From the NCBI GenBank assembly GCA_963745025.1, contig CAVUWD010000015.1, positions 36,441 through 100,440 of the forward strand: a stretch of 64,000 nucleotides of DNA. The letters run 5' to 3'. How positions within the stretch are numbered: position 1 is the stretch's first letter; each line of letters opens with the position of its first letter. A program made the position numbers and the translations under genes. This stretch comes from an uncultured delta proteobacterium. GTDB taxonomy: Bacteria > Desulfobacterota > Binatia > JACPRU01. Below are positions 1 through 64,000 of this stretch, piece by piece. The notes under the pieces are model-generated. The model had not been told where the DNA came from, ran no database searches, and saw only the letters and a program-made list of their open reading frames with translations.

Positions 1-117
1 TCCATTGCCTACGTGTGGGAACACGCGTATTACATCGATTACCGCAATGCCAGGAAGAAGTATCTCGAGGCGTTCTGGAGCGTGGTGAACTGGGATGTCG
101 CCGCCGGACAACTGTGA
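1..117 (+). CDS. Fe/Mn superoxide dismutase, C-terminal part (5' end outside the window)
   Basis: Frame 1 reads [38 protein letters not shown], which contains the SOD signature (D)VWEHAYY..Y.N.R. Confidence 0.85.
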
Positions 118-125
118 CGAAGGGG

Positions 126-210
126 GCTATCGGCTTTCGGCGCTCAGCCATCGGCAAAAGATGCACGGGATTGTCTTTTGCCGAAAGCTGATAGCTGACA
201 GCCGAAAGGC
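126..210. repeat. REP-like palindromic intergenic element, possible bidirectional terminator
   Basis: TCGGCAAAAGA (151-161) pairs with TCTTTTGCCGA (174-184). GCTATCGGCTTTCGGC (126-141) pairs with GCCGAAAGCTGATAGC (180-195). It lies between the convergent sod and treZ genes. Confidence 0.5.
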
Positions 211-222
211 TTGTACTCTGCA

Positions 223-2073
223 CTACGTGCGCCGGTAGACGAAAGCTGTATAACCCGGCACGGAAAGGACGAACGTGCCGTCGTGCGCACGAAGCGAATT
301 GGGCGCTGCGCGGCCGCTGCCGCCATAGCGCTCCTCATCGGTCGCGAGCACGCGGTGCCAGATTCGCTCTCGATCATCGTCTTCGAGAAGGACGCTCTGC
401 GGCATTGACGAGACGTTGAATACGGCCAGCAGCGCTCGGCCATTCGCGCCGCGATACCGCAGCGCGATCCAGCCATTCGCTCCGCCCGTCACGCACGCGT
501 CTGCGCCCAAGAGCTCAGGCTCCTCCCGGCGCAGCGCCAGTAGGTCCCGGTGCAAGCGAAGCAGCTCGGCGTGGCCCGGCGAACCGGCAGACGGCCAATC
601 GATCCGGGATCGCTCGAACGTCTCGACCGCTTGGGGATCCGGCACCTCGCCTTCCCAACCGAGGCTCACAAACTCTCTCTGGCGGCCCGTCCGCACGGCT
701 TCTACGAGATCACGATTGCCGTGACTCACGAAATAGAGGAACGGCCGCGTCTCGCCGTACTCTTGTCCCATGAAGACGAGCGGCGTGTACGGCGAGAGCA
801 GAAGCAACGCGGCGCAGAGCTTCTGCGCCTCGAAGGAAATCAGCGCGGCGAGCCGATCCCCACGGGCGCAATTCCCGACCTGGTCGTGATTCTGCGTGAA
901 GACCACGAAGCGCTCCGCCGGGAGGTCTCCGGCTGGGGCGCCGTGCCGACGGCGGCGAAACTTCGAGTGTCCGCCTCGTAGCACGAACCGTTCGCGAAGC
1001 ACCTCGGCGATCGCACCGACGCTGCCGAAGTCGGCGTAGTACCCGCGACGCTCGCCGGTGAGCGCCGCGTGTACGGCGTGGTGAAAGTCATCGCTCCATT
1101 GACCATCGAGGCCGAAGCCGCCATGCACCGGCGGTCGAACGATTCTCGGATCGTTGAGATCGCTCTCCGCGATCACCAGCGTGCGCCGGCCGAGGTTTTC
1201 GCCAAGCGCGTGAACGGCCGCGGTGATTTCGGCTAGAATGTGCTCGGCGGAAAAATCGAAGATGCTGTGAACCGCGTCGAGCCGAAGACCGTCGACGTGG
1301 CACTCGCTCACCCAGTAGAGTGCGTTGTCGACGAAATAGCGGCGGACCTCATCGCTGTCGGGGCCGTCGAAGTTGACGCCTTGGCCCCAAGGCGTGCGAT
1401 AACGGTCCGTGAAGTAGGGGCCGAACTCGGCCAGGTAATTCCCTTCCGGCCCGAGGTGGTTGTAAACGACGTCGAGAATCACCGCGAGCCCCACGCCGTG
1501 GGCCCGATCGACGAGGCGTCGCAGCCCCTCCGGGCCGCCGTAGGTGCTTTGCGGCGCGTAGGGATGAACTCCGTCGTACCCCCAGTTGCGGCCGCCGGGA
1601 AATTCCGCGACCGGCATCAGCTCGATTGCGGTGATGCCGAGACCGCGAAGCGCAGGCAGTCGCTCGATCGTGGCGTCGAAGGTGCCCGCCTCGCTGAACG
1701 TCCCGACGTGCAGTTCGTAGATCACCAGGTCTCGCATCCCCACGCCATGCCATCCAGCGTCGGACCAACGGAAGCCGCTCGGATCGACCACGCGCGAGGG
1801 CCCGTGCACACCGAACGGCTGATGGCGGCTCACAGGGTCCGGGCGGGCTCGGTCGCCGTCGACGACGTAGAAATAGTCGCTGCCGATCTGCGCGGCCTTC
1901 ACCACGCCCTGGAACGAACCGTCGTCGCGACGCTCGAGCGGATGGTCCACGTATCCGCGCGAGCCCGCGAGCCGGACGGCGATTCGCTCCGCGTGTGGGG
2001 CCCAGACGGCGAACCGCACGGCATGGTCGTCGCCGACGTTCGCCCCGCGCTCGAGCGACCACGAGAGCGTCAC
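223..2073 (-). CDS. treZ: Malto-oligosyltrehalose trehalohydrolase (GH13)
   Basis: Motifs FAVWAP, IYELHVGTF, RNWGYDGV, DVVYNHLGPEGNYL, GLRLDAVH, QNHDQVGN. The probable GTG start at 2073 overlaps the upstream stop. Confidence 0.92.
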   Translation of the reverse strand: MTLSWSLERGANVGDDHAVRFAVWAPHAERIAVRLAGSRGYVDHPLERRDDGSFQGVVKAAQIGSDYFYVVDGDRARPDPVSRHQPFGVHGPSRVVDPSGFRWSDAGWHGVGMRDLVIYELHVGTFSEAGTFDATIERLPALRGLGITAIELMPVAEFPGGRNWGYDGVHPYAPQSTYGGPEGLRRLVDRAHGVGLAVILDVVYNHLGPEGNYLAEFGPYFTDRYRTPWGQGVNFDGPDSDEVRRYFVDNALYWVSECHVDGLRLDAVHSIFDFSAEHILAEITAAVHALGENLGRRTLVIAESDLNDPRIVRPPVHGGFGLDGQWSDDFHHAVHAALTGERRGYYADFGSVGAIAEVLRERFVLRGGHSKFRRRRHGAPAGDLPAERFVVFTQNHDQVGNCARGDRLAALISFEAQKLCAALLLLSPYTPLVFMGQEYGETRPFLYFVSHGNRDLVEAVRTGRQREFVSLGWEGEVPDPQAVETFERSRIDWPSAGSPGHAELLRLHRDLLALRREEPELLGADACVTGGANGWIALRYRGANGRALLAVFNVSSMPQSVLLEDDDRERIWHRVLATDEERYGGSGRAAPNSLRAHDGTFVLSVPGYTAFVYRRT

Positions 2074-2866
2074 GGCGCTCTCACTGCGGCAACCGTGGGG
2101 GGTCGGACAGAACGCGCGCGAACGGCGCGGCGCGGAAGTAGCCGCCTCGAAACGCCCCTTGCATCTCCGTCGCCAGCGCAGCCGCTTCGGCTCGGAACGG
2201 GCGCGCGTCCGCGCTGGCGGGAGCGTCTTCCTTGACGGTGACGGCGGCCGCATTCGCGAACGAGCGCAACATGCCGGCGACGTCGCGAAGCGGGCTGTGA
2301 CGCCGCCGGCGCTCGGCGAGCGGACGCGCTGGCTCGCCTTCGAAGTCGAGAATCACGTAGCATGGAGCTGTTGCTCTGCTCGCCTTCGAGGAGGCGCGAG
2401 GGAGTCTCGGGCTCCGGCAGCGACTCACCGTAGGGCGCGGCGATCCAGCGTGTGCCATGCGCCTCGAAGCGCTCGCGATCGCGGAGCGCGCGCAGCAAGC
2501 GCGCGCGGAAGCCCGCGTCGCGAACGGCGTCGACGAGGACGCCGCGCCCGGCACCCGACTCGACCACCGCCAGCACACCGGCCTCATTCGCATCACCGCG
2601 CCGAACGGTGAGGGGGAGCTGGTGCGTGGCGATCGACGCCTGCTGAGCAGTGATCTCGACGCGTGCGATCGCGGCGTCGATCGGCTCGCGGAAGAGTGGC
2701 ATCACGTCGCGGAAGCGCCCCGTCGGATCGGCGAGACCCTTCGAACCGAACCTGCGCTGCGGGCGGAGAAAATCGATCAGCGGCTCGCCGTCGAGCTCGC
2801 GGAGCGCGGAGAGGCTCAAGGCGTCTCGCAAACGCCCTTCGACGCGAACGGTCGCGGGGGCCACCA

Positions 2867-2870
<4 letters not shown>
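2070..2870 (-). pseudogene. Maltokinase (Pep2/Mak)-like remnant with internal deletion and frameshifts
   Basis: EQSNSS in one frame is directly followed by [33 protein letters not shown] in another frame. The central kinase region is missing. Confidence 0.75.
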
Positions 2871-4510
<1,640 letters not shown>

Positions 4511-4514
<4 letters not shown>

Positions 4515-4920
4515 CGTGCCGCTCCCCGCTCCACTCGAAGGACTTGGCCCGCCTGACCCATGGTCGGGTCCAGGCGCACGTAGTTCCGGCTTCCTCTCCA
4601 GCTGTAGCGAGTTCCGCTCAGCAAATCGTCCACGAAGTAGGTCTCGTCGTGCGTGATGCCGAGGTCGCCGAGAGGAACATGCACCATGGTCTCGTGTGGA
4701 CGGTGCGGGCAAACTCAGGCTATCAGCAGCTCGTTGCCGGGCGCGGATCGACGATAGAACAGGATCTGCTCGTTCTCGGAGTGGAGGAACGTCACGTTCC
4801 CATAGAGCTGCAACGCTCGATTCTCACGGCGGATCCGGTTGAGGAGGGCGATGTCCGACTTGAGATTGCCGGGGGCACTCCAATCCCGGACCCGGATCTC
4901 GAACTTATCGGCATCTGGAA
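4511..4920 (-). pseudogene. glgE: Alpha-1,4-glucan:maltose-1-phosphate maltosyltransferase, C-terminal fragment
   Basis: KFEIRVRDW..PGNL...I..LNRIRRENRALQ...NEQILFY, then after a frameshift DDLLSGTRYSWRGSRNYVRLDP. The stop overlaps the treS ATG. Confidence 0.8.
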
Positions 4921-5311
4921 CTCTTCGGCGCTCCAAGTCAAACGCTCTCTCTTTTGCTGAACAGTTTCACCTCCACTGCTGTCGTTGATGCGAATACTAT
5001 TGTTGCTCCACGAGGTTCGTCATCCTTCTGTTCGCGCTCTCGTTGTGGCGATGCTTACAGGTTCGCCGGCCATGCTGGGGGTGCGAGGGTCGGAGGCGCC
5101 ATCCATCCATCGGCCTCGATTGCGGCCAAGCCGGTACGCGCGCTCTCCAGACGCTTGCGTGGAACCAGTGGAAACATCCTTCGCTTTGTCGCTCTTGGTC
5201 CGCTCGATCAGGCCGCCTCCGGCGCAACCGCTACGGTTCGAAGCTTCCCTGGCTCGACCGTCTACCACGTTGGAGTGGTGGCCAGCCGCTTCATCCTCTA
5301 TCCTCTCTATC

Positions 5312-5829
5312 CTCGGATCCCAGGCCCAGTTCGAGGGCTCGAAGTCCTTCAAGATGATGCGCGCCTCGGGGTAGCGCTCGGTCGAGTCGCTCCAGACGTA
5401 GAAGTCGCGCTCGACCGACCCGGGGGGCGCGCGGCGCGCGCGCTTGAACCACGGGTGCTGGTCCGAGGTGTGGTTGAGGACCAGCTCCATGATCACGCGG
5501 ATGCCGCGCTTGTGCGCCTCGTCGAGCAGCAGCTCGAAGTCGGCGAGCGTCCCGCAGTCGGGGTGCACGTCGGTGTAGTCCGCGATGTCGTAGCCGTCGT
5601 CGCGCAGCGGCGACGGGTAGAACGGCAGCAGCCAGATGGCGGTGATCCCCAGGTCCGCCAGGTAGTCGAGCTTGGAGGCCACGCCCCGGAAGTCGCCGAT
5701 GCCGTCGCCGTTGGCGTCGAAGAACGAGCGCACGCGCAGCTCGTAGATGACCGCGTCCTTGTACCAGAGCGGGTCCTTCCCCAGGTGCGGCGCCCGCCGC
5801 GGCGGCGCGATCAGATGTCGCTTGATCAA
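5312..5829 (-). pseudogene. treS: Second trehalose synthase, N-terminal fragment only
   Basis: [29 protein letters not shown]...[13 protein letters not shown]...[10 protein letters not shown]...SNWAWDP, then homology stops abruptly. Confidence 0.85.
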
Positions 5830-7347
5830 GACGTTGGCTCCGCGGACATCGGGCCCAGGCGGTCGTACGTGGTGGCCAGATCGCGCAGGCGTGCGGCGAT
5901 GGCCGGCGTGAGCGCGCCAGTCGGGAGCTGCCAGCTCCAGTTGCCGGTCTCGACGCCGGGGCGGTTCATGCGCGCCTCGGAGCCCACGCCCAGCAGATCC
6001 TGCGCCGGGATGACGGCCAGGTTGGCGACCGAGGCGAACACGGCGCGGATCATCTTCCAGTGGATCTCGCTCGGGTCGCCGTCGGCGCCCAGGTAGTGCA
6101 GCGCCAAGCGCCGCTCCTTCTCCGTCTGCGCGCCGTCGCGCGTGCCGCTGCCCGCGTCGCCGAACCAGCCGACGGTGGTGTCGTTGTCGTGCGTACCCGT
6201 GTAGACGACGGCGTGCCGCGTGTAGTTGTGCGGCAGGAAGTCGCGCGCGTTCGGATCGGTGCCGAACGCGAACTGCAGGATCTTGATCCCCGGCAGATCG
6301 AATTGGTCGCGCAGCGCGCGGACCTCGGGCGTCACGACGCCCAGGTCCTCGGCGATGAGCGGCAGCTGCCCCAGCGCGTCGCGCACGGCGTGGAAGAAGT
6401 CGGCGCCGGGGCCCTGCCTCCAGCGTCCGTTGACGGCCGTCGGCTCGCGCCCGGGGATCTCCCAGTACCGAGTGAACCCGATGAAGTGATCCAGGCGGAC
6501 GGCGTCGAAGCATGCTCAGCGCCGCCCGGAAACGCTCCACCCACCAGCCGTACCCGCCGGCCCGCAGCCGCTCCCAGCCGTAGAGCGGGTTGCCCCAGCG
6601 CTGCCCCGTCTCGCTGAAGTAGTCCGGCGGCACGCCCGCCACCAGCGACGGCTCGCCGGTCTCGTCCAGCGCGAACAGCTCGCGGTGCTGCCACACGTCC
6701 GCGCTGTCGTGCGCCACGAAGATCGGCATGTCGCCGATGAGGCCGACGCCTCGCGCGTGGGCGTGCGCGCGCAGCGCCCGCCAGTCGCGCGCGAACCGCC
6801 ACTGCTGGAAGCGCACGTACGCGATCTCGTCGGCGAACGTGGCGCGCGCGCGGGCCAGCGCCGCGGGCTGGCGGTCGCGCAGCGCGGGCTCCCAGCGCGT
6901 CCACTGCACCTCGTCGTGGGCGCGCTTGAGCGCCCGGTAGAGCGCGAAGTCCTCCAGCCAGCCGGCGGTTTCCGCGCAGTACCCTTCGAATTCGACGTGG
7001 TCGCGGTCACCGGCGGCGCGCTGCCCAAAAGCGGCGCAGGCCGCCCGGAGCTGGTCGTCGTGGGAACGTTTCCGGTCGCCCTCGGCCAGCAGCCCGTCGT
7101 CGGCGAGGTGGTCCGCGCTGACCAACGCCGGGTTGCCCGCGAACGCCGACTGCGCGCTGTAAGGGGAATTGCCGTAGCCAGTGGGCCCGACGGGCAGCAT
7201 CTGCCACCAGCGCTGGCCGGCCGCCACCAGGAACTCCACGAACCGCCGCGCCTCCGGCCCCAGGTCACCCGCCGCGCCTTCCCTCCCCGGCAAGCTGGTC
7301 GGGTGGAGGAGGATGCCGCTCGTCCGATCGTCCAGCTTGGGAATCAT
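5826..7347 (-). pseudogene. malQ: 4-alpha-glucanotransferase (amylomaltase, GH77), frameshifted near 6505
   Basis: [55 protein letters not shown]. It continues as [24 protein letters not shown] in a second frame. Confidence 0.9.
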
Positions 7348-7638
7348 CGCGGCGCGGGAGGGGAGGCTCCCGCGGGCCCCAGCTTAGCCAGCGTCTCGTT
7401 AATCACAAGACCGGTGCGCACGGGGCCAACGCGCGCGACACACAGATCACCCGGGTTTTCATCTCGATTCCCTTCCACGCTCCGGTTTCAAGTCCCGGGG
7501 TTAGTGCTGCACGCCCGGAGGAGCGCCCACGACCTCGGAGTAGACCATGAAGCGGATCGGCGCGGCAAAAGAGAGGATAGCCACCGAATTCTACATACAC
7601 CATCTGCGATGTCGGACGCTGGCGGACTGCCCGTCCGC

Positions 7639-7740
7639 CTGCGGCAGCGAGAGGACCTTGACCTCGAGCGGCGCACGATCCGGATCTGGCGGGTGAAAAA
7701 CGGTTACTCGGGGGAGAAGCCGCTGTTTCGGACGCTCGCT
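7639..7740 (+). pseudogene. Short tyrosine-recombinase (FimB/XerD-like) fragment
   Basis: LRQREDLDLERRTIRIWRVKNGYSGEKPL resembles the patch II / catalytic Lys region of tyrosine recombinases. Confidence 0.45.
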
Positions 7741-7876
7741 ATGCCACCCTCGCCGATCTCCCTCCCAACCGGAGCCTTCGCGCTCGGCGAGACGATCTTC
7801 GTCGTGGTCGGTTTCGCTTCCACTTCCACGTGCATGGAATTGTCCCTGCTACCTGGTGGCGAGCCAAAGCGCGCCG

Positions 7877-8686
7877 CTACTGCGGCTTCACCTCGATGGT
7901 GGTCTTCTTGACGGTGATCCAATCGTCGATGACGTCGTCGAGAGTGCCGTCCTTCCTCCAGCGCTTGAGGATGTTGTTGAGCTGCGCCAGCAGCTCCGGG
8001 TTGTCCTTTGGCACCGCCCAGGCAAGATACTCGGTGGTCAGCGGCCGGTAGAGCCCCGTCAGCGTCGGGTGCTCGTTCATGAAGCCGCCGGTGACACGCC
8101 ACACCGCCGGCGCATCCTGGATGAAGAAATCGATCTGGTCGTTCTCCAACGCCGCGACGCCTTCTCCGGTGTCGGTATAGCCGTGCAGCTTGGCCTTCTT
8201 CAGATTCGCGCGCGCCCACTGCTCACCGGTGGTGCGCGAGACGTAGCCGACGCGCGACTTCGGCCGGTCCATCGCCTTCGGATCGCGCAGGGCGGGGTAG
8301 TCCGCCTTGCGCACGATCACCATCTGCCCGACGGTCAGGTACGGCTCGGTGAAGTTGACCTTCTCCTTGCGCTCCTCAGTGATCGACGTGCCCGACATCA
8401 CCATGTCGATCTTTTTCGCTTCTAGCGCCGGGCCGAGCTCCTCCCACTCCGTTTCGACGATCTCCACCTTGCGGTTGAGCGCGCTGCGGAGCCGCTTGGC
8501 GAAATCCACCTCGATGCCCTTGAGCTTCCCGTTCTGCTTGAACGCCAGTGGCGGATAGTTCGGTGCCATGCCGACGCGCAACGGCGGCAACTCTTCGGCG
8601 GTCGCGCCGCGGCCCAGCGCCGCCACCAGCGCCAGAGCCATCGCAGCGCGCCTCAGGGGAATACTCGACCGCACGTCGTACATCAT
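7877..8686 (-). CDS. Amino-acid ABC transporter substrate-binding protein (family 3)
   Basis: Signal peptide, LRVGMAPNYPPLAF, GIEVD, KIDMVMSGTSITEERKEKVNFTEPY. Confidence 0.9.
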   Translation of the reverse strand: MMYDVRSSIPLRRAAMALALVAALGRGATAEELPPLRVGMAPNYPPLAFKQNGKLKGIEVDFAKRLRSALNRKVEIVETEWEELGPALEAKKIDMVMSGTSITEERKEKVNFTEPYLTVGQMVIVRKADYPALRDPKAMDRPKSRVGYVSRTTGEQWARANLKKAKLHGYTDTGEGVAALENDQIDFFIQDAPAVWRVTGGFMNEHPTLTGLYRPLTTEYLAWAVPKDNPELLAQLNNILKRWRKDGTLDDVIDDWITVKKTTIEVKPQ

Positions 8687-9146
8687 CTCCTTCCCTCCCT
8701 GCGCGGCCCGAGCTTTCTCGCAAGCGACCGCCGCCTGTCAATCCGACACGCGAGCACGTCGGACGCTCTCTGACCTCCACGGTGAAGGCCGCCCTCGAGG
8801 CTCGCCGGTCGCAGGCGGGAAAGCTCGGCGTGGAGCGCGCACGTGGTCTCAGCGCAGCCGCGTGCTAGAGAGCGGGTGAAGGCGTCCAGAGTCCCTGTCG
8901 TCCAGAGAAGAGTGGGAACAATCGCGCAGAAGCGCGGGTTCTCAACCGCGCCGAGCGTGATCGTCAGCCTCGTTGGAACCCTCTGAACTGCGGCGGTTGG
9001 CGCCGTCGGTCCCGCGTTCGCCGAGATCGCTGGCCCGCGCTTTTCGACGCGCGTTTCCACTGTTAGAGAAGAACAGGTGTGCGTCGCTGTCGCCGCGTCG
9101 CCACCGACGTCGCCAAGACCACGAGCCGAGATCCCGGGAGGAAAGT

Positions 9147-10142
9147 ATGGGCGCCAACAAGCAATGGATTTATGCGCGCAAGCCAGTCGCAGAAGTCGGT
9201 CCTGAGAACTTCGAGCTTCGCGAGACCGAGATGCCCGAAGCGAAAGCCGGGGAAGTGCTGGTCCGTTCGACGCTGCTTTCGCTGGATCCGGCAAGCCGGG
9301 CCTGGATGCAGGGCACGACGTATCGCTCTCAACTCAATCCTGGTGAGGTCATGGCCGGCTGGGGTGTGGGCGAAGTGGTCTCCTCCACCACGAAGGGCTT
9401 CGCGCCCGGCGACCTGGTCAGCGGCGAATTCGGCTGGCAGCAATACGCCGCCCTGCCCGCCAGTCTGCTGACGAAGCATGATCGCAAACACAAGCCCGAG
9501 CATATTCTAGGAGTGCTCGGCATCACCGGGCTCACCGCCTATTTCGGCATGCTCGATGTGGGACGGCCGCGCCCAGGGGAGACCGTCCTCGTCTCGGGCG
9601 CGGCGGGCGCCGTCGGATCGGTTGCCGGCCAGATTGCCAAGATCAACGGTTGCCGCGTGGTCGGGACCACGCGCGGGGCCGACAAGTGCCGATGGATCGT
9701 TGATGAGGTCGGCTTCGATGCCGCCGTCGACTACACAGGCGAAAATCTCGACAAAGCCCTCAAGGCAGCCTGCCCAAACGGAATCGACGTCTATTTCGAC
9801 AATACCGGCGGTGATGTGCTGGCTGCCGCACTGCGCCGCATGAATCCCTTTGGCCGTGTGTCGTGCTGCGGCGCCATTTCGCAGTACAACACGAGCACGC
9901 CCGCGCCTGGGCCGTTCGGCGTGCCCGGCTTTCTCGTCACCAAGCGCATCCGCATGGAAGGCTTCATCGTAATGGACTTCTACAACCGGCGCGCACAGGC
10001 CGAAGCCGCCCTCGCGCGCTGGGTCGCCGAGGGCAGACTGAAGGCGGCAGTCGACGTCATCGAGGGCTTCGCGAAAATGCCCGCAGCGCTCGCTGGTATG
10101 TTCGCGGGGAAGAATCGCGGCAAGCTGATGATCCGCGTATGA
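9147..10142 (+). CDS. NADP-dependent oxidoreductase (CurA/YncB/PTGR-like)
   Basis: LSLDPASRAWM, LGVLGITGLTAYFGML, VLVSGAAGAVGS, GIDVYFDNTGG, GKNRGKL. RBS GGAGG. Confidence 0.9.
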   Translation: MGANKQWIYARKPVAEVGPENFELRETEMPEAKAGEVLVRSTLLSLDPASRAWMQGTTYRSQLNPGEVMAGWGVGEVVSSTTKGFAPGDLVSGEFGWQQYAALPASLLTKHDRKHKPEHILGVLGITGLTAYFGMLDVGRPRPGETVLVSGAAGAVGSVAGQIAKINGCRVVGTTRGADKCRWIVDEVGFDAAVDYTGENLDKALKAACPNGIDVYFDNTGGDVLAAALRRMNPFGRVSCCGAISQYNTSTPAPGPFGVPGFLVTKRIRMEGFIVMDFYNRRAQAEAALARWVAEGRLKAAVDVIEGFAKMPAALAGMFAGKNRGKLMIRV

Positions 10143-10702
10143 CGGGCAAGATGGGCGACGGAAGGGTCGCTCGTCTGGGTACCCGAAGATCACCAACCGG
10201 CTCACAGTCGGTGCGCGCGCAAGCGGCGTATCTCCGACGGGGAGATGCCGACACGCCCGAGCCTAGGGCGAGGACAGCTCCGCGACGGACAACTGTCAGG
10301 CGGTAACCAATCCGCGGATATCAGCAGGATCAATCGTCACTAGAACCGGCGCCGCCGAAAAGGGCGACTCGACGAAGAACTCACGGATCAGTGAGGCGGG
10401 ACCACTGTCGCCAGTTGACAAACAACAGCCATATCAACGCTTGGCGAGTAAAATGAATCTGCCGTGTCTCGTTGTAGTCCTTTGTGCCAGGTGGGATACG
10501 AGACGGATGAAGCGCGTGAACAGGGCGGCGATCTTTTCGCGAAGAAAGCGCTCAGGAACTTGATAGTTTGCGAGCGATTGGGCCGGTAGGCAGCGAGAAA
10601 TCGTCGAACCAACATGCCGCCGCAATCAAGCTCATCCAAAACCGCAACGTGCAGCCGAGGCTGCCGGTCGATCGTCACCTCAAAGCGCGATATCATCGAG
10701 AC

Positions 10703-11341
10703 GTGAACGCGAATCGCACAGAGCGCGATTTCGGCCTCGCCGACCTCGCGGACGAAGCATGGAAGCCCGCCGCCGAACTGGGCCTGCTCCTGGTCGATCG
10801 TGTCTTCTGGGGCTTCGGCGTGCGCCGGGGCGACGGGCGGCCCGTGCTCGTGCTGCCAGGGCTCTATGGCGGAGACCGCTACTTGGGTCCGCTGCGCGAC
10901 TGGCTTCGCCGGATGGGCTACGGCCCTGTGCCTTCTGGTCTAGACCGAAATCCAGGATGGTCGGAGCCGCTGGTCAACGACCTGGGAGAACTGGCGGAAG
11001 CCCACTTTCGGCGGAGCGGTCAGCGGGTGACGATCATCGGCCACAGCATGGGTGGCTTGCAGGGACGTGCGGTAGCGGCTCGCCGCACACGAGCCGTCCG
11101 CCACGTGATCGCGCTCGGTTCACCCTTGACGATGGCCCGAGGCCGCTTACCGGACGAGGTGCGGATCACCGCGATTTACAGCCGAGGCGACCGCATCGTG
11201 CGCTATCCTGCGGCGATGGAGCGCGATCCCCGGGCAACGAACATCGAAGTGCCCGGTAGCCACATCGGGCTGACCTTCAATCCAGCGGTGTACCGTGTGC
11301 TCGCCCGCATCCTGTCGGAGCCGGACCGGGAAGTGATTTGA
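10703..11341 (+). CDS. Alpha/beta hydrolase (lipase/PGAP1-like)
   Basis: GDGRPVLVLPG, nucleophile motif IGHSMGG, LGSP, SHIGL. Start uncertain. Confidence 0.8.
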   Translation: MNANRTERDFGLADLADEAWKPAAELGLLLVDRVFWGFGVRRGDGRPVLVLPGLYGGDRYLGPLRDWLRRMGYGPVPSGLDRNPGWSEPLVNDLGELAEAHFRRSGQRVTIIGHSMGGLQGRAVAARRTRAVRHVIALGSPLTMARGRLPDEVRITAIYSRGDRIVRYPAAMERDPRATNIEVPGSHIGLTFNPAVYRVLARILSEPDREVI

Positions 11342-11392
11342 GCACCGAACGCGGGCCGACCCTTTGGCCGTCTCGCCGGATTCACGTCCGCG

Positions 11393-11431
11393 CTTCTCAC
11401 CTTCGAACGACCTCCTGAACGACCTCCCGGC
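11393..11431 (+). repeat. 39-bp direct repeat, copy A (copy B at 28724-28762)
   Basis: CTTCTCACCTTCGAACGACCTCCTGAACGACCTCCCGGC, 37/39 identical to copy B, with internal tandem AACRACCTCC. Confidence 0.8.
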
Positions 11432-11528
11432 GACAGCGCGCAGCGGGGCGAGAGGATAGCCGGGACAAGCGGCCGAGTTGACGTAAAGCCTCAATCTCCG
11501 ACGCTGCCCAAACACGAGACGCCCATTT

Positions 11529-12185
11529 CTACGGCTCGGCCGTCGTGTCCTGCAGCACGAAATCGATCGGCGTGCCCTTCTCGACGACGCGGAACATGAT
11601 GGGCATTGCCTGGTTGTCGAGCCAGACGTCCTGCCGCTTGTCGCCCAAGACGACGAAGTGTCGGGCGGAGACCGGAATGCCATTAATGGAAATCGTTTCG
11701 TAGTCGCCGCCGGATATGTGAACGGCGATGATCCTGCCCGTGTCCGTGAAAACCATCGTCCCCTCGCCGGTGCGCTTGAGGACCCATGGGTCCGAGGGGG
11801 CGATGGTCGCCGGACCGGCGAATGAGCCAGCCGTCGCATTCACCACGAACTGGTCGCCTTGAGCCTCGCCATGCACTTCGGCGTGCTGGCCGTCCTTCTC
11901 AGTCACACTTTGCAGAGAAACCAGCCGATTACCGCGCATGATCTCGGTGATGTCGGACTCTTGCCGATAGACGACGATGCCCAGAAAGGTCACCGCCACG
12001 CGCAGACGTGAGTCGATACGCGTCGCTTCGCGGCTGCGGTCGATGGTGTCGGTGAAAGTGCCGATGTCGCCGTAAGTCGGATGTATGATGGAGTACGTGT
12101 AGATTTGCTGTTCTGCCAGCGCCGGCGTAGCGCCCGCTGTGATGCTCAAACCGATTGCGATGGCAATTGCCCTGACTCGAGTCAT
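11529..12185 (-). CDS. Secreted protein, DUF6134-like
   Basis: Signal peptide (ATPALA), YGDIGT, V.FLGIVVYRQES...E...GNRLVSL, VWLD. Family recalled from motifs. Confidence 0.6.
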   Translation of the reverse strand: MTRVRAIAIAIGLSITAGATPALAEQQIYTYSIIHPTYGDIGTFTDTIDRSREATRIDSRLRVAVTFLGIVVYRQESDITEIMRGNRLVSLQSVTEKDGQHAEVHGEAQGDQFVVNATAGSFAGPATIAPSDPWVLKRTGEGTMVFTDTGRIIAVHISGGDYETISINGIPVSARHFVVLGDKRQDVWLDNQAMPIMFRVVEKGTPIDFVLQDTTAEP

Positions 12186-12284
12186 CGGATGTCCCCCTCT
12201 CCCGTCGACTCGACGGAATCGCCATAGGCGCCGGTGGGGGGGTTTACACATGGATCCATGGCCGCTCGCGACGCCTGGGCGACC

Positions 12285-13418
12285 TCAGAAGTATATGTGG
12301 GCCCCGAACCCTACATATTGGATCGTCCGTTCGAAGAACTGCCCGTTCGGCGAGTTGCCGTCATAGTACTCGCCGAGGAGCTGTAGCTTCGTACTCTTGA
12401 ATCTCGGGCTCTCGAGCTGGACGCCGGCGCGTACCGAAACGTCGGTATCCCAGTTCGTGTCCTCGTGGTTCTGGACGTCGACAGCCGCCAGCGGGCGGAC
12501 CACCTCGCCGAGAAACGTCCACGGGCTTTCGAGCTCCGCGCCGACTTGGGTCGACCAGGGCTCCAAGTTCGACGGATCCGCATCGAACAGGTATCCGGCG
12601 CCGCCGTAGACTCGCAGCCATCGGCCGAACTCCTGCGAGAGGACCGTGTCGAATTCCTCGTAGCTCAGGTTCACGCGCTTCACGCTGGTGTTTTGCAGCA
12701 GGAACTCGTCGCCAAGATGCGAGCTCTGGTGAAACACTCTGGTGAGCACCGAGAAGCCGCCGAGCCGATAGACGAGCGGAATGCCTACGAAGTAGTCGGC
12801 GTTGATCAGGTCCTTCGAGGCAGCGTCGAGGTTGAAGATCGTAAACACCCCGGCCTGGAGGCTGAACTCCCACTGCCCGGCGGGAAGATCGCCGCGCAGG
12901 ATCGGAAAGGTCTCCCCGAAGCTCGCCGCGCCCACGTTCTTCAGGGCCGGGTCGTTGATGTAATATTGGTACGCGACGGAGAAATGCGGCCACCTCGGGT
13001 CCGCGAGCAGCGGGCGGAAGAGCATCTCCCGGTGGGAGAGAAACACGAACTGCGGACGCCCGACCCGCGCCGACGTCGTCCCGCCCTCGCGGCTCGCGGT
13101 CGCTGGCTGAGAAGCCGCACCGACTTGGGCTTGGCTCGCGATCTCGACGCGCACCACACCGCGGATCGCCGAAAGCGAGCTCACGATCTTGTCCCGTGAT
13201 TCGCCTGGAAGCTCGTCGGCGACCAGCGTCACGACGCCATCCTTCACCGTGATCGTAGCCGACTTGACGTCGAACTCGCGCTCGAGGACTGCCGAGGCGT
13301 AGCCGGAGATGTAGGAATCCTCCGTGGGGCTCGCAAAAGTGGGACCGACAGAGACGAGCAGCACCAACAGAGTCCCCAGGGCCAGCTTTCGCCGCAACAC
13401 CATCAACACGACCATCAC
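12285..13418 (-). CDS. DUF1207-family outer-membrane protein with an N-terminal BON-like segment
   Basis: FRPLLADPRWPHFS, DLINADYFVG, HQSSHLGDEFLL, NLSYE, YYDGNSPNGQFF, C-terminal aromatic residue. Confidence 0.75.
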   Translation of the reverse strand: MMVVLMVLRRKLALGTLLVLLVSVGPTFASPTEDSYISGYASAVLEREFDVKSATITVKDGVVTLVADELPGESRDKIVSSLSAIRGVVRVEIASQAQVGAASQPATASREGGTTSARVGRPQFVFLSHREMLFRPLLADPRWPHFSVAYQYYINDPALKNVGAASFGETFPILRGDLPAGQWEFSLQAGVFTIFNLDAASKDLINADYFVGIPLVYRLGGFSVLTRVFHQSSHLGDEFLLQNTSVKRVNLSYEEFDTVLSQEFGRWLRVYGGAGYLFDADPSNLEPWSTQVGAELESPWTFLGEVVRPLAAVDVQNHEDTNWDTDVSVRAGVQLESPRFKSTKLQLLGEYYDGNSPNGQFFERTIQYVGFGAHIYF

Positions 13419-13476
13419 GACCTCCTCCTTCTCATTGTCGAACGCGTCAGGGACGCAGACGGCAGCCGCAGCAGCA

Positions 13477-13722
13477 TCAGCGGCGAGCGACGGCGCGGTA
13501 GGCGGCGAGCAACAAGATGCTGCCGACCACGGCGCCGATGAAGCCCGCCCCCTCGCCGGCGCGGTAGAAACCGAAGAAGTGTCCGAGGTATGTGGCGATG
13601 ATCGAACCGGCGATACCGATCAGCACCGTCACGACGATGCCACCCGGATCATCGCCCGGCATCAAGAACTTCGCCACGGCACCGACCAACAGGCCAATGA
13701 GAATCACCCATACAAGTACCAT
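13477..13722 (-). CDS. GlsB/YeaQ/YmgE (transglycosylase-associated) membrane protein
   Basis: WVILIGLLVGAVAKFLMPGDDPGG...GIAGS...GAVVGSILLL. Confidence 0.9.
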   Translation of the reverse strand: MVLVWVILIGLLVGAVAKFLMPGDDPGGIVVTVLIGIAGSIIATYLGHFFGFYRAGEGAGFIGAVVGSILLLAAYRAVARR

Positions 13723-13753
13723 GTGCCTCTACCCCCTCATGCTCTTCGATCGC

Positions 13754-14581
13754 TCATTTCCGGTCCTGCCAGATGAAGTCCCAGGGATTACGGTACGTCC
13801 GCTCGCGGCTGGCCGTGGCGAGCGTTTCGGCGGTGAGCCTCCGGATCCAGATCGGATCGCCGTTCGAGCTCCGCACGGTGAGCGTCGAGCCGGGCGGAAT
13901 GCGCACGTCGAGCGACGTGCCGTCGCCGTCCCAGTCCTTGGCGACGTCGGTGCGCCAGACCAGTCGGTCGTTCACGTAGATCTCCGCGTTGGCGCCGCGG
14001 CCGAAGTCACGCCATTCGCCGTCGAGGCGGCTGATGACTGCGATGTCGCGCGGGATCCTGAACGTCAGGGAATCGCGCGGAGTGGGGCAAGGCCTGCCGG
14101 AGCGCCCGGTCCCGACACAGGTTTCTTGGTCGATGAAGGAGATGCGCCCTCCGGAGCCTACCGTGCCTCCGCTCGGAGGCGGTGCAGATTCGCTTGCGTA
14201 CGACCTGACGAGCAGGTCTGCCTCGGCGAGATCCTCTTGGAGATGCGACACCAGGAAGGTGGTGCGCGGGTCATCGCGCCGCGCGCTTCGGCGAGCCGCC
14301 TCGAAGGAGCTGCGGACCTCGCGCCAGTCGTCGTCCAGGTGTTTGCGTCCCCGCCCGAGCGATTCTTCGAATGTATGCGCACGATCGTGAAAGGCCTGGG
14401 CCGGGCGGCTCGAGGCGACGTCCACGAGGAGCGCTGCGCCGCCGGTGATCTGCGCGGCGAGCTCGCGGAGGTCGCGCCGCGTGTGTCCCGGCGGGCTGTC
14501 GTCGCGATCATCGGCGACGACGGCCGAGGAAAGACCGAGCAGCAGAACGATAACTGAGAGGATTGGGAGAACTGGTCTCAT
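13754..14581 (-). CDS. Secreted hypothetical protein
   Basis: Signal peptide MRPVLPILSVIVLLLGLSSAVVA, a helical N-terminal domain and a beta-rich C-terminal domain. Confidence 0.65.
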   Translation of the reverse strand: MRPVLPILSVIVLLLGLSSAVVADDRDDSPPGHTRRDLRELAAQITGGAALLVDVASSRPAQAFHDRAHTFEESLGRGRKHLDDDWREVRSSFEAARRSARRDDPRTTFLVSHLQEDLAEADLLVRSYASESAPPPSGGTVGSGGRISFIDQETCVGTGRSGRPCPTPRDSLTFRIPRDIAVISRLDGEWRDFGRGANAEIYVNDRLVWRTDVAKDWDGDGTSLDVRIPPGSTLTVRSSNGDPIWIRRLTAETLATASRERTYRNPWDFIWQDRK

Positions 14582-14736
14582 TTGAGCTTCTTTCATTTTA
14601 AAGCATATCGACTCATCTCGCGCTGCTAGGCGAGGGCAGCCAGTGCCACCGTGCCGTTGCGACGGCCGTCGCGGCTGCAGTCCTTCGCAGGTCAGTCGTC
14701 CGCGACCTGAAGTTAAGCGGCTGCCCGGCACTGCTA

Positions 14737-15228
14737 CTACCCCCACCACGACGACCGGTGATGGGCGCGATAAGCATGAGCCGGCTCCCGATAGTATCCG
14801 TCGTCGTACGAGTTCGAGAACTCGTCGTAGTCGTCGCGGTCGCGATAGTACCGGCCGTAGTTGTATCCTCGATCCCGGTACGGATTGAAGCCGCCGTAGT
14901 AGTCATCGCGGTCGTAGCGGCCGTAACCGTAGTACCCGCGGTACGAACCGCGATCTCGCCCATCGTATCTGGATCCGTCGTAGCCATAGGCATCGCGATC
15001 CGGGTAGCGGTAGACGCGATCGACGTGTCGACCGTTCGTGTAGTCGTGGTCGATGTGTTCACCGTTCGGACCGTATTCGTGATCGACGTGTCGACCATAC
15101 GAGCGATCATGGAAGACGTCTCCATCCTCGTGGCTCGTACCATCCTCGTAGGCAAAAGCAGGCGCTACAGACGTCAGGGCGAGGGGAAGAGCAAGGGCCA
15201 TGAAACTTGCAAGAAGACGAATCTTCAC
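14737..15228 (-). CDS. Secreted low-complexity Tyr/Asp/Arg/Gly/His-rich protein
   Basis: GTG start, signal peptide ending APAFA, GxH(V/I)D repeats, then YG/YD/RD-rich tracts. Confidence 0.65.
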   Translation of the reverse strand: MKIRLLASFMALALPLALTSVAPAFAYEDGTSHEDGDVFHDRSYGRHVDHEYGPNGEHIDHDYTNGRHVDRVYRYPDRDAYGYDGSRYDGRDRGSYRGYYGYGRYDRDDYYGGFNPYRDRGYNYGRYYRDRDDYDEFSNSYDDGYYREPAHAYRAHHRSSWWG

Positions 15229-15372
15229 AGGCGTTTTTCTCCTGGCTCGTAAACACGAGGAGCCTCCTCTCGTTGTTAGAGTTGCTAGGCTCGGCAAGTC
15301 GCCGGTTTCTTGCGAGATAGTGCGGGCCGTGCTCCGCAACTCCTTGCACACTACTGGTAGGAGTCGATTTCC

Positions 15373-15745
15373 GAGGTATTGTCAAAAGGTGTGGATCGGT
15401 GATTTAGTGCGCCACCTTCGCCTCCTGCTGGACGCCGTCCACGAGGAGGAACCCGGCGCGGACGAGCGGCAGCGGCCTTCACGCTGGTTGGAGCCGCTTC
15501 GGCAGCTTGTCGAGGATGTTGCCGAGCTTATGGAACCGATCCCGCTGCGTGCGGGTCTTCGGCCACACGTCGCGCACCGCTGCCCAGAAGCCGAGGGCGC
15601 CATCGCCCACGGCGACGACGGGCGCGTGCATGCCCCGGCGCTTCAGGTCTCGGAGCACGGTCTTCCAACTCTCGGCGCTCTCGCGGTAGCCGATCTTCGA
15701 CCGTGATCAATTCCTTCGTCCCGTCCGGCCGCACGCCGATCATCC
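15373..15745 (-). mobile_element. IS256-family remnant (internal transposase fragment plus terminal inverted repeat)
   Basis: IGVRPDGTKELI, then RES.ESW..LRDLKRRGM.AP..AVGDGALGFW, QR.RFHKL.NILDKLPK in shifted frames. The terminus GAGGTATTGTCAAAAGGTGTGGATCGG is IS256-like. Confidence 0.8.
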
Positions 15746-16209
15746 ACGAGCGTGCAGAGGCGGTCGACCTCGATCTTCATCAAGGCGACGGCAACGCGAG
15801 CATCTTCGAGAACGCGGACGACGTGTTCACGTTGTCGATCCACGAGCAGTACCTCTTTCCGATGCCGAAGATGCGGAGCGACTTGGACATCGGATTGTCA
15901 GCCGGTACAGGCGACACGGACTACCTCCGTCATCTTGACGATGCGCTCGTCCACGTGCGCAACAACTTCGAGCCGCAGATCGTCGTCTACATCGCCGGCA
16001 GCGATCCCCACGAGGGCGATCCTCTTGGCTCGCTACGCCTCAGCAGGGCTGGACTTCTCGAACGTGACCGCCGGGTGGCGCGCTTCGCGGCGGCCGGACA
16101 GTGCGCGCTGGTTACTCTCCCAGCAGGCGGCTACTCCGATGAGAGCCCGGCGATCGCCGCCGCTGGGTTCCAGGCGATCGCCGAAATCGATGCGGGACAC
16201 GCGACGTGA
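15746..16209 (+). pseudogene. Histone-deacetylase-family protein, C-terminal half (truncated by IS256)
   Basis: VDLDLHQGDGNA, VFTLSIHE, YIAGSDPHEGDPLG.L, AGGY. Confidence 0.85.
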
Positions 16210-16655
16210 CGCTCGCCGTTGGTGTTGACGTCTCGGTCTCTCGCGGCATGGATCTCGTCCTGCTCGACGAGCACCGATGCTTGGTCGGGCCACCGCTTCG
16301 CCACCAGTCCCCGGAGGACCTCGGCCGCATCCTCGCCGAGCGGAAGCCGGACATCGTCGCGATCGACTCACCGCCGAAGTTCGGGGCCCACGGCGGGTCG
16401 CGCCTTGGTGAGCGAGAGCTGTTCCGGCTCGGTATCCGATGCTACTTCACGCCGTCCGACAGCGAGAAGGCGAAGAGCAAGTTCTACGATTGGATGCGAG
16501 TCGGCTTCGCCGCCTTCGTCGCGGCCGTGCGTGCCGGCTGTCCGCTCTTCACCGGCAATGGGACGCTCCAAGGTTGCTCTGTCGGGCTTGGAGGTAGGCC
16601 ACGGGCTCGGCTCCTCCACAATGCTCACCGCGTCGTGCCAACGCGCCTCGCGTAG
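16206..16655 (+). pseudogene. DUF429-family (RNase H-like nuclease) protein, C-terminally truncated
   Basis: VGVDVS..RG.D, DIVAIDSP, SRLGEREL...GI..YFTP, WMRVGF. It ends next to the IS21 remnant. Confidence 0.7.
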
Positions 16656-16689
16656 AAGGAGGATTGCGCCGCCAACTGACTCCACCGCC

Positions 16690-16774
16690 AGCGTCGCTTC
16701 GCTCCGATCATGATCAACCGGAACTGCTGATCACGATGCCCCGGATTGAGCGATCACGATGGGCGGAATGCGCA
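16690..16774 (-). mobile_element. IS21-family terminal region
   Basis: The minus strand begins TGCGCATTCCGCCCATCGTGATC, with tandem (A)TCGTGATC/TGATC repeats typical of IS21/IS408 ends. Confidence 0.7.
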
Positions 16775-16777
16775 CCC

Positions 16778-16813
16778 CGCTTGGGTTGCGGGCGTCAAAC
16801 CGGCGCTATGTAG
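16778..16813 (-). repeat. 36-bp repeat, probable end of an IS-like element (second copy at 52513-52548)
   Basis: CGCTTGGGTTGCGGGCGTCAAACCGGCGCTATGTAG, 33/36 identical to 52513-52548. It is cut off by the IS21 end. Confidence 0.7.
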
Positions 16814-16918
16814 CTTTCCGGCCCTTGTAGGCGGTATTCTCTCGGTTCGGCATGTCAGCTCCGGGCAATGGAGACATTCGCTTCGGCGACCATGATCCAA
16901 AACAGAAGAGGGTTCTAA

Positions 16919-17215
16919 ATGGCCGTGTACGGAATTGCGTTAATCAACATCGATGATCGCTCCGAGTACTCGAAGTACGAGCAGGGCTTCTTCGAAATCT
17001 TCTCCAAGTATCAGGGAGAACTACTCGCGGTCGACGAGGCGCCACGCGTCAAAGAAGGCGAATGGCCATTTACGCGGACAGTGATTGTCCGGTTTCCTTC
17101 CGAGGAAGCGTTCAATCGTTGGTACGGCTCCGACGAGTACCAGGCGCTTGCCCAATACCGATTCCGCGCTTCATCGGCTCATCTCGCCGTGCTCAGCGCC
17201 TTTGAACCCGGCTGA
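16919..17215 (+). CDS. DUF1330-family protein
   Basis: MAVY.IA.I.I.D...Y..Y, EGEWP..RTVIVRFPSEEAF.RWY.SDEYQ.L. Confidence 0.85.
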   Translation: MAVYGIALINIDDRSEYSKYEQGFFEIFSKYQGELLAVDEAPRVKEGEWPFTRTVIVRFPSEEAFNRWYGSDEYQALAQYRFRASSAHLAVLSAFEPG

Positions 17216-17703
17216 TCCTGGAGTCGGGCTTCCTCATCTGATCGACGGACCGTAAGACGCGGTGCGCTACATCGATCAGGTATGATCGAGAGGTGTGGAA
17301 ATAGAGAAAAGGTGGTACAGACCTTCCGAAACACGCCGAGGGCCACGTTTACCGCGGGTTCAGCAGCGACCAACGCTGCCGGACCGGATGGCATCATGGA
17401 CGGGAAGGCCACGTTCAGTATCGGAACGACGAACGTCACCTTGGTTGCTGATCCTTCCTGCCGCAGCATGTCTCTCATCTATTTTCACGCGCCGGAATTC
17501 TTCTGAGTCATGCGAAAGTCGCCGCGTAGAAATCATTACGGCATTTGAATGCGCTCAGGGCTGCTGTACGGCGGGACTAATCATAGTGTTGGCGCTCGTG
17601 ACGAAGGGATAGGCACGATGCCATTAAGGTTCGCGACAAGAACGGCAAGTGATGGCTCTTCGTCGACTGGCACGGCGAGCGGAATGCGGGAGAGGTCCGA
17701 GAC

Positions 17704-18021
17704 GTGACGAAAACGCGTCGCGAGAAGCGGATAGAGAAAACCTTCTCGCTCCACTGGGGAAGCGGGGTGATCGAGGAAGAAGTGCAGATCGTGACACCGT
17801 ACCACGTGCCGACGATCCAGCTCCTCAAGTTTACGGCTGGACAGGCGGCGGGGAGCCGAGCGGTTCGCTTCTGCCACTACGACGCCCGCGGGCGCTTCCA
17901 GCGCTCGCCGCTGATCGTCGACGAGAAGGACATCAACATATTGGCGAACGCGCTGGAGAGGGCTCCGAAACTACGGACGATCCTGCTGGCGGCGCTTGGG
18001 TCCCGGCGCCGCAGAGCATAG
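17704..18021 (+). CDS. Hypothetical protein
   Basis: 105-aa ORF with protein-like composition (FSLHWGSG.IEEE...H.PTIQLL.F...RFCHY..RGRFQRSPL). Confidence 0.6.
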   Translation: MTKTRREKRIEKTFSLHWGSGVIEEEVQIVTPYHVPTIQLLKFTAGQAAGSRAVRFCHYDARGRFQRSPLIVDEKDINILANALERAPKLRTILLAALGSRRRRA

Positions 18022-19075
18022 CCGGAAGACGGCCCGATGACGGTGTCACAGGAAGCGCAAAGGGAATGGTTCGCTTGAGTCGCGCGTGAGGAGGGAAGGC
18101 TCCCCGAGGAAGTGCCTTGGCTTTCAACCGGTCTGGGAAATCTCGCCGTCCGGGATGATGGGGGGGACGCAGGAAACGGCCTGCGGCACGGATCGAGACA
18201 CCGGCGAACTCCCGATGAGGGGCCGGAAACAGCGACTCCCCAATGCCCACCAGTACCGCGCCTGTGTGCCACCCGACCCGCTCTGTCGCATCATTTTTTG
18301 CGCCTTCAAAGTCCCCTACCGGGACGGCACGCGCTGGCCGGCCTTCACCGACCCGGTTGACGCTCATGCTCCGCCGCCCAGAAGGCGGGCGGTGCCATCT
18401 CCTACGTCCAGCAATCAATGGCTGTACATAGGTCGGATGGCACCAGCGGGGGGAGTTGGCTGAGGTGCTTTGTGTAGCTCGCGCTCAGCGACTCCCGCAA
18501 TAAGGGAATACCTTAGAGCCCGGCATCCTCTTCGTATGAGGGATTTCCCCAATTGTGCCTCGAGCCTCTCCGGCAGCCAATGGTAACTGAATGGAATCGA
18601 ACATCGTGAATCACGTCGACGTCGCCCACTTCGAAGCCGTGCCTGTCCCGACGGGCGATGGGCTCGTCAGGAAGTATCCACGTCATTTGAAGGCGAAGGA
18701 ACTGAAGCTTCTCGAAGTGAAGGATGACTACCTTCCGACGTTTCTGAAGTGGGCGAGGCCGTCGGCTCGTCTATCGGAAGGAAGGACGATCTTCGAGCGG
18801 GGGCGGTCCTAGTCGTCGACGACGAGGAGGGACAGCGCGAGTCTTCGAGTGCTCCTCGAGCGCTGACCGCCGAACGAGGCGACGAGGCTCCGGAAATGAT
18901 TTACTCGCCGCACCGCGATGTCGAACTCACTTTGCGGTCCTGTCGTCGGCAACGATGGGTCGGGAGTAACGCGAGCCCCAGCATCTCGACGCGGTCGCCC
19001 ATTTTCTCGATCTCGGGAATCATTGGACCCTTGAGATCTCTTCGGTTCAGATAGTTGGTGGAAGGAGGGTTCACC

Positions 19076-19483
19076 ATGGCCACACGCATCTCGATCCTCG
19101 GCGCACTGCTGAGCATTTTCATCCTGCCGGTGCATGAGTCTACCGCTACCGCGGCAGTGGTGCCGTCTTCTGAGGCCTCTCAAGAGATTGTCATCCAGGA
19201 CGTGACCGCCAAGGATCGTTCGGTCTCAGGCACCGTCGTCAACAACGCGTCCAAAACTGTTCGGGATGTTGAGTTGCTGGTCCGGCAAGAGTGGCTGTGG
19301 AACGACGAGCGTCATCCCGGCACCGACAGTCCCGGCAGGACGCTGCCCTTCACGCTGCGTCAGGATATCGCCCCGCACGCCAGCGCATCGTTTACCTTCC
19401 AAACTCCGCCGTTGGCTCGGCGCTCTGACGGTCGGTTCGTAACGACGGTGGAGGTCACCGGTTTCAGTGAAGTGGGTTTGTAG
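19076..19483 (+). CDS. Secreted hypothetical protein (Ig-like, FxLYD-like)
   Basis: RBS GGAGG, signal peptide, VSGTVVNNASKTVRDVELLV...WLWNDERHPG. Confidence 0.65.
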   Translation: MATRISILGALLSIFILPVHESTATAAVVPSSEASQEIVIQDVTAKDRSVSGTVVNNASKTVRDVELLVRQEWLWNDERHPGTDSPGRTLPFTLRQDIAPHASASFTFQTPPLARRSDGRFVTTVEVTGFSEVGL

Positions 19484-19721
19484 GGAGGAAGTTTTTTAAG
19501 CTCTCTTAGCTGAGATGCGAGAGAACGGATTTGGCCAACGGAAATTGTAAGAGAAGAGCCGTAACGGGCAGCCATGCGAACCTGCGGTACGCGACCTCGA
19601 TGGTGGAGACCTTCGCAGCCACCAATAACCCATGACGAGAATGGCTATCGCCAAACAGCCGACAACGCCGATGGTTATCACATGAGACCTCAAATTCTCC
19701 TTGTCGCCATCGGCCGCCGAC

Positions 19722-20075
19722 GGAAGCAATCCGGCGAATCAGACGGACTCCGGCGCGGTATGTTCCGCCAACGGCTCTTTCACATATCACGTGGCCGTGG
19801 CGAACTGGGGTGAAGCCGGAGAGGTACGAATCACGTACAAGGATGGCGACATCGTCCGATTCCCGATAGCGGCGGGTGCGTCCTTCGCCTTCTCGCAGGC
19901 CGCAGGTAGCAAGGGGCGAGCAGACAGAGCTGTCCGCGTGTCGAACGGAGGGAGCGTGGCGCAGCTTGCTGGCTCCATGAGCGCGAGCGGTCAAGGGAAT
20001 GTGAACTGCATCAGCTGCGACGCCGACAGCAGCGGAGACGCGGGGTGCGACAACCGCATTCCTGGAAGCGAGGTG
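19722..20075 (+). pseudogene. Fragment of a secreted Cys-containing hypothetical protein
   Basis: Protein-like frame DGSNPANQTDSGAVC...RITYKDGDIVRFPI...CISCDAD...GCDNRIP without a credible start. Confidence 0.35.
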
Positions 20076-20121
20076 GGTGCCGGTGTCGGGTCGCGTCACC
20101 TCGGAGCGATGCCTCAGGATC

Positions 20122-20583
20122 CTAATTACGGTTCTTGTAGGCGCCGCTTTGCCCAAAGCCGGAGATCGATACGTAGATGAGACGAGGATTCCTAGCCTTC
20201 AGAGCTTCGTAACCGAAGCCAAGGCGCTCCATGGTGCCCGGTCGAAAGCCTTCGAGAAATATGTCCGCATTGAGAGCGAGCTCCGCTAGGCTCTCGCACC
20301 CCTCGGGAGACTTGAGATCGAGGCAGATGCTCCGCTTATTACGCGCAAGCGATGCAAAGAAGCCTGGAAACTGACGAGCCGGGTCTCCGGTCGTCGGCCG
20401 TTCGACCAGAACAACGTCCGCTCCGAGATCGGCAAGAAGAAGTGTTGCATAGGGTCCAGGATATTGCTCGGCGAGCGAGAGAACCGAGACGCCTTCGAAC
20501 GGGCGGGACTTTCCGGGTTCCAATCTGCTATTTGCCCCACTCTCTGGAGTCCGAGATTCACACGGCAAAGGAGTAGCCTCCAT
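20122..20583 (-). pseudogene. CaiB/BaiF family III CoA-transferase, N-terminal part only
   Basis: PGPYATLLLADLGADVVLVE, RNKRSICLDLK, EGFRPG.MERLG, NPRLIYVSISGFGQSG, then truncated. Confidence 0.85.
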
Positions 20584-21352
20584 TTACGGGATAGGTCTGA
20601 CCGGTAATCCATTCGGCTGCGTCCGACGCGAGAAAGAGGATCATGTTCGCTGCATCGTCCGGCTCGCCCATCCTGCGGATCACGAAACCGCGCAGCACCT
20701 TCTGCAGCGCCTCATCGGTGCTTACGAGACTTTTCACGCCTGGAGTGTTAATGCCCCCGAGAGATACGCAGTTCACGGTAATGGCCGCGCGGCCCGCTGC
20801 CTTGGCCAGAGCTCTCGCAAACCCTGCGGCGCCTGCCTTGGCAGCGGAGTACACGGCAAGGTGTGGCTCGCCGACCCGGCCCGCATCTGAGATAACCGTC
20901 ACGATCCGTCCGTAGCGGCGGGTCATCATTCCCGGAAGCGCCGCACGGCATGTATTCAGGACGCCGTAGAGGTTGGTGGCGAGCCAGGGGCGCCATTCCT
21001 CCGGGCCCGTCTCCCAGAAGGGCTTGATGTTTCCGACATCCTGAACGGGGCCCGCGTTGCCGGCGTTGTTCACGAGGATGTCGAGGCGCCCGAATTTCGC
21101 TTCCGCTAGGCGCACCATCTCATCGACGCTTTCGAAGTCGCTCACATCGCAGGCGATCGCGAGCGCATCGCAACCCACTTCGCGAACCTCCGCGGCGACA
21201 GCCTCCGCTCGTTCGCGGTAGTAGTCGTTCACAACAATCGCCGCTGCCCGATGAGCCGCAAAATGGAGCGCCACTTGTCGTCCGACTCCCTGGCCGGCGC
21301 CGCTGATGAGCGCCACACGACCTTCCAAGTTGAGGATGTCCTTCATACCCAA
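20558..21352 (-). CDS. SDR-family oxidoreductase
   Basis: SGAGQGVG, NNAG, YSAAK, WITGQ. Confidence 0.9.
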   Translation of the reverse strand: MGMKDILNLEGRVALISGAGQGVGRQVALHFAAHRAAAIVVNDYYRERAEAVAAEVREVGCDALAIACDVSDFESVDEMVRLAEAKFGRLDILVNNAGNAGPVQDVGNIKPFWETGPEEWRPWLATNLYGVLNTCRAALPGMMTRRYGRIVTVISDAGRVGEPHLAVYSAAKAGAAGFARALAKAAGRAAITVNCVSLGGINTPGVKSLVSTDEALQKVLRGFVIRRMGEPDDAANMILFLASDAAEWITGQTYPVNGGYSFAV

Positions 21353-21366
21353 ACCTCGTCGAGGAC

Positions 21367-22194
21367 TTACGATGCCCCCGCCGCTGGTCGTGCGGGAATG
21401 CTGGCCTCTGCGCGCTGTCGCCGCACGGCAGGGCGCCCCGCCCCGATTCCTCCGTCGACGAGAAACGTCTGCCCGGTTACGTACGACGAAGCGTCCGACG
21501 CGAGGTAGACGATGAGGCTAGCGACCTCCCCCGGCCGTGCGAAGCGGCCCATCGGAACCGTGCGAAGGAGCGACTCGGTCAACTCGCGGTTTTCTTGCAT
21601 CTGGCGCGTGAGATCCGTCGCGACATAGCCAGGCGCAACGCCGTTCACACGGAGGCCGTGCTCGGCCCATTCGACAGCGAGCGAGCGTACCATGGAGTCG
21701 AGGCCGCCCTTGGAAGCCACGTACGGTAGTCCCCTCGCGACACCGACCATGGAGGTGACCGACGAGACGGAAATGATGCTGCCGGCTCGCTGAACGAGCA
21801 TCTGACGAGCGGCCGCCTGAATGGCGAAGAACGTTCCGCGGAGGTTCACGGCCATGATCTCGTCCCACATCGCCGGGGTAACCTGCTCCGCGCGCTGCCA
21901 GTAGGGATTGATCCCCGCATTGGCGACGAGCACGTCGAGGCGCCCGTAGCGCCGCACAGTCTCACTCACGGCGCCGACAGAACCGTCCGGATCGGCAACA
22001 TCGAGAACGACGGGAAACGAATCGACCCCAAACCGCCTCGCCTCCTCTGCGACTATGTCCCCGTTTTCGCGCGAGCGCCCGGCAGGAACGACGTTCGCAC
22101 CCGCCTCCGCCAGAGCGAGGACCGTCGCCCGTCCGATCCCTCTGGTTCCGCCGACCACCAGGGCGACCTTTCCCTCGCACGACCGCCGCATCAC
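21367..22194 (-). CDS. SDR-family oxidoreductase
   Basis: GGTRGIG, NAGI, YVASK, VNGVAPG, YVTGQ. Confidence 0.9.
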   Translation of the reverse strand: MMRRSCEGKVALVVGGTRGIGRATVLALAEAGANVVPAGRSRENGDIVAEEARRFGVDSFPVVLDVADPDGSVGAVSETVRRYGRLDVLVANAGINPYWQRAEQVTPAMWDEIMAVNLRGTFFAIQAAARQMLVQRAGSIISVSSVTSMVGVARGLPYVASKGGLDSMVRSLAVEWAEHGLRVNGVAPGYVATDLTRQMQENRELTESLLRTVPMGRFARPGEVASLIVYLASDASSYVTGQTFLVDGGIGAGRPAVRRQRAEASIPARPAAGAS

Positions 22195-23420
22195 TGATCC
22201 CACTCGTAGCCGGAGAGAAACTTCTCTGCGGCCACGGCGTATTGGATCGTCGGCGGGCCTTCCTCGAGCCAGTTCAGGCGCGCGTCTCGATAGAGCCGCT
22301 CGATCGGGTGTGCGCGTGTGTACCCGATTCCCCCGTGGACCAGGAGCGCCCGGTCCGTGACGCGGCCTACCGCCTCCAATCCGAAGAGCTTACACATAGA
22401 TGCCTCTGCAGGAATGCGCCGTCCCTCGTCCCACTTTCGCGCCGCATCCGCGATCATCCCCCGCAGCGCATAGATGTCCGTTCCCATCTCGGCGAGGTAG
22501 CGTTGGATCGCCTGGCGGGCCGCGAGCGGCTTTCCGAAGGTGACTCGTTTCTTCGCAAAGGCAAGCGAGAGCTCGAAGGCGCGTTCCGCCGTCCCGAGCG
22601 AGGTCGCCGCTATGAAGACACGGCTGATCTCCAGAACCTCTTCCATCTGAAAGATCCCGCGGCCTTCCTCGCCAAGCAGGTTCGTCACGGGAACCCGAAC
22701 GTCCTCGAACTCGAGCTGCCCGTGCTCTCCGCCCTTGCAGCCCATCGTCTCTGGAAGCGGCCGAATCAAAAACCCCGGCGTCTCGCGCTCGACGAGGATC
22801 GCACTGACCCCGGCTGCACCAGCGCGCGGATCGGTTTTCGCAAAGACGACAAAGTGAGAGGCAAAGTCGGAGTTTGTAATGAGCCACTTCCGACCGTTCA
22901 CGACGTACTGGTCGCCGTCGCGGATCGCAGTCGTTCCGAGATCGGCCCCTGTCCCGTGATCCGGCTCAGTGAGCCCGAACGCGATTGACTGTTTCCCCTC
23001 GGCGACGCTCGGAAGGAGCTGCCTGCGCCGCTCCTCGTTCGCCATCGCGGCAAATCCGTGCGCGAGCGAATTGTGCACGTGCACCAGGACGCGGATCCCA
23101 CCCTGTATCTTCGAGAACTCCGCGAGGATCGGGAGGTACTGCGATGTCGAAAGACCTACGCCGCCGTACTCCTTAGGCACGAGCAGGCCAAAGGCGCGCA
23201 TCCGCCGCAGGAGCGGAAAGACCTTTTCGTGTGGGACGTGCTCGTTGTCTTCGATCTCTGCTTCGAACGGATCCAGGTCGCGCCAGATCGCCTCACAGAT
23301 CTCTTCTCGGAACCGCGAATACTCGGCGCTTGGAAGCCCCGGCTCGACGCGCTCGCGTTGGGCGGGCCGGCCGCTCCGGCGGCCCAGCTCGGCGAAACCC
23401 TTTCCGGTATTTGAACTCAT
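22191..23420 (-). CDS. Acyl-CoA dehydrogenase
   Basis: AFGLTEPDHG, VNGRKWLITN, RVTFGKPL..RQAIQ, HGGIGY..HPIERLYRDAR. Confidence 0.92.
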   Translation of the reverse strand: MSSNTGKGFAELGRRSGRPAQRERVEPGLPSAEYSRFREEICEAIWRDLDPFEAEIEDNEHVPHEKVFPLLRRMRAFGLLVPKEYGGVGLSTSQYLPILAEFSKIQGGIRVLVHVHNSLAHGFAAMANEERRRQLLPSVAEGKQSIAFGLTEPDHGTGADLGTTAIRDGDQYVVNGRKWLITNSDFASHFVVFAKTDPRAGAAGVSAILVERETPGFLIRPLPETMGCKGGEHGQLEFEDVRVPVTNLLGEEGRGIFQMEEVLEISRVFIAATSLGTAERAFELSLAFAKKRVTFGKPLAARQAIQRYLAEMGTDIYALRGMIADAARKWDEGRRIPAEASMCKLFGLEAVGRVTDRALLVHGGIGYTRAHPIERLYRDARLNWLEEGPPTIQYAVAAEKFLSGYEWDQ

Positions 23421-23482
23421 CTAACGACGTCCTCTTCTGTGTTGCGCCTGCGAATCTATGGATTCGTCTTTATAGTTGAGTT

Positions 23483-23501
23483 ATTTACTTCAGAGTAGAA
23501 T
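23483..23501. promoter_or_regulatory. Candidate TetR operator in a divergent promoter
   Basis: ATTTACTTCAGAGTAGAAT, an imperfect palindrome similar to 26732-26750. Confidence 0.45.
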
Positions 23502-23536
23502 CCATTGTCAAGCTGAATACCGAGGAGGGAGAGCCG

Positions 23537-24328
23537 ATGGGCCAAGTGGAAGGCAAAGTCGCACTTGTCACGGGTGGTGCTTCGGGTATCGGCGCTGCTT
23601 GCGTACGAGCAATCGCTCGCGAGGGCGGCAAGGTGCTCTTTACGGATCTCGATGAACCAAGCGGCGTGACGCTATGTCGCGCGATTATTTCGGCGGGCGG
23701 CGACGCTCTTTTTATGCGCCACGACGTAACACAGGAGGAAGAGTGGCCGACCGTGATCCGTGCCGCCGAGGAGCGCTACGGCCGTTTGGACGTCGTTGTT
23801 GCCAATGCCGGAATCTGCCTCCTCGCTTCCACCTCTGAGATGTCGCTCGCCGATTGGCGACGCCAGAACGCCGTGAACCTCGATGGCGTCTTCCTTTCGG
23901 TAAAGCATGCGCTTCCGGCGCTACGGCGATCAGGGGGCGGCAGCATCGTCATCGTCTCGTCGGTGGCTGGGTTACGAGGATCCGCGCGATTCGCTGGCTA
24001 CTGTGCGTCGAAGGGCGCCGTTCGCTTCTTCGCAAAGGCCGTAGCGATGGAGTGCGCTGAGGCAGGCGACGGGATTCGAGTGAATACCGTACATCCGGGC
24101 ATCATCGACACGCCGCTCTGGGCAAATCTGTCGACGGGTGAGGCGCGACGCCAGATCGACCCGCACCGGCTCGGTCGCGCTGACGTACCTCTTGGACGAA
24201 GCGGTCTCGCGGAAGAGGTCGCGGCGGGCGTCCTCTTTCTCGCGTCCGATGCGTCGAGCTACGTGACCGCCGCCGAGCTGGTCATCGACGGTGGCGTCTC
24301 CGGCGGAGCGCTCCCGCGTAGGCGCTAG
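23537..24328 (+). CDS. SDR-family oxidoreductase (3-beta-HSD / cyclopentanol dehydrogenase-like)
   Basis: TGGASGIG, NAGI, YCASKGAV, IRVNTVHPG.IDTP. Confidence 0.9.
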   Translation: MGQVEGKVALVTGGASGIGAACVRAIAREGGKVLFTDLDEPSGVTLCRAIISAGGDALFMRHDVTQEEEWPTVIRAAEERYGRLDVVVANAGICLLASTSEMSLADWRRQNAVNLDGVFLSVKHALPALRRSGGGSIVIVSSVAGLRGSARFAGYCASKGAVRFFAKAVAMECAEAGDGIRVNTVHPGIIDTPLWANLSTGEARRQIDPHRLGRADVPLGRSGLAEEVAAGVLFLASDASSYVTAAELVIDGGVSGGALPRRR

Positions 24329-25005
24329 GCTCTCGCCAACTTACCTTGGGCTGAAGCTCCTTCGCGAGGCATCAAGCCGCGGAAGAGAAGACCGATGAAG
24401 TGGTCGGCGATCTCGGCCCCCCTCAGCGGACCCTCCGGAGAGTACCAGCGGGTTAGCCAATTCACCGAGCCCATCAGGAAGAGCTCGGTCATCTTCGGGT
24501 CCACGGCGGAGAGGCTCCCCTCCTTCACTCCGTCTGCGATGGTCTTCCGAAGTCTTTTGCCGAAGGCGTCGCGGCGAGCGAGAATCACCGCTCGGTCGCG
24601 TGGCAGAAGCGCATTCACCTCGAGAAGCACGGCGCACGACCCCAGCGCGCTCGTGAGCGCCTCGATGTAGCGCTTCAAGAAGAGGCGAAGCACGTCGAGC
24701 TTGTTCTTGCCTTCAGCTTCCGCCCTGCGGAATGCGTCTTCGCCGACTTCGAAGGAGAGCTTGTGGCATTCGAAGAGAAGCTCGTGCTTGCTCCTGAAGT
24801 AGTAGTAAAGGGCGGCCTTGCTGACTTTCAGATTCTCGGCAACGTCATCAAGAGAAGTATCGTGGAAGCCCTTGCGGCTGAAGGCTCGGCCCGCAGCACG
24901 CAGCAAGGCCATTCTCTTCTTCTCAAACTGCTCCTCCCCGCTCAGGCCAGTATCTTGCCACGCGCGTTTCATCTTTTCGTCTCTACGGATGAAGGTTTGC
25001 CTCAC
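24325..25005 (-). CDS. TetR/AcrR-family regulator (KstR2-like C-terminus)
   Basis: AFSRKGFHDTSLDDVA..L.VSKAALYYYFRSK. C-terminal GSVNWLTRWYSPEG. Confidence 0.9.
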   Translation of the reverse strand: MRQTFIRRDEKMKRAWQDTGLSGEEQFEKKRMALLRAAGRAFSRKGFHDTSLDDVAENLKVSKAALYYYFRSKHELLFECHKLSFEVGEDAFRRAEAEGKNKLDVLRLFLKRYIEALTSALGSCAVLLEVNALLPRDRAVILARRDAFGKRLRKTIADGVKEGSLSAVDPKMTELFLMGSVNWLTRWYSPEGPLRGAEIADHFIGLLFRGLMPREGASAQGKLARA

Positions 25006-25055
25006 CAGTAATCGAGGAGGTCGCGATCGTCAACTTCGTCGCGGGAAGTCGGCAC

Positions 25056-25862
25056 TCACTGGAGCAGGGGCTTCGCGAAGGCCCCTGCGGTGATCCCTCT
25101 GACCGGCCCATCGTTCAACTGCCGCCAGAGCTCGGGGTCGTGACCAAAGATCAGGCGGGCTCCCTTCGCTTCGAGCGCACGAAAACGCTTGAGCGCATCG
25201 AGCATGAGCTCCCGGTCATCGAGGAAGCTCGGCGGCAAACGCATCTCCTCGAGCGTCCGGCGCATGTAGCAGGCATCAGCCGTGAGAACGATCTCCCCGC
25301 CGTCGGTCTTCACCTTGAGTGACTGGTGTCCGGGAGTGTGCCCGTATGTAGGCACGCAGACGACCGCTCCGTCCCCGAAGAGATCATGCTCGCCGTCCAC
25401 CTCGAGCCGATCGTGTCCCAGGTTGTAGTTCGTGGGATCGAAGTAATTCCGCTGTTGTGCTTCGGAGATCTGACCAGCGGCCCATTCCCGGCGCTGAATC
25501 ACGAGCCGTGCGTTCGGGATGAGCGCGTTTCCACCGACATGGTCGAAATGCAGATGCGAGTTTACGAGGAAGTCGATCCTCTCGGGATCCCGTCCGCTCG
25601 CTCGTAGGCGGGTCGAGAGCTCTTCGCCTGGCGAAAACCCGACCGTCGCCACGTCCGCGAGTGGTCCCAGTCCTGCGCGCCTCGCTTCGTCGCTCCCTTG
25701 GAGCGCGACCGAAAGGCCCGTATCGAAAATGACAGTGCCTTTCGGATGCTCCACGAGGTAGCTCGGGATCGGCACGGCGATCACTCCTCGACCGCCCTCG
25801 ATCAAGAGCTCTAGCGGCATCGTCAGCGAGCCACACGTCATCCCATAGAGACGAACACTCAT
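25056..25862 (-). CDS. N-acyl homoserine lactonase-family metallo-beta-lactamase (AiiA/AttM-like)
   Basis: YLVEHPKG..FDTG, NSHLHFDHVGG, TYGHTPGHQSL, ADACY, IFGHD. Confidence 0.88.
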   Translation of the reverse strand: MSVRLYGMTCGSLTMPLELLIEGGRGVIAVPIPSYLVEHPKGTVIFDTGLSVALQGSDEARRAGLGPLADVATVGFSPGEELSTRLRASGRDPERIDFLVNSHLHFDHVGGNALIPNARLVIQRREWAAGQISEAQQRNYFDPTNYNLGHDRLEVDGEHDLFGDGAVVCVPTYGHTPGHQSLKVKTDGGEIVLTADACYMRRTLEEMRLPPSFLDDRELMLDALKRFRALEAKGARLIFGHDPELWRQLNDGPVRGITAGAFAKPLLQ

Positions 25863-25905
25863 TGCTCCACCCTCGTAGTCGATCCGGTGAGTTCAGTCCC
25901 CATCA

Positions 25906-26703
25906 CTAGGCGCCGATGAACCGCGGCCTTCGTTTCTCGGCGAAGGCCTCGAGCCCTTCTTTCATGTCGTGGCTCTGAGCGTGCACTTCGCTCGCGAGGA
26001 GCTCGAGGCGAAGCGCTGTCGCGATTGGCTGCTCTAGGCCGTCGTCAACCAGTGCCTTCATCCGCCGCAGGACAAGCGAGCTCTTGTCCGCGAACTTCGC
26101 GATCAACTCCTCGGTAGCAGCAAGCAGATCACAGTCGTCCACAACCTTATGGACGAGTCCCATGACGAGCAGTTCTTCCGCGGGAAGAGACTCGCCGGTG
26201 TAGAGAAGATACTTCGCCCGTCCCGGACCAATCTTCCGCGGCAAGCGCACCGAAGCACCCCCACCTGGAAGCAGACCGTAGTTTGCATGCGCGTCGCCTA
26301 GCCTTGCCGACCGCGCGGCGACGACGAGATCGCAGCAGAGGACCAGTTCGAGGCCTCCCGCGAGGGCCAACCCGTTCACGGCAGCCACGACGGGGCGCGG
26401 AAACGACTCGAGCCGGCCCATGACTCCGAGAACCGAACGGAGAAATGTCGCGATCGCGGCCGAGTCGCCTCCCGCTATTCCGCGTATAAATTTGAGATCC
26501 GCCCCTGCGCAAAACGCCCGCCCTACTCCGGTCAGAACAACCGCCTTAATTGCTGGATCGGTTTCGGCCGTGTCCAGCGCTGCATGGATACCAGAGACTA
26601 CATCTGGTGATATCGCGTTCATCGCCTCCGGGCGGTTGAGGCGGATCCAAAGGGCTCCGTTCCGCGCATCTACTACAACTTCTCTACCGAAGATGGTGGG
26701 CAT
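25906..26703 (-). CDS. Enoyl-CoA hydratase/isomerase
   Basis: LNRPEAMNA, GRAFCAGADL, AVNGLALAGGLEL, EGL.AF.EKR.P. Confidence 0.92.
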   Translation of the reverse strand: MPTIFGREVVVDARNGALWIRLNRPEAMNAISPDVVSGIHAALDTAETDPAIKAVVLTGVGRAFCAGADLKFIRGIAGGDSAAIATFLRSVLGVMGRLESFPRPVVAAVNGLALAGGLELVLCCDLVVAARSARLGDAHANYGLLPGGGASVRLPRKIGPGRAKYLLYTGESLPAEELLVMGLVHKVVDDCDLLAATEELIAKFADKSSLVLRRMKALVDDGLEQPIATALRLELLASEVHAQSHDMKEGLEAFAEKRRPRFIGA

Positions 26704-26731
26704 CTCTCTGATTAGTCTCCGTAGTCACTAC

Positions 26732-26750
26732 ATTGACTTTAGGGTTGAAT
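26732..26750. promoter_or_regulatory. Candidate TetR operator in a divergent promoter
   Basis: ATTGACTTTAGGGTTGAAT overlaps a TTGACT -35-like hexamer and resembles 23483-23501. Confidence 0.45.
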
Positions 26751-26841
26751 TACTATCTAAATAGTCACATGATGTCAATCGAGAAATTGCTTGAGGAGCC
26801 GTGCTTGACGGTTGTACCGTTCGGTCGGTAAAGAGCGCCGC

Positions 26842-28410
26842 ATGAAGCATCACCCTCGCAGCAGCTTCACGCTGTGGAACGTCCTGCACAAAAACCGGAT
26901 CGCGCAACCCACGCGCGGGGACCGTGTGGCGCTCATCTTCGAGAATCGGAAGTTCACCTACCCGGAGCTCGAGGAGCGCGCGCAGCGTCTGGCGTCCGCG
27001 CTGCACGCCGTCGGCTTCCGCCACGGCGACCGCGTGGCGATGATCTCGTTCAACCGCCCGGAGTGGTTCGACCTGTTCTTCGCCTTGGCGAAGCTCGGCG
27101 GCGTGCTAGTGCCGATTAACTACTATCTGAAGCCCGTCGAAATCCGTGACATCATCCGCGACGCCGGCGCGTCCTGGGTCGTCTGCCAGGACGAGCTCTG
27201 GGAAATCACCCGCAAGCTCCGCGGGGAGCTCCACGCCGGGACCCGCTACGTGATCATCGGACAGGCCCGGGAAGACGCCACGTACACGTTCGACAAGCTC
27301 AAGGAGCAGGGCTCTTCCGAGGGGATCGACGTCCAGGCCGACCTGCATGACCTGTTCTTGCTACAATACACATCGGGCACGACGGGCCTGCCGAAGGGAG
27401 TGATGCACACCCAGGAAACGATCCTGTGGAACGTGCTCACGCAGATCGCCGACTTCCGGATCACCCGCGACGACGTCTACCTCAATGTCCCGGCCCTGTG
27501 CTGGGCGGCCGGCTTCCACGACTTCACTCTGGAGACGCTGTGGGTGGGAGGAACCGTGGTGCTGAGCGCCTCGCGCGCGTTCGACGGCGAGACCTTCTGC
27601 CGGTTGGTCGCCGAGCACGGGGCGACGCGGGTGCTCCTGGTGCCCTCGGCGTTTCGCATCGTGCTCGGCTCGGACGCGATCGAGCGATACGACATGAGTT
27701 CGCTCCGATACGTGCTCTGCGGCGCCGAGCCCGTGCCGGTAAGTCTCATCGAGCGGGCGAAGGAGCGACTGCCGAACTGCAAGGTCCAGCAGGGTTACGG
27801 TCTATCGGAGTTCCCGGCCATCATGCTGTTCCTCGACGAAGCCGACGCTTTCGAGAAGAAGGGCTCCACCGGGAGGGCCACACTCACTGCCGAGGTGCGC
27901 GTGCTCGACGAGAACGGTCACGACTGTCCTCCCGGCAAGAACGGCGAAATCGTCTGCCGCTCACCGCAGACGATGCTCGGTTACTACAACAAGTCGGATG
28001 CCACGGCGGATACGATCCGTGACGGTTGGCTCCACACCGGCGACCAGGGCTACGTGGACGAGGACGGCTACGTCTACATCTCGGGTCGCAAGAAGGACAT
28101 GATCATCACCGGCGGTCTCAACGTCTATCCGGCCGAGATCGAGCGGGTCCTGGAGAAGCATCCGGCAGTGAAGGAAGTCGCGGTGATCGGCGTACCCGAC
28201 GAGAAGTACGGCGAGGTCGCGCGCGCCGTGATCGTGCTCCAGGAGGGCCGCTCGGTGAACGAGGAAGAGCTCACGAAGCTGCTGCGCGAGCAGCTGGCCA
28301 ACTACAAGGTCCCGCGCCAGTTCGCTTTCCAAACGGAGCCTCTGCCCCGCACTACTTCCGGCAAGGTGCAGAAGTTCGTGATCCGAGAGCAGCAGGGAGT
28401 GCCGCGATGA
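26842..28410 (+). CDS. Acyl-CoA synthetase (AMP-forming)
   Basis: YTSGTTGLPKG, QGYGLSE, GWLHTGD, GRKKDMIITGG.NVYPAEIE, LPRTTSGKVQK. Confidence 0.93.
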   Translation: MKHHPRSSFTLWNVLHKNRIAQPTRGDRVALIFENRKFTYPELEERAQRLASALHAVGFRHGDRVAMISFNRPEWFDLFFALAKLGGVLVPINYYLKPVEIRDIIRDAGASWVVCQDELWEITRKLRGELHAGTRYVIIGQAREDATYTFDKLKEQGSSEGIDVQADLHDLFLLQYTSGTTGLPKGVMHTQETILWNVLTQIADFRITRDDVYLNVPALCWAAGFHDFTLETLWVGGTVVLSASRAFDGETFCRLVAEHGATRVLLVPSAFRIVLGSDAIERYDMSSLRYVLCGAEPVPVSLIERAKERLPNCKVQQGYGLSEFPAIMLFLDEADAFEKKGSTGRATLTAEVRVLDENGHDCPPGKNGEIVCRSPQTMLGYYNKSDATADTIRDGWLHTGDQGYVDEDGYVYISGRKKDMIITGGLNVYPAEIERVLEKHPAVKEVAVIGVPDEKYGEVARAVIVLQEGRSVNEEELTKLLREQLANYKVPRQFAFQTEPLPRTTSGKVQKFVIREQQGVPR

Positions 28411-28475
28411 CCATGGCCGCTAGCGCCTACGCCACCTTTCGGCGGTAGCTCCATCCGCCGCCCGCTTCTTATCTC

Positions 28476-28632
28476 TCGCCGCACTGCCTCCGTCACTCCT
28501 TACGCCTCACTTCTCCTCCAGCGAGGCGAGAGCCCCAAATACGTGAATCGCCAGCTCGGTCACGCGTCGATCGAGCTCACGGTCGACACGTACGGGAAGT
28601 GGCTGCCTCGAGGGAACAAGGCAGCGGTCGAC
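28476..28632 (+). pseudogene. Tyrosine integrase, C-terminal catalytic fragment
   Basis: SPHCLRHS, a +1 frameshift, then YASLLLQRGESPKYVNRQLGHASIELTVDTYGKW. The HxLRH and LGH...Y motifs are present. Confidence 0.8.
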
Positions 28633-28723
28633 CCTGGAGCGCTGAACCTACCTACGAAGAAGCCGCGAGGCATGTTGGCGTGCGACAGCACAGAGGATCG
28701 CCGAATATCACTCAGCGTTCCCC

Positions 28724-28762
28724 CTTCTCACCTTCGAACAACCTCCTAAACGACCTCCCGGC
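28724..28762 (+). repeat. 39-bp direct repeat, copy B; candidate integrase arm-type sites upstream of tRNA-Sec
   Basis: CTTCTCACCTTCGAACAACCTCCTAAACGACCTCCCGGC matches 11393-11431. Confidence 0.75.
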
Positions 28763-28811
28763 CCCTAGACACACCGATCGACCTGAGCTAACTCCCTGAT
28801 TTCGCAGGCGG

Positions 28812-28906
28812 GGAGATGGAAGAGGCCCGGCGGCCTCAGCGGTCTTCAAAACCGCATCAGGGCCGATAAGGTCCTGGGTGGGTTCGACTCCCATCCATCT
28901 CCGCCA
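28812..28906 (+). tRNA. selC: tRNA-Sec (anticodon UCA)
   Basis: 8-bp acceptor stem GGAGATGG/CCATCTCC plus GCCA; 6-bp D stem GAGGCC/GGCCTC with a 4-nt loop; anticodon loop CTTCAAA; long variable arm; T arm GTGGG-TTCGACT-CCCAT; 95 nt. Confidence 0.95.
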
Positions 28907-28996
28907 TTTTCCGCGGGGTTACGTCGCGATTGGCCCTCGCGAGGGCCAAACGTTCCCTCTCTTGCCCAAAGAGCGACGCACGGAGCCCTCCCGAAC

Positions 28997-30219
28997 CCGT
29001 AGTGGCTAGCACAGCCATCCGGCTCGGAACTCCATGGAATTCGTCGTTCGACGGTCCGGTGACCCTTGTTCGGGATGAGCCGAGAACGCCGCGATGCCCA
29101 TGCGCCTGATGTCCTGCCTTGCCACGGCCATCGCCTCGCTTCGCGACCGGATACGCCGATGGACGCGCCCCTCGACCCGACCCATCGTTGGGTACCTCAT
29201 CGACCGGTTCCGCTCGCCCGCGGACCTGGCCCGCGAGAATGCGCTCCTGCGCAAGCAACTCGAGGTCGCCTACCGACAGATCACGCGCCCACGGTTCACC
29301 CGGGCGGATCGGGGGATGCTCGTGCTCCTCGCACAGCTCTGCCCGACCTGGCGGAGCGCCACACTCCTCGTCCAGCCCGAGACCATCCTGCGCTGGCACC
29401 GACAAGCCTTCGAGCTCTTCTGGCGTCGCAAGTCCAAGCGGGCAGGAGCGCCGCCGCGGATCGGCGTGGACACGATCGCCCTGATCGAGACAATGGCCAG
29501 CAAGAACCGGCTCTGGGGCGCCGAGCGGATCCGCGGGGAGCTGCTGAAGCTCAACGTTCGCGTCGCCAAGCGCACGATCCAGCGGTACATGCGGCGAGTC
29601 CGGCAGCCACGACCGCCCGGCCAGCGCTGGGCGACGTTTCTGCGCAACCACGCGCACGCAACCTGGGCCTGCGATTTCCTGCAGACCTACGACCTGCTCT
29701 TCCGACCGATCTTTGCGTTCTTGCTGATCGAACTCGGGTCGCGGCGGGTTGCGCACGTAGGGGTGACGCGCTCACCCGTCGAGCGCATGGGTGACCCAGC
29801 AGCTCCGCGAGGCGACGGCGTGGGGTGAAGGCCCGCGTTTCCTGATCCGCGACAACGACGACAAGTTCGGCACGCGATTCGACGACGTGGCGGAGGGGAC
29901 CGGGATCAAGATTCTCCGTACGCCCGTCCGAGCACCGAACGCGAACGCGTTCTGCGAGCGCTTCCTGCGAAGCGTGCGCGCCGAGTGCCTCGACCACGTG
30001 CTCATCCGCGGCGAGGATCACCTCGGGTTTATCCTCCGGCGCTACGGCGCCTACTTCAACGACGCACGGCCGCACCAGGGCATCAGCCAGAAGATTCCGA
30101 GCGGGCCACCCGAACCACCGGCCGGCGGCGGGAAGATCAAGGAAACCCCCATTCTCGGCGGCCTCCACTACGACTACCGGCTGGCTGCCTAGCTCGGATG
30201 GATCAGGTATCCAGTACGG
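28997..30219 (+). mobile_element. IS element with an integrase-core (rve, IS3/IS481-like) transposase, frameshifted near 29790
   Basis: Imperfect inverted repeats CCGTAGTGGCTAG..CCATCCG and CGGATGG..TATCCAGTACGG. ORF motifs VQPETILRWHR, WGAERIRGELLKL, WACDF, LIRDND.KF, PNANAFCER, RPHQG, LGGLHYDY. Confidence 0.85.
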
Positions 30220-30675
30220 CCTCGAGCTCCGCCATCGTCTCGACCCGAATTCCCGCCTCGTTACTCATCGCCGTGGATACCGCCATTCAAACTGGTGGCC
30301 ACCCGCGAGGCAAGTAGGAAGGGACGGTCTTGAGGTCAGCAGCGCCCGGCGATCACCCGCCCGTGGATGGCACACGGTTAGCGTTCCGGCGCCCTTCACT
30401 ACTGCCCGCTTGAGTCCAGCGCCTTGGCGGCCACCATTCCCATCGCGTGATCGACGACCGAGACTCGGCTCCGACACCGACCGTACCCTCGCCGCCGCCG
30501 TCGGCGCCGTCGACTCCAAACGACACGCCGACGAAGTCCTCCGCGACATCCCGCCACGCCACTAGCTCGATCGTCGTCCGTCCCTGCATGCCGCGCCGAC
30601 TCCGCCGGCCCGGCACCCCGCCACCGCGAGCCCACCCGCCGCCCTCTCGCCTCCGCCTTGTGGAAGGCCGTTCGG

Positions 30676-32070
30676 CTATTCCACATACCCGAGTGCTCGC
30701 AGCGCGCGGACCTTCTCGGGCGGGACCGCCGCGCTCGTGTCGCCGGTCGCCGCGAGGGACGCGCGCCACTGCTCGAGTGCGCCGCGCAGCTCCGCCTCGA
30801 CCGCCGGGAGCGCGCGCGCGAGGTCGTGCGCCTCGCCCGGGTCGTCCCTGAGGTCGTAGAGCTGCGTGCGCGCGAACGGCGTCGACAGGATGAGCTTGTA
30901 GCGCCCGTTCTGCACGCTGAACTGCTCGAAGGAGCGCCACCGCATCTGCTTCGAGAACGGCAGGAGGCGGCGCTCGGAAAAGACCAGTCGGGCACCGGCC
31001 GGCTCTTGTCCGCCGATCTCCGGGACCAGGCTGCGTCCGTGGACCGCGAATCCCGGCGCTCCCACCAGCTCGACGATGGTCGGCGCGAGGTCGATCAGCG
31101 ACGCCGGACCCGGCAGCACGTGCCCCGCCGGCAGCACGCCGGGCCGGCGGAGGATCAACGGGACCTCGAGCACCTCCTGGTAGAGGAGCTGGCCGTGGTC
31201 GAACGCGTAGCGGTGCGTGCGGTCGCGCTCGGCGAGCGTCTCGCCGTGGTCGGCGGTCACCACGACCAGCGGTGGATTGCCGGGCGGCGCCAGCTCGTCG
31301 GCGAGGGCGACGAGCTGGCCGGCTAGGTCGTCGGCGTACGCGATCTCGTCGTCGTAGAGGGCGGTCATGACCCGGATCTCGGTTGGGGGATAGGGATCGC
31401 GGCTGGCCCCGTTGCCGCGATAGACCGGCGCGGGATCGCCGGGGGTGCCGAAGCGGAAGAGGAACGGCGTCGGGGCCCCGTACGGGGTGTGCGGGTCGAA
31501 CAGATGCACCCACACGAACATCGGCTCGGAGCGGTGGGCGCGCATCCACGCCATCGCCGACGTGACCGTCTTGCCGCCGATGCGCTGCGCGCCCTCCGGT
31601 CCCTCCTCGTGCTCGAACCCCTGGAGGCGGAGCTCGCTCGGGACCAGGTGGGCGCGCGAGACGAAGGCGGCGGTGTGGTAGCCGAGCCCGCGTGCCCAGG
31701 ACGCGAGCGTCGGGATCGACGGGTCGGCGAGCGTGTGCCCGTTCATCCGGATGCCGTGCGTGCGGGGCTGGAGCCCGGTGAGGATCGACGCGTGCGCCGG
31801 ATCCGTCATCGGCATCGGCGTGATGACCTGCTTGACGCGCACGCCTTCGGCGGCGACGCGCGAGAGCGCCGGGGAGGTCGGGCGGGCGTAGCCGTAGGTT
31901 GAGAGGTGGTCGGTGCGGGTCGTGTCGAGCGTCACCAGCAGGATGACGGTCGGTCGCGGCGGGGCGGCGACGGCGGCGCCCCTCCCCACGACGGTGGCCA
32001 GCACGAGGACGAGCAGACGGCGAGGGCACGACACGCGGGCGCCACTCTGCCCGACGGTCCCGCCGCCCAC
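30676..32070 (-). CDS. Sulfatase-like hydrolase/transferase (alkaline phosphatase superfamily), secreted
   Basis: LLVTLDTTRTDHL..YGY, T-D-P-A-H at the nucleophile position, WVHLFDPH.PY, TADHGE, C-terminal LRALGY. Confidence 0.85.
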   Translation of the reverse strand: MGGGTVGQSGARVSCPRRLLVLVLATVVGRGAAVAAPPRPTVILLVTLDTTRTDHLSTYGYARPTSPALSRVAAEGVRVKQVITPMPMTDPAHASILTGLQPRTHGIRMNGHTLADPSIPTLASWARGLGYHTAAFVSRAHLVPSELRLQGFEHEEGPEGAQRIGGKTVTSAMAWMRAHRSEPMFVWVHLFDPHTPYGAPTPFLFRFGTPGDPAPVYRGNGASRDPYPPTEIRVMTALYDDEIAYADDLAGQLVALADELAPPGNPPLVVVTADHGETLAERDRTHRYAFDHGQLLYQEVLEVPLILRRPGVLPAGHVLPGPASLIDLAPTIVELVGAPGFAVHGRSLVPEIGGQEPAGARLVFSERRLLPFSKQMRWRSFEQFSVQNGRYKLILSTPFARTQLYDLRDDPGEAHDLARALPAVEAELRGALEQWRASLAATGDTSAAVPPEKVRALRALGYVE

Positions 32071-32329
32071 AAGATCAGGTGCGCGTCGGCAGCGCGGGCG
32101 GCTCGGTCGTGATCGAGGGCACGCGCAGCTCCTGCTGCGGGAACGGGATCTCGATCCTGGCCTCGCCGAGCACGCCGTGGATCGCGATGCCGAGCCGGAT
32201 CACGAAGGCCGCTCGCCGAGATAGAGGATACGTTGCAGCGGCTCGAGCACCGCGCCGCCGGGTCTGGGCTTTCGCCGGAAAGCCAGACGGTAGCAGGATG
32301 CGGGTCCAGTCGAACGAGGAGGTGCCCTC

Positions 32330-32740
32330 ATGAAGGTCGAAGGGATCCTGCGCTCGAAGCGGACGAACGTCGTGACGGCCAATCCGAGCGCGACGGTCGG
32401 CAGCATCGTGCAGCGGCTACACCAAGAGCGTATCGGCGCAATCGTGGTGACGGAGAACGGCCGCGTGCTCGGCATGATCTCGGAGCGCGACGTGATCCGC
32501 GGCCTCGCGGATCGCGGACCCGCCATTCTCGACAGACAGGTCGCAGACCTGATGACCCGCCCCGTCCACAGCTGCAGCCTCCACGACTCGGTCAAGCACT
32601 TGATGTCGGAGATGACGCGAAAGCGCATCCGCCACCTCCCGTCATCGACGACGGCGTTCTCTGCGGCATCGTCAGCATCGGCGACGTCGTCAAGAACCGT
32701 CTCGACGAAGTCGAGATGGAGGCGAACGTGCTCCGTAGGC
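32330..32740 (+). pseudogene. CBS-domain protein, frameshifted near 32640
   Basis: MKVEGIL..K...VVT, IGAIVV, GMISERDV, MT.KRIRHLP. It continues in another frame as GIVSIGDVVK.RLDE. Confidence 0.8.
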
Positions 32741-33004
32741 ACGGGCGGGCGTCTCTAAAAAACCCGGCGTCCGATATCGTCGCGTTACGTCAACCAGGCC
32801 GCTTGTCCTGGCTATCCCCCGGCGGGTGGGTCGATTCGAGGCGCGCGCACAAACTCTTCGACATGAGGCGCGCCAAGTTCGGCATGTCGGCGCGGTGCTT
32901 GCCGAAGAAGAACGCCGGCGGCATCGAATCGAGCCCGAGAAATCGCAACCTTCGCCATCGCGCCGCCTCGAGGCTTGTACTATATAGTCGGCGCCGATTC
33001 GACA

Positions 33005-35113
33005 ATGCTCATCCGCCGCGAAGAGACCATCGGATGCGCGCAGGCCGTCGGCGCAGCGCTCCTCACCTCGTTGCTGCTCGCCCCGCCGGCCGACGCTTAC
33101 ATCGGCCCCGGCGCTGGGTTCGCGTTCGTCGGCTCGTTCTTCATGCTGCTGTGGGCGTTGGTGCTGGGAGCCTTCACGCTCGCTTCGTATCCCCTGCGCC
33201 TTCTCTGGCGCGCGCTGCGGCGCCGGTCGCTTCCCGCCTCGGCCCCTCGCCGTGTCGTAGTCATCGGCTTCGACGGTATGGATCCGGCGCTCACCGAGCG
33301 CTGGATGGCCGAGGGCAAATTGCCGAGCTTCGCGGCGCTCGCGCAGGAAGGCGCGTTTCGCCGCTTGCAGACAACGCACCCGCCCCTCTCTCCGGTGGCG
33401 TGGTCGTCGTTCATGACCGGCGTCCATCCCGCCCGCCACGGCATCTTCGATTTCCTCGCCCGCGATGCGCGGAGCTACCTGCCGTTCCTCTCCTCGTCTA
33501 CCGTCGAGTCCGCCAAGCGCTCGCTCGCGATCGGCAAGTTCCAGGTGCCGCTCGGCCGCCCCCGCTTGCGGTTGTTCCGCAAAGCGCCCCCGTTCTGGAA
33601 GATCCTCGGCGCCCACGGCGTGTTCTCGTCGGTGGTGCGCGTGCCGGCGACGTTCCCCGCCGAGCGCTTCCACGGCGCGTGTCTCTCGGGAATGAGCGTG
33701 CCGGACCTGCGCGGCACGCAGGGGAGCTTCACGTTCTTCTCCGAAGCAGCCGACGCGGGAGAGACGACCGGCGGGCTGCGCGTGACGCTACGCCGTCAGG
33801 GCGACCGGCTCGCCGGAGCGATTCCCGGGCCCGGGCATCCGTTGCGGCCGGATCGCGGCGCGCTCGAGATCCCCTTCACGGTGATCCGCGCCGGCGGCGA
33901 AGCGGTGCTGACGATCGGCGGCAGTGAAGTCCGTTTGCGGCCGGGCAAGCATTCCGAGTGGATTCCGCTGACGTTCCATGCCGGCCTCGGAATCAATCCG
34001 TGCGGCATCGCCCGCTTTCGTCTCGCACGTCTCGAGCCCTTCGAGTTGTACATGACGCCGATTCACATCGACCCGGATCGCCCGGCGCTGCCGATCTCCC
34101 ACCCGCGCTACTATTCGAGCTACCTCGCCAAGCTCCTCGGCCCGTTCGCCACGCTCGGTCTGGCCGAGGATACCTGGGCGCTCAACGAGCGGGCGCTCGA
34201 TGAAGACGGCTTCCTCGAGCAGGCCCATCTCTTCCACGAGGAGCGCGAGCGCCACCTCTTCGACGCGCTCGACAAGACGCAAAGCGGCGTGGTGGTCTGC
34301 GTGTTCGACGCCACCGACCGCATTCAGCACATGTTCTATCGCTACAGCGACGCCGATTCCCGCGCCGACCGACCGGGCGACGGCGAGCGCTACGCTCGCG
34401 CGGTCTTGGATATCTACCGCCGCTGCGACGACCTGATCGGACGCGTGCGCGAAATGCTCGATTCGAGGACGGTACTGCTCGTTCTGTCGGACCACGGGTT
34501 CGCCGCGTTTCGCCGCGGCGTGAATCTCAACGCCTGGTTTCTCCGCGAGGGCTATCTCGCGCTCCGCGACGGAGCGCAGGGAGACGCCGAGTATTTGCGC
34601 GACGTCGATTGGAGCCGCACGCGCGCCTACGCGATCGGTCTCGCCGGCGTGTACCTGAATCTCCGCGGGCGCGAAGCGCAAGGGATCGTCGCGCCGGGTG
34701 CGGAGGCGGGTCGATTGAAACAAGAGATCGCCGCCAAGCTCGAACGGCTGCGCGACCCCGAGAGCGATCGGCCGGTGGTCGTGGAGGCCGTCGACATGGC
34801 GGCGCGCTATCGCGGCCCCTACCTCGATCAATCGCCGGACTTGGTCGTCGGCTACGCGAACGGCTACCGCGTGTCTTGGGAAGCGGCGGTCGGCAAGGTC
34901 GCCGGCGACGTCGTCTCCGACAACCGCAAGTGCTGGAGCGGCGACCATTGCGTCGATCCTCGCCTGGTTCCGGGCGTGCTGTTCTGCAATCGGCCGGTGC
35001 CCGTCGAAGACCCGTCGATCGTCGATCTCGCGCCGACCATCCTGGGACTCTACGGCGTGCCGCCTCCGCCGCACATGGAGGGTCGCTCGCTGGGAGTGTC
35101 GCTCTCGGCATGA
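33005..35113 (+). CDS. Alkaline-phosphatase-superfamily protein (type I phosphodiesterase / nucleotide pyrophosphatase-like), membrane-anchored
   Basis: AYIGPGAG leader plus a transmembrane helix, VVVIGFDGMDP, PPLSPVAWSSFMTG, DRIQHMF, LSDHGF, WSGDHC, DLAPTIL. Confidence 0.88.
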   Translation: MLIRREETIGCAQAVGAALLTSLLLAPPADAYIGPGAGFAFVGSFFMLLWALVLGAFTLASYPLRLLWRALRRRSLPASAPRRVVVIGFDGMDPALTERWMAEGKLPSFAALAQEGAFRRLQTTHPPLSPVAWSSFMTGVHPARHGIFDFLARDARSYLPFLSSSTVESAKRSLAIGKFQVPLGRPRLRLFRKAPPFWKILGAHGVFSSVVRVPATFPAERFHGACLSGMSVPDLRGTQGSFTFFSEAADAGETTGGLRVTLRRQGDRLAGAIPGPGHPLRPDRGALEIPFTVIRAGGEAVLTIGGSEVRLRPGKHSEWIPLTFHAGLGINPCGIARFRLARLEPFELYMTPIHIDPDRPALPISHPRYYSSYLAKLLGPFATLGLAEDTWALNERALDEDGFLEQAHLFHEERERHLFDALDKTQSGVVVCVFDATDRIQHMFYRYSDADSRADRPGDGERYARAVLDIYRRCDDLIGRVREMLDSRTVLLVLSDHGFAAFRRGVNLNAWFLREGYLALRDGAQGDAEYLRDVDWSRTRAYAIGLAGVYLNLRGREAQGIVAPGAEAGRLKQEIAAKLERLRDPESDRPVVVEAVDMAARYRGPYLDQSPDLVVGYANGYRVSWEAAVGKVAGDVVSDNRKCWSGDHCVDPRLVPGVLFCNRPVPVEDPSIVDLAPTILGLYGVPPPPHMEGRSLGVSLSA

Positions 35114-37074
35114 AGGCGGCGCTCGCCACGCTGCTCGTCGCGATCTTTGCGGCCGGGTGCGCCAAGCCCGCCCCGACGACGTCACACCGTGTCTTGATCC
35201 TCGGCTTCGACGGCGTGGACCCCGAGCTACTCGACCGCTTCATGGCCGCCGGACAGCTCCCGTCGTTCGCCAGGCTCGCGGCGCTCGGCCACTACCAGCG
35301 GCTCGGCACCACGATCCCGCCGCAGAGCCCGGTCGCCTGGTCTACGTTCACCACCGGTCTGGATCCCGGCGGTCACGGCATCTACGACTTCATCCACCGT
35401 GACCCCGCGCCGCCCGGAGGCGGCGCCTTGGCACCTTTTCTCTCGACCTCGCGCGTCGCGGACGACGGATGGAAGATCCGCTTCGGCTCCTACGCCTTGC
35501 CGCTGCGGTCGGGAACGACCGAGCTCTTGCGCCGCGGCAAGGCTTTTTGGAACGTGCTCGAGGAGCACGGTGTCCCTGCCACGGTGCTGAAGATTCCTTC
35601 GAATTTTCCGCCCGAGCCGACGAAGGCACGGACCATCTCCGACATGGGGACGCCAGATCTGCGCGGCACTCCGCGCACGTTCTTCTTCTTCACCGCCGAT
35701 CCCAAGGATGGTGTGACGCGCACCGTGTCCGGCGGTGTGATCCGCACCATCGCGGTCGAGCGCGATCACGCGCACGGCAGGCTGCCGGGACCGCCGAACC
35801 CGTTTCTCGCCGGCGGTGCCTACGCCGAGCTTGACTTCGATGTGTGGATCGATCGCGGCTCGCGCGCGGCCAAGCTCGAGATCGGCGGCAACGAGATCGT
35901 GCTCGCCGAGGGCGAGTGGAGCGGCTGGGTGCCAATTCGCTTCGCCCTCGTCCCGCACCTACTTTCGGTTCCCGGCATCGTCCGCTTCCACGTCGCCTCC
36001 GTGGCACCGTTGCGGCTCTATGCGAGCCCGGTCAACATCGACCCCGCCGAGCCCGCGCTGCCGATCTCGACGCCGCCCGACTACAGTCGAGACCTCTACG
36101 ACCACGTCGGCTACTACTACACGCAGGGCTTCGCCGAGGACACCAACGCGCTGTCGGCGGGGATGCTCTCGGACGGCGAGTTTCTGGATCAAGCTCGCGA
36201 CGTCTACGAGGAACGGCGAAGGCTCTTCTCGGTCGAGCTCGCCCGCTTTCGTTCGGGGCTGCTGTTCGCCTACTTCGGCGGCGTGGACCAGGTCTCGCAC
36301 ATGTTCTGGCGGACGCTTTCTCGCGACCTCGGCGGCAGCGCGCCGACGCCGACGGCGGAATCCGACGCCATCCTCGACGCCTACCGCGAGCTCGATCAGG
36401 CGCTCGGCGAGGCGCTGCGGGCGATCGAAGGCGATGCCGACGCGACGCTTGTGGTGATGTCCGACCACGGGTTCGCCCCGTTCGCGCGCGCGGCCAACCT
36501 CAACGGCTGGCTCCGCGATCAAGGTTTGCTCGCGCTGCGGCCCGGAGCGGCGGCCAGCCGCGAGCTGTTCGCCGACGTCGATTGGCCTCGTACGCGCGCG
36601 TACGGGTTCGGCCTAAACGGCCTCTATCTGAACCTGCTCGGACGGGAGCGCTTCGGCACCGTCAGCCCCGCGGAGCGTGAACGCCTGATCGCGGACTTGA
36701 CGTCACGCCTTCTCGCCTGGGCCGATCCCGCGAACGGCGCGCATGTGGTGCGCCGCGCCTACCGGCGGGAAGACGTCTACAGTGGCGCGCTGCGTGACCT
36801 CGCCCCTGACCTCGTCATCGGCTACGAGCGGGGTTATCGCGTCTCGAATCCCTCCGCGCTCGGCGAGGTTCCGCCTGGGGTCCTCGAAGACAATTCCAAG
36901 CGCTGGAGCGGCGATCATTGCATCGCCGCGGACGTCGTCCCGGGCGTGGTGCTGAGCAACCGGCCGATCACCCGTAGCGACGTATCGCTGCGCGACATCG
37001 CTCCGACGGTGCTCGCGGAGTTCTCGATCCCCGCGCCCGCCGCGATGACCGGCCATCCTTTTCTCGAACGCTAG
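35110..37074 (+). CDS. Second alkaline-phosphatase-superfamily protein, lipoprotein
   Basis: Lipobox FAAGC, LILGFDGVDP, PPQSPVAWSTFTTG, DQVSHMFW, MSDHGF, WSGDHC. ATGA overlap with its paralog. Confidence 0.88.
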   Translation: MKAALATLLVAIFAAGCAKPAPTTSHRVLILGFDGVDPELLDRFMAAGQLPSFARLAALGHYQRLGTTIPPQSPVAWSTFTTGLDPGGHGIYDFIHRDPAPPGGGALAPFLSTSRVADDGWKIRFGSYALPLRSGTTELLRRGKAFWNVLEEHGVPATVLKIPSNFPPEPTKARTISDMGTPDLRGTPRTFFFFTADPKDGVTRTVSGGVIRTIAVERDHAHGRLPGPPNPFLAGGAYAELDFDVWIDRGSRAAKLEIGGNEIVLAEGEWSGWVPIRFALVPHLLSVPGIVRFHVASVAPLRLYASPVNIDPAEPALPISTPPDYSRDLYDHVGYYYTQGFAEDTNALSAGMLSDGEFLDQARDVYEERRRLFSVELARFRSGLLFAYFGGVDQVSHMFWRTLSRDLGGSAPTPTAESDAILDAYRELDQALGEALRAIEGDADATLVVMSDHGFAPFARAANLNGWLRDQGLLALRPGAAASRELFADVDWPRTRAYGFGLNGLYLNLLGRERFGTVSPAERERLIADLTSRLLAWADPANGAHVVRRAYRREDVYSGALRDLAPDLVIGYERGYRVSNPSALGEVPPGVLEDNSKRWSGDHCIAADVVPGVVLSNRPITRSDVSLRDIAPTVLAEFSIPAPAAMTGHPFLER

Positions 37075-37086
37075 ACGGAGTACCGC

Positions 37087-37287
37087 ATGTTCGCTTTCGA
37101 CAAGCGCAAGATCCCCATCGACAAGGCGCTCTACGAACGCGCCGCGAAATTCGCCGCGCAAGCCGGCTACGCGTCTGTGACCGCCTTCGTTGCGTATCTC
37201 CTCGAGCGCGAGCTGCGACACCTCGAAGAGGCGCAGGACGAGGAGCAGGTGAAGAAGCGCCTCGAGGGGCTCGGCTACATCGATTGA
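37087..37287 (+). CDS. Small ribbon-helix-helix/CopG-like protein ending in RLEGLGYID
   Basis: KIPIDKALYERAAKFAAQAGYASVTAFVAYLLEREL fits the RHH pattern. RBS GGAG. Confidence 0.75.
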   Translation: MFAFDKRKIPIDKALYERAAKFAAQAGYASVTAFVAYLLERELRHLEEAQDEEQVKKRLEGLGYID

Positions 37288-38099
37288 CCGCCGCTCACGA
37301 CCTTCTCGCCCGCGCCTTCGATCTGCTGCTCGGCCCGCTTGATCGCTGGAACCCCGTCGCGGGACTCTGGGCGGCCTCCGTCGTGGCGGGGGTCGCCCTG
37401 CTGTTCATCTTCCGCTGGACGTCGAACCCCGAGGCGATTCGCGCCGCGCGCCGGCGCGCGCAAGCGGAGCTCCTCGCCGTGCGTCTCTATCGCGAGGAGC
37501 CCCGTGTCGTGCTGCGCGCCCAGGCGAGATTTCTCGCCGCCATCGCCCGCTACCTCGGGCAGATGCTCGTCCCCTTCGCGGCGCTGGCGCTCCCCTTCTC
37601 GTTGCTCGGCGCCCACCTCGACGCCCACTACGGCTCGCGCGCGCTCGCCGTCGGCGAGCGTGCCGTCGTCGAAATGCTCGGTGCGTCGGCAGCGATCGAT
37701 GCCGCTTCGCTCGAACCCTCGGAAGGACTGGCCGTCGAGGCTGGGCCGGTGAGAATCCCCGCTCGCGGTGAGGCGAGCTGGCGCATCCTCGCCAAGGCTT
37801 CCGGCCCGCAGTCGGTCGTTCTCGTCGTCGGCGAGAGGCGAATCGACAAGCAGGTTTCCGTGTCGACGACGGCGCGAGGGGCGGCGCCGCGGCGCATGTG
37901 CGGCGGCTTGATGGCCTTCTTCCTCGCCCCCGCCGAGCCCGCCATCGGCGAAGGCTGCGTGGTAAGACAGATCGAAGTCCGCTATCCGTCGCTCGAAATC
38001 GATGTCTTCGGCTGGAAGGTGTCCTGGATCGTCGTGTTCCTCGCCGTCTCGAGCGTGGTCGCGCTCGTGCTCCGCCGCCGCGCCGGCGTGGAATTCTAA
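37284..38099 (+). CDS. Membrane protein, EMC3/TMCO1/DUF106 (Oxa1 superfamily)-like
   Basis: TM1, a charged amphipathic helical insert, TM2 (QMLVPFAALALPF), an extracytoplasmic beta domain, then TM3 SWIVVFLAVSSVVALVLRR. Confidence 0.55.
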   Translation: MTAAHDLLARAFDLLLGPLDRWNPVAGLWAASVVAGVALLFIFRWTSNPEAIRAARRRAQAELLAVRLYREEPRVVLRAQARFLAAIARYLGQMLVPFAALALPFSLLGAHLDAHYGSRALAVGERAVVEMLGASAAIDAASLEPSEGLAVEAGPVRIPARGEASWRILAKASGPQSVVLVVGERRIDKQVSVSTTARGAAPRRMCGGLMAFFLAPAEPAIGEGCVVRQIEVRYPSLEIDVFGWKVSWIVVFLAVSSVVALVLRRRAGVEF

Positions 38100-38149
38100 G
38101 TGGCTCCCCGGAACCGGAGGCGCCGGCCTCATCGGCAGCGGGGCGATAC

Positions 38150-38435
38150 CCGCGAGCGTCACCCGTGGCTCGACCCTACCGACACGCGTCCACTTCGCAG
38201 GGCCGGCCCGTTTCCTATCCGATCACGCTGCAGCCGAGGGTGCGCTCCAACGAGCCGCTGGGTGGCGGGCGAGACGATAGGTGACCACTTCCACGTTACC
38301 ATCCCGAGAGACGCCCCCGCTGGACTCTACACCGCCGAGGTCGGTTTGTGGGATACTAGCCGTCCCGCACGGCTGCGCTGCGGCTGGTTCGGCCCTTCCC
38401 ATGCCGACGCGTTCACTCTGCGAGTCGCCGAGTGA
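38150..38435 (+). pseudogene. C-terminal Ig-like domain remnant of a GT-C-type protein
   Basis: PTSRWVAGETIGDHFHVTIPRDAPAGLYTAEVGLWD matches the C-terminus of 38432-41011 (STRFWAADEIV...VP..AADGPYAAEVGVW). Confidence 0.6.
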
Positions 38436-41011
38436 GCTTGGGACTGCGCGCAGCTTGGCGCGACGAGCGTCCATACGTACTGGCGCTCGTCTCGAGCATC
38501 GTCGTCGGGATGGCGATCCGCATCACGCTCGCGTTCGCAGCCCAGGGCAAACACTGGAGCGACAGCGCGACGATCGGGCTAATGGCGATTCACGAGATGC
38601 GGGGCAACTTCTACACGTTCTACTGGGGCCAGGCGTACATGGGATCGCTCGAGTCGCTCGCCACCGTCCCGTTCTTCGTGCTCTTCGGCGTCAGCGACGT
38701 GACGCTGTCGATGGGGCTCCTCCCCTGGTACGTCCTCTTCGCGATCGCGCTCTATCTGGTCGTGCGTCGCTGCGGCGGTCCTCTCGCCGGGGCGATCTCG
38801 GGCTGGCTGCTCGCCTTCGCGCCTCCCTACATCCAGTACCAGCAGTTCATGCCTCGCGGCGATTATCCGGAGACACTCGCTTTCGGCACGGTGCTGCTTT
38901 GGCTGACGCTGCGAGTGACGCACGGCGGTCTGCCCCAGCGCTCGGAGCGTCGCCACCTCTTGGCCATCGGATTGGTCGCCGGGCTCGCGTTTTGGACCAA
39001 CTGGCTCGTGTTCCCTTACTTCGCGGTAGTCGGAGCCTACCTGCTTCTCCACGATTGGCGGCTGCCGCTGCGGCCGGTCATCTTGCCGGTGGTCGCCTGC
39101 TTCTTCCTCGGCAGCTTGCCCTTCTGGGTATACAACATCCGCAACGGCTTCCCCACGTTCTCCTTCGTGGAGAGTCTGCAGGGGACCGAGGGCCAACACG
39201 CGGCGCTAGAATACGCCGTGCGCGGTGCCATCCCCCTCTTGTTCGGCTTCCGCGACCTGGACGAGAAGTTCGCGTTCGGCTGGCCGGGCCGCATGCTCAC
39301 GTGGCTCATGGCGCTCGGGCTGGGCGTGCTGCTGCTCGGCTTGTGGCGGTCCTGGCTGGCGCTCCTCCGCGGGCGCTTGCGCGAGACCCAGCCGGTGATC
39401 TCGCTCCTCCTGTTGATCGTTGCGATGGTGTGGATCTACACGGTCGGTCTCCCTGGCCGCTTCCACGTCGCCCGCTACCTCCTGCCCATCACCACCGCGA
39501 CGTTCGCGCTCACGGCCTTGGCCATCGGCTGGTTGGCGGCGCGGTCCCGCATCCTCGGCGGGGCGGCGCTGGCTCTGCTCATCGGCGTCTACGCGGTGCA
39601 AATCGCGGAGTTTCGCCGGGGCCTCGTCTCCTCGCCGCGCCCAGGAGTCGAGGGACCCGTCGACGAGCTGGCCGAGCATCTCCTGCGCTCCGGCATCCGC
39701 TACGGGTACGCCGACTACGGCGATTCGACTATCACCACCTACCTGACCCGCGACCGGGTCGTTCTCACGGACTTCTCGGGCGAGCGCTACCCGCTCGACG
39801 AGGTCGACTTCCACGACCCGGCCGTGATCGTGCGCGAGAGCGCTGGGACCGCCGACGGGACGCTCGCCTCGCTCCACGCGAGCTTCTCGGCGAGCCACAT
39901 CCCCGGCTACCGGATCTACTGGCCGATCCGTTACGACGGTATTTCGCGCGCACCCTTGGCGAGGCGCGGATGGAAGGTGACGGCGAGCGAGCATGCGGCC
40001 GACGCGCCGTCGATGCTCGACGGCGACCGCTGGACGTACTGGTCGGTGCCCGCCGACGGCAGCTTCCCGACGGTGACGCTCGATCTCGGCGGCTCGCAGA
40101 CCGTGACCGGCATCTTCTTCGACCTCGGCGAACGCAACCGTGACACCTTCGGGAAGCTCCGGATCGAGTCCTCGCTGGGCGGAGGCAACTGGTCGCTCGT
40201 CGAGGATGCGGAATGGGGGTTCCCCGTGCAGTTCGATTCCCGCGGCCAGGTGACCACGGTGCAGAGCGGCGTCCAGTACGTGCTGTTTCCCCCGCTCGTC
40301 GCCCGCGCGTTGCGCCTCACGCGGCTCGAGAGCAACGACGGCTACAACTGGTCGATCGGCGAGCTCGCCGTGCTTGGCCCGGGCTGGGGCGACGTCGCGC
40401 TGCGCCTCCCCGAATTCGCCGACCCCACTCTTCCGGCTCTCGCCGAGCGGCGGCTGCGCTCGCAAACCGAGCGCGAACCTGAAAACGATAGGCCCCTCGT
40501 TGAGCTCCGCCACCTGTATCGATCCCTCGGGGAAACCGCCAAGCTGGCCGACGTCGAGCGCATCGAGGCCGAGCGCTTCCGCCCCCGGGTTTCCCTCGGT
40601 TGGCGCTTCGGAAGCGACCTGAAGCTAGTCGGATACGACTGGCGAGTGCTCGGACCGCGCAGACTGGAGGTGACCTACTATTGGCAGGGGATGCGACGCA
40701 TGGACGGGGAGTACGCGGCATACGTGCACTTCCGCGGTGCCGGCCAGCAGTTCCAGGACGACTACTTGCTCGGATCACCGCTCAGCACGCGGTTCTGGGC
40801 CGCAGACGAGATCGTCAAGCAGCGTCGTGTGATCTCCGTCCCGCACAAAGCCGCCGACGGACCCTACGCTGCCGAGGTCGGCGTCTGGGTGCCTCAGAGC
40901 CGGCGGCACGTTCGGCTCGGATCCCTCGGGCTGCGGGGGCCGCGCACCCGGGCGCTGTTCCGCCTCGAGGTTCGAGGCCCTGAGGTGACGATCGGGAGGC
41001 AAGAGCCGTGA
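38432..41011 (+). CDS. GT-C (ArnT/PMT-like) glycosyltransferase with discoidin (F5/8C)-like and Ig-like C-terminal domains
   Basis: SD.A.IGLMA, YWGQAYMGSLE, about 11 transmembrane segments, AFWTN, WKVTAS...LDGDRWTYWS...LDLG...WSIGEL. Confidence 0.8.
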   Translation: MSLGLRAAWRDERPYVLALVSSIVVGMAIRITLAFAAQGKHWSDSATIGLMAIHEMRGNFYTFYWGQAYMGSLESLATVPFFVLFGVSDVTLSMGLLPWYVLFAIALYLVVRRCGGPLAGAISGWLLAFAPPYIQYQQFMPRGDYPETLAFGTVLLWLTLRVTHGGLPQRSERRHLLAIGLVAGLAFWTNWLVFPYFAVVGAYLLLHDWRLPLRPVILPVVACFFLGSLPFWVYNIRNGFPTFSFVESLQGTEGQHAALEYAVRGAIPLLFGFRDLDEKFAFGWPGRMLTWLMALGLGVLLLGLWRSWLALLRGRLRETQPVISLLLLIVAMVWIYTVGLPGRFHVARYLLPITTATFALTALAIGWLAARSRILGGAALALLIGVYAVQIAEFRRGLVSSPRPGVEGPVDELAEHLLRSGIRYGYADYGDSTITTYLTRDRVVLTDFSGERYPLDEVDFHDPAVIVRESAGTADGTLASLHASFSASHIPGYRIYWPIRYDGISRAPLARRGWKVTASEHAADAPSMLDGDRWTYWSVPADGSFPTVTLDLGGSQTVTGIFFDLGERNRDTFGKLRIESSLGGGNWSLVEDAEWGFPVQFDSRGQVTTVQSGVQYVLFPPLVARALRLTRLESNDGYNWSIGELAVLGPGWGDVALRLPEFADPTLPALAERRLRSQTEREPENDRPLVELRHLYRSLGETAKLADVERIEAERFRPRVSLGWRFGSDLKLVGYDWRVLGPRRLEVTYYWQGMRRMDGEYAAYVHFRGAGQQFQDDYLLGSPLSTRFWAADEIVKQRRVISVPHKAADGPYAAEVGVWVPQSRRHVRLGSLGLRGPRTRALFRLEVRGPEVTIGRQEP

Positions 41012-41057
41012 GCCCGGTCGAGAAGGCTCGTCCATTCATCCCCGTTTACGAGCCGTC

Positions 41058-41354
41058 AAGGACGCCAAGCTCTTTCCCGGCGGAGCGAGAGAGTGGCACT
41101 GGGCTGAGACCGGTACTGCGCACGTGCCCGGAATCCAGCCCTCCGACGTCACCGAGTTGCTGGAGCACGGCGCCACGGTGGTCGTGCTTACCAAGGGTGT
41201 ATACGAGCGGCTTCGGGTCTGCCCCGAGACGCTCAAGCTGCTTAGCGATCGAGGCATAGCCGTTCACGTCCTACAGACCGAGGAAGCCGTCCGAGTCTAC
41301 AATCGGCTGGTCGAGACGGATGGGGTTGGCGGACTCTTTCACTCGACCTGCTGA
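41058..41354 (+). pseudogene. Mth938/AAMDC-like protein, N-terminally truncated
   Basis: KDAKLFPGGAREWHWAETGT.H.PGIQP.DV.ELL...QTEEAV..YN.L...GGLFHSTC. Confidence 0.8.
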
Positions 41355-41522
41355 CCTGAAGAGTAGCCCTCATGCTCGACTCAGTTGTCTACCGGCGATT
41401 GAGGGTTTCACCCTCAACGTCTGTCCGGTAATAAACGGTCGCTCCTCTTTCGCTTCGGTGTCGTTCCAGATTGGAGTGCGCCCCGCGATCACGGCGCCAA
41501 CCTGCGGAAGCAATCGGGAATT

Positions 41523-43088
41523 TCAACCCCGGGCATAGAACTCGAGATCGGGCGAGATGAAGTATCCCGCGAACATCGGATCGAGCCGCCGGTAGAGCTC
41601 GCGATTCAGGAATTCGCCCTCGAACCGGCGCACGAGGTGAAAGCCCGTCTCGCCGCGGCGCAGGCGCTGGTAGGCGGGCTCGAACGCCGGGTGATGGTGG
41701 CGCTGGTGGCGCCAGTAGAGAAGCGAGGTGATCTCGACGAGGTCGAAGTCGTTGCGCTCGTGAAGGCGATCGACCCATGCCTCGCTCACGCCGGTGACGA
41801 CGATCCGCCGGTCGGTCGGAATCGCCATGTACGGACTGAAGCCGCAGGCGAGCAGGCGCTCGCCCGGCTTCATCGTCGTGTCGAGCCACCGCGCCGCTTC
41901 GATCCGCGTGTCGTTCCGCAGGCGCGACGTCGTCGAGAGCGTGAAGAGGCTCGTGTAGCCAAGCGTCACCGCGACCGCCGCGACCGCCGCCGCACGGCGC
42001 CGGCGCGAGGGGTCCTCGAGCCATTCGCCCTGCCAAACGCCCGCAAGCATGGCGCCGACCACCACGACGGGCATCTGATAGCGGAGTGGCGTGAACGTCC
42101 AGCGGCCGAGGATCGCGAAGAAGAGAGCCGCGAACCCGACCACGATCAGCCGTTCGCGTCGTGGGTGACGGAGCGTCCAGAGCGTGCCGGCCGCCGCGCT
42201 CAGGTAGAGCGCAAAGCCAAGGCTGAAGGGGAACCCAGCGAACAGCTCGTAGACGTACTTGTGGTACTGCCATCCCGGAGCCGGCAGGCTGAAGCCGTAG
42301 TGCAGGCTGTGGACGTGCTCGTACTCGGACGCCATCGCCGCGCGGAACTGCGCGAAGTGGAGGAAGCTGAACGGCGTCGCGGCGAAGCACGCCAGCAAAG
42401 CGACCACGCCGAGCGCGAAGAGGCCCGCGATCGTCGAGCGCTCGCCTCGGCCGGAGAGCGCGGCCGCGGCGAGCGGCGCGACCGCGACCAGCGCGGCGGT
42501 ATACTTGCTCGCGACGCCGAGTCCGATGGCGAGCCCCGTCCAGGCGTAGTCCGCCCATCGTCCGTGCGAGAAGAGGCGCAGCGACAGCGCGAGCGCCGCC
42601 ACGATCCAGAACGTCATCACCACGTCGGTCACCGCGAAGTGGCTCTCCCAGACGTGCAGCGGGAGCAGCGCCACCCAGAGGCCGGCGAGCGCCGCGCCGA
42701 GCGTCGAGGCGCCCATCTCCGCCACGACCCAGAACGCCGCCGGGGCGGTCGCCGCACCGAACGCCGCGACGATCGAGCGCGCGACGATATACGACTGCCA
42801 GGTCTCGGAGACGAGCCCGACTCGCGTGGCGAGCCCGTTCGCGATCGCGATCAGGTAGATCAGGAACGAGGGGTAGTTCAGGAACTTCGGATCCGGCTGG
42901 TCGATGGAGATGGCGAGCGCGTGGCTCATCACGTGTTCCATCTCGTCGGGATGGAGGTCGATGCGAGTCGGCGCCCCCCACTGGAGGCCCCAGAATCGAA
43001 ACGCCGCGGCCAGCAGGAAGAGCGCCAACGCCACCCAGCGTTGGTTTCCCGCGGTGCCGGCGCTACGCATCATCGAGCTAGCGTCCAT
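41523..43088 (-). CDS. GT-C (ArnT/GT39/GT83-like) glycosyltransferase
   Basis: RFWGLQWG.P..HPDE, NYPS, SHFAVTDV, GLGVASKY, TPF; multiple transmembrane segments. Confidence 0.85.
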   Translation of the reverse strand: MDASSMMRSAGTAGNQRWVALALFLLAAAFRFWGLQWGAPTRIDLHPDEMEHVMSHALAISIDQPDPKFLNYPSFLIYLIAIANGLATRVGLVSETWQSYIVARSIVAAFGAATAPAAFWVVAEMGASTLGAALAGLWVALLPLHVWESHFAVTDVVMTFWIVAALALSLRLFSHGRWADYAWTGLAIGLGVASKYTAALVAVAPLAAAALSGRGERSTIAGLFALGVVALLACFAATPFSFLHFAQFRAAMASEYEHVHSLHYGFSLPAPGWQYHKYVYELFAGFPFSLGFALYLSAAAGTLWTLRHPRRERLIVVGFAALFFAILGRWTFTPLRYQMPVVVVGAMLAGVWQGEWLEDPSRRRRAAAVAAVAVTLGYTSLFTLSTTSRLRNDTRIEAARWLDTTMKPGERLLACGFSPYMAIPTDRRIVVTGVSEAWVDRLHERNDFDLVEITSLLYWRHQRHHHPAFEPAYQRLRRGETGFHLVRRFEGEFLNRELYRRLDPMFAGYFISPDLEFYARG

Positions 43089-43413
43089 GGAGAGCGCACG
43101 TCACCTCTGCGACACGGTCTCGGATGGATACGAGCGCCCCGCAGGCAAGCGCCGTGCGCTCTTCGGCGCCCTGCTCTCGCTCTGCGGCCTGCTCTTCCCT
43201 GCGCTCGCGGCGGAGGCCGCGACCCACGTGATCGGCTATCACCCGCCGGTCTTGCTCCCGGACTCGGTCCGCGCGCAGTACCAGACCCTGCCCGACGCCC
43301 CCTTCGTCCCAAAGTGGTATCGAGACCTTCGGGTCCATATCTCAAACGCGCCATTCCCAGGGGCTCCGCACCGATACCGATGTAGATGTTACAGGCCACT
43401 AGTCGCTTTCTAA
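43087..43413 (+). pseudogene. N-terminal fragment of a membrane-anchored protein (SGNH-associated-like)
   Basis: KRRALFGALLSLCGLLFPALAAEA anchor followed by early termination. Confidence 0.3.
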
Positions 43414-43457
43414 GGTAGGAGCTCGAGGCCGCCTCCTGTTTCATCCAGCCCGCGGGA

Positions 43458-44429
43458 TCAACCCGCCGGTCGCCGCCCGACCACCTGCGTGCTCGGCTTC
43501 GTCCGCCGCGCGACGACCGTGAACATCGGCATCGGACGACCGCTGTGCTGTTGGCTATGAAGGGCCACGCGACTGTCCTCGAAACCTAGAATGCCGAGAA
43601 GCTCCCGGACGACGTGCGGGCTCAGCTGCCACCAAGCGTCCTTCGGCTCGCGGCGCCGATAGTCGGGCAGAAGCGTCAGGATCGGCAGCGCTGCCATGCG
43701 CTCGCCATACTGCCGCAGGTGCTCCTCAAACTGGCGTAGCCAGACTTCGTTTTTCCAGAGCGGATCGCCGCAGATTCGCTGCGCGAGCCGCAACACGTGC
43801 CTCCGCCAGCCGGCGATGGCGGGCAGCCTTGGCGCCGGCGGGGGCAGCGTCACCGGCGGCATCCAGAAGGGCTCCGTGACGATCACCGTCTCGCGCACCA
43901 TACGGAGCGCACTCGCCAACGCTAGAAACGGATCGCGGAGGTGAAGGAGGATGCAGCCGAACATGGCGACGTCCACCGTACCGATGGCTCCGGGAACGTC
44001 GTAAACGTCGCCGTAGACCACGCGGGCGGACGACTGGAACGCGCGATGGCAGAGCCACCAGCCGTTGTTCACGAGGTGGATAAGCGAGCTGTACTCCGCC
44101 GCCATGCGGCGGAGGTCATCATCGGGAAACACTACGACGTTCTGCAGGTGCGCGTGCTCGGGCGAGAGATCGTAGGCGACAACGTCCGCCCCTTGCCTTT
44201 CCATGTGGAAGCACACGAAGCCGCTCGCCGTACCGAGCTCGAGTACTCGCTTGCCGCCGAGGGGCACGTGGCCAAGATAGTCTCCGATCGCCGCGCGGAG
44301 GTCCCACGGACCTTCGACGAGCCCGTACCCCGGAACCTCGATCGTGTGGTAGAAGAAGCAGTCCTCCAGCCGCGTCACGACGCGCGGGGCTGCGTATGGC
44401 GCTTGGCCGGCTAAGAGGCTTTCGCTCAT
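43458..44429 (-). CDS. Class I SAM-dependent methyltransferase
   Basis: CFFYHTIEVPG, GKRVLELGTASGF, ILLHLRDPF.AL. Confidence 0.85.
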   Translation of the reverse strand: MSESLLAGQAPYAAPRVVTRLEDCFFYHTIEVPGYGLVEGPWDLRAAIGDYLGHVPLGGKRVLELGTASGFVCFHMERQGADVVAYDLSPEHAHLQNVVVFPDDDLRRMAAEYSSLIHLVNNGWWLCHRAFQSSARVVYGDVYDVPGAIGTVDVAMFGCILLHLRDPFLALASALRMVRETVIVTEPFWMPPVTLPPPAPRLPAIAGWRRHVLRLAQRICGDPLWKNEVWLRQFEEHLRQYGERMAALPILTLLPDYRRREPKDAWWQLSPHVVRELLGILGFEDSRVALHSQQHSGRPMPMFTVVARRTKPSTQVVGRRPAG

Positions 44430-44804
44430 CGCGTATTTGCGCGGCCGTCAAAGCGCACCGGTCGCTCGAGGTCAAGTTGACCTCGGGACTCATTTCCGTC
44501 TTCTTCTCGGCGAACGACTTTGTCGGGCGTTGGTCGCTCTGCTCGATGCGCATCGGCTTCGACCTCACCCTGCTCGCCGGCGCCTCCGTTCATCTGATTT
44601 CGATGCTCGCCTGGCCGTACTTGCAATCGTCAGCCTGGCCGATTGCCTCTGGCAGTCCAAAGCCCTTTGGGTTGAGCGATGCGTTCACCCTCCAGAGCGT
44701 GCGGCGACCGCTACCGAGTTTGAACCACGTGGTTCAAACTCGGGCTCTACGTAGGCCGAAGTGGGACGATCCGAGCAAGAAAACCCTTAGAAATTCGCAC
44801 CTAC

Positions 44805-44833
44805 TCGAGGGTTCGAATCCCTTCTGCTCCAAC
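44805..44833 (+). other. tRNA-Ala-like 3' fragment (att-core-like) within the island 1 right arm
   Basis: TCGAGGGTTCGAATCCCTTCTGCTCCA is a T arm plus acceptor 3' strand with U70 (G3:U70 Ala identity). Confidence 0.6.
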
Positions 44834-45017
44834 CTCGCCGATGCCTTAGAGCTTTGGAGTGCCCTCAGGCGAGAAAGGGTTCGGTTTTTTCGCTGCGTCG
44901 GCAGACGATGGATCCGGTGCTTGATCTGTAGTTTGGCCCTCGAGGGCTAAGCTACCCCTGAACAGCCACATCCAGCATCATCGGCGGCGAAATTCTCTTG
45001 ATTTTCCGCGGTCGGCT

Positions 45018-45046
45018 GTGGGTTCGACTCCCATCCATCTCCGCCA
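45018..45046 (+). repeat. tRNA-Sec 3' duplication (junction of island 1 and island 2, attP-like)
   Basis: GTGGGTTCGACTCCCATCCATCTCCGCCA, identical to 28878-28906. Confidence 0.95.
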
Positions 45047-45149
45047 TTTTCCGTCGGGGTTACGTGGCGTTTGGCCCTCGCGAGGGCCAAACGAGGGCCC
45101 AAGGTTCCCTTTTTTGCCTGAAGAGCGGTGCACCGAGCCCTCTCGAACC

Positions 45150-45290
45150 ACGCTCCGGATCGCCGAGCCGCTCGGCCTCCTCGAAGCTCTTGAGCCGGGC
45201 GAGCTTCGCCCGGCTCATTACGGTGGCTACCGCCCCGAAGCTCACCCCGAGGCTGCGCCATGTGAGTTCGCTCGGCGGGCAAGTCGCAAC
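45150..45290 (-). pseudogene. IS21 IstA N-terminal HTH fragment
   Basis: RSLGVSFGAVATVMSRAKLARLKSFEEAERLGD resembles IstA N-termini. Confidence 0.5.
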
Positions 45291-45496
45291 GCCGCATGTG
45301 GCCAAGCGGGCTCCCACCTCGATGCGCCGCGACGACGATCGCCTCGGGAGGGCTCGTAGGCAAAATGCGGCCGCACAATGGCTAGGCGACTTCTGGGACT
45401 TTGTTCCGGCTCAGAAACTGAGCCAAGGCTAGAGAAAATGTCTGGAGTTTGGGAGGTTGGGAGGACGTCGCACCTGAGGGTGAGTGCTCAGGGCGG

Positions 45497-45545
45497 ATCA
45501 CCTATGTTCCCGGTTCAATGTGTTACCCATGTTCCCGGTCGCAAC
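45497..45545 (+). mobile_element. IS481-like terminal repeat remnant
   Basis: Tandem (T)CACCTATGTTCCCGGT ... TGTTACCCATGTTCCCGGT, as seen at IS481-family ends. Confidence 0.55.
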
Positions 45546-45687
45546 CGCCCCGTTCCACGCGATGCCTCACCCATTGCTCGGCGCCGGGCCGTGACGCTCC
45601 CGGAACGAGCGGTGCTCTGCGTCTGGCCCGTCTCGTTCAGCCGCTACGCCGAGGTCGACTGGGTCGAGATCTCGCACTCGCTCGTCG

Positions 45688-47793
45688 GTGATTGACGCCG
45701 CGATGCTCGCAAAAGACGATCTCGCCGGTCTGCCGGGTCCCGCGCTGCTCCTCGCCGGAGGCGTCGCGGTGCTCATAGGAGGCTTCGGCGCGACCGCGTC
45801 GATCACCGGGATCGCCTGGGGCGCCCTTGCCGCGGCCGCGGGCGCCGCGCTCGTTGCCGCTAGCGTCCGGCGCGGGCGCGCGCCCTCGGATGCCGTCTGG
45901 ATCGCCGCGGGAGCGATTGCGCTCGCGTTCGTCGCGTTCTCGGAATCGAGCGCGCGGACGTTCGCGCACCTGAACGCGCGCTCGGTGCGCGGGGCCTGGC
46001 CCTACCTCGCGGGAGGCGGCCTTCTCGTGGCGCACTGGTTCGGGCGCGATCCCGATCGGCGTGGCTGGGTCCTGTTCGCCGCCGTTCAACTCTGGCTCGT
46101 GCTCACCTTCCACGACGCCACCGGCGGCGCGCTCGTCACCTCCGACGACCTGCCGTCGTTCCTCTACCGCCTGCATCTCGAGCGCGACGCGTTCCCGCAC
46201 CTCGTCTTCTGGAACCCGGAGTGGAACGGCGGCTACGCCAGCTACGAGCTCGTCGCGACCGGCGCGATCAGCTTCTTCCTGCTTGCATCGCCGTTCCTCG
46301 CGCTCGGTGAACTCGTCGATACGTTCTCGGTCGCGCTCCCGCACGTGTACTTCGTCGTGCTCCCGTGGAGCTACTACCTTGGGCTTCGAGCGTTCGGTGT
46401 CGCCGCCGGGGCGGCCGCTCTTGGCGGCATCGCATCGCTCGCGCCGACCACGCTGCTATTCCTCTACGCGCTCCACTTCGGCCTGCCGCCGTTCGTGATC
46501 TCCTGCTACTTCGCGGTCGTTGCGACCGGCCTCTTCGCGCACGCGTTTCTCGTCGGCCGGACCGATCTCGCTGGTCTCGTCGCGCTCGTCGCCGCAACGA
46601 GCTTCGTGCTCCTCTGGCCGCTCGGCGCGCTGATCCTGCTGCCGGTGATCGGCAGCGCGGCGCTCGCCGCGCGGCGGTTCAAGTCGGCAGACTGGAGGCG
46701 CGCAAGCGCGGTCGTGGCCGCCCTTCTCGCGCTCCACCTGCCCTGGGTCTACTGGCTCGCGATCTACGGCGACTCGCGGCAGCATCTGGCGCGCCAGGCG
46801 AGCCCGATTCTCGGCGGCGTAGATTGGCCGGGGACCACGCTCGCGATCGGCCGGACGCTCGAGCAGTTGAACCCGGTCGTCGCCGCGTTCGCCCCGGTAG
46901 GCGCCGTCCTAATGCTCCGCTGGCCGCCGGGACCGAAGCGAGCCGCCGGGGCCCTCCTCGTGGCACTTGCGGCCTGGAATTTCGTGATCGGCATCTTCGC
47001 GAACCAGATCCGTACGGACGTCGGCCTGGAGCGCTTCGCGATTCCGGCGAGCCTATTTCTCGCCGCGCTCGCGACGGTCGCGTTCGACCGCCTCCTCGAG
47101 TACGGCGCATCCTGGATCCGGACGGCGATTCTCGGCACTGTCGTCGCCGTGCTCGGGGCGAGCGTCGCCGGCGCCGCCTCCTTCTACCGGAACGAGGGTA
47201 TCTATGGGTACGAAACCTCGTCGCCGGCGCTCGAGCGCATGGTCGACGCGATCCGTACGCATTGCGACCCCGAGCGCCGGGTGCTCGTTCCCGGCATCTC
47301 GGTGCACTGGTTCGGCGGCGGCCACATGGCGCCCCTGCCGCTGCTCACCGGCCGAAGCTTCGTCGGCAACGACTTCTACCACCGCCGCGACTTTCGCGAC
47401 GCCGTGCCGAGGAAGTTCCAGAGCGGCGAAGCCTTCCGCCACTTCCTCGACCTCTGGAACGTCGGCTGCGTCCTGAACCACCTGCCGACCTGGGCCGAGA
47501 CGCTCGCGGCGAGGCCCGATCTCGCTGCGGTCGCGGACGAGGGCGGTATCACGCTCTACGCCGTACCCGGGGCGTCGAACCGGTTCCTGCGGGGCTCGGG
47601 CCGCGTCGAGGAACGGCCCGGAGCGCTCGTCGTCGAGACCGGGGACTCGGAGGTCGTGATCAAATATCGCTGGTCGCCGGCACTGCGCACCGATCCGCCA
47701 GTGCCGATCGCAGGGGAGCGGATCTACGGCGACGTTTCGTTCATCCGACTTCGCCCCGGCGGGCACCAGCGCGTGGAGATCACACTCCGATGA
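45688..47793 (+). CDS. Polytopic membrane protein, GT-C/YfhO-like
   Basis: SDDLPSF...WNPEWNGGY loop, many transmembrane segments, periplasmic C-terminal domain (ERRVLVPG, FLDLWNVG.V). Confidence 0.7.
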   Translation: MIDAAMLAKDDLAGLPGPALLLAGGVAVLIGGFGATASITGIAWGALAAAAGAALVAASVRRGRAPSDAVWIAAGAIALAFVAFSESSARTFAHLNARSVRGAWPYLAGGGLLVAHWFGRDPDRRGWVLFAAVQLWLVLTFHDATGGALVTSDDLPSFLYRLHLERDAFPHLVFWNPEWNGGYASYELVATGAISFFLLASPFLALGELVDTFSVALPHVYFVVLPWSYYLGLRAFGVAAGAAALGGIASLAPTTLLFLYALHFGLPPFVISCYFAVVATGLFAHAFLVGRTDLAGLVALVAATSFVLLWPLGALILLPVIGSAALAARRFKSADWRRASAVVAALLALHLPWVYWLAIYGDSRQHLARQASPILGGVDWPGTTLAIGRTLEQLNPVVAAFAPVGAVLMLRWPPGPKRAAGALLVALAAWNFVIGIFANQIRTDVGLERFAIPASLFLAALATVAFDRLLEYGASWIRTAILGTVVAVLGASVAGAASFYRNEGIYGYETSSPALERMVDAIRTHCDPERRVLVPGISVHWFGGGHMAPLPLLTGRSFVGNDFYHRRDFRDAVPRKFQSGEAFRHFLDLWNVGCVLNHLPTWAETLAARPDLAAVADEGGITLYAVPGASNRFLRGSGRVEERPGALVVETGDSEVVIKYRWSPALRTDPPVPIAGERIYGDVSFIRLRPGGHQRVEITLR

Positions 47794-49724
47794 GCGCGCG
47801 ATGGCTGACCGGGGAGTCTGCGAGAGCTCCTTGGCTCGCCCTAGCCGCGGTGGTCGTGGTGTTCGCCGCGGCGCACCTCGACCTCGGCGCGATGGACAGC
47901 TTTCGAACGACCTGGGAGGCGGTCGCCTCCGGCGCCGAGCGCATCCCCGCAAGCGGCCAGGTGGCGATCTGGGAGGTGCCCCGCGACGTCGTGGTCGCCG
48001 AGCCGGCCACGGTTCTCCACCTCGCGGAGCGCGTGGGCTTCGCCGGGTCGGCGTCCTTCTGGCTGCTCGCCGCCGCGCTCGGGGTCGTCGGGGCCGCCGG
48101 CGCGTTCGCCATCGGGCTCGACCTCGGGCTGGCGCCGCCCACCGCCGGTCTCGCGGCCGCCGCCGCGGGATCGCTCTTCCTCGCTTCCGGACAGGGCCTC
48201 TGGGGAACGCTCGCCGCGGCGCCGCTCATCTGGGTCGTGCGTGGCGCCGTCGGCGGCCGCGGTCTCGCCCTCCCGATCGCGGTCGTGGCGCTCGGCGTGC
48301 TCTCGCGCCCGGGAACGCTCCTCGCCGTGCCGGTGCTCGTCGCCGGGATCCTCGCACGCGGTACGACGTCGACGGTGGCGCTCTCGCTCGCGCTCACGCT
48401 CGGTTTTGCGATTCCGCCCAACGAAGTCGACTGGGCGCGCTTCCTCCGCCTCGACGCCGGTCACTACTTCGCCTACGGCGCGCCGTACGGGCTTCCGGAC
48501 CGCGGCTACCGCGCGACGCTCGCCGCCTCGATTGGGGCCGTGCGGGGCGACGGGATCGCGCTCGCCGCCAGCGTCGCTGCGTGGGGCGCGGCTGCGGTCG
48601 GAGCCGTGCGCACCGGGCGACGCGGATGCGCGTTCTTCGTCGCGGCTGCCGCCTTCGCCGCACTCGTGACCCATCCGCCGGGTCGCCTCCACGAGTCGGC
48701 GTCGTCGCCCGCCGCGTTCCTCGCAACGATCGCTCCGTCGCTCCAGGTCTACGACCTCGCGCGGATCGGCGGCTCGATCGCCGCGCTGCTCCTGCCGCCG
48801 CTCGCGGCGCGCGGGATCCGGAGGACGCTCGCCGCCGCCCTCGCGATGCTCGCGCTCGTCGCCCTCGGCTGGCGCGGTGGGAACGAGGCGGGAACCGGCG
48901 TCGAGCCGATCGACCGGCAGCTCGCCGAGATGATCGCGGCGAACCCGGGCCGCGTGCTCGTGCTGCCGCTCGGGGTCGCGTCGGACGGCGCGTGGCAGAG
49001 GGCAATCCCCCCCGGGACCGGGCTCGCGAACGGATCGCAGGAGCTGCTCGCACGGAACGCGCCGATCCTAGCGCGCGAGTTCGCGCTCGCCGATGTCGCG
49101 AGCCTGAAGGAACTCGCCGGCAGGCTCCACGTCGACCGCGTGCTCTTGCCGCGCGGCTGGACGTGGGAGCGGGGGCAGGTGGTCGGCGCGGGCGGGGGAC
49201 GGCTGCTCGTTGGGCTGCCGCAGCGCCAGCCTGCGAAGGCTCCGAAGCCGCTCGAGTGCCTCCCGACCACTGGTTGGAAGGCGACCTCGAGCGTCGGCAA
49301 TCCGAGCGTGTCGATCCCGGAGCGCGCGATCGACCGCGACGTCGACACCCGCTGGGGAACCGGAGCCCCGCAAGAGCCCGGCTTCTTCTACGAGATCGAC
49401 CTCGGCGGCGAATACCGGCTCGACCGCCTGCGCATCGACTTCACAGGCTGGCGGCGCGACTTCCCGCGCGGCTTCCGCGTGCTCGTCAGCCAGGACGACG
49501 GCTCGGTCGCCGTCGTCGCCGAGCGCGATCCTTACTTGGGCGAGCTCGCCTGGGGGCTCGACGGCTCGTTCCCATACGACGACGGCGCTCAGGGCGGCCG
49601 GATCGAGATGGGTCTCGGGCGCACCCGGGGGCACCGCCTCAGGATCGAGCTCACGCGCGGCGCGCGCTTTTACGACTGGTCGATCGGCGAGCTCTGCCTC
49701 GCCGGCGAACGGATCGAGCCGTGA
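47790..49724 (+). CDS. Polytopic membrane protein (GT-C-like) with a C-terminal discoidin domain
   Basis: ATGA overlap, many transmembrane segments, GRVLVLP, WKATSS...AIDRDVDTRWGTG.PQ.PG..EIDLG...DFPRG...DWSIGEL. Confidence 0.75.
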   Translation: MSARWLTGESARAPWLALAAVVVVFAAAHLDLGAMDSFRTTWEAVASGAERIPASGQVAIWEVPRDVVVAEPATVLHLAERVGFAGSASFWLLAAALGVVGAAGAFAIGLDLGLAPPTAGLAAAAAGSLFLASGQGLWGTLAAAPLIWVVRGAVGGRGLALPIAVVALGVLSRPGTLLAVPVLVAGILARGTTSTVALSLALTLGFAIPPNEVDWARFLRLDAGHYFAYGAPYGLPDRGYRATLAASIGAVRGDGIALAASVAAWGAAAVGAVRTGRRGCAFFVAAAAFAALVTHPPGRLHESASSPAAFLATIAPSLQVYDLARIGGSIAALLLPPLAARGIRRTLAAALAMLALVALGWRGGNEAGTGVEPIDRQLAEMIAANPGRVLVLPLGVASDGAWQRAIPPGTGLANGSQELLARNAPILAREFALADVASLKELAGRLHVDRVLLPRGWTWERGQVVGAGGGRLLVGLPQRQPAKAPKPLECLPTTGWKATSSVGNPSVSIPERAIDRDVDTRWGTGAPQEPGFFYEIDLGGEYRLDRLRIDFTGWRRDFPRGFRVLVSQDDGSVAVVAERDPYLGELAWGLDGSFPYDDGAQGGRIEMGLGRTRGHRLRIELTRGARFYDWSIGELCLAGERIEP

Positions 49725-51670
49725 GCGCGCGCGCCCGCACGCTCGCCGTCGTCGCGGCGGCTGTCGCGGTCGGCCTCGCATACCGGCTACTCGTGCTCCG
49801 TGGCCTGTTGGGCAGGCTCCGCGGCGACCACGCGGTGGTCGCGCTCATGGCGAAGCACATCACCGAGGGCCATCACTACATCTTCTACTGGGGCCAAAAC
49901 TACATGGGCTCGCTCGAGCCCTACACCATCGCGGCGCTCGTGCGGCTCTTCGGGCTTTCGGACGCGGTTGTGATGACCGGCCCGCTCCTCTGGGGCCTCG
50001 TCCACCTGCTCACGTTCTATCCCCTCGGCCGCCTACTCTATGACAGGGCGGTCGGCGCGGTGACCCTGGTTGCAGCCGCACTCGCACCGCCGCTACTAGC
50101 GCTGTGGCACGTGGAGCCGCGGGGCGGCTACGCGGAAGGTCTCGCCCTCGGGCAGCTCGCGCTCGTGATCGGGATCTGGCTCGCGCGCGACCGCCCGCGC
50201 GACTGGGGCACCGGGGCGGCGCTCGCGCTCGGCGTCGTGGCTGGTCTTGGTTTCTGGACGAACCTCCTGGTCGTCGACTATCTGGTCCCGGCGTGCGTTT
50301 TGCTCTTGTCGCGCGATCCGAGCGCGCCGCTCCGGCGCCACACCTGGGTAGCGCTCGCCGGCTTCGGCCTGGGCAGCCTGCCGCTCTGGGTGCACACCGT
50401 CGCACAGGGCTTCTCGGCGTTTGCGATCATCGGCGGTCGGGACGGCCATGTGTCGGTCGCGAGGAATGCGCTTCACCTCTGCTCGCAAGAGGGGCCGGTT
50501 GTGCTCGGCGTCGCGCGGCTCGACGGCTTCGGGGGTCTCGTCGGCGGATCTGCAGGAATCGCCGCCGCTGCAATCATGGTCGCGGGGATCGGCTGGAGCA
50601 CATGGCGAGCGCGCCACGGCCTCCTCGACCTCGTCCGCCTGAGCCCCACGGCGCCGGGCGGGGAAATCTGCGTCCTATTGCTAGCGACCGTCCTCTGCCT
50701 CTACCTGCCGACGCACTTCGCGACGTGGAACGCCCCCCGTTATCTCCTGCCGGCGTACGCGGGCATTCTGCCGCTCCTCGCCGCGGCCGGCGTCGACCTG
50801 TGGCGCCGCTCGCGGCTCGCGGCGACGCTCGCAACGCTGTTCGTCGCGGGCGTGGTCAGCGCGGGCGCTCGGGCATATCTCGTAGCTCTCGCGGCACCGG
50901 ATGTCTATGCAGACCGTCTCGGCCGGGTTCTGCAGCTCCTCGCTACCGAGCGAGTGCACCAGGGCTTCGCCGACTACGACGAGGCGTTCCTCCTTACCTA
51001 CCGGTCGAACGAGCGCTCGTTGATGCTCGAACGAGAGATGCACCGCTACCCCCACGAGGAGATCGCCGACTGGAGGCCCGACGCGGTGCTCGCCCGACGC
51101 GAGTTCGCGGGGGCCCTGCAGGACGCGTTCACAGCGCTCGATTGCGCGTTCGAGCACCGCGACGTCGGCACCTACACGCTCTTCTACCGGATCCACCCGA
51201 GGCACCAGACCGCGCCGATCGCCGACCGATCGGCGTGGACCGCGACTGCGAGTGATGCGCCGGAGAACGCGCACTTCGCGATCGACGGCGACCTCCAAAC
51301 CCGCTGGGGTTCGGCTCGGCCTCAATCGCCCGGCATCTGGTTCGAAGTCGACCTCGCCGGCGAGACCGAGGTCGGCGGCGTCGTGCTCCGCTCGGGACGC
51401 TTCGGTCACGATACGCCGCGTGCGATCCGGGTCGAGACCCGCGCCGAGGATGGCGTCTGGAGCCCAGCGGTCGCCCTCGACACGCCCGCTGTCGGCCTCG
51501 TGCTCTCGAACGGAGCGATCGATCTCCGGAGCGAGGCGACGATCGAGATCGGGTTCTCGCCCCGTGCGGCGCGCGCGATCCGGATCTCGCTCGCGGCCGC
51601 CGACCGAAAGTGGGACTGGTCGATCGCCGAGCTCGCGGTGAAGGAAGCGCAGCCGGCAGCGGCACGATGA
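49721..51670 (+). CDS. GT-C (ArnT/PMT-like) glycosyltransferase with a C-terminal discoidin domain
   Basis: GDHAVVALMA, YWGQNYMGSLE, GFWTN, PRYLLP, AIDGDLQTRWGS..PQ.PG.WFEVDL...DWSIAEL. Paralog of 38432-41011. Confidence 0.8.
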   Translation: MSARARTLAVVAAAVAVGLAYRLLVLRGLLGRLRGDHAVVALMAKHITEGHHYIFYWGQNYMGSLEPYTIAALVRLFGLSDAVVMTGPLLWGLVHLLTFYPLGRLLYDRAVGAVTLVAAALAPPLLALWHVEPRGGYAEGLALGQLALVIGIWLARDRPRDWGTGAALALGVVAGLGFWTNLLVVDYLVPACVLLLSRDPSAPLRRHTWVALAGFGLGSLPLWVHTVAQGFSAFAIIGGRDGHVSVARNALHLCSQEGPVVLGVARLDGFGGLVGGSAGIAAAAIMVAGIGWSTWRARHGLLDLVRLSPTAPGGEICVLLLATVLCLYLPTHFATWNAPRYLLPAYAGILPLLAAAGVDLWRRSRLAATLATLFVAGVVSAGARAYLVALAAPDVYADRLGRVLQLLATERVHQGFADYDEAFLLTYRSNERSLMLEREMHRYPHEEIADWRPDAVLARREFAGALQDAFTALDCAFEHRDVGTYTLFYRIHPRHQTAPIADRSAWTATASDAPENAHFAIDGDLQTRWGSARPQSPGIWFEVDLAGETEVGGVVLRSGRFGHDTPRAIRVETRAEDGVWSPAVALDTPAVGLVLSNGAIDLRSEATIEIGFSPRAARAIRISLAAADRKWDWSIAELAVKEAQPAAAR

Positions 51671-51883
51671 GCAAGCGTGCGTGGAAGAGCCCGACGCACG
51701 AAGCCCAGAAGACGCACAGTTCGATCCAGAGAAGGAAAAACCCCCGCGGGCCAAGGCCAGGAAGCGGGCCAGTCTCGTGCGGAATCTTGGCGATCAGGAT
51801 TCGCTGCGTCGCAGCTCTCGCCGGCTTACCGTTGCCTGGCCCATGTGGGCCAAACTCGGGCTCCGAAGCGGCCGATACGGCAC

Positions 51884-51912
51884 GTTGGAGCAGAAGGAAT
51901 TCGAGCCCTCGA
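51884..51912 (-). other. Inverted tRNA-Ala-like 3' fragment within the island 2 right arm
   Basis: Reverse complement TCGAGGGCTCGAATTCCTTCTGCTCCAAC, 27/29 identical to 44805-44833. Confidence 0.65.
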
Positions 51913-52108
51913 TCGAAGAAGCGCCCCGATTCCTTACGGCTTTGGGGTCCCCTCGGGAGACGAAGCTTCCGGTCTTTTCGCCGCGTCGGCGCACGAGGGA
52001 TTCGGTGCGTAATCTTGAGTTTGGCCCTCGAGGGCTAACCTATCCACTGAAGAGCCACATCCAGCATCATCTGCGGCGAAATTCTCTAGATTTTCCGCAG
52101 TCGGCTCC

Positions 52109-52135
52109 GGGTTCGACTCCCATCCATCTCCGCCA
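52109..52135 (+). repeat. tRNA-Sec 3' duplication (attR of the tandem array)
   Basis: GGGTTCGACTCCCATCCATCTCCGCCA. The downstream sequence diverges from the island left arms. Confidence 0.92.
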
Positions 52136-52224
52136 TTTTTCGCGGAAATTCGAGTGGTCGATAGACCCCGAGGAGGTCCAAAGTGTACCTCTTCGCGCCG
52201 AATCGCGAAGAGTACCGAACCCTC

Positions 52225-52548
52225 GAGCGTTCGGCCGTATTGGCCTCGGCGTAAGCGCCGAAGTCCTTGAGCAGCACATGGCTGTACGCCAGGAACACGC
52301 CGAGGGTCCGCGCATCGCGCAGTTTGAGGTGCCCGCGGAACAAGACCCGATCGGGCAGGGTCACCCTTCCGAGCAGTTCGCCCTGGTGGATCTTCTCGAA
52401 GGCAGTCGGTCTTTTCATGGTCGTGCTGCATGGACCATCTCCCGATCCGGTGTCCAACACCGCAGCCTTCGAGCGACGTCAGGCCCAATGCCCACCGCCG
52501 CGGCAAACGCCTCGCTTGGGTTGCGGGCGTCAAGCCCGCGCTAGGTAG
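52225..52548 (-). mobile_element. Left end plus N-terminal ORF fragment of a poorly characterised IS-like element
   Basis: ORF from ATG 52418: MKRPTAFEKIHQGELLGRVTLPDRVLFRGHL...FL...VLLKDFGAY, resembling the DRL.FRG / LLKDFG.Y family of transposase-like proteins. The end sequence is repeated at 16778-16813. Confidence 0.5.
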
Positions 52549-53234
52549 AATTCAACCGCTTGTGGTGGCTATCCTTACTTCTCGGAAACCGGTGAATTGC
52601 CAGAGGTCTTCCGACTCATCGACCGCAGGCCCGATCTCAATCCAGAACCGTGGTACACGGAGAAGATCGTGAGTAAGAAGGGCCGTATAGTCCGCGATGT
52701 CTCCGAACCGCTTCGCAAGCATCGCGCGCGTGGAGTTCACGGTCGGACTGACGGTGAGGCCCCGCGACGTAAACCCCGCCAGCCCTGATCGCCGCGAGCT
52801 GGCCATCGCGGTTCGCCGCAGCAGTCAGCCGAGTGCCCCGGCGATTTCGGAATTTTAAGTCCGGTGGGTCCACAGCCCTGCTGCCAAGCCGCCCCAAGCC
52901 GCGGCTCATGCGTCGGGGCTTACTTCGGGCCGTGTCGCTGGTAACTTTGCTGCAAGCTGCGACGACGCTCGCGCAGGCAAAGCCGCAGGCGAGTATGGCT
53001 GGAGCAGCTAAACAGTCTCCGAAACCGACACCCGCCCATGCCTACGCCACGGCTCGGGTAGTGCGGATCAAGGTGATCGTCGAGGATTAGGCCGGGGCGG
53101 TGCTGACGGCTCCTGAGGGGTGACCCGCCCGCGGCGGACGTTCGGTGTTCCTAGTGCGCGCCGCGGGGCCTTTTGAACGTCGGCTTCGGTAAGCGTCACA
53201 GGCGGAACGGATCGAGAAGCACGCTCCGGCCATG

Positions 53235-54689
<1,455 letters not shown>

Positions 54690-54812
54690 TCATCAACGGA
54701 AGATGGCGGAGCTCACCCGGGCCGTCCACGCATAGCGCGATTTTCCTCAATTCCTTCCGGCTCTCCCCGTACCGCTGGTGAAACAGCGACGCGGTAACGT
54801 ACCATACTCTGG

Positions 54813-57176
54813 ATGAAGTATGCGGCCGCGCTGTTCGTGACGTCGATCGCGAGTCTTCAGTCTCTTGGAGTCGGTTTTGCCCAGACCGCGTGTAACGCGC
54901 CGGCGCTACCTCTAGCAGGCACTCGTGTCGTCAACGTCGCGACTGAGCCGGCTCTGCAAGCCGCGATGAACAATCTTCAACCCGGAGATACGGTCCTGAT
55001 CGCCGACGGCACGTACAACCTCACGAGCTCGCTCTACATCAACGGGAAGGACAACGTCACGATCCGCGGCACCTCGGGATGCACCGGCGTCGTTCTGGCG
55101 GGAAAGGGAATGGATACGTCCAGTGCGAGCGTGCCGTTCGGCATCTGGTCGAACTCGCGAAACACCACGATCGCCCATCTGACAATCCGGGATACGTGGG
55201 ACAACGAGATCATGTTCAATTCCGGGGCGCAGGCGCCGCACGTCTACAGCGTGAAGCTGTTGAACGCCGGATCGCAATTCATCAAATCCAACCCGACCGA
55301 TGCCACGATGGGAATCGGAGTCAACAATGGGCTCGTAGAATACTCCTGGCTGGAATACACAAACGGTCCTCCCGGTGATCATGGCGGAGGAGCCGGATAC
55401 ACGAACGGCATCAGCGCACACGCTGCCGATGATTGGATCATTCGCGGGAACGTGTTCAAGAATTTTCATACGCCGGATTCCGCAACGTATCTCTGGAACC
55501 CGGCGGTGCTCATGTGGAATCACTCCGCCAACACCCTTACGGAGCGCAATACGTTCATCAACGTGGACCGATCGATCGCATACGGTCTGCAGCTGAATCC
55601 ACCCGGGAACGACCACTCGGGCGGCACGATCCGAAACAACTTCGTGTATCTCCAACCCGGCTTGATGAGCGCGGCACGCAAAGCAAGCTCGGACGGCACC
55701 ATGATCGTTTGGGATTCACCCAACACGAAGGTGTACCACAATACGGTCCTGGCGAATGCGAACATCTTCTACTCCATCGAATTCCGCTTCAGCACGACAA
55801 CGAACGGTGAAGCGCGCAACAATCTCGCGGACCTGCCGATTCACGTTCGGGACGGAGCCGGGGTTACCCAGTCCGGAAATCTCGGGACTGCGACGTCTGG
55901 AATGTTCGTGGATCCTGCATCGGCGAATCTCCATCTACAAGGAACGGCCACGGCGGCGATCGATCAGGCGCCGTTTCTTGCTGCGGTGAGGGATGACTTT
56001 GATGGAGAATCCCGACCGCAAGCACCCGCCTACGATATCGGAGCGGACGAATTCCTTGGGCCAGCCAACACACCGACCCCGGGCAGTACGCCGACGAACA
56101 CTCCGACCCGGACCCCGACGAACAACCCGACTCATACGCCGACGAGCATCCCGACGAAGACGCCGACCAACACATCCACGGCCACCCGCACGCCGACCTC
56201 CACCCCTGCGGCACCGCCGACGCACACCCCGACACCGACCAGCACCCCGGTGCCGACCGCGACGCCGGGCAAAGAGGTCTGCCGCGGGCCGAGCTTCTGG
56301 GCTGCGCACGCACGGTTCGATCCCACGCAGCCGCGCAGCCGCAACATCGCCTCGGCGGCAATCCTCGCCGGGGGCGGCTGCCTGAACATCTGCGGCGAAG
56401 TCATCGTGCCGACCGGCAGCCACTCGAGCTCGACGGATTGCTCGAGCACGGGCAACAACTTCAACTGCCCGAGGATCGTCAACGACGCCGACTCGGCCGA
56501 GGAGGCGCTGTGCGCGGCGCCGACCGGCGACAAGAGGCTGCAGCTCGTGCGGCACCTGACGGCCGCGGCCCTGAACTGCAGCGTCACGACCGGCTCGAGG
56601 GACTGCACCGGAACGAGCGGGGAAGACGCCTTCAAGTCGTGCAACGCGGCATGCGCAAACGGACTGACCAGCGCCTCGATCGACGGCCACCCGCCGGTGG
56701 ATTGCGTCCGGGCACTGAATTGCTTCAACAAGGGAGGCCAGTTCGACTCGGTGACGGGAAAGAAGTGTCGGCTCGGGACGTGCTCGACCAACGATGCGCA
56801 GGCGTGCGGCCCGGGGTTCCCTGCCTGCCCGGGCGGCGGGGGCTGCGTCCCGGCCGTTGGAAACTGTAGCCAGGCCGTATTCGGAGCCTGCTCCGACGCG
56901 CCGGCCGATGGCAATCCCGCGGTGCTGTGCAGCTCGCTGATCGATCCCGGCACGGGGCTCGGAACGTGTAAGAACGGGTCCACGTGCGTCCCGGGGCCTT
57001 CGGGAAGCTCTAGTCAGTGCAACAGCGCCATCGCCAACAGCTGCACCGTGGTCCCGCCGGGCGAGACGAGCTGCGCGGCGGGGAACACATGCCCCGACTC
57101 GGAGGACTGCTGTGATCCGGCCGGCCCGTGCCCGATGTGTCTCAACGGCGACACCTGCACGAGCACCTGCCTGTGA
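54813..57176 (+). CDS. Secreted right-handed parallel beta-helix protein with a PT linker and a Cys-rich C-terminal domain
   Basis: Signal peptide, LQPGDTVLIADGTY, IRGNVF/IRNNF/VYHNTV repeats, YDIGADE, a (PT)n linker, and 32 Cys in the C-terminal ~300 aa. Confidence 0.8.
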   Translation: MKYAAALFVTSIASLQSLGVGFAQTACNAPALPLAGTRVVNVATEPALQAAMNNLQPGDTVLIADGTYNLTSSLYINGKDNVTIRGTSGCTGVVLAGKGMDTSSASVPFGIWSNSRNTTIAHLTIRDTWDNEIMFNSGAQAPHVYSVKLLNAGSQFIKSNPTDATMGIGVNNGLVEYSWLEYTNGPPGDHGGGAGYTNGISAHAADDWIIRGNVFKNFHTPDSATYLWNPAVLMWNHSANTLTERNTFINVDRSIAYGLQLNPPGNDHSGGTIRNNFVYLQPGLMSAARKASSDGTMIVWDSPNTKVYHNTVLANANIFYSIEFRFSTTTNGEARNNLADLPIHVRDGAGVTQSGNLGTATSGMFVDPASANLHLQGTATAAIDQAPFLAAVRDDFDGESRPQAPAYDIGADEFLGPANTPTPGSTPTNTPTRTPTNNPTHTPTSIPTKTPTNTSTATRTPTSTPAAPPTHTPTPTSTPVPTATPGKEVCRGPSFWAAHARFDPTQPRSRNIASAAILAGGGCLNICGEVIVPTGSHSSSTDCSSTGNNFNCPRIVNDADSAEEALCAAPTGDKRLQLVRHLTAAALNCSVTTGSRDCTGTSGEDAFKSCNAACANGLTSASIDGHPPVDCVRALNCFNKGGQFDSVTGKKCRLGTCSTNDAQACGPGFPACPGGGGCVPAVGNCSQAVFGACSDAPADGNPAVLCSSLIDPGTGLGTCKNGSTCVPGPSGSSSQCNSAIANSCTVVPPGETSCAAGNTCPDSEDCCDPAGPCPMCLNGDTCTSTCL

Positions 57177-57294
57177 GCGGCCACGGGACCCTCTTGCCCG
57201 CCTGGGTGCTCGCTACGGGAGCGCGCCTCGTTCGTAGGCGGCCACCACCCAATCCAATGCTGCGCGCCGCGGACGGGCCCATCCAATTTTCCTC

Positions 57295-58476
57295 ATGCTA
57301 AGACTCGCTAAGATTCGACGGTTTACGATGATTTGTGTGTTGATCGGCTTTGGGTCCGTCGCCGGTTTCTGCGTTTTAGAGGGCATGAGCAGCTTGGCTC
57401 TTTTTTCCGCTGACCTTCTCTCGAAGACAGGCGTCGCTGATTGGCCAAGCATGCGCTACGATTCCGAGCTCGGCTGGGTGAACCGGCCGAACGTCTTCAT
57501 GTCTGATCTCTATGGGCCTGGAATTTTTCTTCGAACCAACGCACGGGGCTTTCGAGGTGACCAAGAGGTGACGCGCGAGGCTCCGCGCGATCGCCTCCGA
57601 GTCATCTGTTCGGGAGACTCGTTCACGCTCGGTTATGGCGTTGATGACTACCACGCGTGGTGCCACCTGCTGGGATCGATGGACCACCGATTCGATACAG
57701 TCAACTTGGGGGTGGCGGGCTACGGTATCGACCAAGCCTACCTGAGGTACGTTCGGGTGGGGCATTCGCTAGAGCACACCGTCCACGTGTTCGCGCTCAT
57801 CACGCTAGACTTTTACAGGATGAGGTGTGCGACGTTCTCCGGCTACGGCAAACCGATGCTTGCGGTCAAGGACGGCTTGCTGGTGACCAGGAACGTTCCG
57901 GTGCCGCAATCTCGATTCGCAGTCTTGTTCTCCACTTTCCTGTACCGCCTGAAGAAGGCCGCTCACGCGCTCCGCAGTATCGAATTGGTGAATCGGGCTC
58001 GCAAGCGATTGAGCTACGGCGCCGCTGCTCGAGGCGGCGTAGCTCGCGATGAGAGCATGCACTTCGACGAGGAGACCTGGCAAGTCACCGCGAAGATCTT
58101 CGAAACCTTGCAGCGGATGGATCGCGCCGTGGGTAGCACGCTCTTGATCGTCTACCTTCCCATGGAGTACGACCCCGAGGCTGACGCGTGGCGCGAACGG
58201 CTGCGCGCGGAATCCGAGAAGAGCGGCTTCTCTTATCTCGACCTAGTGCCGGCGCTACGGCAGCTACCGGCGCAGCAAAGGGCCGCCATGTTCCTGTCGG
58301 AAACCACTCCCGCAGCCGGGCATTACACGGACGCGGGCAACGACTGGGTGGCGGAACGAATCCACGACGAGCTACTGCGCTTGGCGCCCGTCGCTGCTCG
58401 TCTCGCCGGGACTCCGGATGTTGGCGGCCAGGAAAGCGACCTCTCAGGTAATCAAGTACTTATGGCGCCTCGGTAG
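57295..58476 (+). CDS. SGNH/GDSL hydrolase-family protein, membrane-anchored
   Basis: YDSELGW, TNARGFRG, GDSFTLGYGV, NLGVAGYGIDQ, GHYT.AGN. Confidence 0.85.
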   Translation: MLRLAKIRRFTMICVLIGFGSVAGFCVLEGMSSLALFSADLLSKTGVADWPSMRYDSELGWVNRPNVFMSDLYGPGIFLRTNARGFRGDQEVTREAPRDRLRVICSGDSFTLGYGVDDYHAWCHLLGSMDHRFDTVNLGVAGYGIDQAYLRYVRVGHSLEHTVHVFALITLDFYRMRCATFSGYGKPMLAVKDGLLVTRNVPVPQSRFAVLFSTFLYRLKKAAHALRSIELVNRARKRLSYGAAARGGVARDESMHFDEETWQVTAKIFETLQRMDRAVGSTLLIVYLPMEYDPEADAWRERLRAESEKSGFSYLDLVPALRQLPAQQRAAMFLSETTPAAGHYTDAGNDWVAERIHDELLRLAPVAARLAGTPDVGGQESDLSGNQVLMAPR

Positions 58477-58504
58477 AAAGCTCCGTCATTGGCGTAGAAG
58501 TTGC
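58450..58504 (+). promoter_or_regulatory. IHF site plus sigma54 (-24/-12) promoter
   Basis: AATCAAGTACTTA (58450-58462) matches WATCAANNNNTTR. TGGC-GTAGAAG-TTGC (58490-58504) has the sigma54 spacing. Confidence 0.6.
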
Positions 58505-58664
58505 CCTTAGCCTAGTTCCGCGTCGAGCAATAGCGGATTGAACGAATTGTTCACTCCGACTGAACGCCTATGCTGTCGGAGCATTCCTGCTGGGGAGGGT
58601 CCCGGTCGGAAAGCAAATCAACCAGCTGCCGGACAGGGTATTCGGTAGATTGCGAGGGCAAGTC

Positions 58665-58859
58665 ATGCGGCGATATTTGACGTGGAAAGGGCTGGGTCTC
58701 GCAGTTCTCACGATGGGGCTAATGTTACCGCCGTTTGCGAGTGCAGGTTTTTGTCCGATCCCCGCCGTGCCGGAAATTGACCCGAGCGTTGCGCAAAGTG
58801 CGCTGACGGTGCTCGTCGGCGGAGTGCTCGTTCTGCTGGGACGTCGCCAGCGCGTTTGA
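58665..58859 (+). CDS. VPEID-CTERM sorting-domain micro-protein 1
   Basis: Signal peptide ending FASA, then GFCPIPA-VPEID, a transmembrane helix and an RRQR tail. Confidence 0.85.
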   Translation: MRRYLTWKGLGLAVLTMGLMLPPFASAGFCPIPAVPEIDPSVAQSALTVLVGGVLVLLGRRQRV

Positions 58860-58903
58860 TCTTGCCGGGTCATCCGGTCGATTTCGCCCGCAGGGGGATA
58901 CCT

Positions 58904-59074
58904 ATGCAACGATTACTCACAGGGCTTGGCATCGCTGTGCTCACCATCGGCGTAGCCTCACCGGCGTTTGCGGATGTTCCTGTACCGGAGATCGACCCGA
59001 GCGTTGCCCAGAGCGCGCTCACGCTTCTCGTCGGCGGCGTCCTCGTTCTGCTGGGACGTCGCCGGGGCGATTGA
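58904..59074 (+). CDS. VPEID-CTERM sorting-domain micro-protein 2
   Basis: Signal peptide ending PAFA, then DVP-VPEID, a transmembrane helix and an RRR tail. Confidence 0.85.
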   Translation: MQRLLTGLGIAVLTIGVASPAFADVPVPEIDPSVAQSALTLLVGGVLVLLGRRRGD

Positions 59075-59127
59075 TTCGCCGCTATTCCCAGCGAGAGCGA
59101 TGGGGCGCGGGGCCCCGATGAGAGTTC

Positions 59128-60795
59128 GTGCTCCGAAACCCTACCTGGTCAGAGATCCCGAGCGTTGAGTCAGGGCGGCCGAGACCGGTCGTAGTGTTGA
59201 GTGCCCTCGGCGCGTTGTTAGTCGCCGAAGGGATTTTTCTGAGCGGCCGCTTCGAGGCCCCCGACGCCCCAATCCTCGGCTCCGCCTTGTGGGCGGTTGT
59301 GCTGTCTCAGGCGCACGTCGCGCTGCGTTTCGCGATTGCGCTCGCAGCGGCCGCGCTGCTGCTCGGCGGCGAAGATCTGCGCACGTGGGTGAAGCAGGCG
59401 TTACCCGCAACGTCCGAGCCCCGTTCGGCCTGGCCGTGGCTGCTGGCTCACCTGCTGGCGTTCTTAGCGTTCTATCAGCTGACCGCGGTAGTTGTGGAAG
59501 GCGATCTGCGTGCATCTCCAACCCCGGGGTGGTGGGTCGGAATCTGGCTGTTGACCGGCATCGTCGCCGTGATCTGCTGCGCGGCGGTCGTTCTGTCGGG
59601 CCGTGCCGTGCTGACCTTCGTTCGCCGGGCTTCGAGAATCCTGCTGATCAGCGCCGCCGTCGGCGCCGTGGCTCTGCTGGCCGGCAGCTTCACGGACTCC
59701 GCTTGGCGTCCGCTCGGCGGTCTGACGCTGCGCATGGTCGCCGCCCTCATCTCGTGCGTGGCGACGGACGGGGTCATGGACCCGGCGCACATGGTCGTGG
59801 GTACGCGACGGTTCTCGATCAAGATCTCACCGGGGTGTTCGGGATACGAAAGCATCGGACTGATCTGGGTGTTTCTCGGCGTGTACCTGTGGGCCTTCCG
59901 CAGATCGTTGCGTCTGCCGCGCGCGTTGCTGCTCCTGCCGCTCGGAGCGGTCCTGATGGGTCTCCTCAACGTGTTTCGTATTGCCTCCCTCATCGCCGTC
60001 GGGACCTGGGTATCGCCCGACATCGCGATCGGGGGGTTCCACTCCTACGCCGGCTGGCTGCTCTTCTGCGGCGTGGCGTTGGGAATGGTGGCGACGACAC
60101 GTCGCTCGTCGTTCTTCACGGCCGTGCCGCTCGTTAGTAGCGAGGGCATCGGTCCAAATCCCACGGCAGCGTACTTAGGGCCGCTGTTGGCGCTGCTTAC
60201 GGTGTCGATGCTCGGCAGTGCGTTTTCAAGAGGGAGCGGGGGCTTCGAGATTCTATACCCGCTGCGCGTGTTGGCTGTGGCCGCAACGCTCTGGATCTTC
60301 CGGCGGCAATACCAGGGGCTGGGATGGACCTGGTCCTGGGCGGCGGTGGGCGCGGGTGTGGCGGTTTTCATTCTGTGGATGGGACTGGAGGGCACGCCAG
60401 CCGCCGCCGGCGACCACGCACTCCAGGAGGGAGTGGGGCAGCTACCTTCCAGCTGGCTGGCTGTCTGGCTGGCGTTTCGCGTTCTGGGAACCGTGGTCAC
60501 CGTGCCGCTTGCCGAGGAGCTGGCGTTTCGAGGATATGCCCTGCGCCGGCTGATCGCTGCGGATTTCGAGAGCGTGAGCTTTCAGCGATTCACCGCGTTG
60601 TCGTTCTTTGGATCGTCGCTGTTGTTCGGCGCCTTGCACAGCCGTCTACTCGCGGGCTCCCTCGCCGGCGCTGCTTACGCCCTCGTGCTCTACCGGCGCG
60701 GCGAAATGAGTGACGCGGTCGTTGCACATGCGACGACCAACGCTCTGCTGGCCGCGTGGGTACTCCGTACGGGAGCATGGTCATTATGGATTTAA
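59128..60795 (+). CDS. xrtE: Exosortase E / CPBP (Abi, CAAX-like) protease fusion, VPEID-CTERM system
   Basis: Exosortase triad C (PGCSG), R (LNVFRI), H (GGFHS). CPBP motifs EELAFRG, FGALH, HATTN. Adjacent to the VPEID substrates. Confidence 0.88.
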   Translation: MLRNPTWSEIPSVESGRPRPVVVLSALGALLVAEGIFLSGRFEAPDAPILGSALWAVVLSQAHVALRFAIALAAAALLLGGEDLRTWVKQALPATSEPRSAWPWLLAHLLAFLAFYQLTAVVVEGDLRASPTPGWWVGIWLLTGIVAVICCAAVVLSGRAVLTFVRRASRILLISAAVGAVALLAGSFTDSAWRPLGGLTLRMVAALISCVATDGVMDPAHMVVGTRRFSIKISPGCSGYESIGLIWVFLGVYLWAFRRSLRLPRALLLLPLGAVLMGLLNVFRIASLIAVGTWVSPDIAIGGFHSYAGWLLFCGVALGMVATTRRSSFFTAVPLVSSEGIGPNPTAAYLGPLLALLTVSMLGSAFSRGSGGFEILYPLRVLAVAATLWIFRRQYQGLGWTWSWAAVGAGVAVFILWMGLEGTPAAAGDHALQEGVGQLPSSWLAVWLAFRVLGTVVTVPLAEELAFRGYALRRLIAADFESVSFQRFTALSFFGSSLLFGALHSRLLAGSLAGAAYALVLYRRGEMSDAVVAHATTNALLAAWVLRTGAWSLWI

Positions 60796-60879
60796 GTGCC
60801 GTCCGAGGCGCGGAGAAGACACAGGCGAGCACGGAGCGTCTCGTGAATACCACGCCTGTACGGTCATGCCCGAATGGCA

Positions 60880-60927
60880 TGTAACATTATGGTTGACAAG
60901 TCGTCGCCTACCATGTTACGCTACGTT
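60880..60927 (+). promoter_or_regulatory. higBA promoter/operator
   Basis: TTGACA (60893-60898) flanked by inverted GTAACAT / ATGTTAC, immediately before the GTG start. Confidence 0.5.
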
Positions 60928-60929
60928 TC

Positions 60930-61205
60930 GTGATCGGTGGCTTCCGGCATCGCGGCCTTGAGGAGCTGTTCAAAACCGGAAAATCGCGACGGGTAAGCGC
61001 GGATCTACGAAAACGAATCCAGGTGCGCCTCGACGCCATCGCGAACGCCACGAACTTCAAAGACTTGGCGCTTCCTGGCTTTAACTTTCATCCGCTCGTC
61101 GGAAAGCCAAAGAGATATTCGATTCATGTGAACGGCCCGTGGACGATCACGTTCGGTTGGGAGGCCGGTGAGGCCGTTGACGTGGACCTGGAGCAGTATC
61201 ATTAG
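60930..61205 (+). CDS. higB: HigB-family (RelE/ParE) toxin
   Basis: MI.GFRHRGLEELF.TG, LPGFNFHPL.G, YSIHVNGPW.ITF, VDLEQYH. Confidence 0.9.
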   Translation: MIGGFRHRGLEELFKTGKSRRVSADLRKRIQVRLDAIANATNFKDLALPGFNFHPLVGKPKRYSIHVNGPWTITFGWEAGEAVDVDLEQYH

Positions 61206-61221
61206 ACGGGAGGCAACGAAC

Positions 61222-61530
61222 ATGGTGATCCGACGTAATCCCGAACGCCGACCGACCCATCCCGGGGAGTTGTTGCGCGAGACCGTGCTTCCCGCGCTTC
61301 GCGTTTCCGTGAGCAAGGCCGCGCGCGAGCTCGGCGTCACGCGCCAGACGCTTCACCGCATTCTTGCAGAGACTCAGCCGGTCACCCCAGACATGGCGGT
61401 TAGGCTCGGCAAGTTTTGCGGGAATGGCCCGCAGCTGTGGCTCACCATGCAGGTCGACTTCGATCTCTGGGAAGCCACGAACCGGTTGAAAGGCGAGATC
61501 AAGAAGATTCCGACGCGGCAGGCAGCATAA
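61222..61530 (+). CDS. higA: HigA-family antitoxin
   Basis: PTHPGELLRE.VLPAL..SVS.AA..LGVTRQTL..IL, VTPDMAVRLGK, WL.MQ..FDLW. Confidence 0.9.
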   Translation: MVIRRNPERRPTHPGELLRETVLPALRVSVSKAARELGVTRQTLHRILAETQPVTPDMAVRLGKFCGNGPQLWLTMQVDFDLWEATNRLKGEIKKIPTRQAA

Positions 61531-61619
61531 GGATGACAAAGCCTCAAGGAAGAAGAGCAGCAAGCTCGCGCCGGTTCATCCGCGAGAGATCCTACACTGG
61601 CACCAAGCCACTTGCGAAT

Positions 61620-61641
61620 TGGTATAACCATAATTATACCA
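61620..61641. promoter_or_regulatory. Toxin-antitoxin operator palindrome
   Basis: TGGTATAA-CCATAA-TTATACCA just upstream of the antitoxin ATG. Confidence 0.6.
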
Positions 61642-61647
61642 CAAATC

Positions 61648-61890
61648 ATGAAAACTGCGGTGTCTCTTCCCGACCCTGTCTTTCACGAGGCCGAGCAGCT
61701 GGCTAGGCGACTCCGAGTGCCGCGTAGTCGGCTCTACGCTACGGCTATCGCGTCCTACGTCAAGCAGCATCGCCGGAAGAGCATTACTGCAGCACTGAAC
61801 GAAGTGTACGGAGACAAAAAAGAGAACTCCGAGGTCGATCCCGTTCTTCAGAAGTTGCAAGAGCGCTCTCTTCACCGTGAGAAGTGGTGA
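61648..61890 (+). CDS. RHH antitoxin (ChpI/MazE-like)
   Basis: MKTAVSLPDPVF.EAE.LA.RL...RSRLY..AI...IT..LNEVY. Confidence 0.85.
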   Translation: MKTAVSLPDPVFHEAEQLARRLRVPRSRLYATAIASYVKQHRRKSITAALNEVYGDKKENSEVDPVLQKLQERSLHREKW

Positions 61891-62228
61891 TGCGTCGCGG
61901 AGAAATTTGGTGGGCATCTCTTCGCGAGCCCCGAGGATCCGAACCTGGTTACCGCCGTCCGTTGGTAGTCGTTCAATCCGATGACTTTACTGAGAGTCGA
62001 ATCCAAACCGTTATCGGTGCCGTCGTGACGTCCAATACCCGACTTGCCCTTGCGCCCGGTAATCTCCTTCTGCGAAAAAAAGGTAGCGGTCTTTCGCGCG
62101 ATTCGGTGGTCAACGTTTCGCAGCTCATCACGGTCAATAAATCGTCCCTTACCGAACGCGTCGGGCGCCTCTCTTCGGCGCAGCTTCAGCAGCTTAGCGA
62201 GGGTCTGCGCCTTGTTCTTGAGCTGTAG
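61890..62228 (+). CDS. mazF: PemK/MazF-family toxin
   Basis: MRRGEIWWA.L.EPRGSEPGYRRP.VVVQSD.F, GL.RDSVVNVSQL.TV.K. Confidence 0.9.
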   Translation: MRRGEIWWASLREPRGSEPGYRRPLVVVQSDDFTESRIQTVIGAVVTSNTRLALAPGNLLLRKKGSGLSRDSVVNVSQLITVNKSSLTERVGRLSSAQLQQLSEGLRLVLEL

Positions 62229-62444
62229 GGCGCCCACCCGACCAGCATGTCGGAGCGGTCCAGCGCGCCGCGGCCGCATCTCCGGCATGGGTGGGGCAGC
62301 GATCTCTGCGATCATCGTGACAATCAACGACGCGCTCGCACTCGAAGCGGCTGAAGGAAGCCGTCGATTGCCGCATCGCGGAGCACGCCGCCGATGACCC
62401 GAGCCCACCTTTCGAAACTTCCCAAGGTTCGCTCCGCGAATGAT

Positions 62445-62775
62445 TCAGAGTCGCCAGGCAAGCGGGATCACCGCGATGGCAACCACCCCGCAGAGCACAT
62501 CGAGCGGCAGCCCGATGCGCACGAAGTCCGTGTAGCGATACCCGCCGGGCCCGTTGACGATGAGGTGGGTGGTGTAGCCGAACGGGGTGGCGAACGCGCA
62601 GCTCGCGGCCACGGTGATCGCGATGACGAAGGCGCGGGGATCGACGCCGAGGTCGCCTGCCGCCGCGACTCCGATCGGGAACATCAACGCCGCCGCGGCG
62701 TTGTGATTGATGACCTCGGTCAAGGCGACGGTCGCGAAGTAGATCACCGCGAGTGTTCCGACCGGACCGAACGAG
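62445..62775 (-). pseudogene. SLC13/citrate-type permease C-terminal fragment, preceded by a tiny IS630-like remnant (~62790-62835)
   Basis: LTEVINHNAAAALMFPI, AASCAFATPFGY.THLIV.GPGGYRY.DF.RIG.PL. The upstream EHIWGYWKKHELPN resembles an IS630 transposase. Confidence 0.75.
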
Positions 62776-63020
62776 GCGCTCGAAACGAGGGTTCGGCAGC
62801 TCGTGCTTCTTCCAGTAGCCCCAGATGTGCTCTGTCGCGGTAGGGACCGGAGTCGCCCCCGGAGAGATCGCGGATGCCGCTCGCAGTCTCGAGAAGCCAA
62901 CGAGCTTGGCTAAGGACGGATGCGTAGCGTCGTAGGGAATCGCCACGACAGCGGGACTCCGTCCCGAACCTGCTTTCAATTCCTTCATTGCCCTTCCTCC
63001 AAACGCTGAGGCCGAAAACG

Positions 63021-63056
63021 AAAAAAGCCCCGGGAGGGCATTCCTCCCGGGGCTTT
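63021..63056 (-). terminator. Rho-independent terminator-like hairpin
   Basis: A GC-rich stem (AAAGCCCCGGGAGG ... CCTCCCGGGGCTTT) followed by a T run on the minus strand. Confidence 0.7.
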
Positions 63057-63485
63057 CGACAGACACCTCGGCCGTTGGTTCTATCTGACTAGATTATGAC
63101 GCGGCTTGACCAGAAAGTTTACTAATTCTGAGCAGATATCGTGCTTCGCGAAGGTGCGGGGAAGAATGACGCTACTGGGCGGAAAGGGTCGTCGCGGTTC
63201 GATCAAAGGTTTACCTGCCCCAGACGTCTGCCTATTGGCGTATGGGACTCAAGATTGCAGTCTCGTCCGGGGCTAGCCTTCTCCCCGACGCCCAAACGTT
63301 CGACCGTGAGCGAGCCCTAGACGCTGGGAACTCCGGGAACTCCACAGGTCTCCCAGCAGATCTATATATAAGCGCCACCTCCCGCTATGATGTTATCTGA
63401 CGCCGCTCGATGGCGCGGTGGCGATCGAGATTGCGCCAGTGCCGGAGTGAGCTGCTCAGCGTCTTTCGTGCTGATTATTCTGTCT

Positions 63486-63932
63486 ATGCTGTCTCGTGCG
63501 GCCCGCCGGTTCCTCCTCTGGGCTCCGCCGCTGGGCTACATGTATTTCATCTTCTTTCTCTCGAGCGAATCGGATCCCCTGCCGTCGCTGACGCGCGTGG
63601 TCTGGGACAAGGCGCTCCACGGGACGGGGTACGCCGCGTTGGGTGCGCTGATTGCGCGCGGATTCGCGGGCGAAGGGCTGTCGTGGCGCCGCGCCTGGCT
63701 GCTAGCGGCGATCGCCTCGTCGACCTACGGCGTCAGCGACGAATATCACCAGTCGCTTGTAGCGGGTCGCGACGCCGATGTGCTCGATTGGGTGGCTGAC
63801 ACGATCGGATCCTCAGTCGGCGCAGGCGTCTTCGTCGGGTTCCTGGGAATCTGGCGCCATCAGCTCGTCTCGCGCTGGCCAGGCCTAGGCCGATGGCACA
63901 CCCTGGTCGGCACCGAGCCCCCGCCGCTCTAG
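63486..63932 (+). CDS. VanZ-family membrane protein
   Basis: IFFLSS, WDKALH..GYA.LG, YGVSDEYHQSLV.GR....DWVADTIG. Confidence 0.85.
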   Translation: MLSRAARRFLLWAPPLGYMYFIFFLSSESDPLPSLTRVVWDKALHGTGYAALGALIARGFAGEGLSWRRAWLLAAIASSTYGVSDEYHQSLVAGRDADVLDWVADTIGSSVGAGVFVGFLGIWRHQLVSRWPGLGRWHTLVGTEPPPL

Positions 63933-64000
63933 TCCGAGACAGGCCTGCAGGCCGCTTCCTGCTGACTCCCCTCTCCGCCTGGTCGATGAGGTTATGTCGG

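Follow-up and report, generated by a model that had tools for sequence, protein, structure and literature searches.

Two integrase-less islands in tandem at the selC gene of an uncultured Binatia bacterium, probably relics of tRNA-targeting elements

Two genomic islands lie in tandem behind the tRNA-Sec gene (selC) of an uncultured Binatia bacterium, both bounded by attachment-type sites and neither encoding an integrase. Our favoured reading, with a probability of roughly 0.68, sees here two related tRNA-targeting islands in a decayed tandem pile, which would have arisen by accretion followed by integrase loss and left relics resembling cis-mobilizable elements (CIMEs). The window analysed is the whole stretch of 64,000 nucleotides taken from contig CAVUWD010000015.1 (C15 below; positions 36,441 to 100,440). 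The source assembly is a metagenome bin of 20 contigs, 92.65% complete and with 7.6% contamination.

Organization of the selC locus

The cores and arms of the locus, in order, are:

28812..28906, plus strand: selC, intact tRNA-Sec gene with anticodon TCA (ARAGORN); its 3' end is the recombination core on the attL side
28907..28997, plus strand: left arm 1 (P' arm), with the perfect palindrome TTGGCCCTCGCGAGGGCCAA at 28930-28949
44838..45017, plus strand: right arm 1 (P arm), with the palindrome GTTTGGCCCTCGAGGGCTAA at 44931-44950
45018..45046, plus strand: first copy of the selC 3' end, exact at 29/29 positions; core of the attP-like middle junction
45047..45149, plus strand: left arm 2, with the perfect 26-nt palindrome CGTTTGGCCCTCGCGAGGGCCAAACG at 45068-45093
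51837..52108, plus strand: right arm 2, with a distal palindrome TGGCCCATGTGGGCCA at 51837-51852 and the proximal GTTTGGCCCTCGAGGGCTAA at 52019-52038
52109..52135, plus strand: second copy of the selC 3' end, exact at 27/27 positions; attR core

The gene at 28812-28906 is the sole tRNA-SeC call made by ARAGORN, and two islands follow its 3' end, island 1 of 16,111 bp and island 2 of 7,062 bp. An island that begins where a tRNA gene ends and closes with a direct repeat of that 3' end is arranged as a tRNA-targeting island. Ends of attL and attR type (arm plus core) bracket each island, and the order at the middle junction is attP-like, with the core between a right arm and a left arm. Upstream of selC lies the gene for an AMP-binding enzyme.

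Aligned over 103 columns, the left arms at 28907-28997 and 45047-45149 show 79% identity, and both contain TTGGCCCTCGCGAGGGCCAA, at 28930-28949 and 45071-45090. The right arms are 84% identical over 181 positions (44838-45017 and 51926-52106), with a fainter homology reaching back to 44725 and 51841 (families D1, 79%, and D12, 70%), for a total of ~290 bp; right arm 2 also holds an inverted tRNA-Ala 3' fragment at 51884-51912. The same half-site is present in the palindromes of left and right arms of both islands. A relaxed palindrome pattern gave 5 matches against 0.17 expected, and a count of at least 5 was reached in 0 of 100 shuffles. A candidate form of the arm-type palindrome is TTGGCCCTCG(CG)AGGGCCAA. 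These palindromes most likely act as arm-type sites for the N-terminal arm-binding domain of an integrase; that the left-arm palindrome is a mere terminator of selC is less likely, since its half-site recurs in the right arm.

Most of this anatomy had been described in the initial annotation and is borne out here, namely the intact selC with its two exact 3'-end copies, the left arm repeated after selC and after the first copy, the motifs quoted for the right arms, the complete attP-like middle junction and the island sizes of 16 and 7 kb; its right arm of ~270 bp before both copies fits the extent of homology detected.

A search with the selC 3' 26-mer recovered two known relatives, G001 from the same genus (82% complete) and G007 (78% complete), and 15 metagenome contigs, of which L037 alone has a homologous arm. 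In G001 and G007, selC is present without arms or a second core copy, and in both, as in the metagenome contigs L043, L045 and L047, the sequence right after selC resembles that of the window from 52136 onwards (TTTTTCGCGGAAATTCGAG...), past the second core. This comparison of sequences argues that the arms are foreign DNA. By tblastx, no flanking genes shared with the window were found in G001, G007 or 10 of the 15 metagenome contigs, and no syntenic empty site was found.

Cargo of the two islands

The genes and remnants carried between the arms are:

29094..30192, plus strand: IS481-family transposase pseudogene in two frames, 29094-29828 and 29791-30192 (Pfam HTH_32, rve_3)
30676..32070, minus strand: sulfatase or alkaline-phosphatase-superfamily enzyme (PF00884, 7e-35)
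32975..37074, plus strand: two type I phosphodiesterase-family paralogues, 32975-35113 and 35110-37074 (PF01663; start codon analysed)
38432..41011, plus strand: GT-C-type (PMT_2) membrane glycosyltransferase with a C-terminal F5/8 type C (discoidin) domain (Pfam)
41052..41354, plus strand: 5'-truncated DUF498 gene (PF04430)
41523..43088, minus strand: PMT/PMT_2-family GT-C glycosyltransferase (Pfam)
43458..44429, minus strand: class I SAM methyltransferase (Pfam Methyltransf_23/_11)
44720..44831, plus strand: relic right arm of tRNA-Ala(CGC) type, with palindrome TTGAACCACGTGGTTCAA at 44720-44737 and an exact 27-nt copy of the tRNA-Ala 3' end at 44805-44831
45688..51670, plus strand: three-gene operon of island 2 with overlapping stops and starts (GC3 frame plot, starts, Pfam)
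45688-47793, plus strand: gene A of the operon, a polytopic membrane protein that looks YfhO/PTPS-related (an Atlas result, taken as a lead only)
47790-49724, plus strand: gene B, a membrane protein with a discoidin domain (Pfam)
49721-51670, plus strand: gene C, PMT_2 plus discoidin (Pfam)

Island 1 is a mosaic that contains the IS481 pseudogene, a truncated gene and a relic tRNA-Ala att site, and on these three elements it is read as decayed. The frame switch of the pseudogene is visible in the GC3 plot, and the NCBIfam model transpos_IS481 gave fragment matches far under its cut-off. The region at 41052-41354 is 92% identical to C19:346629-346999, where a full-length DUF498 gene is separated by ~270 bp from a copy of the tRNA-Val 3' end, and the truncated gene marks a rearrangement breakpoint within the island. 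The tRNA-Ala-type right-arm module is also found downstream of tRNA-Ala on contig C14. Among the other genes, the two phosphodiesterase paralogues overlap by ATGA and are 42% identical to each other (blastp), the sulfatase-family protein has weak arylsulfatase and phosphoethanolamine-transferase similarity, and the glycosyltransferase at 41523-43088 has a paralogue of 77% identity at C16:210155-211647 (megablast).

Related envelope-modification genes had been proposed for both islands, and indeed the GT-C/discoidin protein encoded at 38432-41011 in island 1 shares 31% identity over 625 aa with the product of gene C in island 2. Glycan genes are found in 3 of 3 islands linked to selC-type arms, two in the window and one on C18. 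Judging by its domains, the cargo (GT-C/discoidin, phosphodiesterase/sulfatase-family and methyltransferase proteins) probably modifies envelope glycans.

Integrase loss and homologous arms elsewhere

No tyrosine or serine recombinase was found on C15 in a six-frame search that returned 24 matches to PF00589 and 4 to PF00239 across the whole assembly, and family-specific integrase queries did not detect an integrase body on this contig either. In both window islands, the position next to the att site thus holds no tyrosine integrase of their own, as had been claimed from the letters alone. Among the called ORFs of the islands, Pfam and NCBIfam gave no integration or transfer genes, only cargo and the IS pseudogene; attL/attR flanks without integration and transfer genes are the features of CIMEs.

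The source of the arms is visible elsewhere. A third junction of right arm, core and left arm is located at C18:98950-99200, where the left arm leads directly into the 3' remnant of an integrase (C18:98413-98864, corresponding to about residues 276-424 of P0009); this arm and left arm 2 are 94% identical. Metagenome contig L037 carries selC, a homologous left arm and a remnant, 64% identical. An exact left-arm pattern (25 nt, two N) gave 0 matches in the genome contigs and 0 in the metagenome contigs. Among 168 candidates, 11 longer relatives of the remnant were recovered at E<=1e-5, eight of them with PF00589 and/or PF12167. Six of the 11 are integrase-family proteins whose called frame runs through a complete selC, ending in ...GGDGWESNPPRT.SAL.RF, the reverse-strand translation of selC down to the anticodon. 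P0009, one of these six, looks full-length, and its tail is 64% identical over 42 aa to the translation of the window's selC and left arm 1. Since homologous arms adjoin integrase remnants, and six of the 11 relatives of the remnant are integrases reading through selC, sequence homology places the arms in a family of tRNA-targeting islands of the ordinary, integrase-bearing kind. This goes part of the way towards the outcome that the initial annotation had named as refuting its reading, homologous arms that elsewhere flank ordinary integrase-encoding islands with unrelated cargo.

The family has a full-length member next to tRNA-Leu in G002 (459 aa, PF00589 at 2e-9, with SAM-like and arm-binding domains) and another in the same genome as the window, at C11:374621-376526, whose element repeats a motif of its own, ACCGGAAC, in both arms. 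In the assembly, the family comprises this Leu-type copy, a frameshifted copy on C1 and remnants, with no intact selC-type member. Palindromes with half-sites specific to each element lie ~115 nt before the tRNA 3' end (core end) in the right arms of selC, Ala and Leu(GAG) type, and the right-arm palindrome of C18 differs from that of the window at mirrored positions in both halves. Two side candidates were dropped: the small HTH protein P0004 beside the left arm, considered as an excisionase or regulator, aligns to the C-terminal box of tyrosine integrases, and C18, considered as a plasmid or ICE with a true attP, has genes that look chromosomal (metabolic and polysaccharide loci).

These relatives suggest how the pile could have formed. 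Both islands probably arrived through tyrosine integrases of one family, which would recombine the selC 3' end with an attP made up of P arm, selC 3'-end core and P' arm. A second element would then have entered the reconstituted core of the first, producing the attP-like middle junction. The integrase gene of this family lies directly inside the left arm, reading towards the tRNA, and would later have been lost from both islands, an IS481-family element now sitting at the spot in island 1. The remaining cargo blocks with intact att sites would resemble CIMEs, and an incoming cognate integrase may still be able to act on these relics.

In the homologues on C18 and L037, this position holds integrase remnants, whereas the window islands hold none, and only the IS481 pseudogene occupies the place of the integrase gene of relatives. 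Since neither window island contains a deletion scar or an integrase fragment, which counts against the favoured reading, we infer integrase loss there from the relatives. The assembly also has no intact integrase within its selC-, Ala- or Leu(GAG)-type arrays, and the loss looks systematic in these three types. IS remnants had been reported just inside both left arms; one is present inside left arm 1, but inside left arm 2 no transposase-like sequence turned up. The idea that integrases were deleted, with an IS at the spot, fits better than stacking in trans, although its IS remnant is limited to island 1.

Alternative readings and known systems

The islands could instead be functional non-autonomous elements (CIMEs or satellites), forming an exchangeable stack of glycan modules moved by an integrase specific for selC whose gene lies elsewhere, either on an incoming element or in DNA missing from the incomplete assembly. 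Both arms are kept in both islands, and the exact cores and perfect left-arm palindromes suggest recent activity or selection on the sites; all three islands linked to selC-type arms carry glycan genes. The integrase remnants of C18 and L037, whose left arms are homologous at the DNA level, break off at almost identical points, a pattern that the spread of a truncated form would produce, so that an integrase-less derivative itself could have spread. Moreover, passages of PMC5704250 document accretion-based CIME mobilisation in other bacteria. We nevertheless consider this reading unlikely: an intact selC-type integrase was not found in the assembly, island 1 is visibly decayed, and cross-mobilisation by the Leu-type integrase is improbable because the arm half-sites differ between element types. 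More doubtful still is a broader proposal, in which the integrase-less islands would be live cis- or trans-mobilizable modules of an undescribed tRNA-targeting family in uncultured soil and wetland bacteria, the arm-binding domain of each integrase being paired with its own motif in both arms (TTGGCCC for selC, TTGAACC for tRNA-Ala, TTGGACC or ACCGGAAC for tRNA-Leu), a pairing that we hold equally doubtful. If it were true, the relic tRNA-Ala sites in the selC-type right arm would record target switching between tRNAs, and the selC stack would be an exchangeable store of envelope-glycan genes whenever a cognate integrase enters the cell.

An assembly artefact or strain chimera, in which the bin joins islands of different strains at the repeated core and arms, is highly improbable. 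The make-up and contamination of the bin would allow it, and C15 and C18 share a 1.86-kb segment at 99.3% identity, pointing to repeats or strain mixture near the locus. The best public runs contain at most 0.29 of the sampled words, and the Logan contigs on 36001-56000 are pieces of 106-340 bp at depth 2-7, none of those listed bridging a junction; the joints listed from them, with sides of 20-31 nt, look like noise. On the other hand, arms only 79-92% identical and an exact core under 30 nt are too short or too diverged to mislead a long-contig assembler, and the three junctions have distinct flanks, with the same architecture at tRNA-Ala on C14.

Integrons capture units serially at one site, as seems to have happened here, but they need IntI, attI and single-gene attC cassettes, which the window array does not have. 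An integron-style platform, with a dedicated recombinase serially capturing promoterless cassettes at a fixed site, is already contradicted by the anatomy and deserves almost no credence: despite repeated recombination sites between recombinase-less units of related function, there is no integrase on the contig and no attI-like platform by the array, the units of 16.1 and 7.1 kb hold as many as about ten genes, distributed over both strands, the sites consist of tRNA 3' ends plus arms of ~100 bp and ~290 bp and show the attL/attR anatomy of tyrosine-integrase islands rather than being attC-like, and relatives of the arms bring their own integrase. What stands of the initial interpretation is one family by its arms, site-specific stacking at selC, missing integrases and related glycan genes; inherently non-autonomous cassettes stacked in trans are not supported.

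The proposed decayed tandem pile has known counterparts. In Streptococcus, the passages of a review on ICESt1-related CIMEs and tandem accretion (PMC5704250, citing Pavlovic 2004 and Bellanger 2011) describe elements that lost integration genes, kept attL/attR and stand in tandem at the 3' end of the target gene, under a model of integration, decay and further integration. The window islands likewise keep attL/attR, lack integration genes and stand in tandem at the 3' end of their target gene, and the same model would fit them, but they belong to an uncultured soil/wetland lineage, with selC as target and another integrase family, and have no conjugation module or functional partner element. 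In Dehalococcoides, sections of PMC3146451 describe tandem ssrA islands, each bounded by a direct repeat copying the 3' end of ssrA, with an integration module adjoining attL and related adaptive cargo repeated, 15 of them without the module and called possible cis-mobilizable elements. A row behind one small-RNA gene, 3'-end direct repeats and related cargo are shared; the recombinases described there are serine recombinases (DsiB, CcrB-like) with a 20-bp repeat, against a tyrosine-integrase family, long arms and palindromes here. Prochlorococcus tycheposons, in the relevant passages of bioRxiv 10.1101/2020.12.28.424599, are tRNA-targeting tyrosine-recombinase elements integrating serially at one tRNA, with scattered fragmented integrases and partial tRNAs in their islands. 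The resemblance is one of arrangement, serial integration at the same tRNA, without demonstrated homology, and the replication genes given as hallmarks of tycheposons are absent from the window islands. Enterobacterial selC islands usually retain a P4-like integrase next to selC and virulence genes, to which the integrase family and cargo found here are unrelated. In that group, selC is described as an integration hotspot for integrase-borne pathogenicity islands (PMC7545054, PMC2704930).

Stacking of islands at a tRNA gene followed by integrase loss is a well-known route of accumulation and decay, and the present islands leave the current understanding of genomic islands unchanged. This familiar route is now probably seen in a barely sampled lineage, where the cargo would be left fixed between att sites that may still be usable. 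The comparison also identifies the integrase family that targets selC in this bacterial group and provides a clean set of arm motifs open to binding tests. Furthermore, the recurrence of genes for glycan modification in the cargo suggests that selection at the selC site maintains surface variation.

Organization of the selC junctions

The window forms the end of one contig (C15) of a metagenome-assembled genome (20 contigs, 5.65 Mb, 92.65% complete, 7.6% contamination). Its single tRNA gene is selC, and the elements of the locus are arranged as follows.

28812-28906: selC (tRNA-Sec), detected with ARAGORN
28907-28997: left arm 1, after selC
29094-30192: island 1, transposase pseudogene of the IS481 family, in two reading frames
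41052-41354: island 1, DUF498 gene, 5'-truncated
41529-43018 (aligned): island 1, PMT-family glycosyltransferase gene
44720-44831: complete tRNA-Ala-type right arm
44838-45017: right arm 1
45018-45046: selC 3'-end copy 1, last 29 nt, exact
45047-45149: left arm 2, after copy 1
51837-51852: distal palindrome of right arm 2, selC-type
51884-51912: tRNA-Ala fragment, inverted
51926-52106: right arm 2
52109-52135: selC 3'-end copy 2, last 27 nt, exact

The two left arms are 79% identical and both contain the perfect palindrome TTGGCCCTCGCGAGGGCCAA. The right arms, each preceding a selC 3'-end copy, share 84% identity, with a weaker similarity extending back to about 290 bp, and a near-palindrome, GTTTGGCCCTCGAGGGCTAA, is present in them. 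The middle junction is composed of a right arm, a core and a left arm, and therefore constitutes an attP-like site. The succession of selC, core copies and arms described in the initial annotation stands in nearly all its details, the tandem order being as assembled, with public sequencing runs providing just short, shallow contigs from the organism.

Among the other genomes of the family, selC of this type is found only in G001, from the same genus, and in G007, as a single copy in each, and neither carries the arms or a second core copy at selC. Just past selC, G001 reads TTTTCTGCGGGAAAT..., which resembles the window past 52135 (TTTTTCGCGGAAATTCGAG); the corresponding sequences of G007 and of three metagenome contigs (L043, L045 and L047) are likewise similar. 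Judging from this comparison, the arms appear to be foreign and the far end of the locus, past 52135, native. In these two genomes and three contigs, the genes flanking selC show no synteny with those of the window, so they offer no true empty site for comparison.

Cargo and mosaicism of the islands

Since the DNA is 65-75% G+C, reading frames were called by third-position G+C. Island 1 (16,111 bp), located between selC and copy 1, carries, besides the listed IS481, DUF498 and PMT-family genes, genes for a sulfatase-family protein, a CBS-domain protein, two type I phosphodiesterase-family paralogues, a methyltransferase and a PMT_2 (GT-C) glycosyltransferase bearing a discoidin domain, together with one unknown gene. 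In island 2 (7,062 bp), three genes form a single operon in which stops overlap with the following starts: gene A codes for a polytopic membrane protein (its nearest Atlas clusters, YfhO/PTPS-related, being a lead only), gene B for a discoidin-domain membrane protein and gene C for a PMT_2-discoidin protein. Because gene C is 31% identical over 625 aa to the PMT_2-discoidin protein of island 1, the proposed kinship of envelope-modification genes in both islands holds at the family level; the functions of the cargo would be those suggested by domain families. The PMT-family gene at 41529-43018 has a paralogue at C16:210155-211647 (77% identity), which is not in any recognised island.

Several elements point to decay and a composite history of the locus. 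The IS481 pseudogene starts about 95 bp past the end of the left-arm homology, at the position of the integrase 3' end in relatives. IS remnants had been reported inside both left arms: this is true of left arm 1, with its IS481 pseudogene, and no transposase-like sequence was found inside left arm 2. Contig C19 carries an intact copy of the DUF498 gene (92% identity), and a tRNA-Val 3' copy is found there at a distance of about 270 bp. Directly before right arm 1 lies the complete right arm of tRNA-Ala type, whose tRNA-Ala 3' end is exact over 27 nt, and right arm 2 shows a diverged version of this stretch, in which the tRNA-Ala fragment is inverted.

Outside the islands, the window also carries dispersed repeats. 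Near the contig end, 61599-62243 is 96% identical to C13:77828-78472, and 62444-62789 is 92% identical to C11:354675-355020. An ~85-bp repeat at 11450-11535 recurs with 87-95% identity on at least 10 further contigs, of which C4 and C17 have several copies, and is probably a small dispersed repeat or MITE.

Remnants of the integrase

As initially proposed, neither island encodes an integrase. In six-frame HMM searches, PF00589 gave 24 matches and PF00239 four across the assembly, with none on C15, where family-specific integrase queries matched solely read-through tails; so the integrase body is absent.

DNA-level homologues of the arms were found at two other places. A third junction, at C18:98950-99200 (minus strand), displays the palindrome TTTCGACCTCGAGGTCCAAA in its right arm and a core matching at 27/28 positions, and its left arm shares 94% identity with left arm 2. 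On the 2.6-kb metagenome contig L037, selC precedes a diverged left arm whose palindrome is TGGCCCTCACGAGGGCCA. In both, the left arm continues into a short open frame reading towards selC (P0004 in L037; 64% identity between the two), which its alignments show to be a tyrosine integrase C-terminal box. Indeed, this type of frame corresponds by alignment to the end of an integrase of 459 aa (PF00589 at 2e-9, SAM-like and arm-binding domains) in genome G002, adjoining secG and, by sequence reading, a probable tRNA-Leu gene. It also aligns to a full-length integrase copy in the present genome, at C11:374621-376526.

A database search retrieved 11 longer relatives of this frame at E<=1e-5 among 168 candidates, eight of them with PF00589 and/or PF12167. 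Six of the 11 (P0006-P0009, P0011 and P0012) end in ...GGDGWESNPPRT(L/S)SAL(M/I/K)RF, an exact reverse-strand translation of complete selC from the 3' end to the anticodon; therefore, these six integrase genes directly adjoin full selC and read into it. The tail of P0009, a full-length-looking integrase of this kind, matches window selC and left arm 1 with 64% identity over 42 aa. The C18 remnant corresponds approximately to residues 276-424 of P0009, with an acyltransferase gene in place of the N-terminal two thirds.

The C11 integrase is a full-length 635-codon open frame within an element at C11:374621-394180, where it is bounded by a 3' fragment of tRNA-Leu(GAG) and, at a distance of 19 kb, by an exact 3' copy of 20 nt; there is no complete tRNA in the vicinity. 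A further copy of the same family, frameshifted, is located at C1:14093-15225, where this 15-kb contig ends.

The C18 junction is an orphan of selC type inside a large polysaccharide locus (C18:89000-120500). Besides GT4 and GT2 genes and one for a WbsX-like glycosyltransferase, this locus comprises two Acyl_transf_3 genes and genes for methyltransferases and an ABC-2 transporter; the junction is adjoined by an IS1634 transposase and by genes for the toxins HigB and MazF. About 10 kb from it, a 1,863-bp segment (C18:87235-89095) covering an aldo/keto reductase gene and a portion of the adjoining gene recurs inverted in the window at 53385-55247, 1.25 kb beyond attR, with 99.3% identity and unrelated DNA on either side. 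It reflects either a mixture of strains or a module shared between islands.

Arm palindromes and probable island decay

Three att types of this genome share one architecture: selC (half-site TTGGCCC), tRNA-Ala(CGC) (palindrome TTGAACCACGTGGTTCAA) and tRNA-Leu(GAG) (palindrome TTGGACCCACAGGGTCCAA, on C16). In all three, about 115 nt separate the start of the right-arm palindrome from the tRNA 3' end that follows it, which is also the core end, and the left arms of the selC and Ala types carry the half-site of their own right arm, starting 22-42 nt past the tRNA 3' end. The right-arm palindromes of C18 and the window differ at mirrored positions in both halves. A loose palindrome pattern matches 19 genome sites versus seven in a reversed-sequence control, and 10 of these 19, by our own count, fall in att arms. 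In the C11 element, with its intact integrase, the motif ACCGGAAC is arranged as a palindrome on the right-arm side and directly repeated in the left arm, and 4 of its 34 copies on this 673-kb contig fall in the two arms. Moreover, the integrase family of the selC-type arms possesses the N-terminal arm-binding domain PF12167. Considering this shared architecture, the matching half-sites, the mirrored changes, the sites counted in att arms, the C11 motif and the PF12167 domain, the palindromes are most likely arm-type integrase binding sites. The tRNA-Arg and tRNA-Thr islands have direct-repeat arm motifs, and several retain integrases.

A second array without an intact integrase lies behind tRNA-Ala(CGC) at C14:231448-259711, with the TTGAACCACGTGGTTCAA right-arm module repeated at C14:234630, 247207 and 259633. 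Its first island (3.2 kb) carries one gene, for a 795-aa AEP-TOTE primase and ResIII helicase protein, and the others metabolic genes. On C7 (133288-133560), an inverted tRNA-Ala attL-like module, composed of the 3' end and a palindrome-bearing left arm, precedes a tRNA-Thr(CGT) 3' copy by about 150 bp, and thus att modules of different tRNA types have been shuffled.

It is unlikely, though conceivable, that the units of the selC array are still mobilisable by a cognate integrase. Three observations that argue against simple decay leave room for this reading: the cores and palindromes are pristine, the remnants in both arm homologues, C18 and L037, are cut at a nearly identical point, and integrase loss looks systematic in this genome, because no intact integrase is found within its selC-, Ala- and Leu(GAG)-type arrays. 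The integron-style comparison made in the initial annotation is contradicted by the anatomy of the locus.

Decay of stacked islands has known counterparts. A streptococcal model, as outlined in PMC5704250, comprises integration, decay to a cis-mobilizable element (CIME) keeping attL and attR, and further integration into an att site; our data fit all three steps so outlined. The stack also fits the tandem ssrA islands of Dehalococcoides, 15 of which are without an integration module according to the summary in PMC3146451, and Tycheposons, in the outline of bioRxiv 10.1101/2020.12.28.424599, are stacked in the same way, among integrase fragments and partial tRNAs. Collectively, the feature is real and represents ordinary genomic-island decay in an unusual lineage.

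Follow-up and report, generated by a model that had tools for sequence, protein, structure and literature searches.

The stretch of DNA that we analysed (the window, 64,000 nucleotides) lies on a 100-kb contig, C15, of the host genome, G000, and it holds a tandem array of two islands at the gene for tRNA-Sec. The features of the array are collected in Table 1, where P denotes the left arm and P′ the right arm of the Sec-type site. In window coordinates, junction 1, the internal junction of the array, is the composite region at 44714-45155, and junction 2 spans 51837-52139. The other tRNA-bearing loci that we compared are on contigs C14, C7 and C18 of the host genome and in relatives G001, G002, G005, G006 and G007, and the bacterial family was sampled through 8 genomes (Binatia-type MAGs). 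The G+C content of the islands is ordinary. Twenty sequencing runs match parts of the window, each with less than half of its words, and there is no RNA run among those listed.

Table 1. Features of the tRNA-Sec island array and its two junctions (window coordinates)
Feature	Position	Strand	Basis
tRNA-Sec, intact, anticodon TCA, array head	28812..28906	+	ARAGORN; Rfam RF01852, 76.5 bits vs gathering score 47
Sec right arm (P′), from latest integrated island, in place of native trailer	28907..29005	+	repeats at 45051-45155 and on C18
Island 1 cargo	29006..44713		Pfam; BLAST of IS region
Ala-type left-arm hairpin, perfect 30-bp palindrome	44714..44743		palindrome scan
Ala-type left arm, conserved part	44744..44804	+	module alignments; outside flanks unrelated
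Ala core, exact last 27 nt of host tRNA-Ala(CGC), to discriminator base	44805..44831	+	27/27 identity
Spacer, Ala core to Sec left arm	44832..44881	+	homologous to junction 2 counterpart from ~44838 on
Sec-type left arm (P)	44882..45017	+	88% identity with 51970-52106; weaker relative on C18
Sec core, displaced tRNA-Sec 3′ fragment, T-stem to 3′ end	45018..45050	+	33/33 identity with 28878-28910
Sec right arm (P′) of older island 2	45051..45155	+	94% identity with C18 copy
Island 2	45156..51836		701-aa protein; 1289-aa PMT_2/F5_F8-type-C protein
Variant Ala-type hairpin TGGCCCATGTGGGCCA and first half of arm	51837..51883	+	repeat comparison
Ala core, inverted	51886..51912	-	25/27 identity
Sec left arm, copy 2	51970..52108	+	repeat comparison; hairpin 52018-52041
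Sec core, terminal copy	52109..52139	+	repeat comparison; native tRNA-Sec trailer comes next (array end)

The full tRNA-Sec gene at the head of the array is followed downstream by two 3′ fragments of itself (45018-45050 and 52109-52139), both of which begin at the T-stem and are oriented, like the gene, on the plus strand. The segment of the gene that the first fragment repeats, 28878-28910, runs from the T-stem through the 3′ end plus 4 bases. tRNA-Sec has been restored by island DNA and its native flank displaced to the far end of the array, where the native trailer is found only behind the last Sec fragment; position 28906 is followed instead by the repeated right arm, within which there is a hairpin at 28927-28952. 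The trailer 3′ of 52139 (TTTTTCGCGGAAAT...) resembles the sequence directly behind tRNA-Sec in G001 and G007. Measured from core to next core, the islands are ~16.1 kb and ~7.1 kb long, which is within the Islander range of 2-200 kb. The Sec repeat extends over ~130 bp at ~88% identity, and the Sec arms recur at junction 1, at junction 2 and on C18. The tRNA-Sec locus of G001 holds a different island of ~5 kb with a diverged Sec fragment at its end, and at that of G007 a second Sec core was not found within the 20 kb read. The Sec right-arm palindrome gave 0 matches in the genome contig collection, so the Sec-type arms are known only from the host genome.

Island 1 carries a sulfatase, two phosphodiesterase paralogues, PMT-type glycosyltransferases, a methyltransferase and a broken DDE transposase, and it is a mosaic of genes that occur elsewhere in relatives. 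The transposase at 29094-30192 was considered as the mobiliser of the island and dropped, since it is a single-copy, split remnant with HTH_32 and rve_3 domains. Within island 2, positions 45515-51672 are 94% identical to DNA of the same-genus relative G001, where the island has Ala-type ends only; in the host genome its ends are Sec-type. The islets that are bounded by Ala modules (see below) are small and carry toxin-antitoxin, defence and metabolic genes. Tiny islets often have one toxin-antitoxin pair (RES-Xre, 1.7 kb; TacA-GNAT, 1.4 kb), an islet with HicAB and a primase-helicase measures 3.2 kb, and islets can hold several genes on both strands.

A reading made earlier from the sequence only had listed five pieces between 44714 and 45092 in the composite junction, namely a perfect palindrome, a tRNA-Ala-like fragment, a further palindrome, a tRNA-Sec core and a last palindrome, and all five are where it placed them. 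It had also asked whether the host's tRNA-Ala genes end in the sequence of the fragment, and tRNA-Ala(CGC) does: TCGAGGGTTCGAATCCCTTCTGCTCCA (44805-44831) is identical at 27 of 27 positions to the 3′ end of that gene at C14:231448-231520. Both cores of the junction, Ala and Sec, are genuine 3′ fragments of host tRNA genes, so the condition under which the earlier reading would have fallen (no matching host tRNA or tmRNA, and homologous arms elsewhere without the fragment) does not hold. The other two tRNA-Ala genes are less similar: aligned without gaps to 31 nt around the fragment, they reach at best 25 (GGC) and 22 (TGC). When up to 3 mismatches are allowed, the Ala 27-mer has two sites in the window, one at 44805 (+) and one at 51886-51912 (-, 2 mismatches), and 100 of 100 shuffles gave no match. 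The two cores share GGGTTCGAMTCCC, as had been noted; this string does not stand as a specific signal, being T-stem/T-loop consensus of the GGTTCGA/GGTTCAA type that is present in most of the tRNA tails compared.

An Ala piece lies beside the Sec left arm at the second junction (51837-52139) too, so the composite belongs to the right end of the island lineage and is not a one-off. By hand count, the Ala arms of the two junctions are ~67% alike, and the adjoining Sec arm is 85-88% alike. An inverted copy in L026 (17152-17194) matches the piece at 51837-51883 with 88% identity across 43 nt, and in that relative it lies directly behind an ORF of 136 aa (L026 16733-17143). The Ala core at junction 2 is itself inverted, and the serial-integration scheme set out below does not account for this orientation.

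The Ala module is made up of the palindrome, ~60 bases of arm and the Ala core, in all ~116 bases with sharp bounds, of which only the first 24-30 nt are palindromic and the remainder is asymmetric. In the copy at junction 1, the palindrome (44714-44743) consists of 15-nt arms that are 100% complementary with zero spacer. Among 23 module copies, symmetric compensatory changes in the hairpin amount to 12 cells against 4.1 expected, a value that 0 of 500 shuffles reached. As for the arm being what is left of the 5′ portion of tRNA-Ala, the one correspondence, judged by eye, is the anticodon-loop hexamer TTCGCA, which aligns with the arm in a single module subtype.

The same palindromic motif had been thought to precede each core. 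The sequences in fact differ (the Ala palindrome is GAACCACGTGGTTC and the Sec palindromes are GGCCCTCG(CG)AGGGCC), and what remains of the idea is a shared frame, GTTTG...CAAAC, at near-equal spacing, since by hand count the distance from palindrome centre to GGGTTCG is 80.5 nt in the Ala site and 78.5 nt in the Sec site. In the Sec left arm, 44931-44950 forms an imperfect hairpin, and GGCCCTCGAGGGC at 44935-44947 is a perfect palindrome; in the right arm of island 2, 45068-45093 is a perfect 26-bp palindrome. The right arms contain a second hairpin 3′ of the T-loop, at +60 and +70 nt. L066 has an Ala site that is complete, from the left arm through the core to a right arm bearing the second hairpin, and the Ala right arm recurs on C14 and C7. 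The paired hairpins, one in either arm, presumably have a structural role, bind accessory proteins, or serve as insulators in place of the tRNA trailer. A search for intrinsic terminators over 44300-45800 returned 2 sites against 1.7 expected, neither of which is a long palindrome, as these have no T tract. Directly 3′ of the Sec right-arm palindrome, at 45095-45116, there is a small hairpin that does have a T tract.

The earlier reading had suggested that the same arms be sought at tRNA-Ala loci of relatives, and arm and core are indeed found there downstream of tRNA-Ala(CGC). The Ala module is present in 7 of the 8 genomes of the bacterial family and on 19 metagenome contigs from soil or wetland. 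A search of 393 other genomes of the class yielded no copy, and viral contigs gave 0 matches for the Ala hairpin-arm pattern and 0 for the Sec right-arm palindrome. On every contig that has both (4/4: C14 of G000, C36 of G002, C14 of G007, and L054), the module is 3′ of tRNA-Ala(CGC) in the same orientation. The host genome has 4 copies of the hairpin with the motif AAA[C/G/T]TCGGRCTC, plus the variant CAATCTCGGGCTC at C14:247207, a derivative of the full site seen in L066 from which 502 bp have been deleted. Three of these five copies are downstream of tRNA-Ala(CGC) and 2 are in the Sec array, and all are co-oriented with the tRNA.

Across genera, the module is 81-92% identical while the flanks cannot be aligned, and the flanks of the 19 genome copies and of the modules on the 19 metagenome contigs are unrelated on both sides. 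The core is present on 14 of those metagenome contigs, cut by the contig end on 2, and truncated or deleted in 3. Often only a few bases separate the upstream stop codon from the start of the module. The Ala array is headed in G000, G001 and G007 by larC (Ni_insertion), dksA and then tRNA-Ala(CGC), and in G002 by larC before the tRNA gene, with no dksA ORF seen. At the other end, selO borders the final module in G000, G006 and two metagenome contigs, so we take selO to be the ancestral flank. In G005, whose tRNA-Ala(CGC) was considered as a candidate empty site, the DNA downstream of the gene is unrelated and has no selO in the 1.5 kb available.

Six-frame searches with PF00589, PF13356 and PF14659 gave no match on C15, so the integrase gene that Islander looks for in each island is absent from both, and PF13356 and PF14659 gave no match on C14. 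The host genome has 24 matches to PF00589, none of them on C15 or C7; C14 has a single match, 113 kb away from the Ala array, C18 has a single match, 59 kb away from the Sec-like site, and there is none within 100 kb of the Ala array heads. Among the PF00589 matches listed for 5 relatives, none is near a module, the least distant being a remnant of 36 residues that lies 1.2 kb upstream of tRNA-Sec in G001. The serine recombinase family PF00239 has no match near any module. The 61 metagenome ORFs scanned include 0 integrases, and an all-against-all BLASTP of 49 unannotated module-neighbour proteins revealed no shared family, pairing only island-2 orthologues and two metagenome near-duplicates. 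PHROGs and lenient Pfam searches of the ORFs beside the junctions and the C18 site turned up nothing beyond a weak match to a DDE transposase and one HTH antitoxin, and Pfam scans of the islands detected no integrase, relaxase or conjugation family. Elsewhere in the host genome, integrase-bearing islands occupy tRNA-Leu(CAG), tRNA-Met and tRNA-Arg(CCT), and repeat-bounded stretches without a PF00589 match occur at tRNA-Ala(GGC), tRNA-Leu(CAA) and tRNA-Gly(GCC). No excision or empty-site joint was seen. The contigs of 4 runs that cover parts of 43500-53500 are short and of low depth, and none joins across an island.

We consider it probable that these sites are integrase-less attachment scars of two sister island families, one of Ala type and one of Sec type, that nested or serial integration brought together. 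The order of the array is tRNA-Sec with a right arm, island 1, left arm/Sec core/right arm, island 2, left arm/Sec core, and trailer. Such an order is the signature of elements whose attP measures ~250 bp and which integrate serially and site-specifically in the T-arm/acceptor region of a tRNA gene, a step that we infer from what is known of tDNA-targeting tyrosine integrases. To the left of the Sec left arm, both junctions carry the right-end piece of the sister family (hairpin, arm and 3′ end of tRNA-Ala(CGC)), which in the bacterial family normally accumulates behind tRNA-Ala(CGC). The composite most likely originated when Ala-type island DNA ended up inside a Sec-type element, possibly by integration into an Ala core carried beside the Sec attP or possibly because a segment of an Ala array was captured, and it would then have been passed to both Sec islands. 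The integrase genes may have been lost or may act from elsewhere, which would leave integrase-less, CIME-like islands and scars. Several observations weigh against this reading: the lack of a recombinase near any copy, the lack of an excision or empty-site joint, the ordinary G+C content of the islands, the mosaic make-up of island 1, a conservation of the module higher than one would expect of dead scars, and the inverted Ala core at junction 2. The sequence-only reading had seen in the composite a dual-target site or a landing pad, which is possible, or a record of target switching, which is hinted at by just the common layout of the two site families and the ends of island 2; the junction region could just as well be a passive scar of islands that integrated serially or into one another.

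It is unlikely, in our judgement, that the system is an active, cassette-like one, in which a recombinase acting in trans would use the Ala module as a live site like integron attC, islets would shuffle at any Ala core, and the Ala copy beside the Sec attP would be a landing pad through which cargo moves between two tRNA loci. Such activity would agree with the module being the sole conserved feature at >25 islet boundaries, with the tiny islets and their single toxin-antitoxin pairs, and with a hairpin symmetry that is kept through compensatory changes. Two congeners are 94% identical in island 2 but only 81% in the module copy that precedes it, and this decoupling of module from cargo, along with a conservation of the module above that expected of a dead scar, hints at ongoing activity or exchange. 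The Ala-type ends of island 2 in G001 as opposed to its Sec-type ends in the host, and the lower likeness of the Ala arms than of the Sec arm between junctions, point the same way. However, the searches gave no candidate recombinase, viral contigs are without a module match, and several module copies are plainly in decay. Moreover, island 1 has no second Ala core (attL): with as many as 3 mismatches allowed, the window yields just two such cores, and that of junction 2 is inverted. Multi-gene, both-strand islets are also unlike integron cassettes. In an extended form that we rate as decidedly unlikely, Binatia-type bacteria would have two-tier trans-integrase cassettes, where islets with toxin-antitoxin, defence or cell-envelope genes, each ending in the 116-nt module, load at any Ala core, and where Sec islands carry an Ala landing pad, so that cargo would shuttle between tRNA-Ala(CGC) and tRNA-Sec, as island 2 appears to do between congeners.

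Site-specific integration would not be needed at all if homologous recombination or segmental duplication had spread the repeats, in which case the hairpins and tRNA 3′ ends would be portable patches of homology or fragments of duplicated tRNA loci; this we hold to be very unlikely. The host genome does have many orphan tRNA 3′ fragments (9 for tRNA-Thr(CGT)), a Thr fragment lies ~120 nt from an Ala core on C7, the repeats are long, as the Sec repeat illustrates, and no integrase was found. Yet the repeats span the T-stem to the tRNA 3′ end, as integrase identity blocks do, the arms differ from the tRNA flanks, the native trailer has moved to the array end, and on all four contigs that have both, array and tRNA point the same way.

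It is barely plausible that the module works as RNA, be it a structured ncRNA or a tRNA-like 3′ element such as a signal for processing or stability where operons end, rather than as a DNA recombination site. It has a conserved hairpin with covariation, an intact T-arm and a folding z-score of -2.4, its start is often near an upstream stop codon, and RNAalifold pairs GGGC after the hairpin with GCUC of the acceptor strand in an invariant 4-bp helix; this proposed acceptor helix, however, never varies and so has no support from covariation. ARAGORN calls no tRNA or tmRNA in the module, either in the window, where tRNA-Sec is its one call, or at 20 module-bearing loci, Rfam at the gathering threshold finds tRNA-Sec only in the whole window, and a permissive Rfam scan of 44600-45250 returns T-arm matches only, at 10-21 bits. 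For the module, nothing passes E=0.01 in Rfam except two T-arm matches of 10-12 bits. There is no promoter-like site, the long palindromes without T tract are not terminator-like, and the tRNA-Ala(CGC) arrays and the displaced trailer are left unexplained. A dispersed repeat of the REP/MITE type is rejected, since the five host copies are all co-oriented with tRNA and occur in Ala or Sec arrays only.

If the modules are scars only, they give a well-mapped example of how islands accrete and decay behind two tRNA genes, here in an uncultured and poorly known soil lineage, and island finders that require an integrase would miss all these arrays. Should the modules still be in use, they would constitute a family-wide recombination site of ~116 nt with a sister site for tRNA-Sec, and the recombinase would be a target for discovery. 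They would also provide an exchange route for toxin-antitoxin and defence islets, as well as a natural case of one cargo with two attachment systems, which bears on how integrases change target.

The tRNA-Sec gene, selC, is a hot spot for islands in enterobacteria. In the Islander paper (PMC4383910), an attP of ~250 bp contains a tDNA fragment, tandem arrays are known, and an integrase gene is required for each tandem member. The array in the window is like those arrays in its intact tRNA-Sec, two co-oriented 3′ fragments, T-stem/acceptor crossover region and displaced trailer, as well as in its islands of 16 kb and 7 kb and its arms of ~100-135 bp on each side of the core. It is unlike them in that both islands are without an integrase gene and a heterologous tRNA-Ala end-piece lies beside the Sec left arm at both junctions. 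CIMEs and site-specific accretion are described for ICESt1/ICESt3-type elements of Streptococcus thermophilus in PMC5704250, where CIMEs are, as here, att-flanked islands without integration genes in tandem at one target. Each island in the window has arms and cores at both ends, with no integration or transfer genes in Pfam scans. The S. thermophilus CIMEs are decayed ICEs or IMEs at the 3′ ends of protein genes, in Firmicutes, with a known helper ICE; a CIME can by definition be mobilized in cis by an incoming element with the same att site. Here, in contrast, tRNA genes serve as targets, site families of two different specificities are interleaved, and no helper element was found.

The ssrA islands of Dehalococcoides reportedly sit serially and co-oriented behind the tmRNA gene, with a repeat of the 3′ end of that gene closing each island, and are said to carry their own recombinase. 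The arrangement of serial, co-oriented islands behind one small-RNA gene is alike, and the difference is that none of the islands here has a recombinase. Integron arrays are alike by resemblance only, in that a short site-like module is common to unrelated small units, many of them toxin-antitoxin, that stand in one orientation behind a fixed start. The attC-type site of integrons is an imperfect inverted repeat over the whole site, whereas the module here is palindromic only at its beginning and ends in a tRNA 3′ fragment, the units are multi-gene and on both strands, and there is no IntI at the array head.

Reading the sequence of 44400-45400, we found at junction 1 (~44714-45155) all of the pieces that the sequence-only reading had named, in the order it had given them (see the table). 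That reading had proposed comparing the tRNA-Ala-like fragment with the ends of the host's tRNA-Ala genes, and 44805-44831 is identical at 27/27 positions to the last 27 bases of tRNA-Ala(CGC), whose gene is at C14:231448-231520 of the same genome as the window (52 tRNA genes by ARAGORN in a 5.65-Mb, 20-contig assembly). Allowing up to 3 mismatches, this 27-mer occurs twice in the window and not at all in 100 dinucleotide-preserving shuffles; the second occurrence, at junction 2, is inverted and has 2 mismatches. The Sec core at 45018-45050 is identical to 28878-28910, which runs from the T-stem to the 3′ end of tRNA-Sec. The motif GGGTTCGAMTCCC, noted earlier as common to both cores, is indeed present in both, but it carries no information because it belongs to the T-stem/T-loop region, which is near-identical in most tRNA tails of the genome. 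We conclude that the junctions are probably att sites of two related element families at the 3′ ends of tRNA-Sec and tRNA-Ala(CGC), whose islands are now integrase-less, with the Ala piece coming from an older nested or serial integration or from capture.

Features of the tandem Sec array and its two composite junctions
Feature	Coordinates	Remark
tRNA-Sec + right arm	tRNA 28812-28906	start of array; only tRNA in window
Island 1	29.0-44.7 kb	
Ala module, junction 1	44714-44831	followed by 50 nt, then Sec left arm
Palindrome	44714-44743	perfect, 30 bp
Left arm + core + right arm	44882-45155	between islands 1 and 2
Degenerate palindrome copy	44931-44950	copy of 45068-45093
Palindrome	45068-45093	perfect, 26 bp
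Island 2	45.2-51.8 kb	
Variant hairpin + half-arm, junction 2	51837-51883	same place as Ala module of junction 1
Inverted Ala core, junction 2	51886-51912	followed by 57 nt, then Sec left arm
Left arm + core	51970-52139	then native trailer

The tRNA-Sec 3′ repeat extends beyond the tRNA to ~130 bp (28878 to ~29005 versus 45018 to ~45155, ~88% identity); the second copy carries an insertion of 11 bp. A third Sec core is located at 52109-52139, and the 137 bp before it match 44882-45017 at 88% identity. A fourth copy, complete with core and both arms, is found on another contig (C18:98952-99192). The sequence 3′ of the third core (TTTTTCGCGGAAATTCGAG...) resembles the direct tRNA-Sec trailer of the same-genus relative G001 and of G007, a further genome of the family, while the intact tRNA-Sec here is followed by the repeated arm instead of that trailer. 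This layout is classic for successive integrations into the 3′ part of a tRNA gene, and from the order of the array, the region singled out by the sequence-only reading therefore corresponds to the inner junction between two islands in tandem. At its own tRNA-Sec, G001 has an unrelated ~5 kb island that ends in a diverged Sec fragment and then the same kind of trailer; no second Sec core was found in the 20 kb read at the tRNA-Sec locus of G007.

The G+C content of island 1 is ordinary, and the island is a mosaic whose genes are located elsewhere in relatives. At its left end, directly after the Sec right arm, a DDE transposase that is single-copy in the genome is split into HTH_32 and rve_3 parts in different frames (29094-30192). 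Two adjacent type I phosphodiesterase/nucleotide pyrophosphatase paralogues (32975-37074), ~70% identical over repeats 1937 bp apart, adjoin a sulfatase and PMT-type glycosyltransferases with F5/8 type C domains, and island 2 consists of a related glycosyltransferase set. Directly 3′ of the Sec right-arm palindrome, a small hairpin and then a T tract (GGGCCCAAGGTTC CCTTTTTTGC, 45095-45116) are partly created by the 11-bp insertion, which is absent from the copy after the intact tRNA.

The Ala piece belongs to a module that is found well beyond the window. A BLAST search of the genome with 44400-45200 gave 3 further copies of the palindrome and following sequence downstream of tRNA-Ala(CGC) on C14 (+3.2, +15.8 and +28.2 kb), all in the orientation of the tRNA gene, the first ending in a 24-nt Ala core. 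The sequence-only reading had suggested searching for the same arms at tRNA-Ala loci of relatives, and on 4/4 contigs holding both, the module is downstream of and co-oriented with tRNA-Ala(CGC). In alignments, the module is 116-120 nt long with sharp bounds, from the hairpin start to the discriminator base of the tRNA fragment, and its flanks are unrelated between copies on both sides except for a T/C-rich, weakly conserved stretch after the core. All 8 genomes of the family and order in the reference set have a match at E<=0.001, but in G005 the tRNA-Ala(CGC) gene of that genome is the sole match; at E<=1e-8 the arm or module proper is present in 7/8 family genomes, this one included, and in none of 393 genomes of 19 other families (class sample n=401; only the 7 positive). 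An exact-pattern scan located the module on 19 metagenome contigs and 10 GTDB genome stretches, whose record titles are Candidatus Binatia or uncultured delta proteobacterium MAGs plus one Gemmatimonadales-labelled MAG (L066), and a pattern scan of viral contigs did not find it. The bin label of L066 (uncultured Gemmatimonadales) is at odds with the rest of this distribution; its aligned parts are 97% identical to C14:246061-247730.

The last module of the array adjoins selO in this genome, G006 and two metagenome contigs, and dksA precedes tRNA-Ala(CGC) here and in G001, G005, G007 and the module-bearing contig L054, with larC also present before the tRNA in all of these but G005. The ancestral order would therefore be dksA, tRNA-Ala(CGC), selO, with all between inserted. 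The inter-module stretches, or islets, range from 1.4 to >12 kb and include HicAB with an AEP (TOTE-type) primase-helicase, TacA with a GNAT toxin, RES-Xre, PIN, BrnT-CopG and HepT/HEPN as well as ordinary metabolic genes. Directly after tRNA-Ala(CGC), the region 2539-5627 of L001 (C14:229001-248000) encodes a 795-aa fusion of a TOTE-type archaeo-eukaryotic primase domain (PF22548, E=5.5e-94) and an SF2 helicase and then a HicB/HicA pair; this 3.2-kb islet as a whole is bounded by the tRNA gene and the first Ala module. In L066 the internal junction is complete, comprising left arm, core, and a right arm that includes a second hairpin, and C7 has, behind an Ala core, a repeat of the right arm that follows the genuine tRNA-Ala(CGC) on C14. 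The copy at C14:247207 derives from the L066 form, which keeps an undeleted module, by a 502-bp deletion, and some module copies are therefore decaying. Among 19 metagenome copies, the core is in place in 14, the contig end cuts off 2, and 3 are truncated or deleted, two of these three being on contigs with a transposase gene.

From ~44838 onward, junctions 1 and 2 are 85-88% identical, whereas their Ala parts are ~67% alike (hand count on the alignment) and also differ by a ~27-nt deletion and the inversion. No Ala piece accompanies the Sec site on C18. Island 2 (45515-51672) has a counterpart of 94% identity in G001, where it is preceded, 52 nt off, by an Ala module of another subtype, which shares 81% identity with that of the window; no Sec arm is present there, and ~1 kb past the island the same variant half-arm occurs, inverted, just after a 136-aa ORF. 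The same cargo is therefore bounded by Ala-type ends in one of the two congeneric species and flanked by Sec-type sites in the other. This is not the only place with a composite: an orphan tRNA-Thr(CGT) fragment on C7 is ~120 nt from an Ala core with its right arm, and the genome has many orphan tRNA fragments. The 3′ 28-45 nt of tRNA-Thr(CGT) occur as orphan copies nine times, on C8, C7, C19, C14 and C15 outside the window, each with its own conserved arms containing direct repeats (for example GGTAGCAA and GTGTGCCA). Two of the nine are ~190 nt away from complete genes for P4-like integrases (C8:50208-51299 and C8:100343-101416), neither of which is at a tRNA gene.

The Ala and Sec sites share a plan. 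In both, a hairpin framed by GTTTG...CAAAC is centred 80.5 nt (Ala) or 78.5 nt (Sec) before the T-arm GGGTTCG, a second hairpin of the same kind follows 60-70 nt after it, and the hairpin variants GAACCACGTGGTTC, GGCCCATGTGGGCC, GCCCACATGGGC and GGCCCTCGAGGGCC bridge the two families. The site totals of ~220-270 bp agree with the ~250-bp attP of tyrosine integrases described in the Islander paper (PMC4383910). In 23 aligned Ala modules, palindrome symmetry is kept by two-sided changes at 4/15 pairs (12 cells versus 4.1 expected, reached in 0/500 shuffles), which is supportive but not proof because the module copies are related to one another. A terminator scan found no T tract following the long palindromes and did not call them terminator-like.

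A six-frame PF00589 search of the genome gave 24 matches, none on C15 (the window's contig) or C7; the lone C14 match lies 113 kb away from the Ala array, and the lone C18 match lies 59 kb away from the Sec-like site. Among the PF00589 matches listed for five relatives, none is near a module, and searches with PF13356, PF14659 and PF00239 gave no match near any module. None of 61 metagenome ORFs scanned is an integrase, and no unannotated protein is common to the 49 module neighbours compared. The only integrase trace near the loci studied is a 36-residue C-terminal tyrosine integrase remnant 1.2 kb upstream (5′ side) of the G001 tRNA-Sec (G001:C24:18940-19047; L036, a stretch of that contig, ~6940-7047). 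Ordinary tRNA-adjacent integrases are present in this genome at tRNA-Leu(CAG), tRNA-Met and tRNA-Arg(CCT), and repeat-bounded stretches with no PF00589 match also at tRNA-Ala(GGC), tRNA-Leu(CAA) and tRNA-Gly(GCC). Public sequencing runs provided no usable evidence about excision.

The main rival is that the modules are still active, with a recombinase acting in trans and the Ala core beside the Sec attP serving as a landing pad. It would fit that the module is highly conserved while its flanks cannot be aligned, that its identity is decoupled from that of the cargo, and that island 2 leads a double life, but there is no enzyme, no second Ala core within island 1 and no excision product, and we consider it unlikely. 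Spread by homologous recombination alone fits the data less well and is quite improbable, and a structured-RNA function of the module, also a poorer fit, is the least probable of all. We prefer site-specific integration, in which two related element families would have inserted into the 3′ ends of tRNA-Sec and tRNA-Ala(CGC), and the islands would since have become integrase-less, the condition ascribed to CIMEs in PMC5704250. The Ala piece beside the Sec left arm would have arrived before both Sec islands, by nested or serial integration or by capture of Ala-array DNA. The repeats with their bounds and orientation, the displacement of the trailer, the module found throughout the family and the lack of integrases are direct observations; the enzyme class, the sequence of events and any part played by the hairpins are inferred.

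Compared with known systems, the array fails the criteria for integrons and matches no known RNA family. It agrees with Islander in every criterion tested except the integrase that Islander requires, and by definition it also qualifies as CIMEs in tandem accretion. Tandem islands in tDNA are already well known, as are remnants that have no integrase. What is new is the heterologous Ala/Sec composite repeated at two junctions, the lineage-wide ~116-nt module as the sole constant feature of many islet boundaries, and the two-hairpin plan common to two sites of different tRNA specificity.

Follow-up and report, generated by a model that had tools for sequence, protein, structure and literature searches.

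Tandem VPEID-type mini-precursors beside a fused exosortase E/CPBP protease in a Binatia genome: a possible source of short lipid-anchored envelope peptides

The window analysed here, a 64,000-nucleotide stretch of DNA from an uncultured member of the Binatia, carries two very small precursor genes directly upstream of, and on the same strand as, xrtE, a gene for an exosortase E/CPBP fusion protein. A purine-rich stretch resembling a ribosome-binding site precedes each precursor gene. The features are:

58490-58504, + strand: candidate sigma54 (-24/-12) promoter, TGGC-N7-TTGC, the single match in the window
58665-58859, + strand: precursor 1, 64 aa, with a VPEID-TM-basic tail
58665-58745, + strand: precursor 1 signal peptide, predicted from motif and hydrophobicity
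58746-58766, + strand: precursor 1 core GFCPIPA, after the AxA site
58904-59074, + strand: precursor 2, 56 aa, with a VPEID-TM-basic tail
58904-58972, + strand: precursor 2 signal peptide, predicted from motif and hydrophobicity
58973-58981, + strand: precursor 2 core DVP, after the AxA site
59128-60795, + strand: xrtE, exosortase E / CPBP glutamic protease fusion, 555 aa, about 15 TM helices
59836-60042, + strand: exosortase triad Cys237 (59836), Arg284 (59977) and His305 (60040), on the predicted periplasmic face
60514-60741, + strand: CPBP motifs EExxxR (E463, E464, R468), FxxxH (H504) and HxxxN (H534, N538)

The original prediction was of two tandem precursors with tiny cores and near-identical tails, and this was borne out: 26 of the 30 tail positions are identical, and both proteins combine a signal peptide, VPEID, a hydrophobic helix and a basic end with pairing to xrtE. 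Signal cleavage at both AxA sites is predicted from motif and hydrophobicity only. The assignment to the described VPEID-CTERM family held in part, as the precursors can be classed on sequence as VPEID-type and xrtE-paired but fall outside formal membership of TIGR04161, scoring 11.9 bits (precursor 1) and 12.8 bits (precursor 2) against a cutoff of 33. This model, described as covering proteins of 80-120 aa, is narrow, since just three of 14 other scanned PEID-tail proteins reach its cutoff and 11 score below it. When 88 xrtE-linked tails, precursor 2's own among them, were combined into a profile, it matched both precursors at E<1e-11. Precursor 2 had 28 homologues among 33 candidates, two of the 28 being the window's own proteins. 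In G311, the same-genus genome that is the closest relative, precursor 2 has decayed; the orthologue of precursor 1 has a different core and retains the cysteine.

XrtE scored 215.3 bits against TIGR04162 (cutoff 150) and also passed PF09721 and PF02517; the public gene call places its start at 59194, giving 533 aa. Scores against the XrtA family model TIGR03109 (19, cutoff 208) and the Mrt models (19-22 bits, cutoffs 75-100) were below cutoff. The exosortase and CPBP motifs proved as intact as had been claimed, with C237, R284, H305, E463, E464, R468, H504, H534 and N538 invariant in all 47 aligned homologues. The description of the CPBP domain as a metalloprotease has to be revised, these enzymes now being described as glutamic proteases. 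The AlphaFold model has a mean pLDDT of 86, and positive-inside alternation is consistent over the 47 homologues; together they place the triad on what is probably the periplasmic side. A Foldseek search of the PDB with the structure gave no match at E≤0.001, and residues 344-550 matched MmRce1 (4cad) only middlingly (VIA: Z 6.1, rmsd 5.9, 176 aligned). From the alternation and the published MmRce1 topology, the CPBP domain would be inverted relative to MmRce1, and both catalytic sites are thus predicted to open to the periplasm. Our initial reading had the two sites on opposite faces and was reversed by that topology. Further cleavage by the CPBP domain, as originally suggested, is geometrically plausible, since the domain would act from the same side of the membrane.

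Core length and variability were surveyed across xrtE loci, as the original prediction had recommended. The 160 loci listed were the best 80 of at least 363 and the best 80 of at least 302 relatives, duplicates and kin included. A PEID-tail gene was present in 126 of them (81 of the 96 in which both flanks extend at least 1 kb), on the same strand and within 1 kb upstream of xrtE in 98 of the 126, and more than one such gene in 22. Given this frequency and the 28 precursor 2 homologues, the pairing of precursor and xrtE is not due to chance. Cores measured near xrtE in the listed loci were of 10 aa or fewer in 71 of 140 cases, so tiny substrates with short cores are the family norm rather than special to this locus, and the proposal that the natural substrates are essentially peptides was upheld. 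Core lengths were assigned heuristically and some cuts are wrong (for example in L183 and L048); three large passengers entered the 140 with lengths of 23-73, and L096 was removed as a false PEID match. Core length spans roughly 0 to 90 aa; low-complexity cores with repeat expansions are numerous, and cores of one to three residues are common. At the other extreme, 12 of 152 tails, in eight listed loci identified by eye, are carried by secreted proteins of 150-360 aa, which fits anchoring rather than cyclisation.

One explanation for genes this small is that they are remnants or decoys and that XrtE serves larger PEP-CTERM proteins encoded elsewhere. The window's genome (G000) does have four classical PEP-CTERM genes (two distinct, in frames of 225-246 codons), XrtE is its only exosortase match, and the decay of the second copy in G311 points the same way. 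However, of the two distinct genes, one that is duplicated comes after a fragment that resembles the terminal part of the prsR-like gene from a canonical xrtA-like/prsT/prsK/prsR locus, a locus that G311 has intact; its own exosortase therefore appears to have been lost or left unassembled in G000. Moreover, classical PEP-CTERM genes occur in just three of 40 XrtE genomes and are absent from the other 37, and the mini-genes retain signal and tail across many phyla. We consider this explanation very improbable. No large VPEID protein was found in the window's genome, and the precursors, which the original prediction had allowed might be unexpressed remnants, do not appear to be so. Genome-wide, 67 of 72 PEID tails lie in frames of 224 codons or fewer. 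Of 251 genomes sampled from the Binatia class, 41 have XrtE, which also occurs in many other phyla, cultured hosts such as Methylomicrobium and Singulisphaera included; it was the single exosortase match in 30 of 40 XrtE genomes of the class.

The core is the fastest-changing part of the precursor, either unconstrained or diversifying. Among related cores 26 of 28 are distinct, mean identity being 0.26 in the core, 0.50 in the signal peptide and 0.87-0.88 in the tail (0.87 in this comparison), the sole conserved part; of 50 close pairs, which are not independent of one another, 43 show faster change in the core than in the signal peptide. Against G311, the core differs at 8 of 18 nucleotides plus an indel, placing it in the top 1% or so of coding windows. 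This is significant relative to the local 4-fold rate of 0.137 (P=0.0015) but not above neutral at the genome-wide 4-fold rate of 0.286 (P about 0.06-0.14), and a claim of proven diversifying selection was dropped for this reason; the divergence is compatible both with drift and with selection that favours distinct peptides. None of 14 crude signal-peptide controls, several of which are probably not real signal peptides, reached 8/18. In one read-based contig (depth 4.2), 8 of 23 substitutions and all six gap positions lie within the 30 core bases; in a second read-based comparison, core 2 was covered by one contig of depth 2.

Such variability raises the possibility of a diffusible, strain-specific peptide signal or RiPP of the agr kind, in which the acyl-enzyme would be resolved by the core cysteine, giving a thiolactone, or by the N-terminal amine, giving a lactam, and the CPBP domain would free the product as MroQ does. 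AgrB has a catalytic cysteine and AgrD a variable core. AIP is produced through two cuts, by AgrB and by MroQ (10.1101/2021.12.29.473670), the latter being one of the type II CAAX proteases (10.1101/516906). The two sites of XrtE that are both predicted to face the periplasm, the distinctness of the related cores and the concentration of changes in core bases of the one contig would suit such a signal. So would the cysteine, which is retained in four of the five precursor-1-like proteins of the clade (P0140, P0141, P0144 and P0146), 5-6 residues before the proline. Across the listed loci, however, 28 of 140 cores contain cysteine, and only six of the 71 short ones do, at scattered offsets; it is conserved only in the precursor-1 subgroup. 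In G536, which has an XrtE of 80% identity, one precursor was found, and it lacks cysteine. The thiolactone originally suggested is thus unsupported as a general feature. A lipobox reading of the core cysteine was also set aside, the preceding residues mismatching the lipobox consensus.

Regulatory evidence bears on the same proposal. The sigma54 promoter of the original prediction has a matching site at the position given above, but 1.42 matches to TGGC-N7-TTGC would be expected in the window by chance against the one seen, and the site is lost in G311; a similar one lies upstream in G536. As a class, the motif is over-represented in the regions preceding precursors (16 of 131, against 2.6 in shuffles), which counts in favour of a signal. 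No sigma70 promoter was found at the locus, and terminator-like matches were at chance level. Histidine-kinase genes occur in 14 of the 160 listed loci (8.8 against 6.0 per Mb), three within 1 kb, but are of mixed types with no conserved receptor among these loci, though one could be encoded at an unlinked site. Neither PrsK nor PrsR was found over cutoff in the window's genome (92.65% complete), and PrsK exceeded its cutoff in one of 40 XrtE genomes, so the idea of the peptide as a PrsK ligand was dropped and the dedicated signalling circuit originally envisaged is not supported. The same tag type on proteins of 150-360 aa, core divergence that is not above neutral at the genome-wide rate, and the lack of any Pfam or NCBIfam match to the AgrB or AgrD families at E≤0.01 likewise argue against an agr-like signal, which we regard as unlikely. 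Its bolder form seems to us similarly doubtful: XrtE would unite the tasks of AgrB and MroQ in one Gram-negative polypeptide, excising the hypervariable core with its two periplasm-facing proteases and cyclising or lipidating it to give a widespread, so far unrecognised class of strain-specific ribosomal peptides. The range proposed for these products, as signals or kin tags, is Binatia, Planctomycetota, methanotrophs and other Proteobacteria. A released product would represent a type of peptide signal new to Gram-negative bacteria.

Another possibility is that the conserved PEID-TM piece does the work, with the core as an expendable spacer and the piece acting as a membrane peptide, as a carrier or primer (for example a polysaccharide anchor), or as a pheromone-like hydrophobic fragment from between two proteases. 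It would account for conservation of the tail alone, for the many one- to three-residue cores, and for the small-residue stretch after PEID and the GG within the helix that recur in tails; polysaccharide-export genes are also neighbours. These were seen at 20 of the 160 listed loci (12.3 per Mb against 0.7 in the window's genome) and lipid-hydroxylase-family genes at 13 (7.6 against 0.2), densities that are biased upward because the HMMs were built from the loci. Ig/SdrD-type adhesins recur near xrtE as well, and the window has no obvious EPS cluster around this locus. Sorting tails are conserved anyway, though, as enzyme recognition sites. The only invariant tail residues are P and E, D being almost so; tails differ among lineages (mean column identity 51%). 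The precursors lack a cytoplasmic domain, and large passengers are most easily explained by anchoring. A working role for the tail piece is therefore improbable in our estimation.

We tentatively propose that the cassette makes short lipid-anchored envelope peptides, applying exosortase sorting chemistry to a passenger of a few residues; of the released, lipid-linked or cyclised products first considered, the lipid-linked one is preferred. After Sec export, signal peptidase I would remove the leader at the AxA site, leaving a peptide of 33-37 aa. The C-terminal helix would keep this peptide in the membrane, so that core and VPEID are exposed to the periplasm. The exosortase domain would then use Cys237 to cleave within or immediately after VPEID and pass the N-terminal part on to an acceptor that does not vary; a membrane lipid is the likeliest one, since the substrates of archaeal ArtA, by analogy, end up lipid-linked. 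The fused CPBP domain, whose cavity is predicted to open to the same face, would make a second cut, either to dispose of the hydrophobic stub or to trim the product or set it free. The pairing looks dedicated, judging by the PEID-tail genes at most listed loci, the single-exosortase genomes, the scarcity of classical PEP-CTERM genes and the short frames that carry nearly all PEID tails. The spread of core lengths and the tags on large proteins suggest, at the level of sequence, a chemistry indifferent to its passenger, and the core is likely to be a cargo that the enzyme tolerates and not a message of set content. The core tip, which is exposed and differs among strains, may experience diversifying pressure. 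A role in surface or EPS biology is probable, in keeping with the polysaccharide-export, lipid-hydroxylase-family and adhesin genes near xrtE. We note that a passenger of two or three residues has no obvious job, a point against a lipopeptide; the rapid change of the core, the cysteine kept in most precursor-1-like proteins of the clade and the lack of an obvious EPS cluster around this locus also count against the proposal. If the lipopeptide proposal is true, these loci would provide a way of making small ribosomal peptides with a C-terminal lipid in the Binatia genomes counted above and in other phyla. With a 56-aa substrate, a three-residue passenger and one dedicated enzyme, this is about the simplest system for an LC-MS readout of cleavage site and acceptor, neither of which was found to be established for a bacterial exosortase in the parts of the literature examined.

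The XrtE/VPEID-CTERM system is already catalogued, and on its own the locus does not amount to a discovery; exosortase subclasses were reportedly defined in a 2012 paper in the Journal of Bacteriology. What is new here is the core variability, the single-exosortase genomes and the predicted periplasmic opening of both sites. Among papers found by searching, none was relevant to XrtE, VPEID or exosortase E as judged by title, and none that linked exosortases with RiPPs concerned this system as judged by title or abstract opening. The closest known system is exosortase E/VPEID-CTERM (TIGR04162 with TIGR04161), with the same fusion enzyme and the same adjoining small PEID-tail gene, such as GenBank QIE43591.1 (57 aa), which adjoins xrtE and is already annotated VPEID-CTERM; the window differs in tails below the TIGR04161 cutoff, in two tandem copies and in sizes of 56-64 aa. 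PEP-CTERM/exosortase A (EpsH), which works with PrsK-PrsR and sigma54, resembles it in having an exosortase with Cys, Arg and His, a three-part tail and neighbours linked to EPS, the sigma54 site in the window being a candidate; four EpsH-CAAX-protease fusions are already noted for that system (PMC1569441). Exosortase A has many large substrates whereas here there are one or two tiny dedicated ones, in a genome without PrsK/PrsR over cutoff. The agr system also applies two membrane proteases to a small precursor, with AgrB forming a thiolactone and the CPBP-family MroQ making the second cut; XrtE has a fused CPBP domain with intact motifs, in likeness to MroQ, but has no AgrB homology, acts on precursors with a Sec signal and TM tail, and comes without a conserved ring nucleophile or linked AgrC/AgrA. 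The myxosortases MrtX and MrtJ likewise direct a CPBP glutamic protease at a C-terminal sorting tail, MrtJ in a two-gene neighbourhood with its target as in the XrtE system, but MYXO-CTERM and JDVT-CTERM tails have an invariant cysteine and no exosortase domain is involved, in contrast to the P/E-invariant tails of the XrtE type. Finally, archaeosortase A/PGF-CTERM belongs to a catalytic family homologous to XrtE and its substrates are lipid-anchored, but it is archaeal, has large glycoprotein substrates and lacks a fused CPBP domain; the review leaves undecided whether ArtA itself lipidates (PMC6098224).

The exosortase E cassette of the window consists of two mini-genes and a gene for an exosortase/CPBP fusion (XrtE), preceded by a putative promoter element.

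58490-58504: -24/-12 (sigma54-like) motif
58665-58859, forward strand: precursor 1, 64 aa, core GFCPIPA
58904-59074, forward strand: precursor 2, 56 aa, core DVP
59128-60795, forward strand: xrtE, encoding a 555-aa membrane protein, downstream of both precursors

As read from their sequences, both precursors have a Sec-type leader with an AxA end, then the core, then a 30-aa tail made up of VPEID, a helix and a basic end; the two tails have 26 of 30 residues in common. XrtE scores 215 bits on the exosortase E model TIGR04162 (cutoff 150), and the closest named homologues are from Candidatus Binatia. Its exosortase residues Cys237, Arg284 and His305 are invariant in all 47 aligned homologues, as are the CPBP residues of EExxxR, FxxxH and HxxxN. 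The CPBP domain had been taken for a metalloprotease, which is the wrong class: the accessible text of bioRxiv 2023.06.07.544157 and PMC5874806 describes CPBP enzymes as glutamic proteases. At 11.9 and 12.8 bits the precursors do not reach the cutoff of 33 of the VPEID-CTERM model TIGR04161, which is passed by only three of 14 other tail proteins scanned. At about 59150-59170, an N-terminal extension of xrtE (SEIPSV) resembles the PEIDPSV stretch of the precursors at the DNA level, more weakly in the related genome G536, and may be a relic of a third precursor copy or a chance likeness.

Core length and variability, which the original prediction had proposed to survey, were compared across 160 xrtE loci, comprising the best 80 of 363 genomic and the best 80 of 302 metagenomic ones, kin and duplicates included. 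A PEID-tail gene was found in 126 of these, and in 81 of the 96 that extend 1 kb or more to either side; for 98 of the 126, it precedes xrtE on the same strand by at most 1 kb, and 22 loci carry two to five copies. After removal of one false match, 152 distinct tails were kept, three of them from the window and genome G233. By heuristic cuts, 71 of the 140 measurable cores are 10 aa or shorter and the longer ones are mostly low-complexity. As GenBank also already annotates a 57-aa VPEID-CTERM protein adjoining xrtE, peptide-sized cargo is the family norm and not an oddity of this locus, which bears out the description of the substrates as essentially peptides. By eye, 12 tails in eight loci belong to secreted proteins of 150-360 aa. 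Large secreted PEID-tail proteins beside xrtE in L057, L083, L033, L079, L126 and L181 are natural controls for the anchoring chemistry. Two records seem mislabelled in their titles: the cassette of L069, whose title says Sphingobacterium, clusters with Cellvibrionaceae loci, and L094, titled Klebsiella, is a freshwater-style MAG.

XrtE was found in 41 of 251 genomes sampled from the window's class and, over cutoff, in two of 301 genomes of a phylum-wide sample. Among 40 XrtE-bearing relatives, 30 have one exosortase match each, three have classical PEP-CTERM genes and one has PrsK above cutoff. A tail profile gave 72 matches over 39 of the 41 genomes, and 67 of these matches are in frames no longer than 224 codons. 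The cassette is thus self-contained, and the idea that its real substrates are large VPEID proteins elsewhere fails. In the window's own genome (assembly 92.65% complete, 7.6% contaminated), a six-frame scan and the tail profile found only the two precursors as PEID-tail genes, and XrtE is the only exosortase match. This genome has four classical PEP-CTERM genes, being two distinct genes each duplicated, and one pair sits behind a fragment matching the end of a prsR-like gene of G311, the closest relative.

C20:240505-245000 and C16:323040-325262 of the window's own genome: duplicated, apparently orphan PEP-CTERM gene with the prsR-like-end fragment

A canonical xrtA-like/prsT/prsK/prsR locus is whole in G311 (G311:C27), which is of the same genus; its xrtA/prsT/prsK part was not found in the window's genome, nor was PrsK or PrsR over cutoff. 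These PEP-CTERM genes look like orphans rather than XrtE cargo, and cross-processing is possible.

The core proved the least conserved part of the precursor. Cores are distinct in 26 of 28 close homologues, among which mean identity falls from 0.87 in the tail to 0.50 in the signal and 0.26 in the core; the tail could itself be the functional part, an explanation that we consider unlikely. Over 50 non-independent locus pairs, core conservation was lower than that of the signal in 43, higher in five and equal in two, and some lineages have well-kept cores (0.72-1.0 in five pairs, one of which represents mis-cut empty cores). Low-depth contigs assembled from public runs show the same tendency; in one of them, the 30 core bases take 8 of 23 substitutions and 6 of 6 gap positions. 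Between the window and G311, whose XrtE proteins are 91% identical, 8 of 18 nt are changed in the core of precursor 1, which also has a 3-nt indel, compared with 7 of 78 nt in the signal and 3 of 90 in the tail. This core divergence ranks among the highest 1.1% of 86,611 six-codon windows (260 orthologues; about 0.78 Mb of G311 sampled). Because it is higher than expected from the local 4-fold rate of 0.137 (P=0.0015) but gives P of about 0.06-0.14 against the genome-wide rate of 0.286, the core is at least unconstrained, and diversifying selection is possible. Precursor 2 has decayed in G311, so the second copy is dispensable; that both precursors are remnant genes is nevertheless very improbable. 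Another PEID mini-gene in G311 (L269, G311:C2 ~550350-551020) lies in a 670-nt stretch that matches precursor 2 and, of xrtE, the 5' part alone; this is apparently a truncated second cassette. Over 57295-60795, 4-fold divergence from the G311 locus (L225) is 0.137 for xrtE and 0.12 for the SGNH/GDSL esterase gene upstream of it, where the median over the genome is about twice as high (0.286), an indication that the two lineages exchanged this block recently.

A Cys is kept in four of five precursor-1-like proteins (GFCPIPA, ECIVTA, GCVVP and GDYCPQV; absent in NGTVG) and, read by hand, apparently also in two low-depth contigs with otherwise different cores. Cys retention is a real local pattern and not a family-wide rule. 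An AgrD-like thiolactone, as originally proposed, is ruled out as the general product, since Cys occurs in 28 of 140 cores and 6 of the 71 short ones, at scattered offsets, and the single precursor found in G536 (XrtE 80% identical) has none. The core Cys may serve in a disulfide, S-acylation or a lineage-specific ring.

The proposed signalling circuit found no support among the 160 loci (best 80 of 363 and best 80 of 302), in which no signalling gene is a constant neighbour of xrtE; histidine kinases of mixed architecture are present in 14 loci, three of them within 1 kb, at a density of 8.8 per Mb compared with 6.0 in the window's genome. A released, agr-like peptide would make this a much more interesting peptide-signal system, and has a true precedent, on the accessible literature, in staphylococcal agr, where AgrB is joined by the type II CAAX protease MroQ; however, the cassette has neither a conserved nucleophile nor a linked receptor, and we regard such a product as doubtful. 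A -24/-12 motif precedes the precursors in 16 of 131 regions (custom loose pattern; one duplicate and several kin included), compared with two for the reverse strand and 2.6 for shuffled sequence; G536 also has the window's site, whereas G311 has lost it. Between this site in the window and precursor 1, a palindrome (TGAAC-N5-GTTCA, 58539-58553), conserved in G311, is a possible regulator site.

Polysaccharide-export genes are found in 20 of the 160 loci and fatty-acid-hydroxylase-family genes in 13, both far denser than in the window's genome, by HMMs made from the loci themselves and with many matches from Methylobacter kin. Ig/SdrD adhesins recur near xrtE. Loci with the hydroxylase-family gene nearby (L073, L088, L102, L121, L128, L132, L162, L169, L170, L179, L180 and L190) often have arrays of two to five mini-precursors; the L088 protein is similar, though below cutoff, to the ornithine lipid hydroxylase OlsE, and the family is a possible lipid-modifying partner of the cassette. 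In the window, two toxin-antitoxin-like pairs (HigB/HigA, and a small gene with a MazF/PemK-like toxin) lie directly 3' of xrtE (60930-62228); G311 carries different genes at this position, one of them a classical PEP-CTERM gene some 4 kb downstream. Upstream are a 787-aa secreted protein (54813-57176) without a Pfam match, in which a Pro/Thr linker lies between a beta-helix-like N terminus and a long Cys-rich C terminus, a cluster (38360-51670, 7-20 kb from the cassette) of genes for PMT-like membrane glycosyltransferases and F5/8-domain proteins, and a tRNA-Sec gene (28812-28906).

The AlphaFold model of XrtE (pLDDT 86, pTM 0.69) has about 15 helices, and Lys/Arg counts over the 47 homologues alternate as for an N-in, C-out protein, which would have the exosortase triad face the periplasm. 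Structural alignment of the C-terminal domain gives modest matches to the CPBP protease MmRce1 (Z 6.1) and to SpdC (Z 7.4). As the EExxxR Arg is predicted to be cytoplasmic and, in the available text of PMC5874806, the MmRce1 cavity opens away from this Arg, the CPBP cavity is probably open to the periplasm, and both sites could then act on the exposed end of the precursor. Our tentatively preferred explanation is exosortase sorting of a minimal passenger onto a constant acceptor, followed by CPBP clearing or trimming. Signal peptidase would free the N terminus; Cys237 would cut at or near VPEID and hand the short peptide to the acceptor, most likely a lipid by likeness to substrates of archaeosortase A (lipid-linked, according to the accessible part of PMC6098224); and the CPBP domain would clear the stub or trim the product. 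Sorting accounts for the envelope-related neighbours as well as for a tag that works behind 2 or 300 residues; the purpose of a 3-residue passenger is left without explanation. Other readings are jointly improbable.

A literature search covering mainly non-subscription papers found no paper on the function of the XrtE system. EpsH-CAAX fusions have been on record since 2006 (PMC1569441, accessible text), and the cassette belongs to the catalogued exosortase E/VPEID-CTERM type (TIGR04162/TIGR04161). The system type is therefore already known; new are the comparison of rates between precursor parts, the counts behind self-containment, a Cys restricted to one clade and a predicted topology with both catalytic sites on one face.
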